Positions 1 through 64,000 of a stretch of 64,000 bases of DNA are shown here, in pieces. This stretch comes from a virus: the IMG/VR virus record IMGVR_UViG_3300021087_000857, positions 32,001 through 96,000 of that record, one strand, 5' to 3'. The translations under genes and the position numbers were made by a program. Within the stretch, counting starts at the first letter, position 1, and each line of letters opens with the position of its first letter. Below the pieces are notes generated by a model. That model made no database searches. It had not been told where the DNA came from and worked only from the letters and a program-made list of their open reading frames with translations.

Positions 1-1
1 T

Positions 2-646
2 AGTATTCTTGATGCACAATGTTTTACAAATGTGTGTGAACGTGGACTTGGAACTGTAGAAGATGGTAACAAGTATGGACACGGAACACATGTGGCAGGT
101 ATTGCCGCGGCAAACTTAGATGGTGTTGGTACTACAGGTGTAGCCCCTGATGCTGATTTACTTATTGGTAAACTTGCATACGACAGTGGCTTCTTTCAAT
201 TTAACAAGATTCCTGACGCAATGGAATGGGCAGTTAATAATGGTGCAGATGTTGTAAACATCAGTGCTAGTACACGACCAAGTAGTTCATATAAAAACAG
301 TCTTACAGAAATTAGCGAAGGTGTTTACTATTCAAATATGACATTTGGTGATTATAACACTCTTGGTTATAATCAAATATTTTCTACAAATGGACATGGT
401 ACTGCAATGATTGAGTCAATGAAAGGACATGAAACTGTAATGGTTCTTGCCGCTGGTAATGATAGACTTAAAGTGTCTAGTCAAGAATCACACATCGCTC
501 TTGATTCAGAAATTGGCGATCGTGTACTTATAGTTGGTATGTATGATGAAAGAAGAAACGGCCTTAGTAAATGGAGTAATGCGGCAGGAACTATTTGTCG
601 AGAACTTGATGATAATGGTACTTGTAAATCAGATGCTTATAAGTGA
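2..646 (+). CDS. Subtilisin-like S8 serine protease, N-terminal part (runs off left edge; interrupted at 644-649)
   Basis: Frame is open from position 2. Contains HGTHVAGIAA (catalytic His), GVAPDA and AAGND (oxyanion Asn). Ends in TGA TAG, in frame with the next ORF. Confidence 0.85.
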   Translation, partial: SILDAQCFTNVCERGLGTVEDGNKYGHGTHVAGIAAANLDGVGTTGVAPDADLLIGKLAYDSGFFQFNKIPDAMEWAVNNGADVVNISASTRPSSSYKNSLTEISEGVYYSNMTFGDYNTLGYNQIFSTNGHGTAMIESMKGHETVMVLAAGNDRLKVSSQESHIALDSEIGDRVLIVGMYDERRNGLSKWSNAAGTICRELDDNGTCKSDAYK

Positions 647-658
647 TAGATATATTAT

Positions 659-1786
659 GTGGCACCAGGTGTATATATTGCGGCACCAACTAACGATGGT
701 GGATATGTAACAATGACAGGTACATCAATGGCGGCTCCTCATGTAGCAGGTGCAGTTGCAATTGTACATCAAATGTGGCCACACATGACTGGTGCTAATG
801 TTAGTCAACTTCTACTTAATACTGCAAGTACAGATGGTATTAATAATTACGATCCTAATGTACATGGACAAGGTATGCTAGATTTAGATGAAGCAACACA
901 ACCACAGGGTGCAATGGGACTAGCAACCACAGGTAGAATTGATGGTGCTATAGTAGATCTTGCAAACAGTGGTACTATTGCAATGAGTGGTAATACAAAC
1001 ATTTCAGCATTAAGTAGTATAATGGCAGTTGATGATTATGATAGAGATTATTACTTTGATGCTAATGGAATGGTAAACACAATTGATACTCGTACTGCAA
1101 GTGCCACACTAGCAGGTCAACATGGATTTGCTCCAGACTATTATATTGGATACAATGGCGGTAGTATTATTCCTTTATCAAATGCAGGTACACATATTGC
1201 ATTAAATGATACAAATGGTAACGTTAGTATTGTACAACAATGGGACAAATTTAGTATGGGTCTTGTAAACGAATCAGAAAGTTTCTTAGGTAACTATGCA
1301 AACAGTGAGCTTATGAAAGTAGATGGTTCTAACACTGCATATCTAGGTTTTACAGATAGTATAGACTTTAACAATGGTATTAATATGTGGGGTAGTGCAA
1401 CACTAGGAGCAACAAGGCTTAATGTAGATAATAGCTCTATGCTTAAGAGTGCAGACATTATGATGTCTAATAGTGCAACACTAGGTATTAAACAAACTGT
1501 AGACAATGAAACATTTGGATTTGTAGCAAGTTTACCAGTTAGTATTACAAGTGGTAATGCAAACTTTAGTATTCCTACTAGTGTTAATTCAACTGGAGAT
1601 ATTTCAAATACAAATATGAATAGTTCATTGGAAATGGATAACAGAGAGCTTGACTTGGGTTTATTTTATATAAATACATTAACAGAGTCAACTTCACTTA
1701 CTGCTAACATTGAGTTGCGAAATAACTATTCAGGTACTAGCGACAATCATGTAACAGCAGGACTAACTTACAAGGTAACGTTTTAA
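659..1786 (+). CDS. S8 protease C-terminal part with catalytic Ser plus autotransporter-like beta-barrel
   Basis: APG...GTSMAAPHVAGA motif and HGQGMLDL. Beta-strand-rich C-terminus ending GLTYKVTF (terminal Phe). Same frame as the upstream fragment. Confidence 0.8.
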   Translation: MAPGVYIAAPTNDGGYVTMTGTSMAAPHVAGAVAIVHQMWPHMTGANVSQLLLNTASTDGINNYDPNVHGQGMLDLDEATQPQGAMGLATTGRIDGAIVDLANSGTIAMSGNTNISALSSIMAVDDYDRDYYFDANGMVNTIDTRTASATLAGQHGFAPDYYIGYNGGSIIPLSNAGTHIALNDTNGNVSIVQQWDKFSMGLVNESESFLGNYANSELMKVDGSNTAYLGFTDSIDFNNGINMWGSATLGATRLNVDNSSMLKSADIMMSNSATLGIKQTVDNETFGFVASLPVSITSGNANFSIPTSVNSTGDISNTNMNSSLEMDNRELDLGLFYINTLTESTSLTANIELRNNYSGTSDNHVTAGLTYKVTF

Positions 1787-2364
1787 TGCAAAAGCAATAC
1801 AAGACTAAGCGAGGCAAACTTGAGGTCATAGCAGGCCCAATGTTCGCAGGAAAGAGCAGTGAGTTACTCAAACGACTGCTCTTTATCGAACACGGTGGGA
1901 ACAAATGTCTTGTATTGAAACCAGTTATTGATGATAGGTATGATGCAAATCATATTATAACACACAATCAATTAAAACATTCTGCCGTTGCAGTAATTGA
2001 CTTAGAACTAGTTAAAGACAACTACACAATAAAGTCATATAACTTCCATACAGTATTCATTGATGAGATACAGTTCTTTGATATGAATGAAACTATGTGG
2101 TTTGTTGAAGAAGGATTACGCAATGGTGTAAACTTTGTGGTAGCAGGTTTAGATCAAGACAGTAGAGGAGTACCGTTTGAAACTACATCAAGATGTTTAG
2201 CACTAGCAGACGAAGTACTTAAAATTAAAGCATTCTGTACAATATGTGGAATGGATGCAGGTAAAACACAAAGACTTAGAGCAACACAACATTCGGATAG
2301 AGTAAAGGTTGGTGGTGCAGAATCATACGAGCCTCGTTGCTCGGAACATTGGGAGAGTAAGTAA
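1786..2364 (+). CDS. tdk: Thymidine kinase
   Basis: GPMFAGKSSEL P-loop, FIDEIQF, VAGLD, Zn-binding CTICG and GGAESYEPRC. Confidence 0.95.
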   Translation: MQKQYKTKRGKLEVIAGPMFAGKSSELLKRLLFIEHGGNKCLVLKPVIDDRYDANHIITHNQLKHSAVAVIDLELVKDNYTIKSYNFHTVFIDEIQFFDMNETMWFVEEGLRNGVNFVVAGLDQDSRGVPFETTSRCLALADEVLKIKAFCTICGMDAGKTQRLRATQHSDRVKVGGAESYEPRCSEHWESK

Positions 2365-2585
2365 TGAATGTATGGGTTGGAACATTGTTAACAATACTAT
2401 TCCTTATTATTATATTCACACTCTTTGGCTTTACTGGCTTAACTTTAGTGATCTTACCTTGGATGCTTTATATGTGGGCAACAGAAAAAGACTATCCAAA
2501 AAAGGTATGTCAGGCTTGTATAGAAGAAATACATATAGAAGCAATCAAATGTAAACATTGTGGTGAAATTCAACCAACAGAATAA
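2364..2585 (+). CDS. Small membrane protein with C-terminal zinc ribbon
   Basis: Two hydrophobic helices, then CQAC...CKHCG; start/stop coupled to tdk. Confidence 0.7.
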   Translation: MNVWVGTLLTILFLIIIFTLFGFTGLTLVILPWMLYMWATEKDYPKKVCQACIEEIHIEAIKCKHCGEIQPTE

Positions 2586-2599
2586 ATGGAGAGTAAGTA

Positions 2600-2878
2600 A
2601 TGACAGATCATACAATAGATATTTTAAGACAAGTTTGCCAAGAAGAACTTGATGATAAAGTAACTGACTTAACAGATGGAACAGAAGATATATTTGAAGG
2701 CCGTAAAGAGTTTGCAAATACAGTACTAGGACTTATTAATAAACTAGAACGCCCCAGGCAAGAAGATCAAGCTAAAAAACTACAAGCAAAGGCTATCGCA
2801 GCCAGCAATGCAAGAAACGAAATCGCATCTGAATACAACACAGAATGGATGCCAATTGACAACGGAGACTTTAAATGA
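2600..2878 (+). CDS. Hypothetical phage protein
   Basis: SD GGAG upstream; ATGA overlap with next gene. Confidence 0.65.
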   Translation: MTDHTIDILRQVCQEELDDKVTDLTDGTEDIFEGRKEFANTVLGLINKLERPRQEDQAKKLQAKAIAASNARNEIASEYNTEWMPIDNGDFK

Positions 2879-3078
2879 AAAAAGTAACAAATAGTCAATG
2901 GATTATAGAAGTACAAGAAAATGGTAAAACAAAAGAATTGTTTATAGAGTTTCCACCCGAAGTTCTCAATCAAGTTGGTTGGGATACAGGTGATACATTG
3001 ATCTGGGAAGAACTAGATCATGGAGCTATGAGGCTAACCAAAAAGGAAAACAACAATGAAGAGAAGATTGATAGTTGA
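2875..3078 (+). CDS. AbrB/MazE-like swapped-hairpin small protein
   Basis: IEFPPEVLNQVGWDTGDTLIW pattern typical of the AbrB fold. Confidence 0.6.
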   Translation: MKKVTNSQWIIEVQENGKTKELFIEFPPEVLNQVGWDTGDTLIWEELDHGAMRLTKKENNNEEKIDS

Positions 3079-3295
3079 TCCACCAAACGGAAGCAAGTAT
3101 GGTTTCCCTAAAGCAGTACCAATTAAAGGTACAATATACTACGGTAGTAAATGGGACTACGGAGTACAAACAGATTTTGATTTAATGAAGTGGCTAGTCA
3201 AAGAAGGTTACCCACAAAAAGAAATTGACAAACTTGGCGATAAGTTTGTATACAAATACTGGACAGTTCCTGCTGAAGAAGTAGATGGAACATAA
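3056..3295 (+). CDS. Hypothetical phage protein
   Basis: DPPNGSKYGFPK...WLVKEGYP; fits the packed operon. Confidence 0.65.
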   Translation: MKRRLIVDPPNGSKYGFPKAVPIKGTIYYGSKWDYGVQTDFDLMKWLVKEGYPQKEIDKLGDKFVYKYWTVPAEEVDGT

Positions 3296-3539
3296 GCCGC
3301 AAGAGAGATATTATGATTTTATGCTTAGGCGCACACGAGAAGTTCGTGAGCAAGAATTCTACGAAGCATGCATGTACTTTTATATGGTTAAAGGACATTT
3401 AGATACAAACGATGCTACAATAACAGAATCAAAGGAACATTACTTTAAACGTATATGGAGAGCAGGTTGCGATGGTGCACCACTCGATGAATGGGTAGAT
3501 GGATTTGAAGAAGTATATAAGAAAAAAATGAATAAATAA
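3285..3539 (+). CDS. Hypothetical phage protein
   Basis: ORF in packed operon. Confidence 0.6.
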   Translation: MEHKPQERYYDFMLRRTREVREQEFYEACMYFYMVKGHLDTNDATITESKEHYFKRIWRAGCDGAPLDEWVDGFEEVYKKKMNK

Positions 3540-3545
3540 TACTAC

Positions 3546-4178
3546 ATGTTATTAACTAACCCACTAGAAATAGAACTCACAACAAAATGCACACTTGGGT
3601 GTCCTGCTTGTCCGCGAAACAATCCCAAAGAGAAAAAAGAAAATTGGGATGTAGGACACATGAATACAGATATTGCTAAAAGTTTAGCAAACTCTACAGT
3701 AGAACGTTCGTATCTTTTTGTAGGATGTTATGGTGATCCAATATATCACCCAGACTTTATAGATATAGTAAAGTATTATATAGATAGAAATAAAAGTCTT
3801 ACAATTCATACCAATGGGAGTTTTAAAAAACAATCATGGTGGGATAAACTAGCAAGTCTTAATTGGACATATAAGCAAAACTTTACTTTTAGTGTTGATG
3901 GATTAAAAGATACAAATCACATATATAGGATTCGTGCAGATTGGGAATCTATTATGCGAGGAATGAAAACAATAGGATCGTTACCATCAGATCGTAAGCC
4001 TCGTTTAGAATGGAAAATGTTAGTTTTTCCATATAACAAACATCAAGTACCAGAAGCAAGAAAACTAGCACAAGAAATAGGTATTGATACGTTTACACCA
4101 GTTAAAAGTGAAAGAGATATCAATCAATACAGAGTAGAAAACAATGAAATATATAGGTGGCCAGATGATAAAGCCTAG
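3546..4178 (+). CDS. Radical SAM core domain (SPASM domain encoded separately)
   Basis: CTLGCPAC (CxxxCxxC), YGDP, TNG and FSVDGLKDTNHIYR; homologous to 29760 and 30819. Confidence 0.9.
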   Translation: MLLTNPLEIELTTKCTLGCPACPRNNPKEKKENWDVGHMNTDIAKSLANSTVERSYLFVGCYGDPIYHPDFIDIVKYYIDRNKSLTIHTNGSFKKQSWWDKLASLNWTYKQNFTFSVDGLKDTNHIYRIRADWESIMRGMKTIGSLPSDRKPRLEWKMLVFPYNKHQVPEARKLAQEIGIDTFTPVKSERDINQYRVENNEIYRWPDDKA

Positions 4179-4527
4179 ATGTTTATTATATAATATGCCA
4201 ATATTTTTATCTGCTGATAATAGATTAAAGCCGTGTTGTTTTTTAAATCCAGTTGAGCAATGGAACGATTTTATTAATTGGGGCAAACAAAACGGATTAA
4301 ATGTGGAAGAAGACTTAGACATAACAAAACATGACGTAGAAACAATACTAAAAAGCCCAACATGGTTAGCAGTACTAGATGGATTTAAAACAGGTAATGC
4401 TCCACATGAATGTCATGTATCATGTGGTCCTGATAGTTACTCAAGTACATCACAAACAGCTAAACATAGTGATTATGAAGAAAATCCTGATAGTAGTGGA
4501 TTATCTTCGGCTTATAGAGAGGAATAA
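4165..4527 (+). CDS. Stand-alone SPASM/twitch Fe-S domain
   Basis: PRC...LKPCCF...ECHVSCG; ATG at 4165 preceded by AGGTGG. Confidence 0.75.
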   Translation: MIKPRCLLYNMPIFLSADNRLKPCCFLNPVEQWNDFINWGKQNGLNVEEDLDITKHDVETILKSPTWLAVLDGFKTGNAPHECHVSCGPDSYSSTSQTAKHSDYEENPDSSGLSSAYREE

Positions 4528-4532
4528 TATTA

Positions 4533-4964
4533 ATGAAGATATTAATATGTGGACTACCTGGTAGTGGTAAAACAACACTGGCAGAACCGTTAGCAGAAGA
4601 ACTAGGTGCTCATTGGTTAAATGCTGATGCAGTTAGAACCGAGTATAATGATTGGGATTTCAGTAAAGAGGGAAGAATGCGACAAGCAGATAGAATGAAA
4701 TCTATAGCCAATACATTAGTAAAAGAAGGTCAAATTGTTGTCGCTGATTTTATTTGCCCTACTAAAGAAACAAGAGATTACTTTGGTGCCGATTTTACAA
4801 TATGGATGGACACTATAAGTAAAGGAAGATACGAAGATACAAACGCAATGTATGAACGCCTTACTGACGATGAATGGGACTATCATATTGAAGCTTGGTT
4901 TGATGATACACACAAACAAATAGTACCTATAATAAAGCGTTTGATAAAAACAAATGAGAAATAA
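4533..4964 (+). CDS. Adenylyl-sulfate kinase-like P-loop kinase
   Basis: GLPGSGKTT, NADAVR, DWDFSKEGR and ADFICP match the CysC family. Confidence 0.8.
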   Translation: MKILICGLPGSGKTTLAEPLAEELGAHWLNADAVRTEYNDWDFSKEGRMRQADRMKSIANTLVKEGQIVVADFICPTKETRDYFGADFTIWMDTISKGRYEDTNAMYERLTDDEWDYHIEAWFDDTHKQIVPIIKRLIKTNEK

Positions 4965-4967
4965 TAT

Positions 4968-5756
4968 ATGAACATAACAATATTTGGTTGCGGTTTCGTT
5001 GGAGGAACCGTAGCAAATTACTTAGAAGAAAAATACGAAGGTGAACGTTACAACATAGTAAAAGTTGATCCGTTGCATTATCCAGATGTCGATCCACAAC
5101 AAGCGGCAATGGAAGCAGATGCAATTATTATATGTGTACCCACTCCAAGTGAATACTTTGGAGAATGTGATGATAGTATAGTTAGACAAGTATTAGAACT
5201 ATGCGATGAACGTACTCCTATATTACTTAAAAGTTCAGTAACACCAGATTTAATTAAAAAGTATCCACCAAATGTAATATACAATCCAGAGTTTTTAAGA
5301 GAAGCACATGCAGAAAGCGACTTTAAAAACCAACATACATTTGTATTAGGACACCACGAGAACAACAAAGAACAAGCAAAAAACTGGGCAGACTTATTTT
5401 GTATACCAGAATGGAATGTAGTTTATACAGACCCATGTACTGCAAGTATGATAAAATACACGCATAACGCCTGGCTAGCCACTAAAGTAGCATGGTTTCA
5501 TGAGCTATATAGTGAATTACCACCAGGTATTGACTATGATACTATAACTAGTGCCTTAGGTAGGTTTCCTACTATTGGTTCGACACATATGCAAGTGCCA
5601 AATGCAGATGGAACCCTAGGATATAGTGGTGCTTGTTTCCCAAAAGACGTAAAAGCCTTGACAAAAGTAGTAAAACATAGTATACTTAACACAGTTAAAG
5701 AAACAAATGATAAACTTAATAACACAAAAGGAGATCAAGATGAAGATGAAGATTAA
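4968..5756 (+). CDS. UDP-glucose/GDP-mannose dehydrogenase family (short phage form)
   Basis: GCGFVGG, ICVPTP, NPEFLRE, KYTHNAWLATKV and GYSGACFPKD. Confidence 0.9.
   Translation: MNITIFGCGFVGGTVANYLEEKYEGERYNIVKVDPLHYPDVDPQQAAMEADAIIICVPTPSEYFGECDDSIVRQVLELCDERTPILLKSSVTPDLIKKYPPNVIYNPEFLREAHAESDFKNQHTFVLGHHENNKEQAKNWADLFCIPEWNVVYTDPCTASMIKYTHNAWLATKVAWFHELYSELPPGIDYDTITSALGRFPTIGSTHMQVPNADGTLGYSGACFPKDVKALTKVVKHSILNTVKETNDKLNNTKGDQDEDED
5658..5686 (+). promoter_or_regulatory. Sigma70-type promoter inside the UDP-Glc dehydrogenase gene
   Basis: TTGACA (5658-5663), 17 nt spacer, TATACT (5681-5686). Confidence 0.6.
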
Positions 5757-6231
5757 AGATATATTAACAGTAGCAATTGCAGGATTTATATTCATGGCAG
5801 TAACAGGTATTGCAAAAGCTGATAGTTATACTGAAGTTGACGGCTATTTAACACATCATTACAAAACAGTAGAAGTACAAACTAAAGTTTCTAACAGAAC
5901 ATGTTCTGAAGTAGATGTTCCAATTTATCAAAACAAAGATGCAAAAACTGGTGAAGTACTAGGTGGTGCTATTATTGGTGGTATCATTGGTAATCAAATT
6001 GGTAAAGGCAAAGGTAACGATGCCGCTACAATCTTAGGTGCAATACTAGGTGCAGATATAGCCAATAAAAAAAGCAGTAACAAAACTATTGTTGGATACA
6101 AAAGATCAACTGTATGTAAAGATAGTCCAACTTATGTAACTGAAACAAAAAACATTTATAGTCACAGTACAATTAGATTTGCAGACGGTAATAGACAATA
6201 CGATATCAAATTTATTGACGAAGACAAGTAA
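5740..6231 (+). CDS. Secreted glycine-zipper 2TM protein
   Basis: Signal peptide plus GAIIGGIIGNQIGKGKGNDAATILGAILG; SD GGAG at 5730-5733. Confidence 0.85.
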   Translation: MKMKIKDILTVAIAGFIFMAVTGIAKADSYTEVDGYLTHHYKTVEVQTKVSNRTCSEVDVPIYQNKDAKTGEVLGGAIIGGIIGNQIGKGKGNDAATILGAILGADIANKKSSNKTIVGYKRSTVCKDSPTYVTETKNIYSHSTIRFADGNRQYDIKFIDEDK

Positions 6232-6238
6232 TCAAACC

Positions 6239-6294
6239 AGAGGACTTTATGCGTCGACCCTCTTTAAATACTCCGCCGTTTAATTTTATAGGAG
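6239..6294 (+). ncRNA. Candidate preQ1-I-like pseudoknot cis-regulatory RNA upstream of queD
   Basis: Stem AGAGG (6239-6243)/CCTCT (6259-6263), 15-nt loop and A-rich tail. Loop GCG can pair with tail CGC. Tail CTCC (6271-6274) is complementary to the SD GGAG (6291-6294). Confidence 0.45.
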
Positions 6295-6300
6295 AATACA

Positions 6301-6747
6301 ATGGCTTATTATAGCACAAAACATTACGGACACAACATTGGACTAAGTGCAGTGTTCCGCCAACCCAATGCAGATCATTCGCATTGCCATTTGCTACACG
6401 GATATAGTTTAGCATTTACATTTACATTTGGTTGTAATGAATTAGACAACAAAAACTGGGCAGTCGACTTTGGAGGACTAAAACCTTTGAAGGCTTGGCT
6501 AGAAGATAGCTTTGATCATAAAGTAGCAGTAGACAAAGCAGATCCACATATGGATACACTAAAAGATCTTGAAGCAAAAGGCTTAGCAGAACTACGTATT
6601 TTTGATGGAGTAGGTGCAGAGAAATTTGCCGAGCATGCTTTTAATTTTGCAGACAAACTTATACGTGAAGCAACTGATAACAGATGCTATTGTGTTAAAG
6701 CCGAGTGTGCAGAGCATGGAGCCAATTCAGCAATCTACGAGGCATAA
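6301..6747 (+). CDS. queD: 6-carboxy-5,6,7,8-tetrahydropterin synthase
   Basis: CHLLHGY, VDFGGLK, FDH and GAEKFAE; adjacent to queE. Confidence 0.9.
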   Translation: MAYYSTKHYGHNIGLSAVFRQPNADHSHCHLLHGYSLAFTFTFGCNELDNKNWAVDFGGLKPLKAWLEDSFDHKVAVDKADPHMDTLKDLEAKGLAELRIFDGVGAEKFAEHAFNFADKLIREATDNRCYCVKAECAEHGANSAIYEA

Positions 6748-7647
6748 ATGGATAAACTTAGATATAGTGAAGCATTCTATTCAGTGCAAGGTGAAGGTAA
6801 ATTTGTAGGAGTACCTAGTGTATTCTTACGTACTTTTGGTTGTAACTTTAGATGCATGAACTTTGGGCTTGATAGGAGTGAACCTAGTAGAGCAGAAAAA
6901 CATGCACAAGGCAATCGTTATAATGATGAGGTATTAGATCTTATCAATAATGATGTACACAAAACAACTAAAGAATTTACAGACTTACCTATTATACACA
7001 CAGGGTGTGATACTTATGCAAGTATCTATCCAGAATTTAAAGAATATAATAAACAAAGAACTATAGACGAAGTAGTAGAACACTTACTAAGTCTTACTCC
7101 TGAAGGTAAATGGACTTGTGATAATGGACAAGATATTCATCTTATACTTACAGGCGGCGAACCGTTGTTAGCGTGGCAACGTTTGTACGTTGATTTATTT
7201 GAACATCCACGTATGAGGGATTTACAAAATGTTACAGTTGAAACAAACACTACGCAACACTTACACAAAGATTTATTCAAATATCTCGACAACAATGACA
7301 GAATTACAGTTACATGGAGTTGTTCGCCAAAGCTCTCCGTTAGTGGAGAATCTTGGGACGATGCTATTAAGCCTAGTGTGGCTAGGGAGTATAGTACTGT
7401 TGATGGTAGCGATATCTATCTTAAATTTGTTGTTGCTGACAGGACTGATATTGACGAGGCTGGTAGAGCTGTTGATGAATATCGTAAAGCGGGTTTGGAC
7501 TGCCCTGTGTACCTTATGCCGTTGGGCGGCAGGTCAGAAGAGTATAATCTCAATGTTCAAGAAGTTGCGAACATCTGTATGGAAAAGGGTTGGAGATTCA
7601 CCCCAAGACTCCACATCAGCCTATTCGGAAACGCATGGGGAACCTAA
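6748..7647 (+). CDS. queE: 7-carboxy-7-deazaguanine synthase (radical SAM)
   Basis: FYSVQGEGKFVGVPSVFLRTFGCNFRC...GCDT, LTGGEPLL, ETN, SPKLS and RLHISLFG. Confidence 0.92.
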   Translation: MDKLRYSEAFYSVQGEGKFVGVPSVFLRTFGCNFRCMNFGLDRSEPSRAEKHAQGNRYNDEVLDLINNDVHKTTKEFTDLPIIHTGCDTYASIYPEFKEYNKQRTIDEVVEHLLSLTPEGKWTCDNGQDIHLILTGGEPLLAWQRLYVDLFEHPRMRDLQNVTVETNTTQHLHKDLFKYLDNNDRITVTWSCSPKLSVSGESWDDAIKPSVAREYSTVDGSDIYLKFVVADRTDIDEAGRAVDEYRKAGLDCPVYLMPLGGRSEEYNLNVQEVANICMEKGWRFTPRLHISLFGNAWGT

Positions 7648-7693
7648 AGACGGTCTAGAAGATCGTATAAGAAAAGCAGGATACTAAAAAATT

Positions 7694-8791
7694 ATGAAGC
7701 AAGGCAATTATATTTTTACAAGCGAAAGTGTAAGTAAAGGACACCCAGATAAGGTGTCAGATCAAATTAGTGATGCACTAGTTGATGCAGGATTAAAAAA
7801 CGGCGACGAGACAACTCGTGTAGCAGTTGAAACACTTGTAACCACTAACCATGTAACGTTAGCGGGTGAGGTAAAGAACTTTAATGTAAGCAAGGACGAA
7901 GTCAAACAAATCGTTCGTGACAAAGTTAAAGAGATTGGATACGAACAGGATGGATTCCATTGGGATAAGTTAAACATCTATAACGAGATTCATTCGCAAT
8001 CAGGTGATATTGGGTTGGGAACAGATAGTTTTGGTGCAGGTGATCAAGGTATTATGTTTGGTTACGCATGTACAGATAACGATGCAATGCTACCAGCACC
8101 TATTCATTACTCGCATGAAATTTTAAAGTCGTTAGACAAAGCAAGAGAAAGTGGATACGAATTTCTACTACCAGATGCTAAGTCACAAGTAAGTGTTCAG
8201 TACGAAGGTGGAAAGCCAACACGTATTGATCAAATTGTTGTATCACATCAACACAAAGACGGATTTCAACATAGCATTAAGGCACCTATAAAAGATGCCG
8301 CTAACGAAGTATTAGGAGATTTAATTGATAAAGAAACTGTATGGCATATTAATCCTACTGGTAATTTTGTTATTGGTGGACCCGATGGAGACACAGGTCT
8401 CACAGGCAGAAAGATCATTGTTGATACTTATGGTGGTTTTGCTCCCCATGGCGGCGGCGCATTTAGTGGCAAGGATCCTACCAAAGTAGATCGCAGTGCG
8501 GCTTATATGGCACGATGGTTAGCAAAGAATGTTGTAGCAGATAACATGGCTGACTGGTGTAGTATTCAACTTAGTTATGCTATTGGTGTTAAAGAACCTA
8601 CTAGTATCTATATAGATTCAAATGGACACAATAGAAGTATTCAGCAATTTATCCAAAACAACATTGACTTAACACCAAAAGGAATCATTGACAAGTTTGG
8701 GTTATTCAAGTATAATAAGTATAGTGAAAATTGTGTTTACGGACACTTTGGCGACAAAGATGTACCGTGGGAAAGTATAGGATGGAAATGA
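7694..8791 (+). CDS. metK: S-adenosylmethionine synthetase
   Basis: FTSESVSKGHPDK, GAGDQG, GGPDGDTGLTGRKIIVDTYGG and GGGAFSGKDPTKVDRS. Confidence 0.98.
   Translation: MKQGNYIFTSESVSKGHPDKVSDQISDALVDAGLKNGDETTRVAVETLVTTNHVTLAGEVKNFNVSKDEVKQIVRDKVKEIGYEQDGFHWDKLNIYNEIHSQSGDIGLGTDSFGAGDQGIMFGYACTDNDAMLPAPIHYSHEILKSLDKARESGYEFLLPDAKSQVSVQYEGGKPTRIDQIVVSHQHKDGFQHSIKAPIKDAANEVLGDLIDKETVWHINPTGNFVIGGPDGDTGLTGRKIIVDTYGGFAPHGGGAFSGKDPTKVDRSAAYMARWLAKNVVADNMADWCSIQLSYAIGVKEPTSIYIDSNGHNRSIQQFIQNNIDLTPKGIIDKFGLFKYNKYSENCVYGHFGDKDVPWESIGWK
8688..8716 (+). promoter_or_regulatory. Consensus sigma70 promoter inside the metK 3' end
   Basis: Perfect TTGACA, 17 nt spacer, TATAAT. Confidence 0.7.
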
Positions 8792-9072
8792 AAAATATGT
8801 TAGATAAGATAAAAGGTTTAGTTACACCAAAGCCAAAGCAAGAAGTAGTTTCTGATAAAGATAAAGCCACTGCAAAAGGTGAAGCTTACATTAAAGTACT
8901 TGATGTTAAGTTTGACAAAAACAATCCAGGTGATGGATATTTTGAGTTAGAGTGGAATAAAATATTCGTAAAGAAATTACTTGATGCAGGCTACAGTGGT
9001 AGTTCCGATGATGAAATTGTTGATGCTTGGTTTACAGGTCTTTGTAGACAAATTGCTGAAGACGAATCGTAA
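8788..9072 (+). CDS. Hypothetical phage protein
   Basis: ATGA overlap with the metK stop; GYFELEWN...IVDAWF. Confidence 0.75.
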   Translation: MKNMLDKIKGLVTPKPKQEVVSDKDKATAKGEAYIKVLDVKFDKNNPGDGYFELEWNKIFVKKLLDAGYSGSSDDEIVDAWFTGLCRQIAEDES

Positions 9073-9099
9073 TTTAATTTTAAACAATATAGGACTTCT

Positions 9100-10098
9100 A
9101 TGATGAGTTATATTTTAGTTGATGCCGCTAATATGTTCTTTCGTGCAAGGCACGTAGTTCAACGTGGTGCAGATATGGACACAAAGATTGGTATGAGTTA
9201 TCATATCATGTTTAATAGTATTAATAAAGTATGGCGTGAGCAACAAGGCTCGCATGTTGTACTATGTTTAGAAGGACGTAGTTGGCGTAAAGATGCATAT
9301 GAACCTTACAAGAATAATCGTAAGGTAGCTCGTGCAGCACTAACAGAAGCAGAGCAAGAAGAAGATCGTGCATTTTGGGATGCATTTGATGAGCTTAAAG
9401 CATTCTTTGAGAAACGTACTAATGTAACAGTATTGCAACATGGTGAGTGTGAAGCTGATGACTTTATTGCACGTTGGATACAAAATCATCCTAATGATAA
9501 ACATTGTATTGTAAGTAGTGATAGTGATTTCTATCAGCTTATTAATAAGAACGTTAATCAATACAACGGCATTACAGGTCAACTTATTACAACAGAAGGT
9601 ATCTTTAATGACAAAGGTAAGCCTGTTATGGATAAAAAAACTAAAGCACCTAAAGAGTTAGGTGACCCAGCATGGTTACTGTTTGAGAAGTGTATACGAG
9701 GCGACACCAGTGATAATGTGTTTAGTGCATTTCCAGGTGCTCGTAAAAAAGGTACTAAAAACAAAGTAGGAATGATGGAAGCATTTGCTGATAAAGATAC
9801 TAAAGGATTTAATTGGAATAACTTTATGCTACAACGTTGGGTAGATCATAACAATGAAGAGCATAGAGTATTAGAAGATTACGAACGTAACAGACAACTA
9901 ATTGACTTAACAATGCAACCTGATCATATTAAAGCAAAACTAGATGAGGCTATTGTTGAGCAAGTACAAAAAGAAAAGAAAGCACAAGTAGGAGTACATT
10001 TTATGAGATTTTGTGGAAAATGGGATATGCAAAGAGTAGTAGACAGAGCTACAGATCACTCTGCCTATTTAAATGCGAGTTATTCCAATGCCCAGTAA
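9100..10098 (+). CDS. rnh: T4 RNase H-like 5'-3' exonuclease / flap endonuclease
   Basis: ILVDAANMFFR, SWRK..Y..YK.NR, EADDFIA, VSSDSDFYQL and GDTSDNV. Confidence 0.9.
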   Translation: MMSYILVDAANMFFRARHVVQRGADMDTKIGMSYHIMFNSINKVWREQQGSHVVLCLEGRSWRKDAYEPYKNNRKVARAALTEAEQEEDRAFWDAFDELKAFFEKRTNVTVLQHGECEADDFIARWIQNHPNDKHCIVSSDSDFYQLINKNVNQYNGITGQLITTEGIFNDKGKPVMDKKTKAPKELGDPAWLLFEKCIRGDTSDNVFSAFPGARKKGTKNKVGMMEAFADKDTKGFNWNNFMLQRWVDHNNEEHRVLEDYERNRQLIDLTMQPDHIKAKLDEAIVEQVQKEKKAQVGVHFMRFCGKWDMQRVVDRATDHSAYLNASYSNAQ

Positions 10099-10807
10099 TG
10101 TATATTTGTTTGATGTAGATGGTACACTTACTGTAAGTCGTACATTAATGGATCCAGAATTCAAAGAGTTTTTCCTAAAATTTATAGCCGATAACGAAGT
10201 TTATTTGGTAACAGGAAGTGACTATGCTAAAACACTAGAACAACTAGGTGAAGATATTATGCATGGTGTAAAACGTTCATACCAATGTAGTGGAAACAGT
10301 CTTTATGAAAAAGGTGTTGAAATATCTCACAACGAATGGACACTAGGAAACGAAGAACGTGATTGTTTATCGCATGAGCTATTTGAGTCCAAGTTTCCCA
10401 TTAGAACAGGAATTAATCACATTGAAGAACGTCCTGGTATGGTTAACTTTAGTATACTTGGTAGAGGTGCTAATAAAGAACAACGTGAAGCATATGTTAA
10501 GTGGGATAAAGAACACAACGAACGTGAACGTATTGCTGGTATATTTAATAGCAGATATGGAAACAAAGGTATTAAGGCTCAAGTAGCAGGAGAAACAGGA
10601 TTAGACATTGTACAAGATGGATGCGATAAAGGTCAAGTACTAAATGACTTTGATGATTGCAATGTTATTTTCTTTGGAGATATGATGCAACCAGGTGGTA
10701 ATGATGAACCACTTGCTACTGCTATTGCTTCGAGAGGCAATGACAACGATGGATCTATATGGGTCAAGGATTGGAAGCATACGTGGGATATATTAAAGGA
10801 TTTATAA
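10088..10807 (+). CDS. Eukaryotic-type phosphomannomutase-like HAD IIB enzyme
   Basis: LFDVDGTLT, VTGSD, HIEERPGMVNFSILGR and FFGDMMQPGGND. Confidence 0.85.
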   Translation: MPSNVYLFDVDGTLTVSRTLMDPEFKEFFLKFIADNEVYLVTGSDYAKTLEQLGEDIMHGVKRSYQCSGNSLYEKGVEISHNEWTLGNEERDCLSHELFESKFPIRTGINHIEERPGMVNFSILGRGANKEQREAYVKWDKEHNERERIAGIFNSRYGNKGIKAQVAGETGLDIVQDGCDKGQVLNDFDDCNVIFFGDMMQPGGNDEPLATAIASRGNDNDGSIWVKDWKHTWDILKDL

Positions 10808-10808
10808 T

Positions 10809-10970
10809 CTGAGTATTGAACAAGGGTTGGGATTACTTTTAATTGGATTAGTAATAACAATAGTAGGTTTTTATATTGCATTTAATGTAGGAACTAAACA
10901 ATTACAAAAACGTAACAAACCAAAAGAAACAAATCCAATAGAAGAACTTAGGAGAAGACTAAATGGATGA
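10809..10970 (+). CDS. Small membrane protein (not in ORF track; CTG start or sequence error)
   Basis: Reads (L)SIEQGLGLLLIGLVITIVGFYIAFNVG...; SD AAGGA 8 nt upstream; fills the gap exactly. Confidence 0.5.
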   Translation: MSIEQGLGLLLIGLVITIVGFYIAFNVGTKQLQKRNKPKETNPIEELRRRLNG

Positions 10971-11172
10971 ACTAGAAAAAGCATATAGAGATTTTGAAGA
11001 ACTTTCTCTAAAGCACGAACCTTTAGCATCAGCTGGGGTTATGATGGCACAAGCACTTAAAATTTATAAGGCTTTGTTATCCGAAGAAGAATTTAATTTA
11101 ATGACTCAACATGTACTTAACAGTGCTGATGATATTGAATCATTGCAATTAAATAAACCAATGTTGCATTAA
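10963..11172 (+). CDS. Hypothetical protein
   Basis: SD AGGAG upstream. Confidence 0.7.
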   Translation: MDELEKAYRDFEELSLKHEPLASAGVMMAQALKIYKALLSEEEFNLMTQHVLNSADDIESLQLNKPMLH

Positions 11173-11173
11173 T

Positions 11174-11302
11174 ATGAAAGGTACATTACAATTCTTTTCT
11201 ATTATGATCTTTGCATTGTTATTAGGAATTGTAGTAGGTAATGCAGGTGGGCATGCAATTATGTATTTAGATGAATTTGAAGTAGACAGGACAATAAAAT
11301 GA
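11174..11302 (+). CDS. Small membrane protein (42 aa, not in ORF track)
   Basis: MKGTLQFFSIMIFALLLGIVVG...; ATGA overlap with next gene. Confidence 0.55.
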   Translation: MKGTLQFFSIMIFALLLGIVVGNAGGHAIMYLDEFEVDRTIK

Positions 11303-11625
11303 TTATCGAAAGAGAAAAATTAGAAGGGCAACTTAGAACAAGTATTATGGAAGTAACTTTTAATAAAATTAACGGTGACAACCGTGTTATGACATGTACA
11401 TTAAATGTATCACATCTTCCACCAGCAACTAAAAAAGATCCAATGACACAAGAAAAGATTCGTAAGATTAACGAAGAAGTTATGAGTGTTTGGGATACAA
11501 ATGCTAAAGGATTTAGAAGTTTTAGAATGGCAAATATCACTGAAGTTAAACGACTAGGAAGTGCGTGTTGGTGTGAAAAAAGTGGAAGTTATCCTACATG
11601 CGATAACACACATAAATCTCTATGA
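11299..11625 (+). CDS. WYL_2/SH3-like phage protein with C-terminal CDGSH-type [2Fe-2S] motif
   Basis: VTFNKINGDNRVMTCTL...VWDTNAKGFRSFR, followed by CWCEKSGSYPTCDNTH. Confidence 0.75.
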   Translation: MIIEREKLEGQLRTSIMEVTFNKINGDNRVMTCTLNVSHLPPATKKDPMTQEKIRKINEEVMSVWDTNAKGFRSFRMANITEVKRLGSACWCEKSGSYPTCDNTHKSL

Positions 11626-12068
11626 CACAGAAAATTAAAGAAATTATAAAAGACAAGTATTGGATCGTAGAAGGCCAATATGGTAAGATAGGTACTCTGC
11701 GTAAAGTAGAAGAAGGCTATGAGTTCTTTGATCAAAATAATAATAAAAAAGAACTACTAGATAGTATTGAGAGCTTCAAATCCGTTAATACAGCGGAGAT
11801 TAGCGGACCAACACAAGAGTATAAAGGGTTACCAACGAACACGAGTATTTTATACCCTGTTGAGCACGACACAATGCCACTGTTTAAAAAAGCAGAAAAA
11901 GGCAAGACTGTGTTTGTAGCAGGATATTATCTACTCAAGTATGATGGTATGGGATGGCAACATGCGTTCTGTCCTAAGTTAGAAACTGTAGAAAAGTATG
12001 AAACAAGAGGACCATTCTTTACTGAATGGGATATGAATTTAAACTTAAAGAAAGCGAGGCAAGAATGA
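11622..12068 (+). CDS. Hypothetical phage protein
   Basis: AGYY...WQHAFCPKLETV...GPF; coupled to neighbours. Confidence 0.7.
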   Translation: MTQKIKEIIKDKYWIVEGQYGKIGTLRKVEEGYEFFDQNNNKKELLDSIESFKSVNTAEISGPTQEYKGLPTNTSILYPVEHDTMPLFKKAEKGKTVFVAGYYLLKYDGMGWQHAFCPKLETVEKYETRGPFFTEWDMNLNLKKARQE

Positions 12069-12442
12069 AACTATTATGTACATTAGGAGCATTGGTTCTC
12101 CTATCAACATCGGTAATGGCACAACAGGAACTTAATCCAACACTGCCAACACCATCAACTCCAGAAGTTGAACAAGCACCAGAAGTGTCACCATGGAGAC
12201 AAATTAATAGAGTTATTACATGTAATTCGTTGGGAATTGTTAGAAATATACTAGAAACAAATGGACAAACAATATATGCAACTGGTTATAAGACACCAGA
12301 GTATTTGCCAATGGATCCATTTGATGGGGTTATAATTACTAGAAACGAAATAACGTTAGAATACACCATATTGCTTATTAAATCAGATTTGAATATAGCA
12401 TGTGTATTAGCTGGCGGCAATAGATTTGAATTGGTAGAGTAA
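12065..12442 (+). CDS. Secreted hypothetical protein
   Basis: Signal peptide MKLLCTLGALVLLSTSVMA; two Cys. Confidence 0.7.
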   Translation: MKLLCTLGALVLLSTSVMAQQELNPTLPTPSTPEVEQAPEVSPWRQINRVITCNSLGIVRNILETNGQTIYATGYKTPEYLPMDPFDGVIITRNEITLEYTILLIKSDLNIACVLAGGNRFELVE

Positions 12443-13281
12443 TGCAATCTGTTCCTAAAAAGCCTTTTATGATTGTACTAGGAACTAGTCATACTAATGG
12501 TGACTGTGAAGAAGGTGACTTTCATCTATATACTTTACAAAATGGCAAGAAGGTTAACCTAGTACAAAAGACTGCATATCAAAGAGTTGCAGAAGAACTA
12601 GGATTAGAAATAGTTCAACTTGGATTATCTGGGTGTAATAATCTAGATCTATTAGAAGCAACAAATGAACTATTGAGTAGAGGGTTTCTTAATGATAACT
12701 GTAAACTTTTTATACTAGAACCTCGTTGTGTTGATAATACAGTAAAATTACCACAAGAATTTTTTGAAGATTTGCCAAATAAAGAGTGGGTGCTCGAACA
12801 CGAACCAACTAGTATACTAGAAGGATGGGGAGTTAGAAGGGGACATGACAATAAAAACAAACCTCCTGCTATACAACAAATATCAAAGGAAGTTAATGTT
12901 ATAAGTCCTATGGATTATACAGAACTGTATCCAAAAGCCAACACAATGCTAATACAAAAAGCAAGTGAAGTTCATATATTTTCTGCCGGAACGGCAATGC
13001 AACTATACGAACATCTTGTTCAAATTAATGCTATAAAAAATATTGTAATGTCTAATAATATTAACTTTAAATGGCAAACATGGAACATACATGATAATGA
13101 GAAACTCATATGTGACCATATAATAGGACCACACTCAGATTTATTTGATCACTTTATAGGTGAAATAGCACCAAAAGGAACAGATGAAGAATTGTTTTGT
13201 AGTTGCGAACATTACAACGAAAATGGGCATATATATTGGTATAATAATATTATTGAGAGTATAAAATTAAGTATGAAATAA
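12442..13281 (+). CDS. SGNH/GDSL hydrolase-like protein
   Basis: VLGTSHTNG (block I), LGLSGCNN (block II) and EHYNENGH (block V-like). Confidence 0.55.
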   Translation: MQSVPKKPFMIVLGTSHTNGDCEEGDFHLYTLQNGKKVNLVQKTAYQRVAEELGLEIVQLGLSGCNNLDLLEATNELLSRGFLNDNCKLFILEPRCVDNTVKLPQEFFEDLPNKEWVLEHEPTSILEGWGVRRGHDNKNKPPAIQQISKEVNVISPMDYTELYPKANTMLIQKASEVHIFSAGTAMQLYEHLVQINAIKNIVMSNNINFKWQTWNIHDNEKLICDHIIGPHSDLFDHFIGEIAPKGTDEELFCSCEHYNENGHIYWYNNIIESIKLSMK

Positions 13282-13282
13282 A

Positions 13283-13346
13283 CCATTAACTATAGTTTTT
13301 TTAGGTTATTTGTATAAATACATGTAACAGGAGAAACATTTAATGG
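13283..13346 (+). promoter_or_regulatory. T4-like late promoter TATAAATA inside an RBS-sequestering hairpin
   Basis: TATAAATA at 13313-13320 sits at the apex. Pairings: CCATTAA/TTAATGG, GTTTTTTT/GGAGAAAC, GTTA/TAAC, TGTA/TACA. Confidence 0.6.
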
Positions 13347-13645
13347 CAAGACCAAAACCTACGATTATACTTGACCAAGTGGATAAAAGTTATAATAGTG
13401 AACAAATATTAAAAGCAGAGGCAATTTTTGCAGTGTATTATGAGAGTAAACCAATTAACTTAAGAACGTTGAATACGTTGGTAAACTATCCAGGACCAAA
13501 GTATAAGAAGGTAAGTTTCTCAAATAGTGGGCATGCATTTAATTTAGCAGATAGGCTTAATAAGAAGTTTAATACTGATTTATTTAGTGTAGTAAAGTTA
13601 ACAGATGGTGAGACAGTCACAAGAAATTCAATCGATTCAGACTAA
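13343..13645 (+). CDS. Hypothetical phage protein
   Basis: SD AGGAG; MARPKP...YPGPKYKKVSFSN. Confidence 0.8.
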   Translation: MARPKPTIILDQVDKSYNSEQILKAEAIFAVYYESKPINLRTLNTLVNYPGPKYKKVSFSNSGHAFNLADRLNKKFNTDLFSVVKLTDGETVTRNSIDSD

Positions 13646-13925
13646 GATAATTAGTCTAATTGAACGTGATCATCTCAAAGTAAAGGAAATATTTAAAAAC
13701 AATCATACTTTACGATTGACAAAGTATGGTAAGAATCTTTTAAGTAAACAGTTTGACGCTTATGAATTTGAATCACCAAAGATGAGTGCAAACAATCTTA
13801 TTCTTCTGTTAAGGAAGATGAAATATCCATATTATGTAGACAAGAGTATTATAGTTTTGTTTACAGAAAAGGATGCATTTTTAACAAAGCTCGCAGGAGC
13901 CCAAGGATGGCTAGATGGCAAATAG
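13605..13925 (+). CDS. Hypothetical protein (start uncertain)
   Basis: LRLTKYG...YPYY; fills the operon. Confidence 0.6.
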   Translation: MVRQSQEIQSIQTKIISLIERDHLKVKEIFKNNHTLRLTKYGKNLLSKQFDAYEFESPKMSANNLILLLRKMKYPYYVDKSIIVLFTEKDAFLTKLAGAQGWLDGK

Positions 13926-14124
13926 AGAAGATAAAGTAGAAGTACCAGAAACAATAGTAGTACATTGTACAGACAACGATCAAGATGTAGAAGTAACATA
14001 TGTATCACAACACAATGGCATAATAAGAACAGACTTACAAGGAATGCCGTTATATTTTAAACACCACAGAGCAAATATTTATGTAGGCAATATGCTAGGT
14101 AGAGAATTTGTAATGAAACTATGA
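13915..14124 (+). CDS. Hypothetical phage protein
   Basis: VHCTDN...YVGNMLGREFV. Confidence 0.65.
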   Translation: MANREDKVEVPETIVVHCTDNDQDVEVTYVSQHNGIIRTDLQGMPLYFKHHRANIYVGNMLGREFVMKL

Positions 14125-14429
14125 ACGAACTAGACTTACATGGATACAAAGTACATGATGCTTGGAAAGAGTTTTCTAAGCACATACAACAATGTTATCT
14201 AGATGAACTAAAAACCACAACAATTATTACCGGACACGGTAAGATTGCAGAAGAAATAATAGCATGGGTTCATGCTAATCAATATTGTAAAACAATACAA
14301 CGAAGTAGAAATACTGGAGCGTTTATTGTTCACATCAAAAAGAACAAAAGCAAAAAGAAAGAAGATACTAAAGCAGAAAAGCCTAAAGTGGATTTATCTC
14401 CGTTGCTAAAAAAGTTCAATAGTCGTTGA
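14121..14429 (+). CDS. Smr domain protein
   Basis: ELDLHGYKVHDA, IITGHG and NTGAFIV. Confidence 0.85.
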   Translation: MNELDLHGYKVHDAWKEFSKHIQQCYLDELKTTTIITGHGKIAEEIIAWVHANQYCKTIQRSRNTGAFIVHIKKNKSKKKEDTKAEKPKVDLSPLLKKFNSR

Positions 14430-14465
14430 CAAAACACATTATTATCATATAATATTATATAAATA
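14426..14465 (+). promoter_or_regulatory. Tandem sigma70 promoter and late TATAAATA motif
   Basis: TTGACA (14426), 16 nt spacer, TATAAT (14448); TATAAATA at 14458-14465. Confidence 0.55.
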
Positions 14466-14489
14466 TTAATTATAGACGGAGTAGTATTT

Positions 14490-14654
14490 GTGATAAATGT
14501 TGACGCAATTAAAGAAAAGATTTACGGCAAAACTAAGATAGAGTTAGAAAGAGATAAACGATATGAATCTAGGTGGGTTTGGTATCATACATTTCTTGCC
14601 GCAGAAATACTTGTTACTAATATTTTGTTAGTAATTATTATATTTAAACTATAA
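14490..14654 (+). CDS. Small membrane protein (54 aa, not in ORF track)
   Basis: GTG start after GGAG; ...YESRWVWYHTFLAAEILVTNILLVIIIFKL. Confidence 0.55.
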   Translation: MINVDAIKEKIYGKTKIELERDKRYESRWVWYHTFLAAEILVTNILLVIIIFKL

Positions 14655-14672
14655 AAAGAGGAACCATATAGA

Positions 14673-15326
14673 ATGCAAGTGAAACTAATATCACATAGTA
14701 CAGCGCCTGCTGACACAGGGCTAGATAACTTACAAGAACTAATTGCCTTTTGTGCCAAAGTAAGTAACCCTAACAATCAAATCAACAAAGAAACCAGTGA
14801 GAAACTAATTAGATATTTAATTAAGCATCAACACTGGAGCCCACTTGAGATGGTAAGTGCATGTTTAGAAATTGAAACAACTCGCGACATTGCACATCAA
14901 ATAGTAAGACATAGAAGTTTTGCTTTTCAAGAGTTTAGTCAACGTTATGCTAACCCAGAAGAAATGGGCGAGCAGTTTGTAACACGCGAATGTCGTTTAC
15001 AAGATACAAAGAACAGGCAAAACAGTATTGATACTGATAATGATTATCTAAAAGAGCGTTGGGAAGATGAACAACTAAAAGTTATTATGCAGGCCGAAAA
15101 AGCATACAATTGGGCTATTAGTAATGGTATTGCTAAAGAACAAGCCCGTGTAGTATTGCCAGAAGGTAACACTAAAACAAGATTATATATGAATGGCACA
15201 ATTCGTAGTTGGGTACATTACATTGAATTACGTGGTGCAAATGGCACACAAAAAGAACATATGGAAATTGCACATGCTTGTGCTAAAGTAATTGCTGAAA
15301 TATTTCCATTAGCAAAAGAACTTTGA
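14673..15326 (+). CDS. thyX: Flavin-dependent thymidylate synthase
   Basis: HWSPLE, RHRSFAFQEFSQRY, AKEQARVVLP and TQKEH. Confidence 0.95.
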   Translation: MQVKLISHSTAPADTGLDNLQELIAFCAKVSNPNNQINKETSEKLIRYLIKHQHWSPLEMVSACLEIETTRDIAHQIVRHRSFAFQEFSQRYANPEEMGEQFVTRECRLQDTKNRQNSIDTDNDYLKERWEDEQLKVIMQAEKAYNWAISNGIAKEQARVVLPEGNTKTRLYMNGTIRSWVHYIELRGANGTQKEHMEIAHACAKVIAEIFPLAKEL

Positions 15327-16042
15327 TGAGAATAAACAAAAAAATAACAGATGATTTAGCAAACTTGATACAAGAGCGTTACGGTATTGATGTTAAAGAT
15401 TATCAATCTTTTTTACAATTACAATATGATATAGACGAAGCAGTTTTGGCTCGTTACTTTGGAGATACTAAAGAATCTGCAGATGCAAAAAAATACTGGA
15501 AACAACATCTAAAGTTTGAAACTCGTAAAACAGGCAGACAACTACTAGATAAGATTAATGCTTTGCAAGAACAAAGTAAAGATCCATTTGAAATACTAGA
15601 TGTTGGTTGTGGAGATAACGGATGGAAAGAGCATTTTGGTGAACAACTACTAGGAATTGATCCATTTAATAAAAATGCTGATGTTCAATTAGGTATAGAA
15701 CAATTTGCAAAAGAACGCCCATTTGTATCATGGGATATTGTATTAGTACTAGGCAGTATTAATTTTGGTGATCAAGCAACAATTGAAGCTCAACTAGTAT
15801 CTGCTGCCGGTCTAGTAAAACCGGGCGGTAAATTGTTCTTACGTGCTAATCCAGGTATCACACATATAAATGAGTATGCAAAATGGGTTGATTTCTTTGA
15901 TTGGACAGAGGAATATATAAAAGATGTTGCTAAACGACTTGGATTTACAGTAAACGAAATAGATTGGGACCACCCACAAAGCGAGTTGGATGTTCCAAAT
16001 GGCAATAGATATTACAGCGAATGGACTAAACATAGTGTTTAA
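15323..16042 (+). CDS. Class I SAM-dependent methyltransferase
   Basis: ILDVGCGDN, GIDP and LVKPGGKLF. Confidence 0.85.
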   Translation: MMRINKKITDDLANLIQERYGIDVKDYQSFLQLQYDIDEAVLARYFGDTKESADAKKYWKQHLKFETRKTGRQLLDKINALQEQSKDPFEILDVGCGDNGWKEHFGEQLLGIDPFNKNADVQLGIEQFAKERPFVSWDIVLVLGSINFGDQATIEAQLVSAAGLVKPGGKLFLRANPGITHINEYAKWVDFFDWTEEYIKDVAKRLGFTVNEIDWDHPQSELDVPNGNRYYSEWTKHSV

Positions 16043-16070
16043 CTAGTGTTTAATAGATTACAAATCGTGG

Positions 16071-16132
16071 TAAATACATATAGTTTCCTATAGAGTTAAT
16101 CTTAGGATTCTACTTTAAAAGGAAACTATATG
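16071..16132 (+). promoter_or_regulatory. Late-type TAAATA plus 13-bp hairpin sequestering the SD and AUG of the HtrA gene
   Basis: CATATAGTTTCCT (16077-16089) is the exact reverse complement of AGGAAACTATATG (16120-16132). Confidence 0.65.
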
Positions 16133-17392
16133 AAAAAGTCTAACCTCATCACGTTCTTCAAGAAACCATTAGTAAGAACAATATCAATAATCACAGTAGC
16201 ATTCGTACTCAGCGTAGTAACAAATTCATATTATAGAGAAATACAAGAAAAGATACATGATGGCATTGGCTATGTGTATGATAAAAATGAAACTGTTGGG
16301 CAAGCAATATATGATGTAAATTCATTTCTATTTAATGGAGATGGATTTGATCAAGAGCGTAGAGCAAAAGAAACAATTTACGGAAACTTTGGTAAAGTAG
16401 TTGTACTAAGTGTATTTGCTCCAGATAATCCAGAACTTAATGGAATGTCAGGACGTGGCACTGGTTTTATAATTGATGTTGACGATACTTCAGCAACAAT
16501 TGTTACAAATCATCACGTAGTAGACTCATATATTAAACAACCAAGCATATTTAAAGTAAATGTACAAACTGCTATGCAAATGTGGTCTTATGAAGCAGAA
16601 GTTATTGGTCACGACATAGTAACTGATATAGCAGTTATTAAAATTTACAAGAAAGAAAATGAAGATTGGGAAGCTATAGAATGGGGCACCAAAGACGACT
16701 ATAACACAGGAACACCTGTTGTTGTAATTGGACACGGTATGAGCATGTCTTGGACAAGTACACAAGGACATGTTGTATACAGAGATAGATTTGGTATGCG
16801 TCCATATAACTTAATGTTACAAGTTGATGCAGTTATTAACCAAGGTAACAGTGGCGGTCCTATATTTAATGACCGTGGACAAGTTATTGGTGTTGCTCAA
16901 AGTATTTACAGTCCGGGTAGATCAATTCCAGGTTGGGACGGTGTAGGAATGGCAGTAAGTGTGGAACAAGTAAAAAGAAGTGTTGACTTTATTCTAAGTC
17001 CACAATACCATGCTAAGGGTTATGTACCATATGCAGAGTTTCCATTTAGTCTTGGATCTTTCTTATTTGAAGAAATAAAGCATATACCAGACGAAGATAG
17101 ACATTATGCTTATTTTGATTATACAAAGAAGAAACCAGATGCAGAACCTAATGTAGGTGAATTAGCAGGACTCAAACAAGGCGATGTTCTAATAGAATTA
17201 AATGGTGAAAAGGTTGTTAACAGTTTTTCAGTATTACGTGAAACACTAAAAGCATTTCCAGGAGATGTTTGGTATGTTACTGTATTAAGAGGTGAAGAAG
17301 AATTAACAATAGAAGTAGCACTAAGTGAAATGGATATACAATCACTTAGAGATATCATTACTCAACGAGAAAAGAATCGTAGCGGCAAATAA
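16130..17392 (+). CDS. HtrA/DegP-like membrane-anchored serine protease with PDZ domain
   Basis: N-terminal TM; triad TNHHVV, DIAVIK, GNSGGP; AGLKQGDVL..LNG PDZ motif. Confidence 0.9.
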   Translation: MKKSNLITFFKKPLVRTISIITVAFVLSVVTNSYYREIQEKIHDGIGYVYDKNETVGQAIYDVNSFLFNGDGFDQERRAKETIYGNFGKVVVLSVFAPDNPELNGMSGRGTGFIIDVDDTSATIVTNHHVVDSYIKQPSIFKVNVQTAMQMWSYEAEVIGHDIVTDIAVIKIYKKENEDWEAIEWGTKDDYNTGTPVVVIGHGMSMSWTSTQGHVVYRDRFGMRPYNLMLQVDAVINQGNSGGPIFNDRGQVIGVAQSIYSPGRSIPGWDGVGMAVSVEQVKRSVDFILSPQYHAKGYVPYAEFPFSLGSFLFEEIKHIPDEDRHYAYFDYTKKKPDAEPNVGELAGLKQGDVLIELNGEKVVNSFSVLRETLKAFPGDVWYVTVLRGEEELTIEVALSEMDIQSLRDIITQREKNRSGK

Positions 17393-17404
17393 CCTTTAAA
17401 CAAG

Positions 17405-17433
17405 TTGACAACATAGTCAACATATCTTATAAT
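17405..17433 (+). promoter_or_regulatory. Consensus sigma70 promoter
   Basis: TTGACA, 17 nt spacer, TATAAT; intergenic. Confidence 0.8.
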
Positions 17434-17456
17434 AATATAAACAATAAGGAGTAATT

Positions 17457-17810
17457 ATGAATTGTTTAGCACTATCATTAGCAGTAACAATGCACCTTGG
17501 ACTAGCAGGTGATTATAACTCATTACATCCACATGCAAGATGCGATGTTGATAATACAGTAGCCGGAATTTATTATAATAGTGAAGAAAACATAAGTGGT
17601 TACGTTGGATATCAATTTCAAATGCCACATGATATAGAGATTGAACTAGGTTGGGTTACAGGATATAATATGGATAACAAGTATAATATATCCCCTATGT
17701 TTAGAATAGTCAAAGATAATTGGTTTATTACACCAGCATATGAGTCAGGACCTGATGAAAAATGGGGTGTAGCCATTGGTTTTGAAATACCTATTTACAA
17801 AAATAATTAA
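17457..17810 (+). CDS. Secreted/outer-membrane beta-strand-rich protein
   Basis: Signal-like N-terminus; AGIYYNSE...LGWVTGY; SD AAGGAG. Confidence 0.7.
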   Translation: MNCLALSLAVTMHLGLAGDYNSLHPHARCDVDNTVAGIYYNSEENISGYVGYQFQMPHDIEIELGWVTGYNMDNKYNISPMFRIVKDNWFITPAYESGPDEKWGVAIGFEIPIYKNN

Positions 17811-17818
17811 ATTAAGTT

Positions 17819-17848
17819 AAAAACCCTTGTAAAATAAGGGTTTTTTTA
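17819..17848 (+). terminator. Rho-independent terminator
   Basis: AAACCCTT-loop-AAGGGTTT followed by a T-run. Confidence 0.8.
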
Positions 17849-17870
17849 TGGCTTTTTTACCTATAAAAGG

Positions 17871-17899
17871 TTGACAGGTAAGACGTCTTACTGTATACT
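17871..17899 (+). promoter_or_regulatory. Early sigma70 promoter with palindromic spacer
   Basis: TTGACA, 17 nt spacer containing AAGACGTCTT, TATACT. Confidence 0.8.
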
Positions 17900-17931
17900 G
17901 TAAGTATAGTTAATAAAAAAGGAGACGCAAA

Positions 17932-18135
17932 ATGAATACATTTTTAAACATATTAGGCGGAATTTTGTTATTTGGTGGGCTTATGGCTATAGCTGGTTCA
18001 GGTAACGATTGTGACGGTAAGTGTATGGAAACTGCAAATACCTTGGGTGAAATGCTAGTAGTAGCATTTTTTGGATTAATAGCAATGGGAGTAGGTGGTT
18101 ACTTATTTGCCATAGCAAACGGAAAGGGTAATTAA
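17932..18135 (+). CDS. Small two-TM membrane protein
   Basis: Two hydrophobic helices with a CDGKC loop; SD AAGGAG. Confidence 0.75.
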   Translation: MNTFLNILGGILLFGGLMAIAGSGNDCDGKCMETANTLGEMLVVAFFGLIAMGVGGYLFAIANGKGN

Positions 18136-18138
18136 ATA

Positions 18139-18167
18139 TTGACTATTATACAGAGTTGTATTATAAT
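18139..18167 (+). promoter_or_regulatory. Sigma70 promoter
   Basis: TTGACT, 17 nt spacer, TATAAT. Confidence 0.7.
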
Positions 18168-18231
18168 AGTAATATAAGTTATGCCAAAGAAGAAACAAAT
18201 TTTATCACCATTAGAAGAAGGAAGTGAAAAT

Positions 18232-19356
18232 ATGAAAACTGCGATAAGTGAATCAAGAACTGTAAAAATTAGTGAGGCAACTACCCTCATTACACGAGCT
18301 TTTAAAAAGAAGCGTCCTGTATTTTTATGGGGTCCTCCAGGAATTGGTAAATCAGAACTAGTTAAAGAAATTGGCGACTCGGGTGCATTAGGTAAAACTC
18401 ATGTAATTGATATGCGTCTTGCATTGTTTGAGCCTACTGATTTGCGAGGCTATCCTGTACCAAATGTTGAAACAGGTGTTATGCAATGGTTACCACCTGC
18501 AGATTTGCCAAGTAAAGAATTGGCTAAGAAGTATGATACAGTTATTGTATTCTTAGATGAAATGAACTCAGCGGCACCTAGTGTGCAGGCGGCGGGTTAC
18601 CAGTTAATCCTTAACAGACGTATTGGACAATACGAACTGCCAGACAATGTTGTAATGATTGCTGCAGGTAATAGGGAAACTGACAAAGGTGTTACTTACA
18701 GAATGCCTAAGCCACTTGAAAATCGTTTTGTTCACTTTGAACTTAGAGTTGATTTCCAAGATTGGTTGAACTGGGCAGTAATGCACGAAGTTAATCCTGA
18801 TGTAGTTGGTTACTTGTCATTTGCAAAAGGCGACTTATATAACTTTGATCCTCAATCAAGTTCAAGAGGATTTGCTACGCCAAGAGCTTGGACATTTACT
18901 TCAGAACTACTTGAAGGTGAAGACGACTTGTCAGATAGTTTACAAACTGATATGGTAGCAGGTTGTGTTGGCGAAGGTATTGCAGTTAAGTTTATGGCAC
19001 ATAGAAAGATTGCAGGAGACCTTCCTGTTCCAGAAGATGTGCTAGATGCTAAAGTTAAAAAGATTGATACTACTGAAGTATCGGCAATGTATGCATTGGC
19101 TACATCACTATGTTATGAACTACGTGATAGATTTATTACTGGTGAAAAAGCAGGTGCTGATAGCAAGCAGATGGAAAAGTACCACAAGAGCTTTTCAAAC
19201 TTTATCAGCTTTATGATGGATAACATGGAAACTGAAATGGTTGTTATGGCATCAAGAATTGCAATGCAACAATACAAGTTGGTTCCTAAGCAAAAGAAAA
19301 TTGAACGTTTTGAAGAATACTTTAACCGTTATGGACGTTTGGTACTTGACGCTTAA
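18232..19356 (+). CDS. MoxR/AAA_5-like AAA+ ATPase
   Basis: WGPPGIGKS (Walker A), FLDEMN (Walker B), AAGNR, NRF and TPRAW. Confidence 0.9.
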   Translation: MKTAISESRTVKISEATTLITRAFKKKRPVFLWGPPGIGKSELVKEIGDSGALGKTHVIDMRLALFEPTDLRGYPVPNVETGVMQWLPPADLPSKELAKKYDTVIVFLDEMNSAAPSVQAAGYQLILNRRIGQYELPDNVVMIAAGNRETDKGVTYRMPKPLENRFVHFELRVDFQDWLNWAVMHEVNPDVVGYLSFAKGDLYNFDPQSSSRGFATPRAWTFTSELLEGEDDLSDSLQTDMVAGCVGEGIAVKFMAHRKIAGDLPVPEDVLDAKVKKIDTTEVSAMYALATSLCYELRDRFITGEKAGADSKQMEKYHKSFSNFISFMMDNMETEMVVMASRIAMQQYKLVPKQKKIERFEEYFNRYGRLVLDA

Positions 19357-19376
19357 TTTAACAGTAGGAAAATAAA

Positions 19377-20549
19377 ATGAACAAAACAGCAGAAGAAAGA
19401 ATTACCCAGTCCAGAGTTAGGTTGCTATTAACTAAACCTTTCTTTGGGCAACTAGCGGTAAGATTAAAAATTGAAGATGCAAGTTCATATTTGCCTACTG
19501 CGGCAACAGATGGTAGAAGGTTTATGTTCAATAGAGAGTTTGTTGATTCTCTAAATGATGAGATGCTTGACTTTTTAGTAGGACATGAAGTATTGCATTG
19601 TGTGTTTGATCACATGCAGGCACGTGGTGATCGTAAGCCTCAACTATTTAATGCGGCGGCTGACTATAACATTAACATGACGCTTGTAGAACAAAACATA
19701 GGTAAGCCAATTACTGAAGATAAACTAGAAGGCGGCAAGATTTGTTTGGACTGGAAATATCAAGGTTGGAACAGTTATGAGATATATGATGACTTGCTAA
19801 AGACTCAGCAAGATGCTAAAGGCATGGATGTGCATATGGACGAAATACAACCCGGTGACGAAGATGGCGAAGGTGGTCAAGGTGTTGAAATGTCTGAAGA
19901 AGAAAAGAAAGCATTAGCAGACGAAATTAAGCAGGCTACTATCCAAGCGGCACAGGCGGCAGGTGAAGGTGTACCAGATGTAATTAAACGTATGATCAGT
20001 GAATTAGTTGCACCTAAAATGGATTGGAGAGACATACTAAGAACTCAATTAGAAAGTTCACTTAAAAATGATTTTACTTTTATGCGTCCTAGTAAAAGAA
20101 GTGGTGAAGTTATTTTTCCAGGTATGAACAAAGACGAAGAACTTAATATTGCAATTGGACTTGATACTTCAGGTAGTATTAGTCAAGATATGTTACGTGA
20201 TTTCCTTAGTGAAGTACAAGGCATTATGGATCAATATCAAAGTTACAATGTACATATCTTTCAATTTGATACAGATGTGTATGGTGCAGATGACTTTACT
20301 AGTGATGATGGTCGTACAATGGATGAATACCAACTTAAAGGTGGAGGTGGTACAGACTTTGATGTAGTGTTTAATTACTTAGAACAGTATAACATTGAAC
20401 CCGATCAACTTGTTATGTTCACAGACGGCTATCCTTGGGGTAGTTGGGGTAATGCAGATTACTGTGATACACTTTTTGTTATTCACGGTGATAAGCAAAA
20501 AAGAATTCAATCACCATTTGGAGTTACAGTACATTATGAAGCAGCTTAA
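19377..20549 (+). CDS. Metallopeptidase-vWA fusion (DUF2201-like), partner of the AAA ATPase
   Basis: TAATDG, HEVLH (HExxH), DTSGS (MIDAS), GGGGTDF and FTDG. Confidence 0.9.
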   Translation: MNKTAEERITQSRVRLLLTKPFFGQLAVRLKIEDASSYLPTAATDGRRFMFNREFVDSLNDEMLDFLVGHEVLHCVFDHMQARGDRKPQLFNAAADYNINMTLVEQNIGKPITEDKLEGGKICLDWKYQGWNSYEIYDDLLKTQQDAKGMDVHMDEIQPGDEDGEGGQGVEMSEEEKKALADEIKQATIQAAQAAGEGVPDVIKRMISELVAPKMDWRDILRTQLESSLKNDFTFMRPSKRSGEVIFPGMNKDEELNIAIGLDTSGSISQDMLRDFLSEVQGIMDQYQSYNVHIFQFDTDVYGADDFTSDDGRTMDEYQLKGGGGTDFDVVFNYLEQYNIEPDQLVMFTDGYPWGSWGNADYCDTLFVIHGDKQKRIQSPFGVTVHYEAA

Positions 20550-21687
20550 ACTATTAGCAATACTACTTTGTATGGCACTTCCTGCTCATGCAAAAGTTAA
20601 ATCTAACGATATTACTTTTCCAGGTAATTTTTATACAGATGATATAAAATCATGTGAAGCAGTACAACCTGTATCATTTACTAATAATAGAACTGTTAAT
20701 ATCATGGAAGGGTTAATTGGTTATGATTGGCATGCTGATCACTCAACAAATAGCAACTCACGTGATGTTCATCATCGAAATATAACTGTACCAATGAATA
20801 TGTTAATGGCGGCAACACATAAAGCACTTGGCAATAACATTCAGTCTGAAATAGAAAATGCTAAAAACTTGTTATTAGATTTAGCTAAAGCAGATACTTT
20901 GTACGATAGTATTGGCTATATTGAAGTAAAAAAGAAACCTGATTGCTATGCCGGTGGAGATGTAAATGCACCTTGTTGGTATCATGAATATGAATTTGCA
21001 AGAAATGTATTTTCAAATTACATGATTACTGCATTGTGGCTAAAAAATGAATTAAACGAACAAGAATTTAAACTTGTAAACAAGTATATCAAAAAGATGT
21101 ACAAAAAGTTTATAAAGCCAACAGAATTTAAAAGTCAAGAACAAGGTTTCTATGCTATGGCTAACGGTGGCACATCAGTATTAGTTTATGCATCTTGGAC
21201 AGATAATAAGAAACTTGCCGCAAAAGAAATAAATTTTAGATTTAAAGAAATGAACAGGCTATTTTATGAAGATGGTTATATCAATAATAATTCATTTAGA
21301 GGATATAGAGCTCAATGGTATCATTCTTATGGGTTAGACATTGCACTTGGTTATGTTTATATTGCTGAGTTATGGGGTGCAGAAGTACCAACTAAATTAC
21401 AAAACAAATTAGTTAAAGCATCTAAATTAGTTAATCTTGCAATAACTGATTGGGACAAGTTTAAAAGTAGAAAGTATATTGGTGAAAATCACAATGCACT
21501 TAATAATCCAGCAGATGCTATAAAACATACTCACCAATTTGCAATTGCAATAGATACACTAATGCTAGAAGTAACCAACGTAGAACTAGAGTACGATCCT
21601 AAATATCTTGGAAAAAGAAAGTATCAAATTACACAATCCTATGGAATAGATGAATTAATAGGATTTCCGTCAGGATGTATACAATGA
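20536..21687 (+). CDS. Secreted alginate-lyase-like (alpha/alpha barrel polysaccharide lyase) protein
   Basis: Signal peptide from 20536; RGYRAQWYHSY resembles the AlgL RxxRAxxYHNY motif; DGYI. Confidence 0.55.
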   Translation: MKQLKLLAILLCMALPAHAKVKSNDITFPGNFYTDDIKSCEAVQPVSFTNNRTVNIMEGLIGYDWHADHSTNSNSRDVHHRNITVPMNMLMAATHKALGNNIQSEIENAKNLLLDLAKADTLYDSIGYIEVKKKPDCYAGGDVNAPCWYHEYEFARNVFSNYMITALWLKNELNEQEFKLVNKYIKKMYKKFIKPTEFKSQEQGFYAMANGGTSVLVYASWTDNKKLAAKEINFRFKEMNRLFYEDGYINNNSFRGYRAQWYHSYGLDIALGYVYIAELWGAEVPTKLQNKLVKASKLVNLAITDWDKFKSRKYIGENHNALNNPADAIKHTHQFAIAIDTLMLEVTNVELEYDPKYLGKRKYQITQSYGIDELIGFPSGCIQ

Positions 21688-22028
21688 CAGCACCGTTATA
21701 TAAACTAGGACTAACACCTAAACTAGTAGACGAAGATACAATAGATATTAGCGAGTTTGATCCTAGGCAAAGAACAAATATTAGGTTATATGGATTGGAA
21801 TGTAAAGATTGGACTCCATTAATGATTAGTGATTATAAAAGAAAATGGGCATCGACTAGTACACCAGTAGTAGTGTTTGACTATGATGGTGCTCTAAAGT
21901 GGTGCAAAAAACATTTATATCATCATACTTTTAATGTTATAAAGTGGTCAAATCCAGACGATAGCCATACAGTACATTTTGAAAAAGAAGAAGATGCAAT
22001 GCTATTTAAATTAGCGTTTAGTGGTTGA
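21675..22028 (+). CDS. Hypothetical phage protein
   Basis: KWC...HTVHFEKEEDAMLFKL. Confidence 0.7.
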   Translation: MYTMTAPLYKLGLTPKLVDEDTIDISEFDPRQRTNIRLYGLECKDWTPLMISDYKRKWASTSTPVVVFDYDGALKWCKKHLYHHTFNVIKWSNPDDSHTVHFEKEEDAMLFKLAFSG

Positions 22029-22053
22029 CATAACCACTTTACTATCATATAAT
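22025..22053 (+). promoter_or_regulatory. Consensus sigma70 promoter
   Basis: TTGACA, 17 nt spacer, TATAAT. Confidence 0.75.
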
Positions 22054-22062
22054 AATACAATT

Positions 22063-22392
22063 ATGGGAATGGTTAAAAAAGTGAAAGAATCAGAGAATAA
22101 AATAAAATTAGTTAATAATGGCGGAAGCCTAAGTGAAACAGACTTGCAATTAATTGCAGGTACAGAATTAGTTATAAACATGATGAGAAATAGATTATGT
22201 GTGGTAACTAATAACAATGACATAGCCTGGCAAGATCTAATGATAGATGTACAGGGCTTATATCATATTAGACCGTTAGATAAGTCTAAAAGAGTATATC
22301 AGCTATGGTTTGAATCCAAGCAAGATATAGAGCAATTTAATAAGAATCTTTATGTTAGTAAGTTAAGCAATACCGCACACGAACCGGCATAA
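22063..22392 (+). CDS. Hypothetical protein
   Basis: Start moved downstream of the promoter. Confidence 0.65.
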   Translation: MGMVKKVKESENKIKLVNNGGSLSETDLQLIAGTELVINMMRNRLCVVTNNNDIAWQDLMIDVQGLYHIRPLDKSKRVYQLWFESKQDIEQFNKNLYVSKLSNTAHEPA

Positions 22393-22435
22393 ATAAACAT
22401 AGTAGTTAATTATATTCTACAACAAGGAGAAAACA

Positions 22436-22708
22436 ATGGCAGAAGAAGAAACAAAAACAGTTGAAGTCGAAGCGCCTAAAGATGCAGGCGAAATGGTAGG
22501 ACTAGCCCTACAAGATATCGTTCTTTCAGCTAACATTATTGACCTAGCAACACAACGTGGTGCTTTTAAGGCAGCAGAAGCAGGTCAAGTAGGTGCATGT
22601 TTTAACAAGTTAGTAGCTTTCATTAAAGCAAATACACCTAAACCAGAAGAAAAAGAAGAAGATAAAGCACCAGCAGATGCAGATGCAGACTCTTCTGATA
22701 ATTCCTAA
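22436..22708 (+). CDS. Hypothetical phage protein
   Basis: IIDLATQRGAFKAAE; SD AAGGAG; ATAAATA upstream. Confidence 0.8.
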   Translation: MAEEETKTVEVEAPKDAGEMVGLALQDIVLSANIIDLATQRGAFKAAEAGQVGACFNKLVAFIKANTPKPEEKEEDKAPADADADSSDNS

Positions 22709-22723
22709 CAAGGAGAAATAATT

Positions 22724-23350
22724 ATGAGTATGAACATAAAACACGTGGGTAAGACTCACACAGGAAAAAAATGTGTAGTGGTATTCAGAGAAGTACCAGA
22801 AGAGCCACATAACTGCTTAATCGTAGATACAGATGCACTTCCAGATTGGATGCATGATGATATCATGAATGCAGTAGAATCACCAGGCGCTCAACAAAGC
22901 AATGACTTTTATGAGTATGCAGAACGAACAGTTCTAACAGATGGTACTAATATGCTACAAGCATTGCACACCACAGGTAGACTACAAAAATTACCTACAG
23001 ATCAAATCACACTGACTCCAAACAATGAAGTAGCAGTTGGATTAACTGAGATTAATAATATTGTACGTGAAAATACTGGTGATAAAACAGTAGTTGCTCC
23101 ATCAACTGAACAGGTTGGTATGGCAGGAAAAGATACAGCACCTACTCCAGTAATGGAAAGTGCAAGTGCTCCTAGCAACAACGACGGTATTAGTGATACT
23201 GATTTAGCTAAACAATTCTTAGCACAAGCAAAAGGATACGAAACAGAAGCAAAGAGTTTAAAAGCTCAAGCATATGAATTAGCTCCTGGATTAAAGCCTG
23301 GGCCTAAGAAACCAGTTGCTAAAAAAGAATCTGAAGCAGTTTCAGAATAA
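22724..23350 (+). CDS. Hypothetical phage protein
   Basis: IKHVGK...VVFREVP; SD AAGGAG. Confidence 0.8.
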   Translation: MSMNIKHVGKTHTGKKCVVVFREVPEEPHNCLIVDTDALPDWMHDDIMNAVESPGAQQSNDFYEYAERTVLTDGTNMLQALHTTGRLQKLPTDQITLTPNNEVAVGLTEINNIVRENTGDKTVVAPSTEQVGMAGKDTAPTPVMESASAPSNNDGISDTDLAKQFLAQAKGYETEAKSLKAQAYELAPGLKPGPKKPVAKKESEAVSE

Positions 23351-23369
23351 TACTAATTAAGGGAATAAC

Positions 23370-23666
23370 ATGCCAATAGAACGAAAAGACAGGTCTTTCG
23401 ATCTGATCTTTGACCAAGTATCTATGGATCATGTTCCAGCTGAATATATCAAGGAAGTTAGAGTAGATCTAGGTACAGGTGAAAGAATAACACTAACAAA
23501 AGAAGATTTGCAGATGATTAAAAACAAGTCTGCAGATGAAATTATTAAAGCATTAACAGTAGACTCAATGTCTAATATCAGTTTAAAGTTAGATTACACT
23601 GCTATTAAATCAGATGTTATGCGAGGTGTCTCGGGCTTTTTAGGAAAACACTTTGACGACAAGTAA
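23370..23666 (+). CDS. Hypothetical phage protein
   Basis: ORF in operon. Confidence 0.75.
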   Translation: MPIERKDRSFDLIFDQVSMDHVPAEYIKEVRVDLGTGERITLTKEDLQMIKNKSADEIIKALTVDSMSNISLKLDYTAIKSDVMRGVSGFLGKHFDDK

Positions 23667-24357
23667 CATATGGTTTTGTGGAATACCAGGAAGTAGGTGG
23701 AGCGGTATCGATATACAGATGCGTTCCATTTTACCCTGTGATCGCACAGACGAAACTCCAGAAAGAACACAATATCACAGAGCGTTTGATCCAAACGATG
23801 CTAATAATGGTCATCGTGGTAGCTATTGGGGTCCTGGCATGGGATGTGGTAAAGACTGGGTAGACTTTAATTTTTTAACAAAAAACAAATTGCAAGATGA
23901 TATTAATAATGTATTCTCTGGTACAGGATATAGAATAATTAAGAGTCATTTTTTTGCAAGAAAATTTAACTTAGACTTTATATGGAATAACTTTCCAGGT
24001 GATCGTATAGTGCTAATATATAGAGAGCCTCAAAAAAGTTTTGCGTGGTGGAGTGAAGTAATGGATATGGCACCAGAACATTATCCAGACTATAGACCAG
24101 GATATACTGACTATAACACCATGCGTGAATTACTATGGAAAGAGTCTGCAATTATAACAGACTTTGCCATACGTAAAGGATTAACATTCAAACCTTACAG
24201 TACACATGAATTTTCCTCTTGGAAAGGTTTTGACCATGCTAGTGCATTTCAAATAGACTTTGAAAAGATAAATAATACTAAGCACAAAGATGTTTTTATA
24301 ACATCGTGTCAAATACCAAATCAAAGGAATAATGTTCATGACTTTCCAAAATCTTAA
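23653..24357 (+). CDS. Sulfotransferase/P-loop-fold protein
   Basis: CGIPGSRWSG N-terminal loop, IIKSHF and VLIYREP resemble the sulfotransferase layout. Confidence 0.5.
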   Translation: MTTSNIWFCGIPGSRWSGIDIQMRSILPCDRTDETPERTQYHRAFDPNDANNGHRGSYWGPGMGCGKDWVDFNFLTKNKLQDDINNVFSGTGYRIIKSHFFARKFNLDFIWNNFPGDRIVLIYREPQKSFAWWSEVMDMAPEHYPDYRPGYTDYNTMRELLWKESAIITDFAIRKGLTFKPYSTHEFSSWKGFDHASAFQIDFEKINNTKHKDVFITSCQIPNQRNNVHDFPKS

Positions 24358-24432
24358 GAACATACAGTATATTGATAAAATTAATACTGAACGTTATCTT
24401 GCGATTGGACAAAATAAAATATAGAGAATAAT

Positions 24433-25860
24433 ATGTCAGATAGTAAATTACCAAGCGATACTTTTTGTATACTTCCGTGGATACATTTAAGTACTAGACC
24501 AGATGGAAGTATGAGAGTATGTTGTACTGCTAACGCATCAAGTGTAGGAGCAACAAATGATAAAGCACACGGTGGAAGAGTAGGTATTGTTAAAACAGAA
24601 GATGGCAAGCCTGCTAACCTAAACAACAGTGATCTTAACAGTAGTTGGAATAACAGCTATATGCGAAGTGTTAGACAAATGATGCTTAAAGGCGATAAGC
24701 CAGCAAGTTGTTTAAAATGCTACAAAGAAGAAGATGCAGGACACAGATCAAAGCGTCAATGGGAAACAGACTATTGGATGCGTGATGGTATTGATGTTGA
24801 CGAACTAGTAGCTCAAACATACGAAGATGGATCAACAGATAGTAAACTACGTTATATTGATATTCGTATGGGAACTAAATGTCAATTAGGTTGTGTTATG
24901 TGTAGCCCACATGATAGTTCAGGTTGGGTGAAAGACTGGAACAAGTTATATCCAAATATTACAAATGAATCTCTAAAAGAAACTATGAATTGGGATTCTA
25001 AAGGTAAAACGTTTGGTGCTAGTTATAATTGGCACAAAGACAATCCAGTATTTTGGGATCAGTTTTATGCACAAATTCCATACATTAGACAGTTATACTT
25101 TGCAGGCGGCGAAAGTACAGTTATTGAAGAACATTATAGTATTTTATCTAAAGTTATTGAAATGGGGTATGCACATCAAATTGAAGTACGTTATAATTCA
25201 AACGGAATTGAACTACCAGATAGACTATTAGAACTATGGACACATTTCCAAAAAGTACGTTTCCATTATAGTATTGACAGTATTGGTGTAATGAATGATT
25301 ATATTCGTTACCCAAGTGAATGGGACCATCAACTTAAAATGTTTGAACGTTTAGATAAAGAAACATCTAACAATGTAGAAGTTACAATTGCATGTGCCGT
25401 TAACGCTCTTAACATTCATTATATTCCAGACTTCCTTAAATGGAAACTTCAGGATAGCGGACTAAAGAAAACAAATATGTGGCCATTTGGTGCAGGCGGT
25501 ATTAACTATCACTTTGTATACTGGCCAGGACATTTGAATGTTAAAGTACTACCAGATGAATTCTTAGATAAGACTGAAGCTAAGTATGAAGAATTTATTG
25601 AATGGTGGAAAGAAAATTGGGAACTAGGTGTTCCAAGTTGGCATAAAGGTAAAGTAACCAAAGAACAATGGCTAGATGCGAGTTATGGAATTAAACGTTT
25701 ACGTGGTATGATTAGTTTTGCTCGCAGTGAAGATTGGAGTAGACGCTTACCAGAATTTAGAGAATATATTAATAAACTAGATGAGTTACGTGGAACTGAT
25801 TTCCGCAATACATTTCCAGAAATGGCATACTTACTAGATGAACCGGAGAATGATAAATGA
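24433..25860 (+). CDS. N-terminal twitch-domain radical SAM protein
   Basis: FCILPW..RVCC..CLKC, then CQLGCVMC, AGGES and SIDS. Confidence 0.92.
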   Translation: MSDSKLPSDTFCILPWIHLSTRPDGSMRVCCTANASSVGATNDKAHGGRVGIVKTEDGKPANLNNSDLNSSWNNSYMRSVRQMMLKGDKPASCLKCYKEEDAGHRSKRQWETDYWMRDGIDVDELVAQTYEDGSTDSKLRYIDIRMGTKCQLGCVMCSPHDSSGWVKDWNKLYPNITNESLKETMNWDSKGKTFGASYNWHKDNPVFWDQFYAQIPYIRQLYFAGGESTVIEEHYSILSKVIEMGYAHQIEVRYNSNGIELPDRLLELWTHFQKVRFHYSIDSIGVMNDYIRYPSEWDHQLKMFERLDKETSNNVEVTIACAVNALNIHYIPDFLKWKLQDSGLKKTNMWPFGAGGINYHFVYWPGHLNVKVLPDEFLDKTEAKYEEFIEWWKENWELGVPSWHKGKVTKEQWLDASYGIKRLRGMISFARSEDWSRRLPEFREYINKLDELRGTDFRNTFPEMAYLLDEPENDK

Positions 25861-26432
25861 AATATTTATTAGTCGCACTTGAAAATGAAGTGCCAAATAT
25901 CGATTTACCCGATGATTATACACTAATGATTACAGGTGTAGGTAAAGTAAATGCTACTGTAATGGCTACTATTGCCGCTAGACAACCAGACTGTGAATGT
26001 ATTATTAACTACGGAACAGCAGGAACTTTTAATCCTAAACTAGTTGGTAAACTACACAGAATTGGAATAGTAAAACAACGCGATATGGATGCAAGACCAC
26101 AAGCACCATTAGGAACTACTCCATACGAAGATACAAAATTCAGCAGTGATTTGCAACTTTATAAAGGAAGTAAATTTACATTAAGCACAGGCGATAACTT
26201 TGTAAAAGCCAACCCCGAAATGCAAAGTGACTTTGTAGACATGGAAGGGTATGCTATTGCAAAAGTGGCAGGTATGTTTAATAAGCCATGTATGATGTTA
26301 AAATATGCAAGCGACTTAGCTGACGATAAAGCACCAGAAGAATGGGAAAAGAATCAAGCCAAAGGCAAAGATATGTTCCTAAAATGGCTAGATGATTTAG
26401 AAAAGAATATCCAAGAAATAAACGATGAGTAA
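25857..26432 (+). CDS. mtnN: MTA/SAH (5'-deoxyadenosine) nucleosidase
   Basis: TGVGKVNA, INYGTAG, STGDNFV, VDMEGYAIA and KYASD. Confidence 0.88.
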   Translation: MKYLLVALENEVPNIDLPDDYTLMITGVGKVNATVMATIAARQPDCECIINYGTAGTFNPKLVGKLHRIGIVKQRDMDARPQAPLGTTPYEDTKFSSDLQLYKGSKFTLSTGDNFVKANPEMQSDFVDMEGYAIAKVAGMFNKPCMMLKYASDLADDKAPEEWEKNQAKGKDMFLKWLDDLEKNIQEINDE

Positions 26433-27684
26433 TTCGGGCTTTTGTGCATTACCATTTGTTCAATATAGTACTTACAACGGAGGACGTTTTAGACTTTGTT
26501 GTATGGCTAAAGAACCTAAAGAACTAGTCAATCAAGAAGAACTAGGAATTGATGGCACTTGGAATCACAATTATATAAAAGACGTAAGACGCAGAATGAC
26601 TGCTGGTGAGAAATTATCAGAGTGTATTGAATGTCATCATTTAGAACGTAACGGAATAATGAGCTCACGCCAATGGGAAAATAAAGTGTGGGCAGACGTA
26701 ATAGATGATGTAGTAGCAGACGCATCAGCTAATGATTGGGAGATTGACCAGCCTCTACAATTTGATTTTAGACTTGGTAACTTATGTAATTTGCAGTGTC
26801 AAATGTGCAACAAAGAAGCATCTCACTTAGTGAGTGTGGAAAGAGCCACAATGGTACAAAGCGGACTCGGAGCGAACCATCCTGATTGGGACGGCAATAT
26901 TGCAAACAAAAAACAAGCATTACTTCAACCTGGAATAGAGTGGGAGAGCTTTGAAAGAATGTTACCATATGCTCGCAAAATAAAACTAATAGGTGGCGAG
27001 CCTACAGTTGCTCAAGACATGTTTAAATTGTTAGACATTGCAACTGCAAGTGGTCATGCAGAACATATAGAATTAAGTTTTTATACAAACATCACTAACA
27101 TGCAAGATAAATGGTTAGACCAACTATCTAAGTTTGAGAAAGTGATTGTTAACTGTTCATTGGAAGGAATGGAAGATATGAATGATTATCTTAGGCCTCC
27201 AAGTAAGTGGGCAAGTGTATGGAAGAACTTTGATAAGTTAGTTAAGTTCTCAGATACAAAAGAAGGTAAACGTATAAAGGTACGAGTTACTACAGTAAAC
27301 CAAATAACCAATGCATTGCATACTGCTACATTTTGGAAGTTTATGCATGATTATCAGATGACTAGTAATAGAGGCATTGGTATGAGTACTAACCAATTAG
27401 TAGAGCCAGCATACTATAGTATGGCACATGCTCCTGAATGGTTGAAAGAAGAACAACGTGAACAGATTTTGGAATTTCTCAAAAGCATTGGCAACAGTCC
27501 ACATTTTGAGCAATACGAAGAACCTCTTATGGAACTTGTTAATTTTAGTTTGGATCCTGAGCATAAGTATGATGCTGACATCATGCGCCAGTATGTCAAG
27601 ATCACCGAAAACTACGACAGATTCAGAGGACACGACATTATTCAAGTGTCGCCCGAATTTAGAAGAATTAAAAGAGACCTCTGA
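26425..27684 (+). CDS. N-terminal twitch-domain radical SAM protein
   Basis: FCALPF..LCC..CIEC; CNLQCQMC; GGEP. Confidence 0.92.
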   Translation: MSNSGFCALPFVQYSTYNGGRFRLCCMAKEPKELVNQEELGIDGTWNHNYIKDVRRRMTAGEKLSECIECHHLERNGIMSSRQWENKVWADVIDDVVADASANDWEIDQPLQFDFRLGNLCNLQCQMCNKEASHLVSVERATMVQSGLGANHPDWDGNIANKKQALLQPGIEWESFERMLPYARKIKLIGGEPTVAQDMFKLLDIATASGHAEHIELSFYTNITNMQDKWLDQLSKFEKVIVNCSLEGMEDMNDYLRPPSKWASVWKNFDKLVKFSDTKEGKRIKVRVTTVNQITNALHTATFWKFMHDYQMTSNRGIGMSTNQLVEPAYYSMAHAPEWLKEEQREQILEFLKSIGNSPHFEQYEEPLMELVNFSLDPEHKYDADIMRQYVKITENYDRFRGHDIIQVSPEFRRIKRDL

Positions 27685-27738
27685 TTTAACTAAAGCAGAA
27701 ACCTATCATCGATGGGATTGTAAAGTAACTGTAGACTT

Positions 27739-28569
27739 TTAAAACTTTTTAATACGTTCTGCCATACATAGCTCAGGCTTGAGCAAACTTTCATTTAATA
27801 TATCAGCTTCAAAGCATTGTAACTTTGTGCCAAATACAATTTGGTGAGTAATCCATTGTGCATTAAAGAACCAAATATCACCTGGATCAAAAGTAATATA
27901 ATGTAATGGGTGGTGAAACTGATCCCATTTTTCTTCATTCCATACACATCTATCACGCATTCCAGTAATAAATGTATGTATGTTGTTTTTATCTAGTTCA
28001 CCTAAGTTAAACTTATCTTTGTACATGTTATACATTTGTTGTAAGTCTGGACCACACGATAATACTCTAGGACGCTTTTTATCTAATTGAACAAACATAC
28101 GTATCTGTTGTTCTAGTCCAGTGTGTTGTTCATCTAGTTCGTCCAAGTGTAGTTTATTTTCTACTAGTGTATTATATCTATGACTAAGCATACGTTCACT
28201 TGTTTTGTAATGTGGGAATAACATATCAAATACTTCGTTCCATCCATTGTTAGCTTGTTTGTGTTTTTGATGAAATACATTAATTTGCTCGTCATTCCAA
28301 CCACGTTCTATATGCATACGTGATCTATTTTTAATATGACTGTTATACCAAGGCATAATCCATTTGTTATCTTTAATAGTCCAGTCTGGTAAGTCGTCAT
28401 AGTAATCATAATCTAATTGTGGTATAGTTAGATTTTTAATAACCACCGGCCAGCCACTTTCAAATGCTTCGTATAGTTTAAAATTGTCTTTTAGGTCGTG
28501 TTTATTAGCGTCGAAAACATTGACAATGAAGTCGTTTCCTGCTATAATATCTTTAGCGATACGGGTCAT
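27739..28569 (-). CDS. Kdo hydroxylase (KdoO)-like Fe(II)/2OG dioxygenase
   Basis: KLHLD, IRMFVQLD..RPRV, FDPGDIWFF...THQI; start set at MTR after GGAG. Confidence 0.65.
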   Translation of the reverse strand: MTRIAKDIIAGNDFIVNVFDANKHDLKDNFKLYEAFESGWPVVIKNLTIPQLDYDYYDDLPDWTIKDNKWIMPWYNSHIKNRSRMHIERGWNDEQINVFHQKHKQANNGWNEVFDMLFPHYKTSERMLSHRYNTLVENKLHLDELDEQHTGLEQQIRMFVQLDKKRPRVLSCGPDLQQMYNMYKDKFNLGELDKNNIHTFITGMRDRCVWNEEKWDQFHHPLHYITFDPGDIWFFNAQWITHQIVFGTKLQCFEADILNESLLKPELCMAERIKKF

Positions 28570-28598
28570 GTTGTATAAAACTCCATTTGTGTGTATAG

Positions 28599-28618
28599 AT
28601 AAATACATATATATTTAT
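28599..28618. promoter_or_regulatory. Palindromic pair of late-type ATAAATA motifs between divergent genes
   Basis: ATAAATA (28599-28605), CATATA, TATTTAT (28612-28618). Confidence 0.45.
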
Positions 28619-28674
28619 GCAAGTAAAAATCCAAGTTCAACGCATATTGAACAAACATCATATGAGAATAAAAA

Positions 28675-29760
28675 ATGACAAAATCAGTTAATGTATGGAG
28701 CGAATTTCAGCCCCTAAAAAGAGTAGTGCTAGGAGCACCGTTTCCACCTGAAACATTTGATTGGCACGAGGACGAAGAAACACGCAATGTAATGCGTCAA
28801 ATCTTTAAAGAAACAGCCGAGGACATAGCAGTGCTGGAGGGAATATTAAAGGACAGAGGTATTGAAGTAGTACGTCCTAAAAATATATTTACAATCACAG
28901 GTGAAGAACAAATTAAATTACCATGGATGCATTGTGGGTTTCCTAACCACCCATTAATGCCACGTGATACACTTATGCCGTATGGCAATAGTATATTTGA
29001 ATGTTTTACAGGTAGCGATAATCGTTACTTTGAGAATCTCGCATATTACGATCATTGTAGTAAATGGTTTAGTGAAGGTGCAGATTGGGTTAGTATGCCA
29101 GGAGTATTAGTAGAAAGTGGTAAAAAATATGACCACTTTGTAGATAATCATCGACTGCTTTATCATGCGGCTAACATGATAAAGTGTGGACGCCACGTTT
29201 TGTTTAGCCAACCCTATGAGGGAGACAATAAACGAGGCAGAGGTACGGAGCTGGGCCGTGAATGGATTCGTAGAGAAATAAAACTACGTTATCCAGATAC
29301 AAAGTTTTTGGACATTCCAGTAGGAGGACATATCGATGGTAAAATAGCATTGCTAAAACCTGGTGTGCTAATGACCTGGAATGCAAATTGGGTTCCTAAA
29401 GAAATGGAAGGTTGGCACATTATTGAAGTAGATGATGATTTTGACATGCCAGAAGATTTCCAACAAACTCGTAAGAAAAGATTCCACAAAGAATATGTAA
29501 GCAAGTGGTTAGAGCATTGGGTAGGTTGTCCAGACGAAAGTGTGTTTGATGTTAACGTACTATCACTAGATGAAAAGACGGTAATTTGTACAGGTAAAAA
29601 TGAACAAGCATTTGCTGAAATGGAAGCACATGGCATTGAACCAATATACTGGAACTTTAGACATCAGTATTTTTGGGATGGTGGCATACATTGTTTAACA
29701 AGTGATATTGTTAGAGAAGGTGGGCAGGAAGATTATATAACTAACAAAAGGTACTATTAA
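28675..29760 (+). CDS. Amidinotransferase (glycine/inosamine-phosphate amidinotransferase family)
   Basis: VWSEFQPLKRVVLG, MPRD, GHIDGK, FDVNVLS and GGIHC. Confidence 0.9.
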   Translation: MTKSVNVWSEFQPLKRVVLGAPFPPETFDWHEDEETRNVMRQIFKETAEDIAVLEGILKDRGIEVVRPKNIFTITGEEQIKLPWMHCGFPNHPLMPRDTLMPYGNSIFECFTGSDNRYFENLAYYDHCSKWFSEGADWVSMPGVLVESGKKYDHFVDNHRLLYHAANMIKCGRHVLFSQPYEGDNKRGRGTELGREWIRREIKLRYPDTKFLDIPVGGHIDGKIALLKPGVLMTWNANWVPKEMEGWHIIEVDDDFDMPEDFQQTRKKRFHKEYVSKWLEHWVGCPDESVFDVNVLSLDEKTVICTGKNEQAFAEMEAHGIEPIYWNFRHQYFWDGGIHCLTSDIVREGGQEDYITNKRYY

Positions 29761-30809
29761 TGAGTTGGTACAAGAACCTACATAAATTACAACTTGACCC
29801 AACAAGTCATTGTAATGCAAGATGCGGTGCTTGTGCTAGAAATATATACGGTGGTGAAACTAGACACGACTTGGAATTAAAACATTTTGACTTAGAGTTA
29901 TGGAAAAGAATAGCAATCGAAGACACTAAAGAGTGCTACATAAATCATTTAAGTCTAAATGGAAATTGGGGCGATGCTTTAATGCACCCAGATATAATAG
30001 AAATAATTGAAATTTGGAATACATATCATCCAGAAAGTGAAATGGCAATAGCAACAAATGGAAGCCTACGTAGTACAGAGTTTTGGAAAAAGTTAGCCAA
30101 CGTACTAAGAAACACTCCTCGACATAGTCTTGAATTTTCAATGGATGGAATGGAAGATACACATCACATTTATAGAAGAAAAACATCACATTCAAAGTTA
30201 GTAGATAATATTAAAACTTTTGTAGATGCAGGTGGAACTGCAAACATATATATGACTTTATTCGAACACAACAAACACCAAATTAAAGAAGTAGCAAACT
30301 TATCTAAAGAATTAGGTGCTGATGGATTTTATATAAGGCATAGTCATCGTAGTAAGATGAAAATTATAGACGGTGAAGAACGATACGATATAGAAGGTTA
30401 TTTTCCAAAAATAATAAAAGGCTCTTTTACTTTTCCAAAAAATAAAAAAATAAATAGTGATGCAAGAGATAGTAAAATACACATACAAAATAATGAAAAA
30501 ATTAAACCAAATACAACAAGTAAATGTCCTTGGAAACAACAACACAAAGTACAAATTGATCCATGGGGAATAATATGGCCTTGTTGTTATGTAAGTAAGT
30601 ATGGTGGTGGTGGGTCAATGACAGGTTTTAATATGGACGAAATTTTTTCACCAGGCAATGATAATATTATTAATAATGTATTTGAACAAAATGATGTAAA
30701 CAAGTATACCTTAAAAGAAATATTAGAAAATAAATGGTTTAATACAACAGTAGATAATGCAATAGCAAAGTCTGAATGGAATATTTGCAATGAAACTTGC
30801 GGAATATAA
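29760..30809 (+). CDS. Radical SAM/SPASM protein
   Basis: CNARCGAC; C-terminal KCPW..WPCC..ICNETCG. Confidence 0.92.
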   Translation: MSWYKNLHKLQLDPTSHCNARCGACARNIYGGETRHDLELKHFDLELWKRIAIEDTKECYINHLSLNGNWGDALMHPDIIEIIEIWNTYHPESEMAIATNGSLRSTEFWKKLANVLRNTPRHSLEFSMDGMEDTHHIYRRKTSHSKLVDNIKTFVDAGGTANIYMTLFEHNKHQIKEVANLSKELGADGFYIRHSHRSKMKIIDGEERYDIEGYFPKIIKGSFTFPKNKKINSDARDSKIHIQNNEKIKPNTTSKCPWKQQHKVQIDPWGIIWPCCYVSKYGGGGSMTGFNMDEIFSPGNDNIINNVFEQNDVNKYTLKEILENKWFNTTVDNAIAKSEWNICNETCGI

Positions 30810-30818
30810 GGAATAACA

Positions 30819-31919
30819 ATGAATTGGTATAGACAGATACATAAATTACAAATAGATATAACAAGTCATTGTAATGCTAGATGTGGTGCTTGTATAAGAA
30901 ATATAAATGGAGGTGCAACTCATCCAGGTTTAAAACTAACCCATTTTGATGTAGATGTTTGGAAACGTATGGCTACCGAAGACACTAGAGGTTGGTGGGT
31001 TAGGCAGCTAACACTAAATGGAAATTGGGGCGATCCAATGATGCATCCTCATTTAGTAGAAATGTTAGAAATATGGATTACTGCTCACCCGGAAACTTTT
31101 ATATCTATTGCAACAAATGGAAGTATGCGTAGCACTAAGTTTTGGTCAGACCTTGCTACAATATTACGTAAAGGATCTCATCACAAAGTTGATTTTGCAG
31201 TAGATGGAATGGAAGACACGCATCATATATACAGACGAAAAACTGTGTTTTCTAAACTAAAAGAAAACATAAAAGCATTTACAGATGCAAAAGGACAAGC
31301 AATTGCAGTAATGACAATGTTTGAACATAACAAACATCAAATAGAAGAAGTAAAAGAATTGGCAAGAGAAGTAGGTTGCAAACACTTTATTGCAAGAAGA
31401 AGTCATAGTGATCATATGCTTATCGAAGACGGTGACGAACAATACGAAATAAAAGGTTGGTATCCAACTGGAAATGGCGAGCATGTAATTGATAACGATA
31501 CTCCGGAACTTGAACAAGACTTTCCCGAAAACGAACATCCACTAAGTGTAAATAGAGACAGAATATGGATGAGAGCTAATGAACGTTTTGAAGAATTAAA
31601 TGATAATCATATACCAAGTAAATGTCCTTGGAAAGATGAAGGGGAAGTACAAATAGACCCATGGGGTGTTGTATGGCCTTGTTGTCATGTAAGTTTATAT
31701 GGCGGTGCTGGAGCATCAGAAAATATGTCTATAAAATTAAACTTTAATGAAGAAGCTGAACAAACTAATTTTATCGAAGAAGGAAAAGAATCAAACAGTT
31801 TGCATAATAGATCGTTAAAAGATATATTAAATAATCAATGGTATAATGATACACTTAATCATGCTATAAAAAATGCAGATTATGATGTGTGCAGACGTAG
31901 TTGTGGGATATGTAAATAA
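30819..31919 (+). CDS. Radical SAM/SPASM protein, tandem paralog of 29760
   Basis: CNARCGAC, DGMEDTHHIYRRK and KCPW..WPCC..VCRRSCG. Confidence 0.92.
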   Translation: MNWYRQIHKLQIDITSHCNARCGACIRNINGGATHPGLKLTHFDVDVWKRMATEDTRGWWVRQLTLNGNWGDPMMHPHLVEMLEIWITAHPETFISIATNGSMRSTKFWSDLATILRKGSHHKVDFAVDGMEDTHHIYRRKTVFSKLKENIKAFTDAKGQAIAVMTMFEHNKHQIEEVKELAREVGCKHFIARRSHSDHMLIEDGDEQYEIKGWYPTGNGEHVIDNDTPELEQDFPENEHPLSVNRDRIWMRANERFEELNDNHIPSKCPWKDEGEVQIDPWGVVWPCCHVSLYGGAGASENMSIKLNFNEEAEQTNFIEEGKESNSLHNRSLKDILNNQWYNDTLNHAIKNADYDVCRRSCGICK

Positions 31920-33169
31920 TGTACGTTAATCCAATGTTAAATGATACACGCTATCCAACGTGCTTGGCACCTTGGAATGCACTCACTATTAAATGGGGCG
32001 GTAATGTATTGCCTGACATTATATATAATGGCAAGTTTGGTAATATTACTAAACAAACATTACCAGAGTTATTGAACAGTGAAGAAGCAATAGCATTAAG
32101 AAAATCACATGCAAGTAGAATAGTACCAGAGGCTTGTTTGGCTTGTACTAAAAAAGAGCAAAGTGGTAAAAGTCGTAGAATGTATTTTTGGGATAAACTA
32201 GACGAAGATGTAAAGCGTGGTAGTATTAAAAACAGTGTAGACAGTAAACCTGATATACGCTACTTAGACTTTACTATCAGTAACAAATGTAACCTAGCGT
32301 GTATACATTGTAATCCATTTGTTAGCACAGGTTGGACTAAAGATGGAAAGAAACTAAACAAAGAGAAGCCTGATTACTGGAAGCAAGCACAAATCGGCTA
32401 TCATGGAGTTGAAGACATGTCATTCCTTGATAACTTGTTTGCTGATCCAGAATACTTTCGTAATTTACAATGGGTAGCATTAAGAGGTGGAGAACCTTTA
32501 TATGATGAAAGTTGTAAAGCAATATTACAATGGTTTATTGATCAAGGATTAGCAAAAAACATTATGCTAGATATTAGTACAAATGCAACTGTATTTGATA
32601 ACGACTTCCAAGAAATATTTAAACATTTTAAACATATTGAATTGCTTATTAGTATTGAAGCAGTAGATGAATTATACAGTGTAGTACGTGGCGGATCGTA
32701 TACATTTGAACAGTTAGAAGAAAACATAGAAAAGTTTTACACATACAATAATATTGAAGTTGTGTTTGCAGTAACAGTTATGCTAACAAATGTATTTGGA
32801 TTAGATAAAGTATGGAACTGGTTTAAAGAAAAACACATGCATAGAGCAAGTATAAGCATGAGCAACGTAGTAGTAAATCCTACATACCTCAATATTGCAT
32901 ACATGCCGGAGGTGTTAAAGTATATTATGTATGATAAATTACTACAGATACCAGATCAAAGCATTTGGCCTAAAGGAAGTTATCATGCAGATGAGATACA
33001 TTATCAAACAGGTATCCATGCTATTAGAGATGGATTACAAGTCGAAGTAGATGAAGTAGAACAAGAAAAGCAATGGAAGTGGTTTGTTAAGTATACGAAA
33101 GACTTAGACAGATTACGTGGCACAGATACATTTGCACTAATAAAGGAATTAAAATTATACAATGAGTAA
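31919..33169 (+). CDS. Radical SAM protein with degenerate N-terminal twitch domain
   Basis: CLAPW...(PD instead of CC)...CLAC; CNLACIHC; GGEP. Confidence 0.9.
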   Translation: MYVNPMLNDTRYPTCLAPWNALTIKWGGNVLPDIIYNGKFGNITKQTLPELLNSEEAIALRKSHASRIVPEACLACTKKEQSGKSRRMYFWDKLDEDVKRGSIKNSVDSKPDIRYLDFTISNKCNLACIHCNPFVSTGWTKDGKKLNKEKPDYWKQAQIGYHGVEDMSFLDNLFADPEYFRNLQWVALRGGEPLYDESCKAILQWFIDQGLAKNIMLDISTNATVFDNDFQEIFKHFKHIELLISIEAVDELYSVVRGGSYTFEQLEENIEKFYTYNNIEVVFAVTVMLTNVFGLDKVWNWFKEKHMHRASISMSNVVVNPTYLNIAYMPEVLKYIMYDKLLQIPDQSIWPKGSYHADEIHYQTGIHAIRDGLQVEVDEVEQEKQWKWFVKYTKDLDRLRGTDTFALIKELKLYNE

Positions 33170-34067
33170 CCCAGATTTTGGAAAGACAGGAAACAGTGTA
33201 TGGAACCAACCATACATGGATCACCTCAATGAAACATTCTTTCCTAACATAGATATATCAACACTGGCAGACGAATCTAACATAATGTTAGACAGATATC
33301 AAGGCTGGATTGAAAGCAGTAAACTAAACAACTTTACTGGACTAGATGCATTTCCTTATAGGTTTGCAAGTGTAGGTACTACACAAACGCTAGACTGGTG
33401 GCACTACTATTGTTCAGTGAACAACCTTAACCTCAAAACATTTAGAGGTGAGTATCCATATAACAGAGACGCATTGTTACACACAAATTTAGAATGGGGC
33501 GACAGTATTGATGACAAAGGATTAACACAAGGCGATGCAGTATTAGTAAGTGTACCATTCAGTGGTACTGGTAGAGTTCCAGAGCGTTTTGATGATATGA
33601 TTAAAATATGTAATCAACTAAACATTCCAGTGTTGGTTGATTGTGCATGGTTTGGTACTTGCTTTGACATAGATATAAACTTAGACGAGCCTTGTATTAA
33701 AATGGTAGCATTTAGTACTACCAAAGGATTAAGTTGTGGTAATTGGCGTGCGGGTATTACATTCTCACGCATCAACGAAGGTAGCCTAGAAGTGCAAACA
33801 GATTGGAATCATGGAAACCATCTCAACACTGCAATTGCTAATAGGCTTATGGAAAAGTTTTCACCAGATACTATTCCTAAAAAGTATATGGACTCACATG
33901 TAGCAATATGCGATCATTATGGATTTGAAATGACAAACACCATACACATTGCACTAGCACCTAGACATACAGAATATGATGAGTTTCACAGAGATGGAAT
34001 ATACAACAGAATTAATATTTCAAAAGCATTAAAGCGTTATAAAAACAAAGGAACCTTTTATGAATAG
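33162..34067 (+). CDS. PLP-dependent aminotransferase-like (fold type I) enzyme
   Basis: SVPFS, VLVDCAWFG and FSTTKGL (Schiff-base Lys), WRAG. Confidence 0.75.
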   Translation: MSNPDFGKTGNSVWNQPYMDHLNETFFPNIDISTLADESNIMLDRYQGWIESSKLNNFTGLDAFPYRFASVGTTQTLDWWHYYCSVNNLNLKTFRGEYPYNRDALLHTNLEWGDSIDDKGLTQGDAVLVSVPFSGTGRVPERFDDMIKICNQLNIPVLVDCAWFGTCFDIDINLDEPCIKMVAFSTTKGLSCGNWRAGITFSRINEGSLEVQTDWNHGNHLNTAIANRLMEKFSPDTIPKKYMDSHVAICDHYGFEMTNTIHIALAPRHTEYDEFHRDGIYNRINISKALKRYKNKGTFYE

Positions 34068-35202
34068 GCTACCTGCTAACGCATGTGCTTATCCATTTAA
34101 AGCAGAAATGCTTATGCATGGACAACCTGCAACTCCGTGTTGTAGATTCCATACAAGATTTTTGCCAGACGATAAAAGTTTTACTGAAATACGTGAAACT
34201 ATGATGCGTAATGAATGGCACCCAGGTTGTTATAAATGTAAGTCAGATGAAGAAGTAAAAGGTAGCAGTATGAGAACTGATGCAGATGAATTCTTTGATG
34301 ACTTTACAGATACAGTACGTTTAGAGTATTTAGAAATAACTGTAGGTAGACTTTGCAACTTAGCATGTTTAAGTTGTGGAGCAGAGTTTAGTCATACATG
34401 GGACAAGGATGAACTTGCATTGGGTATAAGTGACGAGGCCAAAATTGAGAAGTTAAAAGAAGTACAAGAATATGATTTAGATAATTTAGATTTAGACAAA
34501 CTAAAGCATGTTAAGTTTATTAAAGTAACAGGTGGCGAGCCGTTCTTACATAGACAGTTTTTAAACCTAGTTGTTAGACTAGCAGACAGTGGAATAGCAG
34601 AACAGATTGACTTAGAGATATTTACGAACTGTACATGGTTTCCAAAGAAACTTGAGCTTGATGCATTGTTAAAATTTAAGCGTATACAACTAAGTCCTAG
34701 TATTGATGGTGTAGGCACTACAAACGACCTTCTACGTTACCCTAGTAAGTGGGAAAATATAGAAGCTACACTTGACAAGTGGATAGAAGTAAAAGACGCT
34801 ACAGGACGCTTAAAAATAGCTACAGCCACCACTGTAAGCGTTATTAACGCTCCACAGCTACATGAGTTTATACATTGGGCAAGAGTGCATAAAGGCATAG
34901 GAGTAATGCTACAAACAGTATATGAACCTCATTATTTAAGTGTAGAGCATTGGGGCAACGCATATAGGAAATTATTAAAATTAACAGTAGACCAACAATA
35001 CATGGGTTTTAATAAAAATGAAAGTAAATTTAGTGCTAGTTATAAATTATTAAATAACTTATGTTCAGTAGTAACTAACGCACAACAAGATAAGACAAAA
35101 GATTATATTGTGGAATTAAAAAGAATATTAGCACACAGAGGCCAAGACATAAGCATGGCTCCTAAGTTTGCAAATATATTAAGGCACATGAATTATGATT
35201 GA
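34060..35202 (+). CDS. N-terminal twitch-domain radical SAM protein
   Basis: CAYPF..PCC..CYKC; CNLACLSC; TGGEP. Confidence 0.92.
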   Translation: MNRLPANACAYPFKAEMLMHGQPATPCCRFHTRFLPDDKSFTEIRETMMRNEWHPGCYKCKSDEEVKGSSMRTDADEFFDDFTDTVRLEYLEITVGRLCNLACLSCGAEFSHTWDKDELALGISDEAKIEKLKEVQEYDLDNLDLDKLKHVKFIKVTGGEPFLHRQFLNLVVRLADSGIAEQIDLEIFTNCTWFPKKLELDALLKFKRIQLSPSIDGVGTTNDLLRYPSKWENIEATLDKWIEVKDATGRLKIATATTVSVINAPQLHEFIHWARVHKGIGVMLQTVYEPHYLSVEHWGNAYRKLLKLTVDQQYMGFNKNESKFSASYKLLNNLCSVVTNAQQDKTKDYIVELKRILAHRGQDISMAPKFANILRHMNYD

Positions 35203-36433
35203 TAAAGAAAAATTAAAACAAAGTAGCACATTTTGTATGTTACCGTTCATGCACATTTACGGAACAGCAGGAGGTGACATAGTGCCGTGCTGTGAAGCAC
35301 AAGAAGTACCATTGAATGATCCAGGTGAGACAGCTCTTGAAAGCTGGAACAATGAAAACTATAAAGAGCTAAGACGAGCTTTGGCCAAGGACGAAAGACC
35401 AGAACGCTGTGCAGTGTGCTGGCATAACGAGGATAGTGGGATAGTAAGCAATCGTCAACAATGGGAACAAGACAACTGGAATGAATTTGCTGATATTATT
35501 GAAGTGAATGATGACTACAGTGTAAACAATCCACCTATATGGATTGAACTTAAAGTAAGTAATTTTTGTAACTTAAAGTGTATAATGTGTAGCACACATA
35601 GTTCTTATAAACGTGTAAAGGACTTAGACATTATAACAAAGTACCAAGATAGTGGACACGAAACAAGATTACTTAGACCAACTACTTTGTTTGACTCTTT
35701 AAATGAGTGGCCAGAATTATGGGAACATGTACACACCTTACAGTTTACAGGTGGTGAGCCTATTATTAATCAAGAACACTATGATTTGTTAGAGTCAATT
35801 CCACAACATTTAAAGCATAAAATAAAATTACGTTATGCTAGTAATTTAAGTCATATAAAATTTAAAAAGTATGATCTAGTTAAAATTTGGAATGAATTTA
35901 AAACTGTTAATATTAAAATAAGTATGGACGGTGTAGGAGATGTGTATAACTTTATCCGTCAAGATGGTGATTGGGATAATGTATATGCTAACATGATGGT
36001 ACTTGACAGTGAGCCAACAATAGACGTGGCAGCTGGTATTACAATTCAAGCTCATAATATATACCATATGCCTGAGTTCTATGCTTTTTGGAAAAACAGT
36101 GATGTTAAACTTAGGTTCATTACTGCTAATATTTTACAAACACCAAGATACTTAGCACCAAGTGTATGGCCAGAAGAATACAGAGAAGCCATTATTAATA
36201 AACTAAAGGGTGCTTTAGATGAACATCCTGAAATGCAAAAATTCATTACGTATATGGAAAACAATCAACCTAATATACGTGACTATGCAAAGATGAGAAA
36301 GTATAACAGAGATATAGAAGCACGATATCCAAAAGAAGTAACGTTAGCATCAATGCTTGACAAACACTTAAACATGCAACCAGAGAATATGGAAGCAGTG
36401 CATAATAGATTATTGAAAGCAGAAAATAAATGA
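35195..36433 (+). CDS. N-terminal twitch-domain radical SAM protein
   Basis: FCMLPF..PCC..CAVC; CNLKCIMC; TGGEP. Confidence 0.92.
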   Translation: MIDKEKLKQSSTFCMLPFMHIYGTAGGDIVPCCEAQEVPLNDPGETALESWNNENYKELRRALAKDERPERCAVCWHNEDSGIVSNRQQWEQDNWNEFADIIEVNDDYSVNNPPIWIELKVSNFCNLKCIMCSTHSSYKRVKDLDIITKYQDSGHETRLLRPTTLFDSLNEWPELWEHVHTLQFTGGEPIINQEHYDLLESIPQHLKHKIKLRYASNLSHIKFKKYDLVKIWNEFKTVNIKISMDGVGDVYNFIRQDGDWDNVYANMMVLDSEPTIDVAAGITIQAHNIYHMPEFYAFWKNSDVKLRFITANILQTPRYLAPSVWPEEYREAIINKLKGALDEHPEMQKFITYMENNQPNIRDYAKMRKYNRDIEARYPKEVTLASMLDKHLNMQPENMEAVHNRLLKAENK

Positions 36434-36606
36434 ATCGTAAATTAAAAATTAGTGGCGCTGAAGTGCCTGCATACGACATAGCAATTATATTAAAAGTAGC
36501 GACTAAATGTCCTGGAAAATGGAAACTAACAGACATGGAAACTGGAGAGGAATATATTGGACAATTACCCACTGAAGAAGATACACATCACTGGAAAAAA
36601 ATATAG
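36430..36606 (+). CDS. Small protein (58 aa, not in ORF track)
   Basis: MNRKLKISG...TKCPGKWKLTDMETGEEYIG...; coupled to both neighbours. Confidence 0.65.
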   Translation: MNRKLKISGAEVPAYDIAIILKVATKCPGKWKLTDMETGEEYIGQLPTEEDTHHWKKI

Positions 36607-36891
36607 ATGATTAAAGTTTTCTTTATAGCAAAAATGAAATCACCAATGCCAAGTGAGTATTTACAGATGAGTAAAAAGATGAGAGAACTAGCAGAAGCTC
36701 ATCCTGGCTTTATAGATATTACTAGTGAAGAACATGGTGACATTGAGATTACTATTAGTAGTTGGCGTAGTAAAGAAGATGTAATGGATTGGGCCAATAA
36801 CCCAGAACATATGAAAGCAAAACAAAGATCAAAGGAATGGTACGAATGGGTACGAGGAATACATGTAGAGGCAGTAGATGAAAAAAGGTGA
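36607..36891 (+). CDS. Antibiotic biosynthesis monooxygenase (ABM) domain protein
   Basis: HPGF...ITISSWRS...W..NPEH..A. Confidence 0.8.
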   Translation: MIKVFFIAKMKSPMPSEYLQMSKKMRELAEAHPGFIDITSEEHGDIEITISSWRSKEDVMDWANNPEHMKAKQRSKEWYEWVRGIHVEAVDEKR

Positions 36892-38164
36892 AAAAGATTG
36901 GGATTATCAATTCGTAAGTGATTGCGAAATTGTAAATGTTTTTATACCAAAGAACACACATCTTAGTGGCTATGAAGAATTAAAACAAAAACTACAAATG
37001 CTACAACAAGTAGAATGTGATAATCACTTGACATCAAGTATAGTTAACTTGTATAATACTAGTAGCATTAGTTGGATAGAACATGTTAGAAAAATGGGAC
37101 ACAAGTATGTTGCATTTTGGTTTGATGGATGTTGGCCTAAAACAGATGGAATTGAAAAGAAAATATTAACTTATATAAATCGCTTAGAAAAAAATGATTG
37201 GATTACAGCAGTACATCCAAAGTATGTGGATAGTTTAATGTTATTAAACATAGATGAATTCATAGCCTGGCCTGCCAAAGCACCAAACTTTGGAAGGTAT
37301 GACTTTTGGGCTGAAAATTGGCTAGGAGATTCAACAGTAGAATTAAGTAAAACTATAGAAAGAAACATTGTAGTGGGTGCTCCAAGAACAGATCCAGTTA
37401 ACTTTTTAAATGGATTAATGAACAAAAAGTATACTGATCATACGATAGCAAGAGGGGCCAGAGTTATTATTAAACGTAAGAATATACCCAGTAGTCCTAT
37501 CTATTTTGTTAATACAGAGCCCAGTAGTCCTACAGTAGCAGACCCTATAAAAAACAGTATATTTGAGCAATATGTGGGTGCTACAGCCGGGTTTAAACTG
37601 CTATATTACGCTTATACGTACGGTTTAGATATAGACAGTACAAAGTTCGTATGGTACGATTTCGACGCTTACAGCGTTAAATTTAAGCGTCTAATGGTGG
37701 AAAAATGGGACGGTTTTGACTATCCAGCGTTTGTTAAGCAGTTTTGTGAAGATAATCCAGATGCAAATACATTATTGCTAAAACAAGTAGACAAACAATG
37801 GTTAAATATAGTAGAACAGTTCGGTGGAATGGATAATTGGTTAGATTTTTGGGTACAAGTAAAGCTATGCAAACACGAGTTTTTGGAAGTAGATCTTGTA
37901 AATGATCATCAACAAATAACAGATTTATTAGATAATGAATCAAGTACTTTCTTTTGGGCAAGCAATATATACAGTTATGTATTGCTAAAAGTTATGAGTG
38001 AGCCTTTTAAACTAGAAACTAGTTTTGCTGACTTAATAATAAGATTGCAACAAATAAACAAGTGCTGGTTCTCTGGAACTGATCCAAATGATAACGATTT
38101 AACGTGTGATGTTAAATGGGTGCTTGGATACAGTACCAACGATAGTATAGGAATGGGAATATAA
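36878..38164 (+). CDS. Uncharacterised protein, paralog of 38164
   Basis: Shares NTE, G.K/GLH, VWYD, WDG.D, DL and SNI motifs with the next gene; C-terminal Rossmann-like pattern. Confidence 0.75.
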   Translation: MKKGEKDWDYQFVSDCEIVNVFIPKNTHLSGYEELKQKLQMLQQVECDNHLTSSIVNLYNTSSISWIEHVRKMGHKYVAFWFDGCWPKTDGIEKKILTYINRLEKNDWITAVHPKYVDSLMLLNIDEFIAWPAKAPNFGRYDFWAENWLGDSTVELSKTIERNIVVGAPRTDPVNFLNGLMNKKYTDHTIARGARVIIKRKNIPSSPIYFVNTEPSSPTVADPIKNSIFEQYVGATAGFKLLYYAYTYGLDIDSTKFVWYDFDAYSVKFKRLMVEKWDGFDYPAFVKQFCEDNPDANTLLLKQVDKQWLNIVEQFGGMDNWLDFWVQVKLCKHEFLEVDLVNDHQQITDLLDNESSTFFWASNIYSYVLLKVMSEPFKLETSFADLIIRLQQINKCWFSGTDPNDNDLTCDVKWVLGYSTNDSIGMGI

Positions 38165-39585
38165 TGGGTTCACAATTAAGACTAACAATGAGAGAAAAAG
38201 AAATATGTCACTTATCAATGCAGGAAGTGATGTGTAGAGAAATTGAAGAACAAGCATCAGATAATTATATATCTGTGTTAAAGATGGGAACAGATTGGAA
38301 TATCAATCTTGCTACAGATGGATCTTTTATACATGGAGTTAGACTAGATGACTTAGAACAAACATTAAAAGATTTAAAACATTTTGGATTTAAGGTAGCG
38401 GTTATTTGGGCAGAGGGCAGTTGGCCACATGACAGTGCTATTGACGAAGAAATATTAAAATCAGTAGAAGAATGGGATAAAGAAGACTGGGGATGTGCAG
38501 GGCATATCTTAGATAGACCAGGAAGACAAAATCCTATATTTCATCATCAATGTGTTATTATTAACTTGCGAAAACTTACAAGAATTATAGAATGTAGAGT
38601 ACGTGAGTATGAAGCAAGTCCTGAACACTTCCATGATGATTATACTCCTAAATGGATTCAACCTGCATCAGAAAACTATATACCAAATAGTAGTTGGAAA
38701 AGTCACCAAGAAGCAAAAAAACCATATAACTTATTCAATCGTATATTACGATCATCGTTAGATGTAGGACTAAAAGTTTTTAACTTAGATTATAACATAA
38801 GAAATTTTAAAGTATGTACGTATCCCGAAGATGATATTAAATGGACAGAAGGTGAGATAGTTAAAACATACGAACATGCAGATCGTATATGGAATATAAA
38901 AGATCAATATGAGGATAAAGTTCCACTACTTGAATTTAAAATACAAGACTCATGTGTTGTATATATTCTTAATACAGAATCAGCACCACATGTAATTGTA
39001 GACGATATACAAGTAATGGTATGTCCATGTAGTGGATTGCATCAATTTAAATATATAGAAAAAAGTTTAGATGTAATGGAACTAATAGTATGGGCAGATT
39101 ATAGTCCTTTCGCTGTTGCTTGGATGGAAATTCTAGTACGAGAATGGGATGGAAAAGACTTTATGAAATTCTTTGAAACAAACAAACATAGATTACAGTT
39201 TGATGGTACATTTGAACTTGGAGAAAACACACATGGTCCAATTGGAACATGGGAAAAGTTTATGGCCAGCTTTGATAGTCAAGAGCAGTGGCTAGAAGTG
39301 TGGGGCAAGATACAAAATTTAGAACATCAATTTGAAGCAGTCAACCTAATAGAAGATTCTAATAAGATTATAAAGTTGATACCACATAATAAAAATGTAT
39401 TACTTCAATGTAGCAATATATTTTTATACGAATCAAATTACTTTAGTAAAGGGTTAGATACTTTATTTAACGGTATTTCATACATAAGAAATGTACAGAA
39501 CATTTCAAATAAAGTTTATTTTAATGGTGACATGAACGGAAGCTATTATAATATGGCAAATATGAATAGGCGAAAATTGATATGA
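38164..39585 (+). CDS. Uncharacterised protein (GT-like N-terminal, methyltransferase-like C-terminal), paralog of 36878
   Basis: AGHILDR, HHQCVIINL, HDDYTPKW, NTE, CSGL, VWADYS, WDGKD and SNIF. Confidence 0.75.
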   Translation: MGSQLRLTMREKEICHLSMQEVMCREIEEQASDNYISVLKMGTDWNINLATDGSFIHGVRLDDLEQTLKDLKHFGFKVAVIWAEGSWPHDSAIDEEILKSVEEWDKEDWGCAGHILDRPGRQNPIFHHQCVIINLRKLTRIIECRVREYEASPEHFHDDYTPKWIQPASENYIPNSSWKSHQEAKKPYNLFNRILRSSLDVGLKVFNLDYNIRNFKVCTYPEDDIKWTEGEIVKTYEHADRIWNIKDQYEDKVPLLEFKIQDSCVVYILNTESAPHVIVDDIQVMVCPCSGLHQFKYIEKSLDVMELIVWADYSPFAVAWMEILVREWDGKDFMKFFETNKHRLQFDGTFELGENTHGPIGTWEKFMASFDSQEQWLEVWGKIQNLEHQFEAVNLIEDSNKIIKLIPHNKNVLLQCSNIFLYESNYFSKGLDTLFNGISYIRNVQNISNKVYFNGDMNGSYYNMANMNRRKLI

Positions 39586-40331
39586 TACACTACAATAATT
39601 TAGCATGGTGGGAAGAGCCTAATGAAGAAACAATAGAATACTTTGAAACATGGGAAAATTTTAAAACAAATCCTGCATCAGCGGATAGCAATCAACTAGA
39701 TACAACAGATCTAAATAACATAATGGACAACACTAATGTTCCATGGGTTACTATGCCAGATATACCTGTGCCGTGGAAAGACATACATTCTGAAGCAATA
39801 GCATTATTAGAAACTGAATGTTTTTCATTACATAGAGCAGTAGGCAGTGGCGGCTGGTTAAGTCTGTGTGTGCATGGAATGAGTAGTGTGCATACAAATT
39901 GTCCAGAAGATTATAACTTACCAGATGAGGCTGAATATGAATTAAGTGATTGGACTGATATTAGTAAATTTACACCACGTACTAAAGAATGGATGCAAGA
40001 TGAAATGTTGTATGAAAGATTTAGTCGTGTAAGATTTATGGCAGTATTACCAGGTGGTTGGATTATGCCACATAAGGATACTGAAAAATTATCAGGCCTT
40101 GGTGCAACTAATGTTTCTATCAATAACCCAAAAGGTTGCGACTTAGTAATGGAAGAATATGGAACATTGCCATATGAGAATGGGCTTGTAGTAAAGATTA
40201 ATACAGGACACAATCATGCAGTATGGAATCGTAGCAACGAGCCACGTATACATATGATATTTGACGGTGATCCAAGCAAGCAATTTAAAAATAAAGTAAA
40301 CGAAAACTATGCCAAGATGTTCAATATTTAA
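39582..40331 (+). CDS. Aspartyl/asparaginyl beta-hydroxylase-like Fe(II)/2OG oxygenase
   Basis: RVRFMAVLPGGWIMPHKD...HAVWNRSNEPRIH. Confidence 0.85.
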   Translation: MIHYNNLAWWEEPNEETIEYFETWENFKTNPASADSNQLDTTDLNNIMDNTNVPWVTMPDIPVPWKDIHSEAIALLETECFSLHRAVGSGGWLSLCVHGMSSVHTNCPEDYNLPDEAEYELSDWTDISKFTPRTKEWMQDEMLYERFSRVRFMAVLPGGWIMPHKDTEKLSGLGATNVSINNPKGCDLVMEEYGTLPYENGLVVKINTGHNHAVWNRSNEPRIHMIFDGDPSKQFKNKVNENYAKMFNI

Positions 40332-41280
40332 AAACGGTGTAACAATAGGACCTACTGGAGCAGTAAGGCCTTGTTGTGCATTTCAGGTAAAAGAAGGAAC
40401 AAATAATTTATTTTGGGATGATGATTGGGAAACACGTCATGCTGAATGGAGTAAGCGTAGCGAAACACAATGGCTAGACGAATGTGCTGAATGTAAACTA
40501 AGCGAAGAACTAACAGGAAATAGTTTACGTAAAATATACAATAAGCAATTTGATAACGAAGTAGGCATTAAACATTGGGATTTAAAAATAAACAATACTT
40601 GCAACTTTGCTTGCAGAATGTGTAATCAAACAAGCAGTAGTACATGGGCAAAAATACTTAAAGAAAATCAACAAGAGAATTGGCACCCTCAATTTGGAAA
40701 ATTAAAAGATAGAAGTTGGGTAAAACAATCACTAGATTTTACTCATCAAATGTTAGATGCAAAGATTGTAAAATTTACTGGCGGTGAACCATTTATGATA
40801 CCACAAGTAAAGAAGATCATACAACGATTAGTAGATGAAGATGTTGCACCTGCAATCGAATTACATTTAATAACAAATGGAAGTTATGATATGACTACAT
40901 GGAATCATTACTTTGAAAAATTTAAACAAGTTCATGTTAATATAAGCATAGAAGCAGTAGGTAAACGATATGAGTATATAAGACCTGGATCTAGTTGGAT
41001 TACAACTAGTGACAATGCAGTTAAATTTAATAAGTATAAACCAAAGAATACATATTTAAGTGTGTCTATACTTCCTATGGTATTTAATAGAAACAATTTA
41101 GATGATGTAGCAACTTGGTGTAAAGACAATAAAATTAGATATGATGTTTCTACACCTGTAATAAAGCCTGCGTTCATGTCGCCAAATGCTATGGAAGATG
41201 AAATATTAAAAAAAGAATTAATAGAGCAGAGTGAAATTATGGATAAAATACATGGAACAGATTATCATGACTTTATTTAA
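40309..41280 (+). CDS. N-terminal twitch-domain radical SAM protein
   Basis: RC..RPCC..CAEC; CNFACRMC; TGGEP. Confidence 0.9.
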   Translation: MPRCSIFKNGVTIGPTGAVRPCCAFQVKEGTNNLFWDDDWETRHAEWSKRSETQWLDECAECKLSEELTGNSLRKIYNKQFDNEVGIKHWDLKINNTCNFACRMCNQTSSSTWAKILKENQQENWHPQFGKLKDRSWVKQSLDFTHQMLDAKIVKFTGGEPFMIPQVKKIIQRLVDEDVAPAIELHLITNGSYDMTTWNHYFEKFKQVHVNISIEAVGKRYEYIRPGSSWITTSDNAVKFNKYKPKNTYLSVSILPMVFNRNNLDDVATWCKDNKIRYDVSTPVIKPAFMSPNAMEDEILKKELIEQSEIMDKIHGTDYHDFI

Positions 41281-41303
41281 AATAAATATTAATAAGGAAA
41301 ATA

Positions 41304-42521
41304 ATGACTAAAAAATTACCAAGCGATACATTTTGTGTATTACCATTTATGCACGCCGCAGTTAACCCTGGCGGTGGCTTTCGTGTTTGTTGTAACAGTA
41401 ACCCTGCTAACAACAAAGTATTAAAAGACGATGGCAGTGGCAAAGCATATAGAATATTCAAAGATGATATCAATGATGTATGGAACAGTGAATGGTATAA
41501 AAACATTCGCAAAGAGTTTATAGACGGAGAGCGTCCAGAAACATGTCAAAGATGTTTCCGTGAAGAAGATGCAGGTATACGTAGCCCACGCATAGGTTAC
41601 AATGAGAAGTGGTATAAAGACAATGTAAAAGTAGCAGAAGAAATACCATTGGATATTCGTTATGTAGACTTGCGTTTAGGTAACTTGTGCAACTTAAAAT
41701 GTAGAATGTGTAACCCATGGAGTAGTAGCATGTGGGTTAAAGACTGGAATAAAGTAACTGGACTTGCAGAGCTTACACCCAATGAGCCACTAAACAGTGA
41801 CGAACTAGACTTTATGGAAATTATGAAAGTATGGCCGGACCGTAAACAAACTGGATTAAACTTTGTAGAAATAGCACATACAATTGAAGAGATTTACTTA
41901 ACAGGTGGTGAGCCTACACTTGCAACTAGTCAATATGCATTATTTGATTACTGTATTGAAAATGAACTAGCAGGTAATATTAAACTAAAGTACAACACTA
42001 ACCTTACAAATATCCCACAAAAGATGATTGATTACTGGAGTCACTTTAAAGGTGTGCAACTTAATTGTAGTATTGATGCAACTGGTGATAGAGATAGATA
42101 TGTTAGGTATCCAAGTAGCTGGGGTAAAATAGTAGAAACATTTGATAAACTATTAGCACTACCTAATGTGTACATTCAGGTGCATTGCACAGTACAAGTA
42201 TTAAATATGTGTGCTATGAGTGAACTGTTTGATTGGACACGAAGCAAAGGTATTCCTGACAAAGACATATATTTAAATATTCTTAATCACCCAGAAATGT
42301 ATAACATACGTTCTCTACCTAAAGAACTAAAACAGCTCGCCGAGCAAAACTTACAACCTTATTTAGACATACCAAAAGTAGCAGACTGTATCAAGTATAT
42401 GTGGTCCGAAGATTGGTACGAAAAGCGTTGGAAAGAGTTTGTAGACTTTAACACAAAAACAGATGATTTACAAAAAGGTAACTTGTTAGATGTATGTCCG
42501 GAGTTTACTAATTATGTATAA
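41304..42521 (+). CDS. N-terminal twitch-domain radical SAM protein
   Basis: FCVLPF..RVCC..CQRC; CNLKCRMC; TGGEP; ATAAATA upstream. Confidence 0.92.
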   Translation: MTKKLPSDTFCVLPFMHAAVNPGGGFRVCCNSNPANNKVLKDDGSGKAYRIFKDDINDVWNSEWYKNIRKEFIDGERPETCQRCFREEDAGIRSPRIGYNEKWYKDNVKVAEEIPLDIRYVDLRLGNLCNLKCRMCNPWSSSMWVKDWNKVTGLAELTPNEPLNSDELDFMEIMKVWPDRKQTGLNFVEIAHTIEEIYLTGGEPTLATSQYALFDYCIENELAGNIKLKYNTNLTNIPQKMIDYWSHFKGVQLNCSIDATGDRDRYVRYPSSWGKIVETFDKLLALPNVYIQVHCTVQVLNMCAMSELFDWTRSKGIPDKDIYLNILNHPEMYNIRSLPKELKQLAEQNLQPYLDIPKVADCIKYMWSEDWYEKRWKEFVDFNTKTDDLQKGNLLDVCPEFTNYV

Positions 42522-43080
42522 GATATTATGTACAGGAAATCCAGAGTTTGGAGTAGCAAGTGCTATAGCAGAACGCTGGCCTGATACAACATTTGTTAAT
42601 AGAACAGATTGGGGCTACGATTTAACGCAAAATGGCTATAAAACTAAGTTAGCCGAAAAGGCTCTTAATTATGACGTCTTTATTAACTGTAGTGCATTAT
42701 GGCAGTACCATCAAACTTTGCTACTAGATGTAGTCTATAAGAACGCCTTAAAGAACCTTAAACGACTGCATATAGTGTCGTTGGGCAGTACAACAGACAG
42801 AGCTACCAAAGGTAGCGATTGGCATTATCAACAAGAAAAGAAGGCTTTGCGTAGTACAAGCAACGCATTAGGGTTAAAAAGCATTTGGGCTGGTGGACCT
42901 AAAGTAAGTTATGTTACATTCGGTACATTAGAAAACAATGCACACAAGCATCCAGGCAGAGCAGTAATGCAGTTAAATGATGCAGTAGACATGATTGAGT
43001 ATGTAATTAATATGCCATATCATTTAAATGTAAATGAACTAAGTATAGACCCTATACAGACGGATTGGCCAAATGAATAA
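42514..43080 (+). CDS. Short-chain dehydrogenase/reductase-like protein
   Basis: ILCTGNPEFGVASAI, DVFINCS, SLGS and YQQEK (YxxxK). Confidence 0.75.
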   Translation: MYKILCTGNPEFGVASAIAERWPDTTFVNRTDWGYDLTQNGYKTKLAEKALNYDVFINCSALWQYHQTLLLDVVYKNALKNLKRLHIVSLGSTTDRATKGSDWHYQQEKKALRSTSNALGLKSIWAGGPKVSYVTFGTLENNAHKHPGRAVMQLNDAVDMIEYVINMPYHLNVNELSIDPIQTDWPNE

Positions 43081-44245
43081 ATTTTGCTACATGCCTTGGC
43101 ATGCAATTACGCTAAGTGCAAATGGTGACATTAAGCCTTGTTGTCAGTTTAGTAACAAAGGGCGTATGCCTAATACTGAACATGACACTATTATGGAAAA
43201 CTTTAATAGTGAGCGTATGCAAGACTTACGCAAAGACTTTTTAAAAGGTGTACAACCTAGTGCTTGCAACAGTTGTTGGGAGAGAGAAGATTTAGTAGGG
43301 CAAAGTAGACGCTTATGGTTTAATAAGAAGTTTATGAAATTTAATGCAGATTTTATAAACGGCAACCACCCTACAACATATGATGTTCCTAACCCTAAGT
43401 TCTATCAAGCAGACATTAACTTATCAAATGTATGTAACTTAAAATGTCGTATGTGTGGAAGTTGGGCAAGCAATAGTTGGTTTGACGAAGAATTAGCACT
43501 TGCTAAAATAGACAAACGCTACGAGAAAAATAGTAATCCTATTCCATTGCAACAATATGGATTAGAAGATTTACGCAATATGCTACCGCATCTAAAAGAT
43601 GTAAAACGCATAGACTTTAAAGGTGGTGAGCCCATGATGGCAAAACATCACAATCAATTCCTACAATGGCTCATTGAAGAAGGTATGACTGATGTAGAAT
43701 TATTTTATACAACAAACGGCACAGTTGTTAATCCTAAAATATTAAACTTGCTAAAACAGTTTAAACATGTTAGTATATGTTTTAGTATAGAAGGCACAGG
43801 AGAGCTATATAGATACATCAGAGGTGGCAAATATCAATTAGAAGATTTTGAAAAAACACTAGCAATGTACAATGAATTAGAAAATGTAAAAATTATGTTC
43901 AATGTAACACTGCAAAATTATAACGTTTTCAACTTGCCAGAATTGCATTTCTTCCTTCACGAAATGGAAGATAAATATAGTAAAGTAAGTGCAAACAGTA
44001 GTTTCACTACTATCTGTAACAAACCAGCATATTTAAGTCCAATGAACTTACCAGATGATTTACGAGATCAAGCAATTAAAAACTTATCTCTGTTTGATGA
44101 TTTTGACAAGCTAGTAGAGAGTATGAAGACTAGAACATTTAATCCTGAGCTATGGGAAACATTTATTAACTTTACAAATGACTTAGATAAAATGCGAGGC
44201 GACAGTGTAAGGGATGCAGTGCCTCAACTAAAGGAATATTTTTAA
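43073..44245 (+). CDS. N-terminal twitch-domain radical SAM protein
   Basis: FCYMPW..KPCC..CNSC; CNLKCRMC; GGEP. Confidence 0.92.
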   Translation: MNKFCYMPWHAITLSANGDIKPCCQFSNKGRMPNTEHDTIMENFNSERMQDLRKDFLKGVQPSACNSCWEREDLVGQSRRLWFNKKFMKFNADFINGNHPTTYDVPNPKFYQADINLSNVCNLKCRMCGSWASNSWFDEELALAKIDKRYEKNSNPIPLQQYGLEDLRNMLPHLKDVKRIDFKGGEPMMAKHHNQFLQWLIEEGMTDVELFYTTNGTVVNPKILNLLKQFKHVSICFSIEGTGELYRYIRGGKYQLEDFEKTLAMYNELENVKIMFNVTLQNYNVFNLPELHFFLHEMEDKYSKVSANSSFTTICNKPAYLSPMNLPDDLRDQAIKNLSLFDDFDKLVESMKTRTFNPELWETFINFTNDLDKMRGDSVRDAVPQLKEYF

Positions 44246-44961
44246 TGCTAGTAGCTTTAGAAGACAATCACGCACCAAAAGACGAACTACTTAGAGTAGA
44301 ATGGAACTTGGGTAAGCGTTGCAACTACAACTGTAGTTATTGTGGAAATGAATTACACAATAAGACTAGCGACCATATGAGTTGGGAAGTATACACTGCT
44401 ACAATAGATAAAATAGTAGAAGCATCAAATGGTAAAAAGATTAAAATTAGTTTTACAGGTGGTGAGCCATTTGTACACCCACAGTTTATTGACATGTTAA
44501 AATATGCTAAAGAGAACGGCGTATACAGATGTAGTGTAACAACCAACGGAAGTCCTCCACCTAAGATATACAAAAAAGCATTGCCGTATTTACATTATGT
44601 TATTATAAGTTATCACTTTGAATTTGCATATCATGAGAAAGTAATTAATAACATTACAGGTATGTGGGCAGACATACAGGAATATAGAGCTAAAGATGAC
44701 TACAAAGGAATGCATGTACATATTATGGCGTTGCCTGGACACATGGATAAATGGAAAGAAATTATAAACGAATTAAAAGAGTGTGGCGTTGAATATACAG
44801 TTCGTAAAATTAGGCCACGTGTTAATGAAAACCGTACAGGTTGGAATAAACCATATGCTGACGGTATGTTAGGGCAACATCCTATACATGAAGAAACTGA
44901 AAAGTTTGCTGGACAATATTATAGTGTAGAAGAAGAAAAATGGTTAACTGAAAATGTATGA
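44245..44961 (+). CDS. Radical SAM core lacking its SPASM domain
   Basis: VEWNLGKRCNYNCSYC, TGGEP, TTNGS and SYHFE; resembles the N-terminal part of 47778. Confidence 0.9.
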   Translation: MLVALEDNHAPKDELLRVEWNLGKRCNYNCSYCGNELHNKTSDHMSWEVYTATIDKIVEASNGKKIKISFTGGEPFVHPQFIDMLKYAKENGVYRCSVTTNGSPPPKIYKKALPYLHYVIISYHFEFAYHEKVINNITGMWADIQEYRAKDDYKGMHVHIMALPGHMDKWKEIINELKECGVEYTVRKIRPRVNENRTGWNKPYADGMLGQHPIHEETEKFAGQYYSVEEEKWLTENV

Positions 44962-46144
44962 AGATAAAGTAAGAGAGTGGTTAATGCAACCCGGTAATAA
45001 CTTTTGTGCGTTGCCATTTACACATATGGCAATAGAAGCCAACGGCGATATAAGACCTTGTTGTATGGGCGATGAATTTGATTTAAACATTAGAAATAAA
45101 ACAATACAACAAGTATACAACGACCCAAAAAGACTACAATTTGTAGACAGTTTTAGACGAAACGAACAAAATCCTGCATGTCATAAATGTTGGAAAGATC
45201 CAGAAATAAGAGCTAATTTTTCAACATCACCTCATGCCAGAGAAATAACAAAACAAGCAATGGACGGAATAACACCTAAGCATGAATTAAAATGGTTAGA
45301 AATTAAACCAGGAAATAGATGTAATTTAAAATGTAGAATATGTGGAGTACATAATAGTAGTAGTTGGACAAAAGATACTGCGGCAATAGAAGAGCCCAAA
45401 GTAAAGTATAAAAACAGCGAAGCATTTAAATATACGCAATCATGTGATTGGATAGATGATCCAGAATTTTGGAATGATCTAAATCAACTAGAATCAATAG
45501 AGTATTTGCATTTTATGGGCGGCGAACCTTTTATGGTTCCTGAGCACTTTCAATTAATAGAACGTTTAGTAAACGATCCTAACATTGATACTAGTAATAT
45601 TACAATCGGATACAATACAAATGGAACATACTTTCCTAGCAAAGAAAACTTTGAGCTATACAATAATTTTAAGCAAGTAAACTTTGCATTAAGTATAGAT
45701 GATATTGATGAGAGATTTAACTACCAGCGTAAATTAGCTAATTGGGAAGAAGTAAAAAGTAATATTAAGAATTTTCAAAAATTAAATAAAGACCAATATT
45801 TTGTACATTTGGATCCTACTATAAGTATATATAATATATTTTATTTAAATGAAATCACTAAAACATTTAATGATTTAGGATATCATAATTTTATTAAACA
45901 ACGACATTTTGTAAATAATGGGTATAACGCAATTCACATATTACCACAACATATAAAAAGTGTTATTGTAGAAAAGTACAAAGACACTGATAACATATGG
46001 ATTAAGCGAGCAGTAGATTATATGAATAGTCAACCAACAGATAATAACTTATGGGAAATATTTAAAAAGAATACTACTAGATTAGATTCATTAAGAAGCG
46101 AAAACTTTCAAAACACATTTAAGGAATTTTATGAGCACTTTTAA
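44954..46144 (+). CDS. N-terminal twitch-domain radical SAM protein nested between core and SPASM genes
   Basis: FCALPF..RPCC..CHKC; CNLKCRIC; GGEP. Confidence 0.92.
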   Translation: MYEDKVREWLMQPGNNFCALPFTHMAIEANGDIRPCCMGDEFDLNIRNKTIQQVYNDPKRLQFVDSFRRNEQNPACHKCWKDPEIRANFSTSPHAREITKQAMDGITPKHELKWLEIKPGNRCNLKCRICGVHNSSSWTKDTAAIEEPKVKYKNSEAFKYTQSCDWIDDPEFWNDLNQLESIEYLHFMGGEPFMVPEHFQLIERLVNDPNIDTSNITIGYNTNGTYFPSKENFELYNNFKQVNFALSIDDIDERFNYQRKLANWEEVKSNIKNFQKLNKDQYFVHLDPTISIYNIFYLNEITKTFNDLGYHNFIKQRHFVNNGYNAIHILPQHIKSVIVEKYKDTDNIWIKRAVDYMNSQPTDNNLWEIFKKNTTRLDSLRSENFQNTFKEFYEHF

Positions 46145-46457
46145 AAACATTATTGTACACTATGAAGATGGTACAAGCGAAGAAGATAACGTAAACAGTG
46201 TTATGGCACGTGATGAAAATGATTTTCGTGGATGGGAATGTTGGGCTGGTGTACAAAATATTACTATAAGTAACACAGGTGATGTGTATAGAGCTATATG
46301 TAAAGTGGGTGGCAAACTAGGAAACATTTATGATGGGTTTGAAATGCCTAAAGAAACTATTATATGTAATAAGCCAAGATGTGTATGTGCTGCTGATGTA
46401 CAGTTATCAAAAGCACTACCAGAACATGTGCATAAATTAAGGGTAGGAAATGAATAA
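46131..46457 (+). CDS. Stand-alone SPASM domain
   Basis: FRGWECWAG...AICK..LGNI...ICNKPRCVCAAD; matches the C-terminus of 47778. Confidence 0.85.
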   Translation: MSTFKNIIVHYEDGTSEEDNVNSVMARDENDFRGWECWAGVQNITISNTGDVYRAICKVGGKLGNIYDGFEMPKETIICNKPRCVCAADVQLSKALPEHVHKLRVGNE

Positions 46458-47778
46458 AGAATTTTGGAACAGTGATAAAACAAATAAGTATGAAGCTTTT
46501 TATGAACATGCAGTAGATAAACTAAAAGGTCTAGATGTAAACATACATACTTTTTGCCCATTGCCTTTTACTCATGTAAGTACTATGCCACATGGAGAAA
46601 TAAAGTTATGTTGTAGAGCACAACCACCTCAACATGGACCTAACCCAAATGTTAAAGACAAAGATTTTAATCTCAAAGAATACTGGCAAAGTGAATACAT
46701 GAACGAAGTACGTGATGATCTTATATTAGGTAAAAAGCACTTCCAATGTAAAAATTGTTGGAAAATGGAAGACAATGAAATTGTTAGTTTACGTATGAAT
46801 AGGCTTATGGATCTTATGGATAATGAGATCTATAGAAAGAATATAGAATATTATATAAGACATAGAGAAATAGAATTTAAAATTCCACTCATTGAACTTA
46901 AATTAAGTAACGTATGTAACTTTAAGTGCAGAATGTGTTGGCCAAAAGACAGTTCAAAATGGGTTACTGATTGGGATAAAGTAAAAGAGTTTTACAGTGT
47001 GGGTGATAAACGTTATATAGAAGAAATAGTAGACAGCAATGATTTACGTAAAACTCGTGTAATGAATTTATATGAAAAGGACGAAGAATTTGTAGGGAAC
47101 CTAATTGAGCTTATGGAACACGTAGAAGAACTTGAATTTGCAGGTGGCGAGCCTCTTATGGACCCAATTCATTATCGTGTACTAGACAGTATTCCGCACC
47201 CAGAAAATGTTACATTAAAATATAGTACAAATTTAAGTATTATGAAAATGGGTAAACATAGCGTAATTGACTTGTGGAAGAAATTTAAAAAAATTAAATT
47301 AACAGTTAGTATAGACGGACACCGAGAACTTAATCATATGATTCGTAGAGGATCTGATTGGGATTTATTAAAAAGCAATATTGAACTAGTTAAAAGAGAA
47401 CTTGATAACTTAGATGTTATTAAAGGAACTACTTGTATAAGTGGTATGAATGCTGCGGAATTAGGCGAAACAGCGGAAGCAATTGTATTTGAACTAGGCA
47501 TACACTGGCATACAAGCCGTGTACAATGGCCTGATTTCCTACATGCAAATGTATTAAGCCCAGAGCAACTACAAACAGGAATAGACGGCTTAAAACGGGT
47601 ATTTGATAGCTTAAACACGCCAGAAAGATGCGAAACTCCTAGGCGTACTATGTTTGAAACACATTTAAATGGTGCTATTAGTTGGTTAGAAACATGTATA
47701 AAAGATAATAAACATACAGAAAAATACGAAGCATTTAGTAAATTTAATGAAACAATAACAGATATGGATAAAGAATAA
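46450..47778 (+). CDS. N-terminal twitch-domain radical SAM protein
   Basis: FCPLPF..LCC..CKNC; CNFKCRMC; AGGEP. Confidence 0.92.
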   Translation: MNKEFWNSDKTNKYEAFYEHAVDKLKGLDVNIHTFCPLPFTHVSTMPHGEIKLCCRAQPPQHGPNPNVKDKDFNLKEYWQSEYMNEVRDDLILGKKHFQCKNCWKMEDNEIVSLRMNRLMDLMDNEIYRKNIEYYIRHREIEFKIPLIELKLSNVCNFKCRMCWPKDSSKWVTDWDKVKEFYSVGDKRYIEEIVDSNDLRKTRVMNLYEKDEEFVGNLIELMEHVEELEFAGGEPLMDPIHYRVLDSIPHPENVTLKYSTNLSIMKMGKHSVIDLWKKFKKIKLTVSIDGHRELNHMIRRGSDWDLLKSNIELVKRELDNLDVIKGTTCISGMNAAELGETAEAIVFELGIHWHTSRVQWPDFLHANVLSPEQLQTGIDGLKRVFDSLNTPERCETPRRTMFETHLNGAISWLETCIKDNKHTEKYEAFSKFNETITDMDKE

Positions 47779-48947
47779 TGAGTGATAAAGATTTAAAATG
47801 GAGTGAATACGACTTTACAAAAACACCGTATGAAGATATAGTTCGAGTAGGACAACGTACTATGTTATACAGAGATATGTTTACAGTAAGTTGGTTGCTA
47901 GGTAGATTTTGTAACTACAATTGTAGTTATTGTTGGCCTTATGCTAGAAGTAATAGAAAAGATCACAGACCTACAGAACTTAACTTAAAAACAATCGATG
48001 AGATTAAACGTCAGGCACGTGAGCGTGGCTTTAATAGTTTCCACTTTAGTTTAAGTGGAGGTGAACCTACGTTCCATCCAGGCTATTTAGATATGTTAAA
48101 ACATTTAAGTGATGATTGTCATAACACCAATTATACAAGTGTACATATGACAAGTAACTGTAGTCGTAACATGAAATGGTTTAAAACTTATGTGGACTAT
48201 GCTTCAAAGTTTCATAGAGCTAGTATTACTTGTAGTTTACATGTTGAGCATGTTGACACAACTGAGAAGATGCAGGATCTTGCAGACAAACTTATACTAT
48301 GCCAAGAACACGATGTACAAGTAACTATTAACATGGTTATGGTTCCTGAAGTTTTTGATCAATATTATGATAATGCATTGTTTTTCCATAATCAAGGAAT
48401 TAATGTTACACTTAAACCTCAATCAGACCCAACTGCAAGTAGAGTAGTTGATGGTTATACAGAGGAAATGAAAAAGAAATTACACAATGGTATGCCACAA
48501 CGTGGATACACAGAAGCAAAAGCAAAACAAAAGAAGTTAGTAACTAGACCAGACCCAGCATTTAAAGTAGACATAGAAGATGAATATAGAAAACAGACCG
48601 CAGCAGTTCCGTGGCATATGCAAGTAGAATTCAGAGATAGCAAAGGTGATCCTTATTACATGGATCAAGCAGAACGCTTTAATGCATTTGACTTTAACAA
48701 GTTCAAAGGTTGGGAATGTAGTAGTGGATACCGCAGTATAATTATACGTGAACCAGATGGTTCTATTAAACGTAGTTATAGTTGTGGAGATCAACCGTTG
48801 GGTAATATTGAAACAGGATTTAAGTTATTTGACGGTCCTGAAATATGTACTACCAATGCTTGTGTAAGTAGTGCTGATAGTAAAATTCCAAAACGTGCAC
48901 CAGGAACAAAAATGCCTCTATTTCCTGGTGATGAAACTTTTAAATAA
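47778..48947 (+). CDS. Radical SAM protein with C-terminal SPASM-like domain
   Basis: VSWLLGRFCNYNCSYC, SGGEP and FKGWECSSG...SC...ICTTNAC. Confidence 0.92.
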   Translation: MSDKDLKWSEYDFTKTPYEDIVRVGQRTMLYRDMFTVSWLLGRFCNYNCSYCWPYARSNRKDHRPTELNLKTIDEIKRQARERGFNSFHFSLSGGEPTFHPGYLDMLKHLSDDCHNTNYTSVHMTSNCSRNMKWFKTYVDYASKFHRASITCSLHVEHVDTTEKMQDLADKLILCQEHDVQVTINMVMVPEVFDQYYDNALFFHNQGINVTLKPQSDPTASRVVDGYTEEMKKKLHNGMPQRGYTEAKAKQKKLVTRPDPAFKVDIEDEYRKQTAAVPWHMQVEFRDSKGDPYYMDQAERFNAFDFNKFKGWECSSGYRSIIIREPDGSIKRSYSCGDQPLGNIETGFKLFDGPEICTTNACVSSADSKIPKRAPGTKMPLFPGDETFK

Positions 48948-49205
48948 ATGTATAGTCAGAGTGGGCGTTTTGCAAATAGGTTGAAAATGGGAATAATACG
49001 AAGACCCAATACTGTTAAAAGAGTATTTACTTGGTTTCCAAAGCGTATGAGTAGTGGAAAATTAACAATAGGGCATTACTACGAAATGACAATATTTAAA
49101 TATGGAGCTGATCCTAGACATGCTTTTTGGATTCAAAAAAAATACTCCGAAAAGGAGTATTTCTTATTAAAGCTACAAGGTGTAGCAGAATTTACACTAA
49201 ATTAA
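48948..49205 (+). CDS. Hypothetical protein; last gene of the + strand block
   Basis: FTWFPKRMSSGK; abuts the convergent gene. Confidence 0.6.
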   Translation: MYSQSGRFANRLKMGIIRRPNTVKRVFTWFPKRMSSGKLTIGHYYEMTIFKYGADPRHAFWIQKKYSEKEYFLLKLQGVAEFTLN

Positions 49206-49654
49206 ATTTTTGTCCATTTGTGTTTAGCATATCCTTCTTTTTCTGCCCAACGTATAAACAATCCAACTTCTCTACCATTAGCTTCAATTTCCCAAGGTAA
49301 GTCCCAATAGTCTGTATTAGTAGGAACGAACTGATCTTTCCATTTATAGTACTTGTCTTCCTTATAAGACCAATCATTCATTTCACGTCTAGCATATTGC
49401 TTAACATGTACCATTTCATGTGCAACAGTTTCTAGCATTTTTCTTAATGTCAGTGAACTATCTACTTCTATTTCAAAATCTCTATTTGATTCACGCAAAC
49501 AATATCCTTCTGCATCACCTGTAATACTAGTAACTTTAATGTCAATATTAAGAGAATTCATTCTAGGCATAAGTTTCTTAATACAAAACTCTACCATAGA
49601 AGTAATTTTATCTTGTTGGCTTTTTTTACCACCTTTTATTGAAATATAATTCAT
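49202..49654 (-). CDS. Zincin metallopeptidase-like protein
   Basis: TVAHEMVHVKQY and YWDLPWEIEA. Confidence 0.85.
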   Translation of the reverse strand: MNYISIKGGKKSQQDKITSMVEFCIKKLMPRMNSLNIDIKVTSITGDAEGYCLRESNRDFEIEVDSSLTLRKMLETVAHEMVHVKQYARREMNDWSYKEDKYYKWKDQFVPTNTDYWDLPWEIEANGREVGLFIRWAEKEGYAKHKWTKI

Positions 49655-49660
49655 CTATTA

Positions 49661-49897
49661 TTATTGTCCCAAATAATCTGTTTTCAACACATCCAAACGA
49701 TTTGCGGCTTGATTCAATTCAAACTGATCAGCCATGTCATTAAACCAGCTCAAGTAGTTTTCACCAATCTTATCAGCAAAACCATCTAAGTGCATATCTG
49801 CATCAACATAGTTCCAATTAACTTCATTGTTCTCATCAATGTTTTCTGGGTTTGTAGCGGCCTTTTCAAATGCTTGGATAAATTTTGCGTCTAACAT
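49661..49897 (-). CDS. Hypothetical early protein
   Basis: SD AAAAGGAG; directly after a consensus promoter. Confidence 0.75.
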   Translation of the reverse strand: MLDAKFIQAFEKAATNPENIDENNEVNWNYVDADMHLDGFADKIGENYLSWFNDMADQFELNQAANRLDVLKTDYLGQ

Positions 49898-49928
49898 ACA
49901 GTTCTCCTTTTGCGTTGTTTATGTATAT

Positions 49929-49957
49929 ATTATAACAAGATTTCTTGGTGTTGTCAA
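49929..49957 (-). promoter_or_regulatory. Early sigma70 promoter with palindromic spacer
   Basis: Minus strand TTGACA, 17 nt spacer containing AAGAAATCTT, TATAAT with extended -10 TG. Confidence 0.8.
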
Positions 49958-49970
49958 CCTTTAAGGTCAT

Positions 49971-49997
49971 AAAAAAACCCTTGAAAAACAAGGGTTT
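49971..49997 (-). terminator. Rho-independent terminator
   Basis: Minus strand AAACCCTTG-TTTTT-CAAGGG-TTTTTTT. Confidence 0.8.
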
Positions 49998-50015
49998 GTA
50001 AAATAAATTAATTTA

Positions 50016-50684
50016 TTATTCTACATTATTGCGAGATTCATATGCAGAACTATTGCCTTGAACAACATTATCACCTACGCCTGTAAAAACATTGTTACTG
50101 CTAGATCCAAAACCTTGAGCCTGATTTTTAAAAGCAGAATCATGGTCTCTAGCAGTGTTTTCTCCAGTATCTGGCTGATCGTGTATAGCATTTATAATAC
50201 GTTGATCTACTCCATCACGCTTTAGTTGACTCTTTTTTGTTGGTAATGGACTTCTTTCTATATTATCAAATTGTATTTCAAAACTTTTACTTTGATCTTT
50301 ACGATCGCCATCTGCTTTTTTAAACTTGCCTTTTTCTGGTTTTCCTTTACCTGCCGCTTCGGCTAATTCTTGCATTTTTTTAGCATTATCTTCTGTGTAC
50401 GGAATTCTGTAATATACTGGTTGTAGTTCTCCAACTGGTCTTACATTAAAATAGATATGTGGCTTTTGTACTTCAACCCATATTACTTCTACTTGTTCTT
50501 CTGGTATACCATCAATTGGAGTACCTTGTAATGCAAGCATTGTATATCCTGAAAAAATACTTGATACTAAAGCAAGTGGAATTAAAAAGAATGTTAATGT
50601 ATTATTTCTGCCTAATTGTATTAGTGCATATACTGTAAGTATTGCTAACCCAAGTAATAATCCTATTCCTGCATATATAATCAT
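50016..50684 (-). CDS. Two-TM membrane protein of the MotA/ExbB-like trio
   Basis: Two N-terminal TMs, GTP..., YYRIPY; ATGA-coupled. Confidence 0.75.
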   Translation of the reverse strand: MIIYAGIGLLLGLAILTVYALIQLGRNNTLTFFLIPLALVSSIFSGYTMLALQGTPIDGIPEEQVEVIWVEVQKPHIYFNVRPVGELQPVYYRIPYTEDNAKKMQELAEAAGKGKPEKGKFKKADGDRKDQSKSFEIQFDNIERSPLPTKKSQLKRDGVDQRIINAIHDQPDTGENTARDHDSAFKNQAQGFGSSSNNVFTGVGDNVVQGNSSAYESRNNVE

Positions 50685-51322
50685 TGTCCTACTCCTGTTC
50701 CTCTAGTTGGAACAACATCTCTTACATGTTTAAATATTGACTTAACATTACCTTTACCGTCAACACTAAATCCAGGCAATCGTTGTATTTCTCTGTTTAC
50801 TATAAATTCACCTTGTATACTATATAGTTGTCTGAATGCATTAACTTTCATTACGGTTACTGTATAAGGCACAACTGCCTCGCTTTGTCTTTTTGAATAG
50901 GCATGTACTGCCACATAGTAATCACCAGGAACAATGCCTCTAAGTGTTATTGTTTCTCTGTTTGTTCTAAGAAAAACATCTTGGCCATCTATTGTAATTT
51001 TATCATTAGATGTGCCTAAGTCATCTCTATCTAAGTGTAGTGGAGTATTTTCTCTATTACTAAAACCTACTGGTCTGTCGTTGTTTAACTGTACCCATAT
51101 GTCCAAATCTGTTGAAGATTCAGAGTCCCATTCTAACACAACCATAAACTCTGCTTTTACAGGTATGTCTGCCTTTTTTGCAATAGGATTGATAAGAAGA
51201 AATGCTATAACAAATAGCATAACAAAACCAATTAGTACATTAAATAATAAATCATTAAATGCTAAGTTAGATCCTGTTCTCCTTTTCTTTCCTGCGAAAA
51301 AGTTTTCTTGATTTTTAGGCAT
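50681..51322 (-). CDS. ExbD/MotB-like single-TM protein with YfaP-like soluble domain
   Basis: AFNDLLFNVLIGFVMLF (TM with conserved Asp), DLDIWV, LDRDDLG, RETIT and PGDYYVAVH. Confidence 0.65.
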   Translation of the reverse strand: MPKNQENFFAGKKRRTGSNLAFNDLLFNVLIGFVMLFVIAFLLINPIAKKADIPVKAEFMVVLEWDSESSTDLDIWVQLNNDRPVGFSNRENTPLHLDRDDLGTSNDKITIDGQDVFLRTNRETITLRGIVPGDYYVAVHAYSKRQSEAVVPYTVTVMKVNAFRQLYSIQGEFIVNREIQRLPGFSVDGKGNVKSIFKHVRDVVPTRGTGVGQ

Positions 51323-51755
51323 ACTCTTGCTCTTGTATAATTACTTGCACTTTCACAAATAAACTTGCAATCAAACCACATAGTGTAGTTAGTAGTGCGG
51401 TACTCATACCAGAAGCCATATCGGTAATAACACGTTTCATACTGTCTACATTACTTGGATCAATTTCTGCAAAGCTACTTCCTAGCATAAGCATAAATCC
51501 AATAACAGTTCCTACCATACCCACTGTCATGCAGGCCTCACCTATAAACCAAGGTGTTTCAAAATCATTTCTATCTTTTAAACTTCTGTAACCAATGCTG
51601 GTTGTCGCAGTAATCCACATTGCTATAATTACGAAGCTCAATTTAGTTGAATCGTTTTCAAACAAAAAAGGGATAGCACCATAGTATATTGCTGTCCCTA
51701 AACCGATGATTTGCATAACAACAATCAACCACCAAACTAAAAATCTCTTATTCAT
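51315..51755 (-). CDS. MotA/TolQ/ExbB proton-channel family protein
   Basis: GMVGTVIGFMLML...GMSTALLTTLCGLIAS. Confidence 0.8.
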   Translation of the reverse strand: MNKRFLVWWLIVVMQIIGLGTAIYYGAIPFLFENDSTKLSFVIIAMWITATTSIGYRSLKDRNDFETPWFIGEACMTVGMVGTVIGFMLMLGSSFAEIDPSNVDSMKRVITDMASGMSTALLTTLCGLIASLFVKVQVIIQEQEYA

Positions 51756-51791
51756 TTAACGTTCTCTCTCTAATTACTTACTAGTATTTAT

Positions 51792-52043
51792 CTAAATTTT
51801 GTTAGATAAACGAAAAAGCATCGCTTGTTCTTCGTTGAACAAAAAATAAACCTGAACCCATCCTCCGGTAACATAACCAAGGCTAGAGTTAAAGTCTTTA
51901 TATCTACTTGTTTCAGTAAATATTACTTTTTTAGGTTGATATTCTTTTACTAATTGCTGAACTTGTTCTATTGTTCCTGAAACTTTATATGATATTTGTT
52001 CACCATAATAGTCTAAACTTTTATCAATTTGTATCTGTCTCAT
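51792..52043 (-). CDS. Hypothetical phage protein
   Basis: Ends F..EEQAMLFRL, like 21675. Confidence 0.6.
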   Translation of the reverse strand: MRQIQIDKSLDYYGEQISYKVSGTIEQVQQLVKEYQPKKVIFTETSRYKDFNSSLGYVTGGWVQVYFLFNEEQAMLFRLSNKI

Positions 52044-52968
52044 TACACAATATATTCGTTAAAAAATCGCTTCCAGTAATTGTTTTCAATCTATCTTCGG
52101 TGTCAGCTTTAACAAATATATCGTGGAACTTCTCAAACAAATAAAAGTTCGCATAGATCTTTAAGCTGTCACACATGTATTTATAGTATTCTTCACTGGT
52201 ACTTCTATTGTCAGTTAATTGTGAAATGTCGAATATTGTGACACCTTTTTCTTCAATTTGAGGTAGTTTTGGGACTGATAAGAAGTCTTTAGTAAACTTA
52301 CTTACGCCCTCTTCGATAGTATATTCAAGTCCATGTTCTAATGCCATATCTACTATTGCAATAGGTTTGTCCTTGATAAAATTAGAACCCCGGTCGGGAT
52401 TCTGGGGGGATATTTTCTTACCCAGTTCAGATATAAACATATCGAACGATGTATCTTTATGCATATCATAATGGAATTTTAATTTACGTATATTATCTTT
52501 ATTGATAACTATAGTGCTTTCTAAGTTGGTTGCAACATTATAATCATATACATATAATTGTCTACATTGCTTTGCAAAGTATACAGGTTGGTCTGGATTG
52601 TTAACTAGTATATTACCTAAATCAACACTACCTGGTAAACAATACATAAAGTCGCTTTCCAATATAGGTTCATTTTCATTATTAGTGCAAGTGCTTAACA
52701 ACTTTTCTAATGTTTGTATATAGTTGCTATCTTCTGGGCTAATATTATTACCATTCATTAACTTTGCAAAATTAATAACTCTGGTACTGCCGCCAAAATC
52801 CATGTTCGGATTATCTTTGTATAAGTAACAACGTTGTTGTGAAATGCTATCTATATGTTGAGGGAATATACCTGTGTTTTCAGAATAGGTTATTAAGTGT
52901 TGCAAAATACTTGATTGCCCACATATATTATTTACGTTTACGTTAAGTAAAAGATTACGGATTTGCAT
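52024..52968 (-). CDS. Hypothetical protein
   Basis: Long ORF coupled to the clamp loader gene. Confidence 0.65.
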   Translation of the reverse strand: MQIRNLLLNVNVNNICGQSSILQHLITYSENTGIFPQHIDSISQQRCYLYKDNPNMDFGGSTRVINFAKLMNGNNISPEDSNYIQTLEKLLSTCTNNENEPILESDFMYCLPGSVDLGNILVNNPDQPVYFAKQCRQLYVYDYNVATNLESTIVINKDNIRKLKFHYDMHKDTSFDMFISELGKKISPQNPDRGSNFIKDKPIAIVDMALEHGLEYTIEEGVSKFTKDFLSVPKLPQIEEKGVTIFDISQLTDNRSTSEEYYKYMCDSLKIYANFYLFEKFHDIFVKADTEDRLKTITGSDFLTNILCNETDTN

Positions 52969-53887
52969 TTAGTATTCTTGCAATTTCTACCATAGTAGCA
53001 CTTAAATTAATCTCTGGATCTGCTACTTGAGTATGCTTAATCATACCTTCACGTATTGCTAATACACAACTATCATATGTAAAATCATCTTTAGTATATA
53101 AATCTAAGTTTCTATACAACCATGTAAAGATTTCATTATATTCATCTGCTCTTGCGGCACCAACAATTAGTTTACGTGCATCTTGTATTTTGCCTTGCTT
53201 AAACAATTCTACCATTTTAACACGCCACTCAGCAGTACTACCACCTTCTTCTGGCTTAGTAAGTGCATTATCAACAACACTCATTTGTACGGTATTAATA
53301 GTTTTACGCAAGTCTGGATAGTTAGCACGAACCATTGCATCTAATGTATCAATGTCAAATTGTACATTGTTGTCTGCACAGATTTCGCCAACTCTTACAG
53401 TAAATTCTGTTTGATCTAATTGTTCAATATGAAAACCTTGACATCTACTGTGTAATGCAGGAATAATCATGTTAGGATAATTACAAGTTAAAATAAATCT
53501 TACGCTTGCATGATACTGTTCCATAACTCCACGTAATGCCGCTTGTCCTTCTGGAGAGATATGATCAGCCTCATCAAGTAGGATAACTTTAAAATCACCC
53601 CATGGCATAGTTTCACTGAATGCACTAATTTTCTTACGAATCATTTCAACGCCATTATCTCTACTAGCATTGATATACAGTACATCTGCGGCTTCTACTT
53701 TAAGTTCAGCAATAAGTACCTTTGCTAGTGTAGTTTTGCCAGTACCTGGACTACCACTAAAAAGTAAATGAGGTATTCCACCATCATTAATCCAGTTTTG
53801 TACTTGCTTACGTTGTGCTTCATCTCTGAACACATACTCGCCAACATTAGTTGGTCTATACTTTTCTACCCAAAGGTCTTTTGCCAT
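52955..53887 (-). CDS. Sliding clamp loader subunit (T4 gp44 / RFC-like)
   Basis: LWVEKYRP, GSPGTGKTT, INAS, LLDEAD, FILTCNY, SRC and PDLRK. Confidence 0.93.
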   Translation of the reverse strand: MAKDLWVEKYRPTNVGEYVFRDEAQRKQVQNWINDGGIPHLLFSGSPGTGKTTLAKVLIAELKVEAADVLYINASRDNGVEMIRKKISAFSETMPWGDFKVILLDEADHISPEGQAALRGVMEQYHASVRFILTCNYPNMIIPALHSRCQGFHIEQLDQTEFTVRVGEICADNNVQFDIDTLDAMVRANYPDLRKTINTVQMSVVDNALTKPEEGGSTAEWRVKMVELFKQGKIQDARKLIVGAARADEYNEIFTWLYRNLDLYTKDDFTYDSCVLAIREGMIKHTQVADPEINLSATMVEIARILNANP

Positions 53888-54118
53888 TTAAATTACTCCG
53901 TTTTCCCAATTCTCTTGTAAATCTTCTGCATAGCGTCTACTGTGTCCATATACTGGTCTTTCTTCAGCTAATTCCTCACCAACATACATTTTAACTACAT
54001 AATGAGTTTCTTCAACAATCTCTGCTCTACGATTTTCTTTTTTAAACTGTGTTTTACTTTGTTCATTAAACACTGCTTGAAGCTTACTTGATCTTTTACC
54101 TTTACGTCCTGTTGCCAT
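53888..54118 (-). CDS. Hypothetical phage protein
   Basis: GHSRRYAEDLQENW. Confidence 0.7.
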   Translation of the reverse strand: MATGRKGKRSSKLQAVFNEQSKTQFKKENRRAEIVEETHYVVKMYVGEELAEERPVYGHSRRYAEDLQENWENGVI

Positions 54119-54119
54119 T

Positions 54120-54341
54120 TTATTTTCCTTTAAATAAATTTGGAAATGCTATATCGATTAATTCCATAACTGCAATAATTAAAAGCACTGCCCAACCTAC
54201 AGGACCAGCTACAAATAAAAATGTAAATATTTGCCATGTCTTAGCATCTTTACCAACAGTTTTCTTAGCGACTAGCATTACAATTATAAACCATAATAGC
54301 ATTATGCTTAAAATACATAATACACTAAATAATAATTCCAT
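54120..54341 (-). CDS. Small membrane protein
   Basis: Hydrophobic helices; SD upstream. Confidence 0.6.
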   Translation of the reverse strand: MELLFSVLCILSIMLLWFIIVMLVAKKTVGKDAKTWQIFTFLFVAGPVGWAVLLIIAVMELIDIAFPNLFKGK

Positions 54342-54352
54342 ATAACTTCCCC

Positions 54353-55318
54353 TTAAATCTTATGTGCAAACAAACTGCTTACACTTTCTTCGTTTGATAC
54401 ACGCCTAATAGCTTCACCAAACATAGTTGATACACTTACTGCACGAGTCTTTTTGCAATCATGTGGACATTTAAAATCTATACTGTCTGTGATTACAAGT
54501 TCTTCTAATACACTGTCTTCAACTTTCTGACATGCCTTGCCAGTTAATACTCCGTGTGTAATATATGCTCTAACACTTAATGCACCTTGGTCCATAATAG
54601 CCTGTGCGGCATTACACAATGTTCCGCCACTGTCAACAATATCGTCAACTAAAATAGCATGACAACCTTTAACTTCACCAATTATATTCATTACTTCGCT
54701 TACACCTGCTTTAGGTCTACGCTTGTCAACAATAGCGATGTCTCCGCCAAACATATCAGCAAAACGTCTAGCTCTTACAGTACCGCCTGCATCTGGTGAT
54801 ACAAAAACAGTTTCTACATCATGTACATCTTGTCCTTCTTTGTAGAATTGTTTTTTAATATCTTTTGCAAATGCAATTCTGCTTGTTAAGTCATCTACAG
54901 GAATATCAAAGAAGCCCTGTATTTGTCCTGCATGTAAATCCATTGTAAGGATTCTATCTGCACCAGCTTCTGTAATTAAGTTTGCTACTAGTTTAGCAGT
55001 AATTGGTGTACGACTTGCACTTTTACGATCTTGTCGTGCATAACCAAAATAAGGAATAACTGCGGTAATACGCTTGGCACTGCTACGCTTAGCCGCGTCA
55101 ATCATAATCATTAATTCCATTAGGTTATCGTTTACTGGTGTACTTGTACTTTGTATAATAAAAACATCTTCACCACGGATATTTTCTAAAAATTCTACAC
55201 TACTCTCACCATCCGCAAAAGTCTTAATCTCGGCAGGCACTAGAGTAGCAAAACAATGAGCGGCGATTTTCTCGGCCATTTCAATGTTACTATTTCCAGC
55301 TATAATTTTCATATGCAT
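54353..55318 (-). CDS. prs: Ribose-phosphate pyrophosphokinase
   Basis: [34 protein letters not shown] and [11 protein letters not shown]. Confidence 0.97.
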
Positions 55319-55353
55319 TCAGAGTCCATTCTCGGTTAAAGTTTATTAGTATA

Positions 55354-55382
55354 ATAATACTATAATTTAGGTGGTTTGTCAA
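55354..55382 (-). promoter_or_regulatory. Sigma70 promoter for prs
   Basis: Minus strand TTGACA, 17 nt spacer, TATTAT. Confidence 0.65.
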
Positions 55383-55391
55383 TAGAAATGT

Positions 55392-55784
55392 CTATAATTT
55401 TAACTTTATTAGTAATTGCATCATATCTAATACTTCACTTGGTTTGGCATAATATCCTTCTTCTATCCATTCTTTTTTTACTGATATATCTGGACAAAGA
55501 AAACTATGATCTCCATTACCTACATTAAACGTGCAATAATTTGATAGTTTTGCAACTACTGGTAAGTGCGACATGCCTAATCTTGGTGCTAAGTATATTC
55601 TATGATTGCCTGTTTCTAATCTAATATTTCTACTGTAAACTCCTATACCAAGTATTATGGGTTCTAGTATGCCATTTTGCATTATATCTTCCATAAGTGC
55701 CAAATCATCATTTGGACTAGGTGTAGGACACTTCCATTGTTCTAAAAGTTTTACAGGCAGTTGCTCTACAAACGGCTCTAGCAT
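55392..55784 (-). CDS. ParB/Srx-like domain protein
   Basis: DIMQNGILEPIIL...TGNHRIYLA..LG. Confidence 0.65.
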   Translation of the reverse strand: MLEPFVEQLPVKLLEQWKCPTPSPNDDLALMEDIMQNGILEPIILGIGVYSRNIRLETGNHRIYLAPRLGMSHLPVVAKLSNYCTFNVGNGDHSFLCPDISVKKEWIEEGYYAKPSEVLDMMQLLIKLKL

Positions 55785-56425
55785 TAATAGGTGTCTACGA
55801 TAGCGTCTGCAATTCCGTGTTTAACTGCCTCTTCGGCTGTTAGCCACACATCTTCTGGTGGTAATAATATTTCTTTAATTTTCTTTTCAGATAAGCCAGT
55901 ACATTTTTTATAATGATTTAACATACGTTCTGATGATAATTCAAACTCTTTAACACGAGCAAATAGTTCGTGTTCTTTACCGCCTGAACCCCATGAATAT
56001 TGATGTGATAAAATACTTGTGTTGTTTGTTAACACACGCTTGCCTTTAGTACCTGCCATAAATGTAAGTACACCACATGATGCAATCATTCCTAATCCTA
56101 CAGTTTTAATAGGCAATGCAGAACCTTTCATTACATCAATAAGACCAAATGCGGCGTGTACGCTACCACCTGGGCTATTAATAATAAGTGTAAGTTCTTT
56201 AGGACGCTCACTGTCTGGCAGTAAGTTCTTTTCAATAATCCAGTTTACTACTGGCTTTGTTGATTCATATGTAAAGCCATCAGCAAAATAGTAAATACCT
56301 GATTCGTACAATACTTGTCCAGGTTGCTTTGGTGGACCCATAGGTGTTTGTGGATTTGCAGCACCTTTTTCTTCTAATGCTTGGCCCATTTCGCCAATTG
56401 CTTTTTGTAATTTTTCTAAGTTCAT
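55784..56425 (-). CDS. clpP: ATP-dependent Clp protease proteolytic subunit
   Basis: INSPGGSV, IASCG (Ser), ILSHQ (His) and DVWLTAEEA (Asp). Confidence 0.92.
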   Translation of the reverse strand: MNLEKLQKAIGEMGQALEEKGAANPQTPMGPPKQPGQVLYESGIYYFADGFTYESTKPVVNWIIEKNLLPDSERPKELTLIINSPGGSVHAAFGLIDVMKGSALPIKTVGLGMIASCGVLTFMAGTKGKRVLTNNTSILSHQYSWGSGGKEHELFARVKEFELSSERMLNHYKKCTGLSEKKIKEILLPPEDVWLTAEEAVKHGIADAIVDTY

Positions 56426-56803
56426 TTATAATCCTCTAGTTATGTCGCCTGACGGGCGTTGTGGAATTGCTTTGCCTAAAATCTGAATATTATTATCTTC
56501 CATTGGATTTTCATCAGACTCCATTAAACAATCTTTATTATCTAGCAAGTATAATTTAAGATCAGTATCTACTTGCATTCCATTACTCCAACGTCCATGA
56601 TCAACAAGGACGTACTTTCCTTTTGCAATCCAATCAATTTCTTCGCCTACACTATAAACTTTAAACCAACGTGGTCTAACGGCAGATTCAGTTCCATCTT
56701 TTGACATGAGAATAATGCCGCCTGGTGTTGTTACTTCGTTACCAGGATTATCAATCATCTCTGCTAAGATTTTATTACGTATTGCTTTTACTACTTTAGT
56801 CAT
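56426..56803 (-). CDS. groES: Co-chaperonin GroES-like
   Basis: TTPGGIIL, VYSVG and GKYVL. Confidence 0.8.
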   Translation of the reverse strand: MTKVVKAIRNKILAEMIDNPGNEVTTPGGIILMSKDGTESAVRPRWFKVYSVGEEIDWIAKGKYVLVDHGRWSNGMQVDTDLKLYLLDNKDCLMESDENPMEDNNIQILGKAIPQRPSGDITRGL

Positions 56804-56814
56804 TTTGCCTCCGA

Positions 56815-57219
56815 CTATGTGTTAATATCTTCCATACTGCCATCACTGTACTCTACTTCAAAATATTGAGTACCGTCATCTCTAGTACGAGCTGTTCTAC
56901 TTACTTCAGTAACAGCTGGTTGTTGTGTTTCTTTTGGTTGTGCTTTCTTTGGTGCAGGTTTAGGAGGTTCAACTGTAGTTTTCTTTTCTACAGGTGTTTC
57001 TTCTTCCTTAATACTTATATCTTCTTTTGCACCTGGAACATTATCTTTATAGAATTCCTTTTGTATTTTTTCTCTAGGAATTTCTACTTTACCTCTACTA
57101 TCAATAATGTCTCCTCGAGCATTCATATTTAAATTACTTACTGCTCTTGTTTCTTCATTTTTTGCCGCTAAAGCTCCCATATCTAATGTACGGCCTCTAG
57201 CTGTTTTAACTGTTTTCAT
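56815..57219 (-). CDS. Hypothetical phage protein
   Basis: TARGRTLDMGAL..NE..RAVSNLNMNARGD. Confidence 0.8.
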   Translation of the reverse strand: MKTVKTARGRTLDMGALAAKNEETRAVSNLNMNARGDIIDSRGKVEIPREKIQKEFYKDNVPGAKEDISIKEEETPVEKKTTVEPPKPAPKKAQPKETQQPAVTEVSRTARTRDDGTQYFEVEYSDGSMEDINT

Positions 57220-57722
57220 TTTAAAAACTCCTTGATATCAAGTTCGTACTTTATACTGTCTATATGATGTATACCCAGTAAGTACAGACAGTAACTAGCT
57301 ACACTACTGCCCCTTCCTACACCTAATACAATGTTATGCTTGTCACATGTATCTACTAAGTGTAGCAAGAATTTTAGCACAATAATCATTCCTCGTTTTT
57401 CGTATTCAACGAGTTCTGTATATACTCTATCACGTTGTTGTGCATTTGTACAACGTTCCATTAACCATTCGTGGATATTTAAATCCTTGTAACTGTCTGG
57501 CATATTCCATTTATTTAAACAATCCTCAACATATGTATCAGTTGTATTTTGTGGTTTTGCATCAATAAATCTATCTAAATCAAATGTTTGACACCATTCG
57601 TTATATATATTTATGGGTTTTGTATCTTCAACAATTACATCTGTAACGTTATTTCCACTTAACCAACCTGTAACAATATCTTGCTCAGATACTACATATT
57701 GCTTGTTTTTATTCATCTGCAT
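57216..57722 (-). CDS. dnaE: DNA polymerase III alpha subunit fragment (split DnaE)
   Basis: RVYTEL...GVGRGSSVASYCLYLLGIHHIDSIKYEL..EFL. Confidence 0.8.
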   Translation of the reverse strand: MQMNKNKQYVVSEQDIVTGWLSGNNVTDVIVEDTKPINIYNEWCQTFDLDRFIDAKPQNTTDTYVEDCLNKWNMPDSYKDLNIHEWLMERCTNAQQRDRVYTELVEYEKRGMIIVLKFLLHLVDTCDKHNIVLGVGRGSSVASYCLYLLGIHHIDSIKYELDIKEFLK

Positions 57723-57734
57723 CCCATTATTATA

Positions 57735-58034
57735 TTACTTTTCCTTGTAAAAGTCAAGTATTTCTTTAATTGATTTATCTGGCGCCGGTCCGGTAATTTC
57801 ACCAATATCTAATACAGAACCATCTTCTTTTTCATTTTTTGCATAAGTCTCAGACTGGGCTATTTGTCTCTTATGGTCTCTAATTAATTCAATAAACAAA
57901 TTAATCTGGTCAACAAGTCCCTCGCCCATTTGAGCTTTATTGGCAGCTAACACTTTTTTAAGCATTTGCTTTTCAAACTCCATAGCTTCACCCATGGTTA
58001 ATTCGCTAAGTGGCTTACCTTCGTAGTCAATCAT
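57735..58034 (-). CDS. Hypothetical protein
   Basis: Coupled ORF. Confidence 0.7.
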   Translation of the reverse strand: MIDYEGKPLSELTMGEAMEFEKQMLKKVLAANKAQMGEGLVDQINLFIELIRDHKRQIAQSETYAKNEKEDGSVLDIGEITGPAPDKSIKEILDFYKEK

Positions 58035-58438
58035 AGATCGCCGTCTTGTCTATTTTCACTGTAGTATGCATCAAATGATCCACCTGGATAACGTTTTTCT
58101 AGTTTGCTTACATTTTCTGCAATTACTTCGTTAGGGTCCAAGCCAAGTGCCCTACAAGAATTAACCCAATACCAAATAATATCGCCAAGTTCTCGTTTAG
58201 CATGAAATACAGTTTCATCGTCCATAGGTTTGCCTTGGAAGATACATTTTTTAACAATTTCTGCAAATTCGCCTCCTTCTGATGCAATTCCAATTGCACC
58301 TGTTAATAGTGTTGCTACATTAACACCGTTTCCTTCTAGCTCATACATTCTTTCTATCATAGGATGAATATCATTAGATGCATCGCTAGTTACTTCTTCT
58401 ACAAATTCTTTGTATTTGTTTAGATCAATATTTTTCAT
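58031..58438 (-). CDS. MazG-like NTP pyrophosphohydrolase
   Basis: EGGEFAEIVKK, RELGDIIWY and NVSKLEKRY. Confidence 0.9.
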   Translation of the reverse strand: MKNIDLNKYKEFVEEVTSDASNDIHPMIERMYELEGNGVNVATLLTGAIGIASEGGEFAEIVKKCIFQGKPMDDETVFHAKRELGDIIWYWVNSCRALGLDPNEVIAENVSKLEKRYPGGSFDAYYSENRQDGDL

Positions 58439-58822
58439 TTATTCTACCTTTGGTAATTCTATTGCATTTGCGTTTGCTTCAACTTTTTCCATATCAAAGT
58501 TTACGCTCTCTCCACAACCACAACTGCTTGATGCTGATGGGTTTACTACTTCTAACATTGTTCCCATTACGTCTTGTTTTAACTCAAGTGTGGTTCCAAA
58601 TAAAAACATAATGCTAGAACTGTCAACGGCCATTTTTCTTCCGTTATCCATTATAATAACATGATCTGCTTTTTTGTCAAGTTCATTTTCTTCTTTTAAT
58701 TTCCAAACATAACTGAATCCTGCACAACCGCCTCCTTTAAGGCCTAACACAGGAATTTTACCTTCGTTCGCATCGCTGATACCAGTTAGATGGTTCATTG
58801 CTTTTTCTGTGACTTTAATCAT
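58439..58822 (-). CDS. A-type Fe-S carrier (HesB/IscA/SufA)
   Basis: GGGCAGFSY and NPSASSSCGCGES. Confidence 0.92.
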   Translation of the reverse strand: MIKVTEKAMNHLTGISDANEGKIPVLGLKGGGCAGFSYVWKLKEENELDKKADHVIIMDNGRKMAVDSSSIMFLFGTTLELKQDVMGTMLEVVNPSASSSCGCGESVNFDMEKVEANANAIELPKVE

Positions 58823-59019
58823 TACTTGCTTCCTATATAACCTGCTATGATTCCTATCAATCCAGTCAGTGCCATTTTCATTAAAGTAATAACACTTTCG
58901 TCTACTGGTCTATTTTCTTGTAATGCAACATAATAGTCGCCTACAATAATAATTCCTAATAGTGAAAGTACACCTACTACTAACGCTACTATAATTAAGT
59001 CTTTTAAATTTTTGATCAT
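58822..59019 (-). CDS. Small two-TM membrane protein
   Basis: Two hydrophobic helices. Confidence 0.7.
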   Translation of the reverse strand: MIKNLKDLIIVALVVGVLSLLGIIIVGDYYVALQENRPVDESVITLMKMALTGLIGIIAGYIGSK

Positions 59020-59531
59020 TGTTCTATCTCCAAAGCGGACAAGAGTTCTATCTCTTCTCCATTTAGGTATTTTAAGTTAACTACTGTTATACCACCTAAT
59101 ACCATTGCACCAGTTTGTTCACATAACTTTTTACTAGCAGTCATGCTACCACCTGTTGCAACTAAATCGTCTGCTATTACAACTCTACTTGTATGACCCA
59201 ATATACCTTCTTGCAATGTAAGTGTATCTGTTCCATATTCGAGTTCATAACTTTCTTCTAACAGCTTACCTGGGTATTTAGCACCTTTTTTGCGAATCAT
59301 AACAAAAGGCACATCTAATTCTTGTGATAATGCTGCTCCTAGTACAAAACCTCTGCTTTCAATACCAACTATATGTGTTGGCATAAACTCAACATGGTCA
59401 CGTAACTCTTCTGCCATTTCTTCTACTAAACTTGTCCACAAATTACTTGCAAACAAACTGTTTATATCATAAAAATTTACACCTTCTATAGGGTAATCTG
59501 GTACTGTTCTAATATAATCTTTTATGTTCAT
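59016..59531 (-). CDS. apt: Adenine phosphoribosyltransferase
   Basis: PDYPIEGVNFYDI, GIESRGF, IRK, YELEYG and ADDLVATGGS. Confidence 0.93.
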   Translation of the reverse strand: MNIKDYIRTVPDYPIEGVNFYDINSLFASNLWTSLVEEMAEELRDHVEFMPTHIVGIESRGFVLGAALSQELDVPFVMIRKKGAKYPGKLLEESYELEYGTDTLTLQEGILGHTSRVVIADDLVATGGSMTASKKLCEQTGAMVLGGITVVNLKYLNGEEIELLSALEIEQ

Positions 59532-60445
59532 TATATATTCCACTCCTTGTTTATTTTTCCTTCACTTGGTCCATTGGCTTGTGTTATATTGGGAAGTTTT
59601 GGCGAAACTGTAAAACCTGCATGCAGTATCCATTCCATCCATAATGTATGTGCAGATGACATTACTGCTATAGATCTACGATTAGCCATATAGCTCAATA
59701 GTAAGCTACTAAGTAATTCAATTGGATTATTTGCAAATATTTTGTTGTTGGGTTCGCTAAAGTCAAAAGCAAATATATGATCATTAACAAAAGGTACACT
59801 TGCAGCTCGTTCAGTAATAACACAATCATCTGCACTTAGACAAGTTGGACTATGAAACATATTTCCAAAATCTACTTCATTATTAATCCAATCACGTAAT
59901 TGATTTTTAAATCTTTCTTTATTTGTATTAACCCAATCTTCACCTTCAAAACGTTTGATCATTAAATCCCATCTTAGCTTTATTACTGCAACATACTTAT
60001 TAGGTGCAAGGTAAGGTTGTGCAAGTAAAAACGATTGATGTGCTGACCATACTTGCCCTACTGTTCCTTTTATTCTTTCTTTTGCAAAGTCAATATAACT
60101 TACATCTGAATTACCTTTAAGAATATCCATATAGTCAGACTTTCTATACCATAGATCTTTTGTTTGGAAAAATTGTTCCCATACAGGAAAGTATCCGTCA
60201 TCATCGTATTTAAAATTTATAATATTATCCCAAATTATTTCTTGATCTTCACTCCTATATTCTTTAAACTTTTGTTTTACTTCGTCATGTGGATCTTCTT
60301 GATCTGCCCAAGTATGCCCAAACAAGTCACAATCGTATTCATCAAATAATTCAAGTATTTCATAAAAATCATTTGTGTATTTTTCATTTTTATTAAAATG
60401 TCTTGTTTGCCCACTGACACAAATTGCTATTTTCTTTTTAGTCAA
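59531..60445 (-). CDS. Uncharacterised, possibly glycosyltransferase-like protein
   Basis: KIAICVSGQTR, FGHTW, IKLRWD and NDHIF. Confidence 0.6.
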   Translation of the reverse strand: MTKKKIAICVSGQTRHFNKNEKYTNDFYEILELFDEYDCDLFGHTWADQEDPHDEVKQKFKEYRSEDQEIIWDNIINFKYDDDGYFPVWEQFFQTKDLWYRKSDYMDILKGNSDVSYIDFAKERIKGTVGQVWSAHQSFLLAQPYLAPNKYVAVIKLRWDLMIKRFEGEDWVNTNKERFKNQLRDWINNEVDFGNMFHSPTCLSADDCVITERAASVPFVNDHIFAFDFSEPNNKIFANNPIELLSSLLLSYMANRRSIAVMSSAHTLWMEWILHAGFTVSPKLPNITQANGPSEGKINKEWNI

Positions 60446-61631
60446 AACAAATCTCCGGTAAGTATTCAGTTATACTTTGCTTACGTATGCGATCTAAACT
60501 TCGTGTGTATGCTTTTGCTCTGTCCCATGCTATTGGATTATCAGGACCACTAAACATATTTTTTAATTCTTGTACTTTCCATTCTGGAAGAATATCACTT
60601 ATTTGTTTATGAATATCTTCACGCATTGATTTCGGCAATACAGACGGACTTAGTATATCGGGATCATACACATAGTTGTGATGTACCCATACTCCATGTT
60701 TATTATGGAAAAAGTCATAAAACTTTCCTAGTGTGCTATAATTCATAAAGCTCACAGTTTGTGCTACATCAAGTTCAAAGTTTTCTTCTTTTAAACGCAA
60801 GAAGTTTTTCATAACATCGTCCCATTTGGTTGGGTGTCGTATGTATTCATTGCGTTCAGCTAAATCATCAATACTACAACTAATTTTAACTTTATCAAAC
60901 TTACGCCATAACTCAATTATTTCTTCACTCATAAGAGTCATGTTAATATTGTACCATAATTTAACATCTGTTTTGCCCATTTCAACTAAACGTTCTAAGA
61001 ACTTAAAATGTTGTTTAATCATAGTAGGCTCGCCGCCATTAATATAAAATGTTTTTACATCATTACAATGCTTGAATAGGTCTTCCCAAAATCCATCTCG
61101 TTCGGGCCATCTAAAACCTTGCATAGTATTGTAATTGGTTATATTAAATGGCAAGTCTGCTTGTAACTTATCGTAATCATTACGCCATTTACTACTGCTT
61201 GCAGGGTTACAGGTTCTACATGCTACATTACAGGTATTACCTAAACGTAATTCTACAAAGTCTAATTGCACATCTTGTATATAACCATCAGCATCAGTAA
61301 CAGATTGTGCTACATCTTGTGTATAATTGGGATAGTTTTTTATCTCGCCCAGTCTTTTAGACTGCATTCCTTTATCTTCTTCATTATAGCAACGCATACA
61401 TGCTTGTGGCTTTTTATTATCAAGTACTTCTAGCCTAGCCTTGCAAAAACTTTCACTGTTCATAGTATCATGTACAGTATCTTGATTGAGATTGTAGTAG
61501 CGATGTCCATTTTCATTATTATCACGACTGCTACTAATTGCATCACGGTGATCTGCAATACAGCAATGTGTTACACCACCATGTGGGTGTGTAGCTAAAT
61601 GCTGAAATAACAGTGGACAAAATGTGCTCAC
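60438..61631 (-). CDS. N-terminal twitch-domain radical SAM protein
   Basis: FCPLLF..HCC..CMRC; CNVACRTC; NGGEP. Confidence 0.92.
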   Translation of the reverse strand: MSTFCPLLFQHLATHPHGGVTHCCIADHRDAISSSRDNNENGHRYYNLNQDTVHDTMNSESFCKARLEVLDNKKPQACMRCYNEEDKGMQSKRLGEIKNYPNYTQDVAQSVTDADGYIQDVQLDFVELRLGNTCNVACRTCNPASSSKWRNDYDKLQADLPFNITNYNTMQGFRWPERDGFWEDLFKHCNDVKTFYINGGEPTMIKQHFKFLERLVEMGKTDVKLWYNINMTLMSEEIIELWRKFDKVKISCSIDDLAERNEYIRHPTKWDDVMKNFLRLKEENFELDVAQTVSFMNYSTLGKFYDFFHNKHGVWVHHNYVYDPDILSPSVLPKSMREDIHKQISDILPEWKVQELKNMFSGPDNPIAWDRAKAYTRSLDRIRKQSITEYLPEICFD

Positions 61632-61636
61632 TGAAT

Positions 61637-61987
61637 TTATTCCTCGTCTGTAATATCTATAGGATCATCAAATCCTGGTCTATCCATAAGCCCCATGCCA
61701 GATGGGTCGCTCATATAATATGGATCGTTAAACATTGGATCGTCTTCGCTTGTTACACCTTTAATCTCTGGAACAAAATGCATAAGTGTAGATTCTACGC
61801 CCATTTGTAGAGTAGCAGTGCTACTAGCACAACCACTACAACTTCCGCTCATTTGTGTGTGTAATATTCCTGTTTCTTCATTAAAGTTTAGTATGTTTAT
61901 TTGTCCACCGTGCATTGCTACGTTAGGTGCAACGTATTCTTCCATAACTTCATCTACTTGTTTAAGTATTTCTTCTTTAGTTCTCAT
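61637..61987 (-). CDS. NifU/Nfu Fe-S carrier domain protein
   Basis: PNVAMHGG...MSGSCSGCASSTATL..GVE. Confidence 0.92.
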   Translation of the reverse strand: MRTKEEILKQVDEVMEEYVAPNVAMHGGQINILNFNEETGILHTQMSGSCSGCASSTATLQMGVESTLMHFVPEIKGVTSEDDPMFNDPYYMSDPSGMGLMDRPGFDDPIDITDEE

Positions 61988-62087
61988 AGCCTTGCTCCTT
62001 ACGTGCTTTACCTACAATAAAGCCTGCTAAAAAACTTGCTGCCATTACTGAGCAGATTGCTAATAAGTGCCATATGATAAAACTCAT
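61977..62087 (-). CDS. Small membrane peptide (36 aa, not in ORF track)
   Basis: MSFIIWHLLAICSVMAASFLAGFIVGK...; SD GGAG upstream. Confidence 0.45.
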   Translation of the reverse strand: MSFIIWHLLAICSVMAASFLAGFIVGKARKEQGYEN

Positions 62088-62088
62088 A

Positions 62089-62256
62089 TTATTCTCCTTG
62101 TTCTACCGCTTCTATACGGTGATGAGGATATGCCTTCGGGCGTACCTCTTTTAATTTTTCCATGTATTGTTGTGCTTCAGTTTCAGTTTCAAAACGTGCA
62201 ACTGCTACCTCATCATGAATTCGAGGTGTATAAATTATTTCGTACATATTATTCAT
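62089..62256 (-). CDS. Hypothetical protein
   Basis: Start MNNMY overlaps the ferredoxin stop. Confidence 0.6.
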
Positions 62257-62602
62257 CGCCCTTTCCTGGCTTGTAAGATAAATGTTCTCGTTTATCTTTA
62301 ACTTTTGCCCATTCTTCTGCATCTGGCGGTACATCTTCTGGCCGTGCTAATGTAATATTAGGCCATTCCTCAGACATGTCTGCATTAAACTTATACCAAA
62401 AATCATAATCTTCTCCCTCTAATGCATTGTCTGGAACAATAGCATCTACAGGACATTCTGGTTCACATACACCACAGTCAATACACTCATCTGGGTTAAT
62501 TACTAAAAAGTTTTCACCTTCATAAAAACAATCCACAGGACAAACTTCTACGCAGTCCATGTGCTTACATTTAATACACTCGTCTTTAACTAAATATGTC
62601 AC
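62249..62602 (-). CDS. fdxA: 7Fe ferredoxin
   Basis: [18 protein letters not shown]...[14 protein letters not shown]. Confidence 0.95.
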
Positions 62603-62603
62603 C

Positions 62604-62903
62604 TTATACTCCTAAAATTAATTTTGCTTCTTCACTCATCTTATCTGGACCAAAAGGCGGATCAAATGTGATCTGAACATCACAAGTTTTTATGCCATCT
62701 ACCATACATGCATCGTGAACGTCTTGTTTGATTTGGTCTGCCATTGGGCAAAACGCACTTGTTAACGTCATTACAATAACAACGTTTGAACTTACTATAT
62801 TTATTTCATATATTAAACCTAAGTCATATACGTTAATACTGATTTCTGGGTCATATACCTTACGTAAATTATCAATAATTACTTGTCTAATTTCTTTAGT
62901 CAT
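62604..62903 (-). CDS. SufT/DUF59 (MIP18) Fe-S assembly protein
   Basis: [26 protein letters not shown] and FDPPF...MSEEAK. Confidence 0.92.
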
Positions 62904-62904
62904 A

Positions 62905-63999
62905 TTAGTAAGACATTTTTTCCTCTACTGCAAACCATACAAAACTGTCTGTATTGTTCACAATATTAAACAGTGTTCTTACTCCAAATCCTGCAGCACC
63001 TTTTGGTGTTGTTGCTGAACCTTTTTTAGCCCAACACATACCAGCAATATCTAAATGTGCCCATGCAGTTTTTTTGTCTACAAACTTATATAAGAACTCA
63101 GCGGCAGTAGTCGACCCACCATATGGACCTCCAATGTTTTGCATATCTGCAATATCACTGTCGATCATCTTAGCCCAGTTTTTACCCATTGGCATACGAT
63201 AAAAACCTTCACCTGCTAATTCACCATTTTTAATAATTGTTTTTTCTAATGTATCACTGTTAGTAAACAATCCTGCCATTTCGTTACCTAGTGTTGCAAC
63301 AATGGCTCCTGTTAGTGTAGCAAGGTCAATAATAGCACCTGGTTTATATTCGTCTTGTACAAATGTTAAAATATCTGCAAGTACTAGTCTACCTTCTGCA
63401 TCAGTGTTTAAATTTTCTACAGTTTGTCCACTTAATGATGTAACAACATCACCTGGCTTAATTGCAGTTCCATCCGGCATATTTTCTACTAAACCTACAA
63501 TACCTATTACGTTCTTTTTTAATTTTTTACTAGCAATAGCATGCATGGCTCCAACAACTGCGGCACTACCGCCCATGTCGTATTTCATATCGCCCATGCC
63601 ACGTCCAGGCTTTAAACTAATACCACCTGTGTCAAATGTAACACCTTTGCCTACTAGTGCAATTGGCTCCGCTTCGTTTGGTCCATGTGCCCATTCCATT
63701 ACAACAACATAACTATCCTTTTCACTACCTTGTCCTACACTTAACAATAAGTTAAGACCCATTTCTTTTAGTTGTGCTTCGTGATAAATTTTTACGTTAA
63801 CACCCAATGGTGATAGTTGTTCGTTAATACGGTTAGCATATTCTGATGGATATAAAACGTTTCCTGGCTCACTAATCAAATCACGTGCAAAATTTATACT
63901 GGTTGATATGCCTGCCGGGTCTGCATCAAATTCTACTTGTGTTGGATCTGTTTTATATTTGTCAAAACTGTAACTTGCAAGTGCCATTCCTTCATTAAT
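62905..63999 (-). CDS. pepA: Leucyl aminopeptidase M17 (5'-truncated by window edge)
   Basis: VGKGVTFDTGG, MKYDMGG, NTDAEGRLVLAD, DLATLTGA and HLDIAG. Confidence 0.96.
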   Translation of the reverse strand: MNEGMALASYSFDKYKTDPTQVEFDADPAGISTSINFARDLISEPGNVLYPSEYANRINEQLSPLGVNVKIYHEAQLKEMGLNLLLSVGQGSEKDSYVVVMEWAHGPNEAEPIALVGKGVTFDTGGISLKPGRGMGDMKYDMGGSAAVVGAMHAIASKKLKKNVIGIVGLVENMPDGTAIKPGDVVTSLSGQTVENLNTDAEGRLVLADILTFVQDEYKPGAIIDLATLTGAIVATLGNEMAGLFTNSDTLEKTIIKNGELAGEGFYRMPMGKNWAKMIDSDIADMQNIGGPYGGSTTAAEFLYKFVDKKTAWAHLDIAGMCWAKKGSATTPKGAAGFGVRTLFNIVNNTDSFVWFAVEEKMSY

Positions 64000-64000
64000 A

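Follow-up and report, generated by a model that had tools for sequence, protein, structure and literature searches.

A conserved pseudoknot in the leader of a phage queD-like gene is a candidate translational ON riboswitch

We asked whether the 69-nt gap in front of a queD-like gene in the genome of an uncultured jumbo phage encodes a regulatory RNA and, if so, what that RNA might respond to. Riboswitches are rare in phages, and the known ones belong to classes borrowed from bacteria (PMC9004378). The window, by which we mean the whole 64,000-nucleotide stretch of DNA that was analysed, belongs to a 110,270-bp IMG/VR virus record with a CheckV completeness of 32%. The gap lies between the stop codon of the upstream open reading frame (6229-6231) and the ATG at 6301. 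It contains AGAGG (6239-6243), a loop (6244-6258), CCTCT (6259-6263), the tail TTAAATACTCCGCCG (6264-6278) and AGGAG (6290-6294). The initial annotation, made from the letters of the window, had read these parts as a preQ1-I-like riboswitch candidate. Its letters and coordinates all match the sequence as we re-read it, with a gap of 69 nt whose G+C content (0.39, and 0.465 for the aptamer) lies above that of the window (0.346).

The gene behind the gap (6301-6747, plus strand), which would be the regulated one, encodes a QueD-like T-fold enzyme of 148 aa that matches Pfam PF01242 (1.7e-12), phrog_2389 (1.7e-38) and the CPH4 synthase in PDB entry 7v0f (9e-5). The QueD motif is CxxxHGH (PMC10516641); at about residues 28-35 the protein from the window carries CxxxHGY in its place, with a zinc-binding histidine replaced by tyrosine. 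A gene for a QueE-like radical SAM protein (6748-7647, plus strand; phrog_2076 at 2e-50) starts directly after the queD stop codon, and the next gene in the same direction encodes the S-adenosylmethionine synthetase MetK (7694-8791, plus strand; Pfam PF00438/PF02772/PF02773). The PHROGs matches confirm that the element is placed upstream of QueD-like and QueE-like genes, as had been claimed. The promoter nearest to the aptamer is a sigma70-like TTGACA-17-TATACT (5658-5686, plus strand; 11/12) located 5' of a 174-aa glycine-zipper ORF (5707-6231), so the aptamer sits between cistrons in the window. The start of the glycine-zipper ORF is overlapped by 50 nt by the end of a UDP-glucose dehydrogenase-like ORF (4968-5756, 262 aa). 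The N-terminal domain profile of this latter ORF is matched only from position 69, and it looks shortened at its N-terminus.

Comparison with related leaders indicates that positions 6239-6281 (plus strand throughout) almost certainly form a real element, a 43-nt H-type pseudoknot. In helix P1, the 5' strand AGAGG (6239-6243; 86-92% paired among relatives) pairs with the 3' strand CCUCU (6259-6263), which is the P1 that had been proposed earlier and which covariation in relatives bears out. Loop L1 (ACUUUAU, 6244-6250) carries the nearly invariant C6245 and U6246, then U6247, which is mostly U, and a remainder of variable length. Helix P2 joins the 5' strand GCG-U-CG (6251-6256) to the 3' strand CG-C-CGU (6274-6279): 6251-6253 pair with 6277-6279 and 6255-6256 with 6274-6275, and between them U6254 stands opposite C6276 as a conserved mismatch. 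A pairing of loop with tail had thus been foreseen correctly, but in a GCG-CGC register that was off by three nucleotides, as GCG 6251-6253 pairs with CGU 6277-6279. Loop L2 consists of A6257 and the invariant C6258, which adjoins the P1 3' strand. Loop L3 (UUAAAUACUC, 6264-6273) reads UUAAAUA plus CUC in the window; it is A/U-rich at first and then contains the invariant A6270, U6272 and C6273. We discarded a GAC/GTC pairing within the loop, as GGTCTT variants disrupt it. Folded alone, the segment has an MFE z-score of -0.53 and is no more stable than shuffles, so the single sequence by itself proves nothing and the comparative evidence carries the case.

QueD-like proteins that are 75-99% identical to the one in the window are encoded by more than 590 IMG/VR contigs. 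The leaders share one architecture. The 5' strand of P1 (3-7 nt) is followed by N-C-U-U with 0-8 further nucleotides, then by the 5' strand of P2 (3-5 nt) and U-C-R. After N(N)-C comes the 3' strand of P1, and an A/U-rich L3 that closes with A-Y-U-C leads via Y-G-C into the 3' strand of P2. Across relatives P2 measures 6-8 bp including the conserved internal mismatch, which a sub-group with AGACG replaces by a small 2x1 internal loop. When 54 leaders (46 distinct rows) were aligned with MAFFT, pairing reached 89% of cells compared to 67% in shuffles. The covariation score was 0.527 compared to 0.161 in shuffles, none of 500 shuffles reached the observed value, and sliding the partners by 1-3 columns gave scores of 0.04-0.16. 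We avoided fitting the alignment to the claim by using separate covariance models, R1 holding only P2 and R2 only P1, and by scoring P2 on alignments made with R2. Across 83 distinct rows, the paired fraction of P2 was 89.5%, and two-sided changes occurred at six of its seven pairs; one pair occurred as GC (33), CG (21), GU (15), AU (7) and UA (4). Another pair, between the purine that follows the conserved U-C and the pyrimidine that precedes the conserved G-C, was AU in 68 of these rows and GC in 14, with no mispairs. A second QueD sub-clade (41 distinct rows) was 90% paired with a covariation score of 0.474 versus 0.149, and its R-Y pair was GC 19 times and AU 18 times, again with no mispairs. 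The 83-row and 41-row sets together pair in about 90% of cells and show two-sided changes at 10 of 12 pairs. All sets considered, pairing was about 90% compared to 67-69% in shuffles, and scores were 0.47-0.53 compared to 0.15-0.16 for shuffled and 0.03-0.18 for slid controls.

P1 varies in the same compensatory manner, with AU, CG or UA at its middle position and GC, AU or CG at the second; the variants include AGAGG/CCUCU, AGCGG/CCGCU, ACCGG/CCGGU, AGUGG/CCACU, UGCGG/CCGCA, AGUCG/CGACU and AGACG/CGUCU. The initial annotation had suggested covariation in related queD leaders as a test of its proposal, and in that test both helices covary, with shuffled and slid controls far lower. About 30 cells hold G.U, which would be A.C on the opposite strand, and this marks the plus strand as the one that encodes the RNA. 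Relatives with a P1 of 3-4 bp also have a shorter L3 (4-5 nt before YUC), which is expected if L3 spans the P1 groove.

Conservation extends to nucleotides outside the regular pairs. The top pair of P1, G6243-C6259, is kept in 121 of 121 distinct rows. Over the same rows, L1 positions 2-3 (C, U), the C-G pair adjoining the mismatch and the A-x-U-C end of L3 are invariant or near-invariant. The mismatch U is conserved and faces C in 116 rows and U in 3. L2 is 2 or 3 nt long, and its last nucleotide is C in all 121 rows, preceded by A, U or C. These conserved unpaired nucleotides cluster at the P1/P2 junction, where they probably form a pocket for a small ligand. By analogy with the preQ1-I junction, a flat guanine- or pterin-like ligand might pair with C6258 between P1 and P2, and the ligand class is probably of this kind.

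We assessed the specificity of the motif by searching whole records with covariance models. A plain letter pattern would be too weak for this purpose, since the conserved letters amount to only about 21-26 bits once gaps are allowed for and would be expected to match tens of thousands of sites in the public collections by chance. On the 64-kb window, R1 scored 56.8 bits (E 2e-12) at the leader, with the next best site at 10 bits, and the whole 110-kb record has a single R1 site. Among 48 whole viral records (about 4.6 Mb, including four genomes of 222-357 kb that are at least 96% complete), 45 have exactly one R1 site and three have none, and every site found is a QueD leader. In 78 of 128 distinct upstream regions, P1 is preceded by a strong sigma70-like promoter whose end lies at a median distance of 11 nt, so in those relatives the aptamer begins the mRNA. 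The leader element is missing from roughly a tenth of the close QueD relatives. On contig L078, a second identical knot and platform (L078:2125-2166) precedes a 236-aa ORF (L078:2196-2906) that is inserted just 5' of the QueD leader; no other gene besides QueD was seen behind the motif. A DLGAG motif is present in this ORF, whose PHROG match, to a tRNA-methyltransferase, is no more than faint. All occurrences seen were in contigs of uncultured aquatic phages or in a few metagenome bins. Three contigs with the motif are binned into metagenome genomes (Rickettsiales MED657, Crocinitomicaceae), and other binned contigs with the gene have no motif. Positions 5700-7700 gave no blastn match to cultured phages. 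The QueD homologues of cultured phages are all less than 60% identical, and the leaders of BUCT-ZZ01, Pan1, Motura and Phosso do not carry the motif.

We then folded the segment from tail through codon 4 for every distinct leader. In the window, the MFE structure is a hairpin of -7.7 kcal/mol in which an anti-start strand, GCCGUU (6275-6280, plus strand), pairs with the start-codon region AAUGGC (6300-6305, plus strand), which would thereby be sequestered in the predicted OFF fold. The Shine-Dalgarno sequence AGGAG (plus strand) lies in the loop of this hairpin and partly in an inner stem, AUUUU/AGAAU (6283-6297), that pairs two of its bases and may add to the occlusion in the OFF state. The MFE fold pairs AUG with a tail overlapping the P2 3' strand in 64 of 72 distinct leaders, for example as GCCAUAU/AUAUGGC, CCAUUAUU/AAUAAUGG, UGCCAUUG/CAAUGGCA or GUCAUC/GAUGGC. 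In most of the remaining leaders, the tail stretch or the preceding CUCC pairs with the Shine-Dalgarno sequence (CCUAUG/CAUAGG, CUCC/GGAG). The initial annotation had offered a pairing of CTCC (6271-6274, plus strand) with GGAG (6291-6294) as the alternative to the knot. This weaker anti-Shine-Dalgarno pairing is not part of the MFE fold of the window; it is predicted in 5 of the 72 leaders (those with CUCCGC tails), including ones whose second codon cannot pair with the tail, and thus holds for a minority. The main alternative is instead the pairing of the P2 3' strand with the start codon.

The position preceding AUG covaries with its partner (CG 17, AU 15, UA 14, GC 2), and so does the fourth base of the ORF (GC 46, CG 9). 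Shuffling the 14-nt tail reduced the pairing of AUG from 2.6 to 1.3 nt, at a mean loss of 2.9 kcal/mol and a mean z of -1.47. About 6 pairs still form in these controls compared to 8.2 observed, and the sequences are A/U-rich and related to each other, so we rate the evidence for the sequestering helix as moderate. On average, the P2 duplex alone has -5.5 kcal/mol and the sequestering fold -8.4 kcal/mol, so that the knot would prevail only with extra stabilisation. Since the anti-start strand overlaps the P2 3' strand, the knot and the sequestering helix are mutually exclusive, and formation of the knot should therefore turn translation ON.

These data suggest that the element is very likely a cis-regulatory switch acting on translation. 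On statistical and comparative grounds, it has the general attributes of a riboswitch, namely a structured and covarying 5' leader with a conserved junction and a platform strand shared with the aptamer. Our main reading, to which we assign a probability of roughly 0.6, is a translational metabolite riboswitch with ON logic, in which a small molecule would be the trigger and the knot the permissive state. Without ligand, 6275-6280 would pair with 6300-6305 and block initiation of the QueD-like gene. With ligand, 6239-6281 would fold into the H-type knot, with the junction nucleotides forming the pocket. The ligand would stabilise the knot and hold the shared strand in P2, leaving the start codon and the Shine-Dalgarno sequence free for translation. 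QueE would probably be affected through translational coupling, given that its start directly follows the queD stop codon.

The same folds could be operated by something other than a metabolite. A leader pseudoknot in T4 gene 32 and the RegA sites are precedents for protein operators, and the element could likewise be the operator of an RNA-binding protein of phage or host, or a device that responds to co-transcriptional folding, temperature or Mg2+ and keeps the start codon open early in infection. The evidence establishes the knot, its conservation, its competing hairpin and its tie to one gene; a small molecule as the trigger and the direction of control are proposals. These phages have T4-like traits. 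In most relatives the element stands at the extreme 5' end of an early-type transcript, a position that would suit a timing device. Several observations speak against such an operator or device. The helix junction of this 43-nt RNA packs about ten invariant nucleotides that are unpaired or mismatched, the motif keeps strictly to a single metabolic enzyme gene in widely differing genomic surroundings, and no conserved gene for a partner protein accompanies it. Invariants at the junction combined with a tie to a single gene are typical of metabolite aptamers and less so of protein operators, and we regard an operator or ligand-free device as unlikely.

If the element is a metabolite riboswitch as we propose, the gene content of these phages bears on its ligand. 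The record encodes FolE about 10 kb upstream, adjoining a phosphoribosyltransferase, a nucleotide-sugar epimerase and a glycosyltransferase. A 497-aa ORF of this gene run (G000:C1:22393-23886; L205:1894-3387) had no sequence match in Pfam, PHROGs or PDB, and these searches did not confirm a dpdA-like transglycosylase identity for it. Four near-complete genomes of the clade (G025, G030, G031 and G032, behind L075, L095, L102 and L105) all encode FolE and a QueE-like protein, and none of the four encodes QueC or a Pfam-detectable TGT. Phages that have DpdA, FolE, QueD and QueE and no QueC are reported to make 7-deazaguanine-type DNA bases via CDG (PMC10516641). By this precedent and given the absence of QueC, synthesis by the phage's own enzymes would be expected to stop short of preQ0 and preQ1. 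FolE and QueE without QueC and TGT suggest a product of the CDG or 7-deazaguanine type and not preQ0, and the absence of QueC from all four genomes makes preQ1 an unlikely ligand. The earlier caution that the ligand may differ from preQ1 was apt.

The gene directly after QueD, scored at 243 loci, is a phrog_1962-like glycosyltransferase at 118, QueE at 11 and FolE at 5; the arrangement around QueD varies, and the leader is kept by QueD only. Glycosyltransferases that follow and often overlap QueD include L009:3184-3882, L013:3494-4270, L042:3441-4154 and L063:3447-4379, and this proximity hints at a glycosylated pterin or deazapurine product. MetK, QueE and methyltransferases nearby might bring a SAM-type ligand to mind, but we do not favour one, since the motif accompanies QueD rather than any of them.

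Biosynthetic enzymes are less often under ON than under OFF control, which counts against our reading; the known ON switches on biosynthetic genes (PRPP, ZTP, ppGpp) are of the precursor-side kind. ON control of the committing enzyme would fit a precursor-side signal better than an end product, with guanine, a guanine nucleotide and dihydroneopterin triphosphate as candidates. We tentatively propose, as a possibility at rather less than even odds, a new riboswitch class confined to phages, whose signal would be a purine or pterin from the precursor side and not preQ1, and which would switch on QueD, committing the shared GTP/pterin pool to 7-deazaguanine DNA modification. Candidate precursors for such a class would be the guanine freed when a DNA transglycosylase swaps G for 7-deazaguanine, GTP and dihydroneopterin triphosphate.

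Alternatively, the element could be a divergent but true member of preQ1-I that binds preQ1 or preQ0 and whose expression platform has been rewired. The preQ1-I fold is an H-type knot with an A-rich L3 in the P1 groove and a conserved G-C floor, in which UC (type I) or AC (types II and III) stands ahead of the P1 3' strand, its C pairing with preQ1 as the specificity base (PMC11625349). The phage motif shares the H-type topology, a P1 of roughly 5 bp with an invariant G-C on top, UU near the top of the P1 5' strand, a tail that pairs back to the loop, an A/U-rich L3 and the link to a gene of the 7-deazaguanine pathway, here QueD-like. It also shares the invariant C that adjoins the P1 3' strand; the nucleotide ahead of this C is A, U or C across relatives and A in the window (AC, 6257-6258), and the C may likewise read the ligand.

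The differences from preQ1-I concern sequence, helix and wiring. At gathering score, Rfam gave no preQ1-I (RF00522) match on the window, and at E<=10 no preQ1 model matched the 251-nt and 69-nt slices of the window or a 69-nt slice of L009. RF00522, RF01054 and RF02680 also failed to match at the motif in 20 relatives, with E<=10 on 69-nt slices, and the other Rfam matches in the window, its slices and the 20 relatives (PsrR1, AsxR, DdR6) are chance ones away from the motif. The Infernal comparison with Rfam preQ1 models, which the initial annotation had pointed to, thus went against it at every threshold used. P2 of the phage motif measures 6-8 bp, roughly double the 3-4 bp of preQ1-I, and contains an invariant pyrimidine-pyrimidine (U.C) mismatch as well as an invariant C-G. 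L1 is N-C-U-U plus a variable insert, and L3 ends in A-x-U-C and not in A. In preQ1-I, of which types I-III are exemplified by B. subtilis queC, T. tengcongensis, C. antarcticum and E. coli, Shine-Dalgarno bases are buried in a short P2 of 3-4 steps and the ligand turns expression OFF; all preQ1 riboswitches described in that work run in the opposite direction to ON logic (PMC11625349). In the phage leaders the Shine-Dalgarno sequence lies outside the aptamer, at least 11 nt 3' of P2, and the P2 3' strand complements the start codon or the Shine-Dalgarno sequence, so the wiring is ON. The lack of QueC in the four near-complete genomes also counts against this class. What stands of the preQ1-I-like reading is the small H-type knot and the likeness of the P1/P2 junction; the Rfam models, the register and length of P2 and the ON wiring do not agree with it. 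Given these differences and the missing Rfam match, we do not file the element as a preQ1-I member, and we consider true membership quite improbable.

An intrinsic terminator or stabilising hairpin of the upstream gene with no role for queD, as might be read from UUUAAAU after P1 in the window and from the position of P1 8 nt past the upstream stop codon, was rejected as highly improbable, since a terminator scan finds none at the element, most relatives have a promoter and not a gene end before it, and the covarying P2 and conserved loops would be left unexplained.

If the reading as a phage-only class with a precursor-side ligand is true, the element would be the first ON riboswitch of the 7-deazaguanine pathway and the first riboswitch class known solely from viruses. 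It would represent a phage-evolved 43-nt aptamer, in which a fold like that of the smallest known riboswitches is re-tuned to a new ligand and the opposite output. Jumbo phages would use it to match entry into 7-deazaguanine DNA modification, a defence against restriction, to metabolite supply, and synthetic biology would gain a very small ON switch.

The literature that we searched, including two large motif catalogues, yielded no description of the QueD-leader knot. Among known systems, the glutamine riboswitches of marine myophages are copies of a known bacterial class (PMC9004378). The phage element resembles them in that an aquatic T4-like phage would control its own gene by a riboswitch, but it differs in being a motif without a known bacterial counterpart. 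SAM-II/SAM-V, guanidine-III, fluoride, NAD+-II and preQ1-II are H-type pseudoknot riboswitches whose loops line the helix grooves to form the pocket, and all have Rfam models. The QueD-leader knot matches none of these models and conserves different nucleotides, and it shares with them its size class and topology. The add adenine riboswitch of Vibrio vulnificus is a translational ON switch in which the 3' strand of an aptamer helix doubles as the strand that sequesters the Shine-Dalgarno sequence or start codon. Its three-way junction differs from the H-type knot of the phage element, and its ligand and gene class are unrelated. The likeness lies in the expression logic, in which binding of the ligand would free the ribosome site.

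Follow-up and report, generated by a model that had tools for sequence, protein, structure and literature searches.

Fe-S, reductant and SAM genes as a possible, loosely organised cofactor supply for the radical SAM enzymes of a jumbo-phage lineage

Fe-S assembly and "Fe-S related" gene sets were described in marine T4-like environmental viral genomes by Nishimura et al. (2017, mSphere; PMC5332604); in particular, one uncultured marine phage genome combines an A-type carrier, IscU, a DUF59 protein ("PaaD") and ClpP with up to 12 radical SAM (rSAM) genes, and viral Fe-S assembly genes were already proposed to serve virally encoded Fe-S proteins. Marine phages combining Fe-S genes with numerous rSAMs have been on record since 2017. 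An FdxA/Fpr reductant chain, IscS, Nfu, MetK, MtnN, Apt and gene-order evidence are not given for those gene sets, from which the phage studied here also differs in its approximately 20 rSAMs on 110 kb, a conserved gene island and a nucleosidase inside an rSAM operon. Viral metK and mtnN, conserved and under purifying selection, were read by Kieft et al. (2021; bioRxiv 10.1101/2021.01.05.425418) as genes of methionine degradation to sulfide, with no link drawn to rSAM, Apt or Fe-S supply. An earlier report of the extension to SAM, 5'-deoxyadenosine and reductant was not found in the literature.

NfuA and A-type carriers mature [4Fe-4S] enzymes, rSAMs included, and rSAM enzymes require flavodoxin or ferredoxin as reductant. 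The phage genes belong to the same families, with conserved ligands, as the late-acting factors of bacterial ISC/SUF (IscA/ErpA, NfuA, SufT) and the Fpr-FdxA couple; the phage FdxA clears the proteobacterial FdxA equivalog cut-off and, as in bacterial ISC, relatives of the phage carry true IscS and IscU. In contrast to bacterial ISC/SUF, the genes are phage-encoded, dispersed and present in lineage-dependent subsets, Nfu consists of the C-terminal domain alone, and neither the SufT-like nor the Fpr-like protein reaches its equivalog cut-off. In E. coli, Pfs/MtnN removes 5'-deoxyadenosine for BioB, LipA and ThiH and lifts its inhibition of BioB and LipA; the phage nucleosidase shows the MTAN fold and catalytic motifs and would follow the same logic, the relief of product inhibition on rSAM enzymes, although it has about 190 aa against about 232 aa and its activity on this substrate is a predicted one.

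The window, i.e., the whole stretch of 64,000 nucleotides that was analysed, belongs to a record of 110,270 bp, which represents about 32% of the genome of an aquatic phage that is very large and uncultured. Gene identities were based on HMM bit scores against Pfam and NCBIfam cut-offs, and rarity was counted by tblastn against 50,697 GenBank phage records. Profile searches of the record gave 18 PF04055 matches, 13 N-terminal-twitch rSAMs above cut-off and a QueE-like gene; the jumbo-phage lineage is predicted to make about 20 rSAM enzymes, including 13 of the N-terminal-twitch type. The proposed consumers of the cofactor supply are encoded in the following region:

28675..48947, plus strand: main rSAM array with tailoring genes, PF04055 and NF033640 matches throughout

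What is observed is which genes are present, with their motifs, order, conservation and distribution; all functional links between the supply genes and these enzymes are inferred. The original prediction described a self-contained and coherent module matching the rSAM load; the reading preferred here, held with about even confidence, is that the approximately 20 rSAM enzymes of the lineage are served by a loosely organised set of cofactor-supply genes, consisting of three linked pieces. The first is located near the end of the window:

58439..58822, minus strand: A-type Fe-S carrier (IscA/ErpA/SufA class), TIGR00049 67.4 bits, cut-off 58.8
59016..59543, minus strand: Apt, adenine phosphoribosyltransferase, inside the Fe-S island, NF002636 169.8 bits, cut-off 125
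59531..60445, minus strand: conserved 304-aa protein between Nfu/rSAM and Apt, a position shared with G001, G002 and G008
60438..61631, minus strand: N-terminal-twitch rSAM within the Fe-S island, NF033640 347.7 bits, cut-off 170
61637..61987, minus strand: Nfu-type carrier (NifU C-terminal domain) with a CSGC motif, PF01106 72.1 bits, cut-off 27
62249..62602, minus strand: FdxA, 7Fe ([3Fe-4S][4Fe-4S]) ferredoxin with a DUF3470 tail, NF045490 149.7 bits, cut-off 135
62604..62903, minus strand: SufT-like DUF59 Fe-S maturation factor, PF01883 58.7 bits, cut-off 23.5

The A-type carrier, Apt, Nfu and the 7Fe ferredoxin, as well as MetK and Prs (see below), were all correctly predicted, with Pfam or NCBIfam scores above cut-off, while the SufT-like protein clears PF01883 and misses the TIGR02945 equivalog cut-off (105.5 bits against 143.4). 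The carrier ligands Cys33 and C101-G-C103 are invariant, as are all Cys ligands of FdxA in six orthologs, and the 304-aa protein has no match in Pfam or NCBIfam. The order SufT-FdxA-Nfu-(rSAM)-unknown-Apt-unknown-IscA forms a tight run whose synteny extends to more than 10 related viral contigs, and from Nfu to MazG neighbouring genes overlap or are separated by 0–5 nt. Island synteny is kept in G001, G002, G003 and G006–G011, the position of Apt between Nfu and IscA in G001–G011, and G013, G017 and G022 keep a reduced FdxA-IscA core; an rSAM gene lies inside the island in the studied phage and in G010. These data support one conserved operon-like island of Fe-S, ferredoxin and Apt genes, which includes an rSAM gene in the studied phage. 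Among the GenBank phage records the carrier was found in 11, FdxA in 8, SufT in 11, Apt in 16, the nucleosidase described below in 10 and Nfu in none, and the records with carrier, FdxA, SufT, nucleosidase or Apt are mostly unannotated or bacterial-looking, so that cultured phages almost entirely lack these genes; given this scarcity, the presence of the supply genes in the phage is more than chance. The SufT-to-IscA run may be read as one operon, in which the carriers would deliver [4Fe-4S] clusters to apo-rSAM proteins soon after their synthesis, and the one electron needed per rSAM turnover would come from the 7Fe ferredoxin; in close relatives, a phage Fpr-like NADPH reductase could reduce FdxA, and phage IscS and IscU could build the clusters.

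The second piece concerns removal of the by-product:

24433..25860, plus strand: N-terminal-twitch rSAM upstream of MtnN, NF033640 417.8 bits, cut-off 170; its stop overlaps the MtnN start
25857..26432, plus strand: MtnN-like short MTA/SAH-type nucleosidase, PF01048 52.6 bits, cut-off 25.1
26425..27684, plus strand: N-terminal-twitch rSAM downstream of MtnN, NF033640 293 bits; its start overlaps the MtnN stop

The prediction of an MtnN inside the cluster is borne out by PF01048, by the overlap with two rSAM genes and by the motifs A-L-E-N-E, M-E-G and S-D, which match solved MTANs in alignment; the protein remains MtnN-like, being below all NCBIfam nucleosidase cut-offs. It is a proposed 5'-deoxyadenosine hydrolase that would convert this inhibitory product to adenine, which Apt and PRPP could turn into AMP. 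The rSAM-MtnN-rSAM arrangement recurs in relatives. Considering 80 viral loci, an rSAM adjoins MtnN at 22, and at 54 no rSAM is found within 6 kb; elsewhere MetK-Apt-MtnN and Apt-MtnN cassettes stand amid replication genes, again with no rSAM within 6 kb. Since MtnN also cleaves SAH and MTA, the MetK-Apt-MtnN cassette would be equally useful to methyltransferases.

The third piece is the supply of SAM by MetK, listed here together with Prs, which stands apart from the three pieces:

6748..7647, plus strand: QueE-like rSAM, divergent and with an insert; its best five NCBIfam matches are all QueE families, every one below cut-off
7694..8791, plus strand: MetK, SAM synthetase, TIGR01034 429.9 bits, cut-off 309.4, with three Pfam MetK domains
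54353..55318, minus strand: Prs, PRPP synthetase, NF002320 456.2 bits, cut-off 297

MetK, which would regenerate SAM from ATP and the methionine released by rSAM turnover, is directly downstream of the QueE-like gene, itself preceded by QueD/PTPS (6301–6747), and the QueE-MetK order is kept in eight relatives. MetK was found in 138 GenBank phage records, mainly small streptococcal phages, and Prs-like genes in 822; both are generic phage genes, common without rSAM expansions, and Prs probably belongs to general nucleotide metabolism and happens to supply PRPP too. The gap upstream of Prs holds an 11/12 sigma70-like site, the frequency of such sites not being above that in shuffled sequence.

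The set is neither complete nor fixed, its subsets varying by lineage. FdxA and IscA are present in all 10 close-relative records with 11–25 rSAM matches (G000–G004, G006–G010), MtnN in 8 and MetK in 6 of the same records, some contigs stopping short of the region; SufT is missing from G002, G007 and G008 (13–25 rSAM). The complete genome G056 (21 rSAM) carries SufS-like, IscA, SufT, FdxA, Fpr-like and Prs genes and the complete genome G023 (13 rSAM) IscU, IscA, FdxA and Fpr-like genes, MetK, MtnN, Apt and Nfu being missing from both, while G073 (9 rSAM) and G074 (17 rSAM) have MtnN and IscA plus MetK or FdxA. In G002, an rSAM gene has a true IscS (745.9 bits, cut-off 548) and an Fpr-like gene as neighbours; in close relatives IscS, IscU and the Fpr-like reductase are located outside the region matching the studied contig. 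One coherent module is not supported, as the genes lie at four separate places and differ in subset between lineages; nor is the window self-contained, since IscS, IscU and the Fpr-like reductase are encoded elsewhere in relatives and the host must provide ATP regeneration and, on the contig's showing, cluster assembly; nor is a match to the load supported, in view of G056 and G023. Gene order and relatives tie some supply genes, not all, to rSAM genes, and the prediction is in this sense partly supported.

A possible but more doubtful explanation is that large aquatic phages carry these as independent auxiliary genes of general use, co-occurring with rSAMs through large genome size and shared ancestry: Prs and Apt would feed the nucleotide pools needed to replicate about 340 kb of genome, MetK and MtnN would sustain SAM-dependent methylation and clear SAH and MTA, and carriers and ferredoxin would support host and phage Fe-S proteins in general under iron scarcity. 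The frequency of Prs and MetK in GenBank phages, the differing subsets, the MetK-Apt-MtnN cassette amid helicase, ThyX and ligase genes and the embedding of the Fe-S island in a replication/housekeeping block (MazG-GroES-ClpP-Prs-clamp loader) argue for it, together with the account of viral metK/mtnN as auxiliary genes of organosulfur metabolism, in which no connection to rSAM is made (bioRxiv 10.1101/2021.01.05.425418). The numbers of IMG/VR contigs with relatives of FdxA (at least 584), the A-type carrier (at least 583), SufT (at least 312) and MtnN (at least 518) are also in its favour; however, judged from their CheckV size and from the clamp-loader tree, most of the IMG/VR contigs with supply genes are fragments of the same phage family. 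This explanation leaves unaccounted for the MtnN overlap with two rSAM genes, the rSAM inside the island in the studied phage and G010, and IscS with the Fpr-like gene next to an rSAM in G002. Moreover, despite their size, G021 (318 kb, 85% complete), which groups with rSAM-rich clades in the clamp-loader tree, has no rSAM and no supply genes, and the cultured jumbo relatives PA5oct, Atu_ph07, RsoM2USA, GAP32 and XacN1 (287–490 kb) have 0–4 rSAM and no supply genes, with unrelated PRTase-domain matches only in PA5oct and XacN1. Fe-S genes, FdxA and MtnN are not equally frequent in related phages without the rSAM expansion, whereas Prs is equally common in cultured phages generally.

G024 (142 kb, 60% complete) carries FdxA and SufT, and rSAM is absent. 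In 50 other viral records, the median is 6.1 rSAM per 100 kb with SufT versus 0 without it (Mann-Whitney p = 1e-4, not phylogeny-corrected). The expansion of rSAM genes seems to go back to the ancestor of the whole phage family, so that co-occurrence amounts to a single gain, followed perhaps by one loss or two, and is reduced to very few independent events; G059 and G062, considered as independent cases, were rejected, both being within the focal clade.

It is unlikely that the set, instead of supplying the large rSAM array, mainly serves 7-deazaguanine DNA modification. QueE depends on SAM, on a reductant and on a [4Fe-4S] cluster, MetK follows the QueE-like gene in eight relatives, and Prs would provide PRPP for a PRTase encoded in the adjacent modification cluster, a second PRTase (record position 28549–29001) being kept in G056 and G023; nevertheless, QueE-like genes are retained without MetK in these two genomes, MtnN and the Fe-S island associate with twitch rSAM genes and not with QueE, and a single QueE hardly needs five Fe-S factors. 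Phages manipulate SAM pools and many small temperate phages have MetK without rSAMs, but a role of MetK and MtnN in host takeover or counter-defence, controlling the SAM, SAH or MTA levels that feed restriction-modification or signalling systems, with the Fe-S genes unrelated, is very improbable, as the surroundings of MetK and MtnN showed no defence or anti-defence context and MtnN is translationally coupled to rSAM genes.

A weak member of the supply set is the predicted CDGSH motif protein:

11299..11625, plus strand: WYL_2 protein with a C-terminal CDGSH-like motif, PF10902 46.7 bits

The motif, CxCxxSxxxPxCDNTH, is present downstream of the WYL_2 domain and is real but sub-threshold, its zf-CDGSH score of 22.8 bits not reaching the Pfam cut-off (29.5), and the tail is sporadic, occurring in only two of six orthologs (G000 and G007).

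The window corresponds to bases 32001-96000 of a 110,270-bp IMG/VR virus record that is ~32% complete according to CheckV, implying a genome near 340 kb. The GC content is even (0.32-0.36), and the coding strand switches near 49.2 kb. Contamination or a chimeric assembly was ruled out by the uniform GC content and by the synteny of the genes across more than 10 viral contigs. A megablast of 20 kb against GenBank phages returned no close relative; among cultured phages, the PA5oct-like Pseudomonas jumbo phages come closest in clamp-loader identity (51%), ahead of Atu_ph07, RsoM2USA, GAP32, and XacN1. The record is rich in radical SAM enzymes (rSAMs), with 18 Radical_SAM matches and 13 genes above the cut-off of NF033640, the N-terminal-twitch rSAM family; a divergent QueE-like gene and one SPASM rSAM, the latter visible only by direct scanning, are further members of a total of ~20 rSAM genes, 17 of which lie within the window.

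The original prediction had placed nine genes in a single, coherent and self-contained module supporting these enzymes, and eight of the nine are solidly present. MetK is full-length (TIGR01034, 429.9 bits against a cut-off of 309.4) with PF00438, PF02772, and PF02773 all found; Prs scores 456.2 bits with NF002320 (cut-off 297) and carries the N-terminal Prs domain PF13793 (177.8 bits) together with a PRTase domain; Apt passes NF002636 (169.8 bits, cut-off 125) and falls below the cut-off of TIGR01090 (156.3 bits, cut-off 185.85). The A-type Fe-S carrier, of the IscA class, scores 67.4 bits with TIGR00049 (cut-off 58.8) and shows invariant Cys33 and C101-G-C103; for scanning, a 5-sequence carrier alignment was used, since a 7-sequence one lacked a sufficiently conserved stretch. 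The 7Fe ferredoxin FdxA passes NF045490 (149.7 bits, cut-off 135), has the DUF3470 tail (PF11953, 50.2 bits), and contains the motifs CxxCxxxxCxxxCP and CxxCxxCxxxCP, in which every cysteine is invariant. Two other proteins are recognized by Pfam models and cysteine motifs: Nfu, which has a NifU C-terminal domain (PF01106, 72.1 bits, cut-off 27) with CSGC as its CXXC motif and is not a full NfuA (TIGR03341, 54.5 bits versus a cut-off of 269), and the SufT-like DUF59 protein (PF01883, 58.7 bits, cut-off 23.5), in which the TSAFCP motif with its conserved cysteine is invariant and the score with TIGR02945 is below the equivalog cut-off (105.5 bits, cut-off 143.4).

The 191-aa MtnN-like nucleosidase is under every curated nucleosidase cut-off (best NF004168, 97.8 bits, cut-off 129) and passes only the superfamily model PNP_UDP_1. 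Its motifs ALENE, DMEG, and SD, which supply the acidic N-terminal E, M-E-G, and S-D, match those of solved MTA/SAH nucleosidases over the aligned regions and are invariant in four phage homologs; the protein is proposed as a candidate hydrolase of 5'-deoxyadenosine, the inhibitory by-product of rSAM turnover. The ninth gene was not retained as a firm member of the set. A CDGSH motif is literally present, with three cysteines and one histidine; N replaces G, the tail scores 22.8 bits, below the Pfam cut-off of 29.5, and it covers profile positions 29-48 only. The motif is appended to the C-terminus of a WYL_2 protein, and this fusion occurs only in the focal phage and in the relative G007, whereas the orthologs of G006, G009, and G013 end right after WYL_2.

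The supply genes are found at four separate places in the window, which argues against one coherent module:

Place 1, minus-strand run: SufT, FdxA, a 261-nt gap, Nfu, a twitch rSAM, a conserved 304-aa unknown protein (59531-60445, minus strand), Apt, a 65-aa ORF, IscA, and MazG
Place 2: the nucleosidase, which lies between two twitch rSAMs and overlaps the stop of the first and the start of the second
Place 3: MetK, 46 nt downstream of the QueE-like rSAM
Place 4: the WYL_2/CDGSH protein (11299-11625, plus strand), standing alone

At the first place, hereafter the island, neighbours from Nfu through MazG overlap or are 0-5 nt apart. The order is kept, with or without the inserted rSAM and 304-aa gene, in G001, G002, G003, and G006-G011, which are IMG/VR relatives found through the clamp loader, and synteny runs on into GroES-ClpP-Prs-clamp loader. 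More distant members have reduced cores, namely FdxA-Apt-IscA (G013), Prs-IscA-FdxA (G017), and IscA-FdxA-SufT (G022). The 304-aa protein between Nfu and Apt is kept in G001, G002, and G008 and has no Pfam or NCBIfam match. Adjoining the MazG and GroES-like genes, a 168-aa ORF (57216-57722, minus strand) with only a fragment of the DNA polymerase III alpha NTPase domain (PF07733, 39 bits) is kept in all relatives. The rSAM-MtnN-rSAM pattern of the second place also recurs in relatives, while in G016 and G017 MtnN is located beside the clamp loader instead; the order QueE-MetK-g060-FEN of the third is kept in G002, G006, G007, G008, G009, G013, G059, and G062. In the MetK ortholog of G006 (G006:C1:41539-42615), the match is interrupted by one in-frame TAA. 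Sigma70-like sites are no commoner in the sequence than in shuffles (64 found versus 67 expected), and a shared promoter is therefore not claimed.

In 50,697 GenBank phage records, Apt was matched in 16, the carrier and SufT in 11 each, the nucleosidase in 10, FdxA in 8, and Nfu in none; the hits are mostly in unannotated or bacterial-looking records. The combination in the window is not due to chance, since the Fe-S, nucleosidase, and Apt genes are so rare in these phages; MetK (138 records) and Prs-like genes (822 records) are ordinary phage genes.

The association with rSAMs was followed in 22 IMG/VR records having a clamp-loader identity of 57-93% to the focal one. Records with an identity of ~80% or higher have up to 25 rSAM matches each, and G017 (69%) has 15. 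FdxA and the carrier were found wherever the region was covered, and Nfu, SufT, Apt, MetK, and MtnN in most but not all records: SufT is absent from G002, G007, and G008 despite their 13-25 rSAMs, and G017 is devoid of Nfu, SufT, Apt, and MetK. At the other extreme, G021 (318 kb, 85% complete), G019, and G018 have neither rSAMs nor any of the supply genes, and a local search of G021 did not find IscS, IscU, or an Fpr-like gene. In the five cultured jumbo relatives, rSAM matches number 0-4 and the supply genes are missing; PA5oct has one hit to an unrelated PRTase domain and XacN1 has two weak ones, with no other related hits. Relatives lacking the expansion are thus not equally endowed with the Fe-S, ferredoxin, and nucleosidase genes: neither the expansion nor the genes occur in G021 and the cultured phages, and in the rSAM-rich lineages FdxA or IscA is present, in a comparison offering few independent contrasts.

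The evidence from relatives is not very independent. The complete sister genomes G056 (328 kb, direct terminal repeats, 21 rSAMs) and G023 (358 kb, 13 rSAMs) share 77 and 58, respectively, of the 164 proteins of the record; most of their rSAMs belong to the same twitch type, with 22-37% identity to the focal ones and a few clear orthologs at 45-74%. The twitch paralogs form an old family that diverges fast, and on these identities the expansion appears to be of ancient, ancestral origin. In the clamp-loader tree, G021, G019, and G018, which have no rSAM, form a clade that joins the focal clade and the rSAM-rich clade of G017 (96/96), and G023 and G074 (17 rSAMs) form another rSAM-rich clade. 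The simplest reading is one old gain followed by the joint loss of rSAMs and all supply genes in the G021 lineage; with a tree of one gene and only one or two events behind it, this reading is suggestive.

A further 50 viral records, mostly 10-30% fragments, were chosen for carrying FdxA, the carrier, or SufT. The median was 6.1 rSAMs per 100 kb in SufT-bearing records versus 0 (p = 1e-4, uncorrected for phylogeny), and the few MtnN- or MetK-bearing records were also rSAM-rich (p = 0.005 and 0.05), an association that lost weight when G059 and G062 turned out to belong to the focal clade. On the other side, 10 of 17 contigs selected for FdxA and 10 of 16 selected for IscA have no rSAM, as if these genes were common without them. 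This objection was mostly set aside: the contigs are nearly all 10-30% fragments of ~350-kb genomes (CheckV), so they say little, and several fall in rSAM-rich clades of the clamp-loader tree. G024 (142 kb, 60% complete), which encodes FdxA and SufT and has no rSAM, is the sole standing counter-example.

The coherence of the set is also limited by its composition in complete rSAM-rich genomes. G056 has Prs, IscA, SufT, and FdxA and is devoid of MetK, MtnN, Apt, and Nfu; G023 keeps only IscA and FdxA of the window's list; G073 (338 kb, complete, 9 rSAMs) has MtnN, IscA, and MetK and no FdxA. Furthermore, two other IMG/VR contigs have MetK, Apt, and MtnN as three ORFs that overlap on the same strand, in a neighbourhood of helicase, ThyX, and DNA ligase genes where no rSAM lies within 6 kb:

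L427:4317-6564 (IMG/VR 3300025108_004851), MetK-Apt-MtnN
L430 (IMG/VR 3300006793_005564), MetK-Apt-MtnN

Apt-MtnN pairs are found in two further contigs (L415 and L418). This arrangement looks like a stand-alone phage cassette for SAM and adenine salvage. It lends support to a salvage logic running from MtnN through Apt to MetK, and the cassette would serve methyltransferases (via SAH) as well as rSAMs (via 5'-deoxyadenosine). A clamp loader-MtnN-FdxA arrangement recurs in a sister clade (L366, L369, L370, L382, L386 of G074, L389, L392, and L414), whose members with whole-record counts are G023 and G074; in G023, FdxA is beside the clamp loader and MtnN is missing.

As to self-containment, the window under-reports the system, since IscS, IscU, and Fpr-like genes of close relatives lie outside the region covered by the focal contig. 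G002, whose clamp loader is 90% identical to the focal one and which is syntenic over the entire focal contig, encodes a true IscS (745.9 bits, cut-off 548) whose neighbours are an rSAM and an Fpr-like ferredoxin-NADP reductase; it also has a true IscU (210 bits, cut-off 192.4). G004, G023, and G056 have Fpr-like genes plus IscU or a SufS-like gene. The IscS, Fpr-like, and IscU loci are the following:

L330:2627-5873, minus strand, in G002, with the Fpr-like gene at 5088-5873
L329:3704-4120, minus strand
L331:3782-4561 and 6940-7359, minus strand, in G004

These loci of close relatives amount to a near-complete ISC pathway and a reductase in a phage lineage; by synteny, any focal copies would lie past the contig end. 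No flavodoxin was found in the focal record, G002, G004, G023, or G056.

Viral Fe-S assembly genes have been proposed to serve virally encoded Fe-S proteins by Nishimura et al. 2017 (PMC5332604), who described marine T4-like viral genomes with an A-type carrier, IscU, DUF59 ('PaaD'), glutaredoxin, Cas4, ClpP, and up to 12 rSAMs; viral metK and mtnN are known auxiliary genes interpreted as organosulfur metabolism (bioRxiv 10.1101/2021.01.05.425418). A literature search found no account tying a phage nucleosidase, Apt, MetK, and an FdxA-Fpr couple to rSAM expansions. Gene order and distribution suggest such functional links and give the original prediction partial support, which is strongest for the nucleosidase and the Fe-S/FdxA island, moderate for Apt and MetK, weak for Prs, and absent for the CDGSH protein. 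It is possible, although we lean slightly against it, that uncultured aquatic phages of ~330-360 kb run their own rSAM cofactor economy, in which IscS/SufS, IscU, IscA, Nfu, and SufT would provide clusters, the Fpr-like protein and 7Fe FdxA electrons, and MetK, a dedicated 5'-deoxyadenosine nucleosidase, and Apt would recycle the adenosyl moiety, the genes having arrived together with the twitch-rSAM expansion and disappeared alongside it in the G021 lineage. Such a phage would be largely independent of the limited Fe-S, SAM, and reductant capacity of its host. Phage auxiliary genes are usually interpreted singly, and here gene order connects an unusually large set of phage rSAMs with cluster carriers, a ferredoxin, adenine salvage, and a hydrolase for the by-product. 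A real link would mean that radical chemistry in the infected cell is limited by cofactor supply and that viral metabolic autonomy extends to Fe-S biogenesis and SAM recycling, and it would make co-expression of phage FdxA, Fpr-like protein, carriers, and nucleosidase a recipe for the in vitro reconstitution of uncharacterised twitch rSAMs.

At the start of the window, two adjacent ORFs carry the His motif (GTHVAG) and the Ser motif (GTSMAAPHVAG) of a subtilisin-type protease:

32-646, plus strand, and 659-1786, plus strand, the two ORFs of the protease

From a reading of the translation only, the division of the motifs suggests a split or read-through gene at 32-1786, and the C-terminus of the second ORF (…YKVTF) resembles the end of an outer-membrane beta-barrel.

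Follow-up and report, generated by a model that had tools for sequence, protein, structure and literature searches.

A 14-gene radical SAM block in a marine T4-like jumbo phage as a candidate glycan-tailoring line

Introduction

The closest described counterparts of the locus studied here are found in the Campylobacter phages CP220 and CPt10, which are T4-like and carry 11–12 radical SAM (rSAM) genes per genome, with a module of rSAM genes and a 'glycine amidinotransferase' gene that is exchangeable between near-identical phages and was left unexplained in function (Timms et al. 2010, PMC2853527). The CP220 module contains five rSAM genes adjoining the amidinotransferase gene and two GT-A-fold genes, but lacks rSAMs of the N-terminal twitch (N-twitch) type. 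In the latter, an auxiliary-cluster domain stands ahead of the core, an order catalogued as the NCBIfam family NF033640 (N_Twi_rSAM), which is present in one to five copies in cultured KVP40-like Vibrio phages and RsoM2USA. Text searches found no paper on the function of this family. A logic of oxidation, transamination and amidination is followed in the butirosin and streptomycin pathways, with the twitch-containing sugar/cyclitol dehydrogenase BtrN, a PLP aminotransferase and the amidinotransferase StrB1.

Here we describe a block of 14 rSAM genes in a 110-kb viral contig (IMG/VR record IMGVR_UViG_3300021087_000857), analyzed in a window of 64,000 nucleotides (Table 1). A sequence-only reading of this window had proposed a multi-step line decorating a glycan, virion protein, host envelope or nucleic acid, and had held N-twitch rSAMs to be without an assigned function, in agreement with the searches above.

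Results

The 25-kb block contains 14 intact CxxxCxxC rSAM ORFs (24433-48947), free of internal stops and all matched in a Pfam profile search by PF04055, although ORF 24433 scores 28.1 bits against a cut-off of 29.5, yet 418 bits for NF033640. All genes lie on the plus strand except 27739-28608, and most starts overlap or adjoin the stop of the upstream gene, as the sequence-only reading had described. Its count of ten N-twitch rSAMs was also borne out, since ten ORFs score above 170 bits, the cut-off of NF033640 (24433, 26425, 31919, 34060, 35195, 40309, 41304, 43073, 44954 and 46450; 180–418 bits). The whole contig encodes 19 rSAMs, including 13 N-twitch copies. Where three more rSAM genes had been reported in the window, two were found, QueE-like 3546-4178 and N-twitch 60438-61631; three further ones lie upstream of the window on the same contig. 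Cys is absent from the small ORFs 23370 and 48948, which show poor conservation or no notable feature.

Table 1. Predicted features of the rSAM block and associated loci (window coordinates).
Position	Strand	Predicted feature	Evidence or remark
7694..8791	+	SAM synthetase MetK, outside block	three S-AdoMet_synt domains
22025..22053	+	sigma-70-type promoter upstream of block	perfect (TTGACA-17-TATAAT)
23653..24357	+	sulfotransferase-like protein, 234 aa	motif only: GxPGSRWSG, KSH
24433..25860	+	N-twitch rSAM 1, most conserved	NF033640 418 bits
25857..26432	+	MTA/SAH (5'-deoxyadenosine) nucleosidase-like, 191 aa, variable slot	PF01048 5.6e-14
26425..27684	+	N-twitch rSAM 2	CxxxCxxC, PF04055, NF033640
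27739..28608	-	KdoO-like Fe/2OG oxygenase candidate	sole minus-strand gene
28520..28548	+	sigma-70-type promoter upstream of amidinotransferase	perfect, extended -10
28675..29760	+	amidinotransferase, anchor gene of module in all relatives	PDB HsvA 9e-24
29760..30809	+	rSAM, C-terminal Cys-rich SPASM-like domain, variable slot	PF04055 4.3e-11
30819..31919	+	rSAM, C-terminal SPASM, variable slot	PF04055, PF13186
31919..33169	+	N-twitch rSAM 3	NF033640; start/stop-coupled to PLP gene
33162..34067	+	PLP-enzyme-like, fold-type-I-like	STTK lysine motif; PF00155 E 0.0017, under cut-off
34060..35202	+	N-twitch rSAM 4	CxxxCxxC, PF04055, NF033640
35195..36433	+	N-twitch rSAM 5	CxxxCxxC, PF04055, NF033640
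36607..36891	+	DUF3291/ABM-like small protein, variable slot	PF11695 4.8e-8
36878..38164	+	two-domain protein	GT-A-like N-domain, class-I methyltransferase-like C-domain
38164..39585	+	36878 paralogue, variable slot	24% identity, E 5e-13
39582..40331	+	Asp/Arg-hydroxylase-type Fe/2OG oxygenase	PF05118 5.1e-10
40309..41280	+	N-twitch rSAM 6, short (323 aa), variable slot	NF033640
41304..42521	+	N-twitch rSAM 7	NF033640
42490..43080	+	SDR-like Rossmann protein	TGxxxxG, YxxxK motifs; PDB 2nwq E 0.0066
43073..44245	+	N-twitch rSAM 8	NF033640 321 bits
44245..44961	+	rSAM core only, N-terminal half of split 47778-type gene	PF04055 3e-17
44954..46144	+	N-twitch rSAM 9, between split-gene halves, variable slot	NF033640
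46131..46457	+	108-aa Cys-rich protein	detached C-terminal domain of split 47778-type gene
46450..47778	+	N-twitch rSAM 10	NF033640
47778..48947	+	47778-type rSAM, second conserved core gene	PF04055 2e-13
58439..62903	-	Fe-S/electron supply run	around 13th N-twitch rSAM

A C-x17-CC...CxxC pattern precedes the core in nine of the ten N-twitch ORFs; ORF 31919 lacks the CC pair and matches PF13186 (2.5e-9). A match to the BtrN twitch domain (E 6e-6) was obtained with the N-terminal domain of the NF033640 profile. C-terminal or detached SPASM domains had been assigned to the remaining rSAMs. This holds for 30819, and the C-terminal Cys pattern of 29760 is the same (its ScmF/NirJ/MoaA-like NCBIfam matches are all under cut-offs). 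ORFs 44245 and 46131 align to residues 30–230 of unsplit 47778-type forms and to residues 285–386 of 44 unsplit ORFs, 47778 among them, respectively. The domain encoded by 46131 is thus detached, and is at most a candidate SPASM domain; the C-domain of 47778 itself bears Cys residues and has no Pfam match.

The tailoring genes named by the earlier reading were upheld in part. Sequence comparison confirmed the amidinotransferase, the MTA/SAH nucleosidase-like protein, the Asp/Arg-hydroxylase-type oxygenase and the ABM-like protein as partners. The PDB relatives of the amidinotransferase are HsvA (closest), SxtG, StrB1 (same superfamily, 3e-17) and AGAT, with the catalytic His and Cys motifs (HID, GGxHC) retained; the CP220 enzyme is about 24% identical, and the SPASM-type rSAMs of the two phages about 25%. 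ORF 25857 has a PDB MTAN match (2.7e-9), and is 54–81% identical in relatives. PF05118, matched by ORF 39582, is the Pfam of the LpxO family.

The KdoO-like oxygenase, the PLP enzyme, the SDR-like protein and the two GT-A-like/methyltransferase-like paralogs are probable partners, the first three falling under curated thresholds. For ORF 27739, 22 of the 30 named language-model neighbors (Atlas) belong to PF11004 (score 0.96), and the pattern H154xD156...H255...K262 is invariant; there is no Pfam match and the AF2 model is poor. The PLP gene and its coupled rSAM recur as a dyad in loci L029 and L012 and in cellular loci; a PLP gene is coupled to an rSAM in distant phage clades as well, and adjoins one in five of six cellular loci. 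No Pfam match was obtained for ORF 42490. ORF 36878 and its neighbor are indeed paralogs, as had been claimed. The former was modeled with an AF2 pLDDT of 87, and gave Foldseek and VIA Z scores of 9–12 (9–10 for the GT-A-like domain, a fold match of middling Z in which no DxD motif was seen). Its family, of 91 homologs and without a Pfam entry, was found solely in viral or metagenomic DNA. ORF 23653 had no match in any search, Pfam and PDB included, is missing from several relatives, and is sulfotransferase-like by motif only.

With a CheckV completeness of 32%, the contig covers roughly one third of the genome of a T4-like jumbo phage, a marine giant that is abundant and uncultured. Synteny of the block extends to at least ten IMG/VR contigs, consistent with the phage-borne, conserved array of the earlier reading, and near-identical copies of the stretch occur in 14 DNA runs of marine origin, which are listed under 14 study codes; the contig is therefore considered non-chimeric. 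That the contig is chimeric or cellular, or that its paralogs are decaying remnants, could be suspected from its incompleteness and from a gene set partly common to bacterial chromosomes. This is contradicted by the synteny and the DNA runs, by the phage character of the flanks (family-B DNA polymerase, clamp loader, CobS-like ATPase), by the absence of stops and by a dN/dS of 0.04–0.38, indicating purifying selection in every gene tested, and we regard it as extremely improbable. RNA-library contigs also cover the block, for which DNA carry-over is possible.

For 13 of the 14 rSAM genes, at least one of three relatives compared has an ortholog that is 50–98% identical (ORF 30819, 47–72%), the exception being ORF 40309, without an ortholog at least 50% identical in any of the three, whereas the paralogs within the block are mutually 17–32% identical. 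Together with the dN/dS values, this marks them as old, specialized enzymes. ORF 41304 has >2000 metagenomic homologs. The relatives differ in certain slots (25857, 29760/30819, 36607, 38164, 40309 and 44954), and the number of N-twitch copies is 10–18 here and in relatives. The proposed diversification thus takes the form of gene swapping at a few slots, not rapid sequence change; an arms race may be its driver. Around a conserved core (24433, 47778, amidinotransferase and PLP enzyme), swappable rSAM slots enlarge the array.

The same core types occur in Bdellovibrionota chromosomes, where 24433-type orthologs are 56–64% identical and 47778-type orthologs up to 65%. These genomes contain runs of about 10 rSAM genes and 5–12 N-twitch genes each, which, along with the 11–12 rSAM genes of CP220/CPt10 (PMC2853527), makes it too sweeping to say that pathways in bacteria normally involve no more than a few rSAMs. 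The islands, e.g. in the isolate Bdellovibrio sp. HCB2-146 and in Bacteriovoracaceae OZ242254.1, share with the phage the 24433 and 47778 types, SPASM-type rSAMs and a PLP enzyme, and in some loci also genes for an amidinotransferase (45%), an SDR-like protein and a PF05118-like protein. In contrast to the phage block, they contain canonical GT2 genes; the nucleosidase, the KdoO-like gene and the 36878 family are phage additions. In HCB2-146, 5 of 11 genomic PF00535 (GT2) genes lie within 9 kb of an ortholog, and GT-A families make up 6 of the 10 non-rSAM neighbors scanned. With a crude ad hoc GT2 profile, GT2-like neighbors were seen in only 11 of 68 cellular loci. Three loci listed as cellular (L038, L039 and L062) could represent phage sequence that was assigned to MAGs in binning. 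A literature search found no paper on these rSAM/glycosyltransferase islands. The Bdellovibrio locus is adjoined by a fibre-like Peptidase_S74 protein.

The best-known role of SPASM/twitch rSAMs is peptide maturation, and the block enzymes could directly modify virion proteins or a ribosomal peptide by cross-linking, epimerization or hydroxylation. Weak NCBIfam matches to SkfB, AlbA, PapB and anSME, the protein Asp/Asn hydroxylases in PF05118, a Mimivirus collagen glucosyltransferase as best Foldseek match of 36878, and the fibre-like protein mentioned above all fit this possibility. However, every maturase match is far under its family cut-off, searches of the block yielded no PqqD/RRE-type domain, protease or transporter, and the few small ORFs have the features given above, rendering a peptide or protein substrate quite improbable.

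The window has seven perfect sigma-70-type promoter matches, against an expectation of 0.2, and each points the same way as the genes. Such sigma-70-like promoters of host type would drive the block, which appears to serve its marine T4-like jumbo phage as an auxiliary biosynthetic island. The minus-strand supply run encodes IscA-like, NifU-like and SufT-like proteins, a purine-type PRTase and a 7Fe-type ferredoxin, and Prs is encoded in the window outside the block; the supply genes were confirmed by Pfam. Compared with CP220, the phage thus gathers 14 rSAMs in one block, and has dedicated Fe-S, ferredoxin, MetK and nucleosidase genes.

Because 7-deazaguanine genes (FolE, QueD and the QueE-like rSAM) are present on the contig, a nucleic acid is a possible target. 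The array would then elaborate a base of the phage DNA, e.g. a 7-deazaguanine or a hydroxymethyl-pyrimidine side chain bearing amino, guanidino or sugar groups, to escape restriction and CRISPR. The promoters belong to the early, host sigma-70 type, which would suit DNA-modification genes. Among cultured phages, CP220 alone has an analogous rSAM/amidinotransferase module; its DNA is fully dADG-substituted, with the phage-encoded pathway written as ending at CDG (PMC10516641). Thymidine hypermodification involves rSAM and PLP enzymes (PMC8989533). However, the block encodes neither a transglycosylase nor a base kinase, nor any DNA glycosylase-fold or DNA-binding domain, its closest cellular orthologs sit among chromosomal glycosyltransferases, and the CP220/CPt10 module is swappable between phages at least 96% identical in nucleotides (PMC2853527). 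DNA hypermodification is thus unlikely.

Discussion

The most likely role of the block is to build or edit an unusual sugar decoration on a glycan or sugar-bearing molecule, because in predators of the Bdellovibrio type the shared core is embedded among genes for sugar transferases. Among the four targets proposed earlier, a glycan is favored because of the GT2-rich cellular loci, the GT-A-like paralogs and the Kdo-hydroxylase-like partner; the virion or the infected cell envelope could carry it. Against this, the block lacks a sugar-activating nucleotidyltransferase, a polyprenyl-phosphate transferase, a flippase and a polymerase, and no canonical GT2 was found on the phage contig with an ad hoc GT2 profile. 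We give about even chances to a glycan-tailoring line that includes an oxidize-transaminate-amidinate route.

The same enzymes recall butirosin/streptomycin logic (twitch rSAM, PLP enzyme, amidinotransferase, SDR-like protein, oxygenases), and could instead make a free aminoglycoside-, aminocyclitol- or guanidino-type molecule, attached to no polymer and directed against the host, competitors or defence signaling. The best PDB relatives HsvA, SxtG and StrB1 are all small-molecule enzymes, and the small PLP/rSAM/amidinotransferase set of cyanophage S-SCSM2R was so interpreted by its authors (PMC12801897). However, the block lacks genes for a scaffold-forming enzyme (inositol-phosphate or DOI synthase), for an exporter and for self-resistance. 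The likeness to BtrN is confined to the twitch domain, which is C-terminal in BtrN and N-terminal here, and the cores are not orthologous. The GT2-rich cellular context also points to polymer assembly, and we consider a free product doubtful.

For glycan tailoring, each rSAM would use its CxxxCxxC-bound [4Fe-4S] cluster and SAM to generate a 5'-deoxyadenosyl radical, which would take one hydrogen off a sugar carbon. The extra cluster of the twitch domain could accept an electron, as in BtrN, resulting in keto, epimerized or deoxygenated positions. In one sub-route, rSAM 31919 may form a ketone, which the coupled PLP enzyme 33162 would convert to an amine, and amidinotransferase 28675 (Cys340, His219) would convert the amine to a guanidine, spending arginine. 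The two Fe/2OG oxygenases would add hydroxyls, and the two GT-A-like/methyltransferase-like paralogs may carry out transfer or methylation. The nucleosidase would clear inhibitory 5'-deoxyadenosine, while MetK, PRTase and Prs would resupply SAM precursors, NifU, IscA-like and SufT-like proteins would load the clusters, and ferredoxin would provide electrons.

Radical SAM genes of the block

Radical SAM (rSAM) enzymes perform chemistry that is hard to achieve otherwise. The sequence-only reading had counted 14 CxxxCxxC rSAM genes in the block. Between positions 24433 and 48947 (ORFs are named here by their start in the window), all 14 carry the motif together with a match to PF04055 (E 3e-17 to 3e-6), making them rSAM superfamily members with predicted Fe-S, SAM-cleaving activity. 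ORF 24433 falls 1.4 bits below the PF04055 gathering score, yet reaches 418 bits against NF033640 (N_Twi_rSAM), the model for proteins with an auxiliary-cluster twitch domain ahead of the core (N-twitch). The curated whole-protein cut-off of NF033640, 170 bits, is passed by 10 block genes (180-418 bits), matching the ten N-terminal-twitch enzymes noticed initially, and by three more genes elsewhere on the contig (195-347 bits). The pattern C-x17-CC...CxxC precedes the core in nine of the ten, with three of the Cys kept in 31919; PF13186 matches seven of the ten at residues 5-104. The N-terminal 70 positions of the NF033640 profile (7-76) match the auxiliary-cluster twitch domain of BtrN (E 6e-6). 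Literature searches found no paper on the family, and no reaction is assigned to it.

C-terminal or detached extra domains had been proposed for the remaining rSAM genes. This holds in part: 29760 and 30819 have an additional C-terminal Cys-rich domain, and 46131 is a detached one. ORF 47778 represents a third rSAM type; 44245 (core only) aligns to residues 30-230, and 46131 (108 aa, five Cys) to residues 285-386, of 44 unsplit ORFs that include 47778, which indicates that the two are halves of one split 47778-type gene. Between the two halves lies a whole N-twitch gene, 44954, itself a variable slot. All close relatives have the split; Bdellovibrionota have the gene in one piece. In a Bacteriovoracaceae MAG (L073:5780-7809), two ORFs place the 46131-like domain before the 44245-like core, so the type also exists in a permuted, N-terminal order. 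Two NF033640 matches lie within one 916-aa open frame of a relative's record (G001:C1:19460-22159), which looks like a fusion of two N-twitch modules.

The block is, as first described, almost wholly co-directional: all genes but one lie on the + strand, and most are start/stop-coupled. Three further rSAM genes had been counted elsewhere in the window; two were found, a QueE-like and an N-twitch gene, and three more lie upstream of the window on the contig.

SPASM and twitch enzymes are best known as peptide maturases, and modification of a peptide or protein is accordingly one alternative role for the block, which we consider quite unlikely. The RiPP-maturase reading was set aside: no block gene has a PqqD/RRE Pfam match, the small ORFs have neither Cys nor a conserved core, and matches to RiPP-maturase NCBIfam models all fall far below cut-off.

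Phage origin and conservation of the block

The window covers bases 32001-96000 of a single viral contig of 110,270 bp (CheckV completeness 32%). At the end of the contig lies a truncated gene for a family-B DNA polymerase, whose nearest relatives are in jumbo phages such as Atu_ph07 and the 350-kb Yersinia and Erwinia phages (45-49%). The contig also encodes a clamp loader, a CobS-like ATPase, an exonuclease and Prs. G+C content is 32-38% across the whole length, and the skews match the strand. Fourteen DNA runs from the sea or from seawater, with 14 study codes, contain the stretch 40000-49000 in near-identical form (76-99% of the words sampled). The block keeps its synteny, at protein identities of 75-98%, in 10 or more IMG/VR contigs, the longest of 205 kb. 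Because of the phage genes, the DNA runs and the synteny, we assign the contig to a real, widespread, uncultured marine jumbo phage; the chimeric or cellular origin that would have undone the sequence-only reading is not borne out. Megablast with the block as query found zero matches among 50,697 phage records, a collection that contains no isolate of the lineage.

No block gene contains a stop codon. The rSAM paralogs are 17-32% identical to one another. Comparison with three relatives gave, for 24 of the 26 cluster genes tested, an orthologue at 50% identity or more (to 98%) in at least one of them. None at this level was found for 40309 in any of the three, and for 29760 and 36607 it is present in G001 only. 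With dN/dS of 0.04-0.38, mostly about 0.1, the block genes are, by these measures, old, specialised and constrained enzymes, and the possibility that the paralogs are mostly pseudogenes fell away. An artefact, contradicted by synteny, DNA runs and selection, has a negligible probability.

Comparison of cluster content among related phage contigs had been suggested as a check. Order is conserved, and the slots differ: replacements or insertions between relatives occur at 23653, 25857, 29760/30819, 36607, 38164, 40309 and 44954, and one relative, G001, has two extra N-twitch genes.

The window contains seven perfect TTGACA-N16-18-TATAAT promoters (0.2 expected), all co-oriented with the local genes. 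The block has no copy of the T4-type late promoter motif TATAAATA, which is under-represented in the window (4 vs 13.5 expected). The sigma-70-type sites, together with the absence of the late motif from the block, suggest early transcription by the host polymerase. Rfam and tRNA scans of the DNA returned nothing. RNA-library contigs from four runs cover the block, among them identical short pieces in X15 and, in X16, pieces of 6-7 kb that come from a relative; these do not count as proof of transcription, since strand and level are invisible in contigs and DNA carry-over is possible.

Partner and supply genes

The amidinotransferase, MtnN, ABM protein and one of the two Fe/2OG oxygenases recognized at the outset are upheld by profile or PDB matches (28675, 25857, 36607 and 39582, respectively). 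Over residues 19-355, 28675 matches the solved amidinotransferases HsvA (8.8e-24), SxtG (2.9e-18), StrB1 (3e-17) and AGAT (about 1e-14); against PF02274 it reaches E 0.036 at best. Its GGIHC (Cys340) aligns with GGFHC of all four solved enzymes, and its GHID (His219) with their HID/HVD. By homology, 28675 is an amidinotransferase of the AGAT/StrB1/HsvA pentein fold with the catalytic His and Cys motifs kept. Orthology to the butirosin or streptomycin enzymes was rejected: the likeness to BtrN is limited to the twitch domain, and HsvA rather than StrB1 is nearest to 28675. A streptidine- or butirosin-type pathway was likewise set aside, as the block has no DOI or myo-inositol-phosphate synthase Pfam family. 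ORF 25857 matches PF01048 (52.6 bits), and its best 20 PDB matches are all MTA/SAH nucleosidases (top 2.7e-9); it is short (191 aa vs about 230) and is predicted to be an MTA/SAH (5'-deoxyadenosine) nucleosidase-like protein, nearest to MtnN/Pfs.

The PLP enzyme, SDR, second oxygenase and sulfotransferase of the sequence-only reading stand as candidates, the first three on motifs or weak matches and the last on a motif. ORF 33162 (candidate PLP-enzyme-like) has a PF00155 match below threshold and an STTK lysine motif, and 42490 (candidate SDR-like) a weak SDR match with TGxxxxG and YxxxK motifs. For 27739, 22 of 30 named neighbours in the Atlas language-model search are PF11004 (Kdo-hydroxylase) clusters (score 0.96); Pfam gave no match even at E 10, and the AF2 model (pLDDT 55) is too poor for fold search. 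Across 12 orthologues H154-x-D156, H255 and K262 do not vary; they are read as a possible iron site by pattern rather than by alignment to solved KdoO, and 27739 is a candidate KdoO-like oxygenase. ORF 23653 is a candidate sulfotransferase-like protein by its motif. PDB sequence searches with 33162, 27739, 23653, 36878 and 47778 gave nothing usable.

The two paralogs noted originally as unknowns, 36878 and 38164, are indeed related; their family has no Pfam domain and is almost wholly from viral or metagenomic DNA. The model of 36878 is confident (pLDDT 87) and has two domains. Residues 14-200 resemble many GT-A chains (Z 8.6-9.8, a middling range that is common; rmsd 3.1-4.1 over 131-163 residues; Foldseek probability 0.9-0.98). 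A DxD metal/nucleotide motif was sought among the invariant or near-invariant N-domain columns of the family alignment and not found; the conserved stretch is WFDGCWP. The C-domain, in which GxG and acidic motifs are conserved, resembles class-I methyltransferases (Z 8.6-11.9). The modelled protein is thus GT-A-like in its N-domain and class-I-methyltransferase-like in its C-domain.

Judged by established rSAM biochemistry, the supply genes listed in the table and the nucleosidase would together provide SAM, remove by-products, salvage adenine, load clusters and carry out reduction. Because a QueE-like protein, QueD and FolE are encoded, the 7-deazaguanine pathway would run at least to CDG. 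These three genes, and the parallel with phage CP220, favour DNA hypermodification, which we rate as unlikely.

Features of the phage and related loci (window positions unless a locus is named; promoters are perfect TTGACA-N16-18-TATAAT matches)
Feature	Location	Strand	Evidence
QueE-like	3546-4178		
QueD	6301-6747		
MetK	7694-8791	+	Pfam
Promoters	8688, 14426, 17405, 22025, 28520, 37028	+	motif match
DUF3291/ABM-like	ORF 36607		Pfam match
PF05118 oxygenase	ORF 39582		Pfam match
Split 47778-type gene with 44954 between halves	44245-46457		
Promoter	49929-49957	-	motif match
Prs	54353-55318	-	
ClpP-like protease	55784-56425	-	
168-aa fragment-like match to DNA pol III alpha NTPase domain	57216-57722	-	
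MazG	58031-58438	-	
Supply run: IscA-like, PRTase, 13th N-twitch rSAM, NifU-like, 7Fe-type ferredoxin, SufT-like	58439-62903	-	
13th N-twitch rSAM, within the supply run	60438-61631		
M17 leucyl-aminopeptidase-like gene	62905-63987	-	
NodU/Nol-like carbamoyltransferase	L001:126-1643		
TctA-family tricarboxylate transporter membrane subunit, phage-encoded	L001:6444-7886		PF01970, 5.6e-97
FolE	L002:8814-9512		

Related viral and cellular arrays

Related contigs carry 18, 13, 11, 11 and 4 N-twitch genes. Around the amidinotransferase the loci form a graded series, from one SPASM rSAM (L035) through three rSAMs and a PLP gene (L012) to 14 in the window and 16 in G001; a distant clade (L027-L034) has 10-11 rSAMs per 21-kb locus, also around an amidinotransferase. 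An rSAM-then-PLP dyad recurs among the loci. L035:9106-12114, from a close relative whose amidinotransferase is 79% identical, has a KdoO-like gene, the amidinotransferase and one SPASM rSAM alone at this place, and is a candidate minimal module.

No description of arrays of this kind turned up in literature searches on the N-twitch family, on rSAM in jumbo phages and on rSAM in Bdellovibrio. The nearest described counterpart comes from Campylobacter phages CP220 and CPt10, whose genomes have 11-12 rSAM genes: an exchangeable rSAM/amidinotransferase module that has stayed unexplained since those genomes appeared in 2010 (PMC2853527). Both this module and the block belong to T4-like phages, place a number of rSAM genes directly beside an amidinotransferase and are exchanged between close relatives; unlike the block, the module contains no N-twitch genes, and identity is about 24%. 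The match is therefore one of organisation only. CP220, like this phage, pairs 7-deazaguanine genes with its rSAM/amidinotransferase module. Cyanophage S-SCSM2R has a one-rSAM version (PMC12801897).

The 24433 type also occurs in about 30 Bdellovibrionota genomes (56-64% identity), including the isolate Bdellovibrio sp. HCB2-146 and closed MAG chromosomes. Five genomes were checked: four Bdellovibrionota have 4-12 N-twitch genes each, and one Bacteroidota isolate has one. Bdellovibrionota runs reach 10 rSAM genes. These loci share with the phage the 47778 type (to 65%), SPASM types and the PLP gene, and some also have phage-like amidinotransferase (45%), SDR-like and PF05118-like genes. In a tree of the 24433 type, phage sequences group as a single clade nested within the Bdellovibrionota rows; the rooting is uncertain, and a few of the 'cellular' rows may represent phage DNA that was binned with them.

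The island of HCB2-146, a predator in culture (L059, G006:C1 about 1858000-1895000, about 37 kb), contains six N-twitch, four other rSAM-like and five GT2 genes, with a 1355-aa Peptidase_S74 fibre-like protein downstream. Six of 10 scanned non-rSAM neighbours are GT-A glycosyltransferases, and five of the 11 PF00535 genes of this genome lie within 9 kb of the orthologue. An ad hoc GT2 profile (5 seeds) found GT2 in 11 of 68 cellular loci and none on the phage contig, an absence that means little because the sensitivity of the profile is low.

Possible product of the block

Among the readings weighed, the favoured one, at roughly even odds, is that the block tailors a sugar or a glycan and includes an oxidise-transaminate-amidinate sub-route, with the Bdellovibrionota loci as the clue to its function. 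Scaffold-forming, sugar-activating or export genes are not visible in the block. A free small molecule, for which the enzyme set recalls aminoglycoside logic, is an improbable product. A more specific form of the glycan reading, modular 'radical glycan-editing', is tentative: at least 10 specialised N-twitch rSAMs would act on a single sugar scaffold, each with a C-H functionalisation of its own. The fixed core would yield a guanidino-amino sugar, and swappable rSAM slots would vary the final decoration of the virion or infected-cell surface. If correct, this would be the largest rSAM pathway known and would assign the first reactions to NF033640; a surface or virion glycan, if that is the product, would matter for host recognition and for superinfection among ocean phages.

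A single abundant lineage of marine phage carries 10-18 diverged N-twitch members per contig with its own SAM, Fe-S and electron supply. The reaction and substrate of the N-twitch enzymes can be tested, since the same core is present in culturable Bdellovibrio and small versions in culturable Vibrio phages; the answer would also explain the CP220/CPt10 feature. Vibrio phage K566 (isolate, 255 kb) has four N-twitch-like rSAM genes in a row (L037, 161548-168284) and is a possible bench model for these arrays. A few kb downstream of this cluster lie NAMPT and a gene annotated as PagP-like (lipid A acylation).
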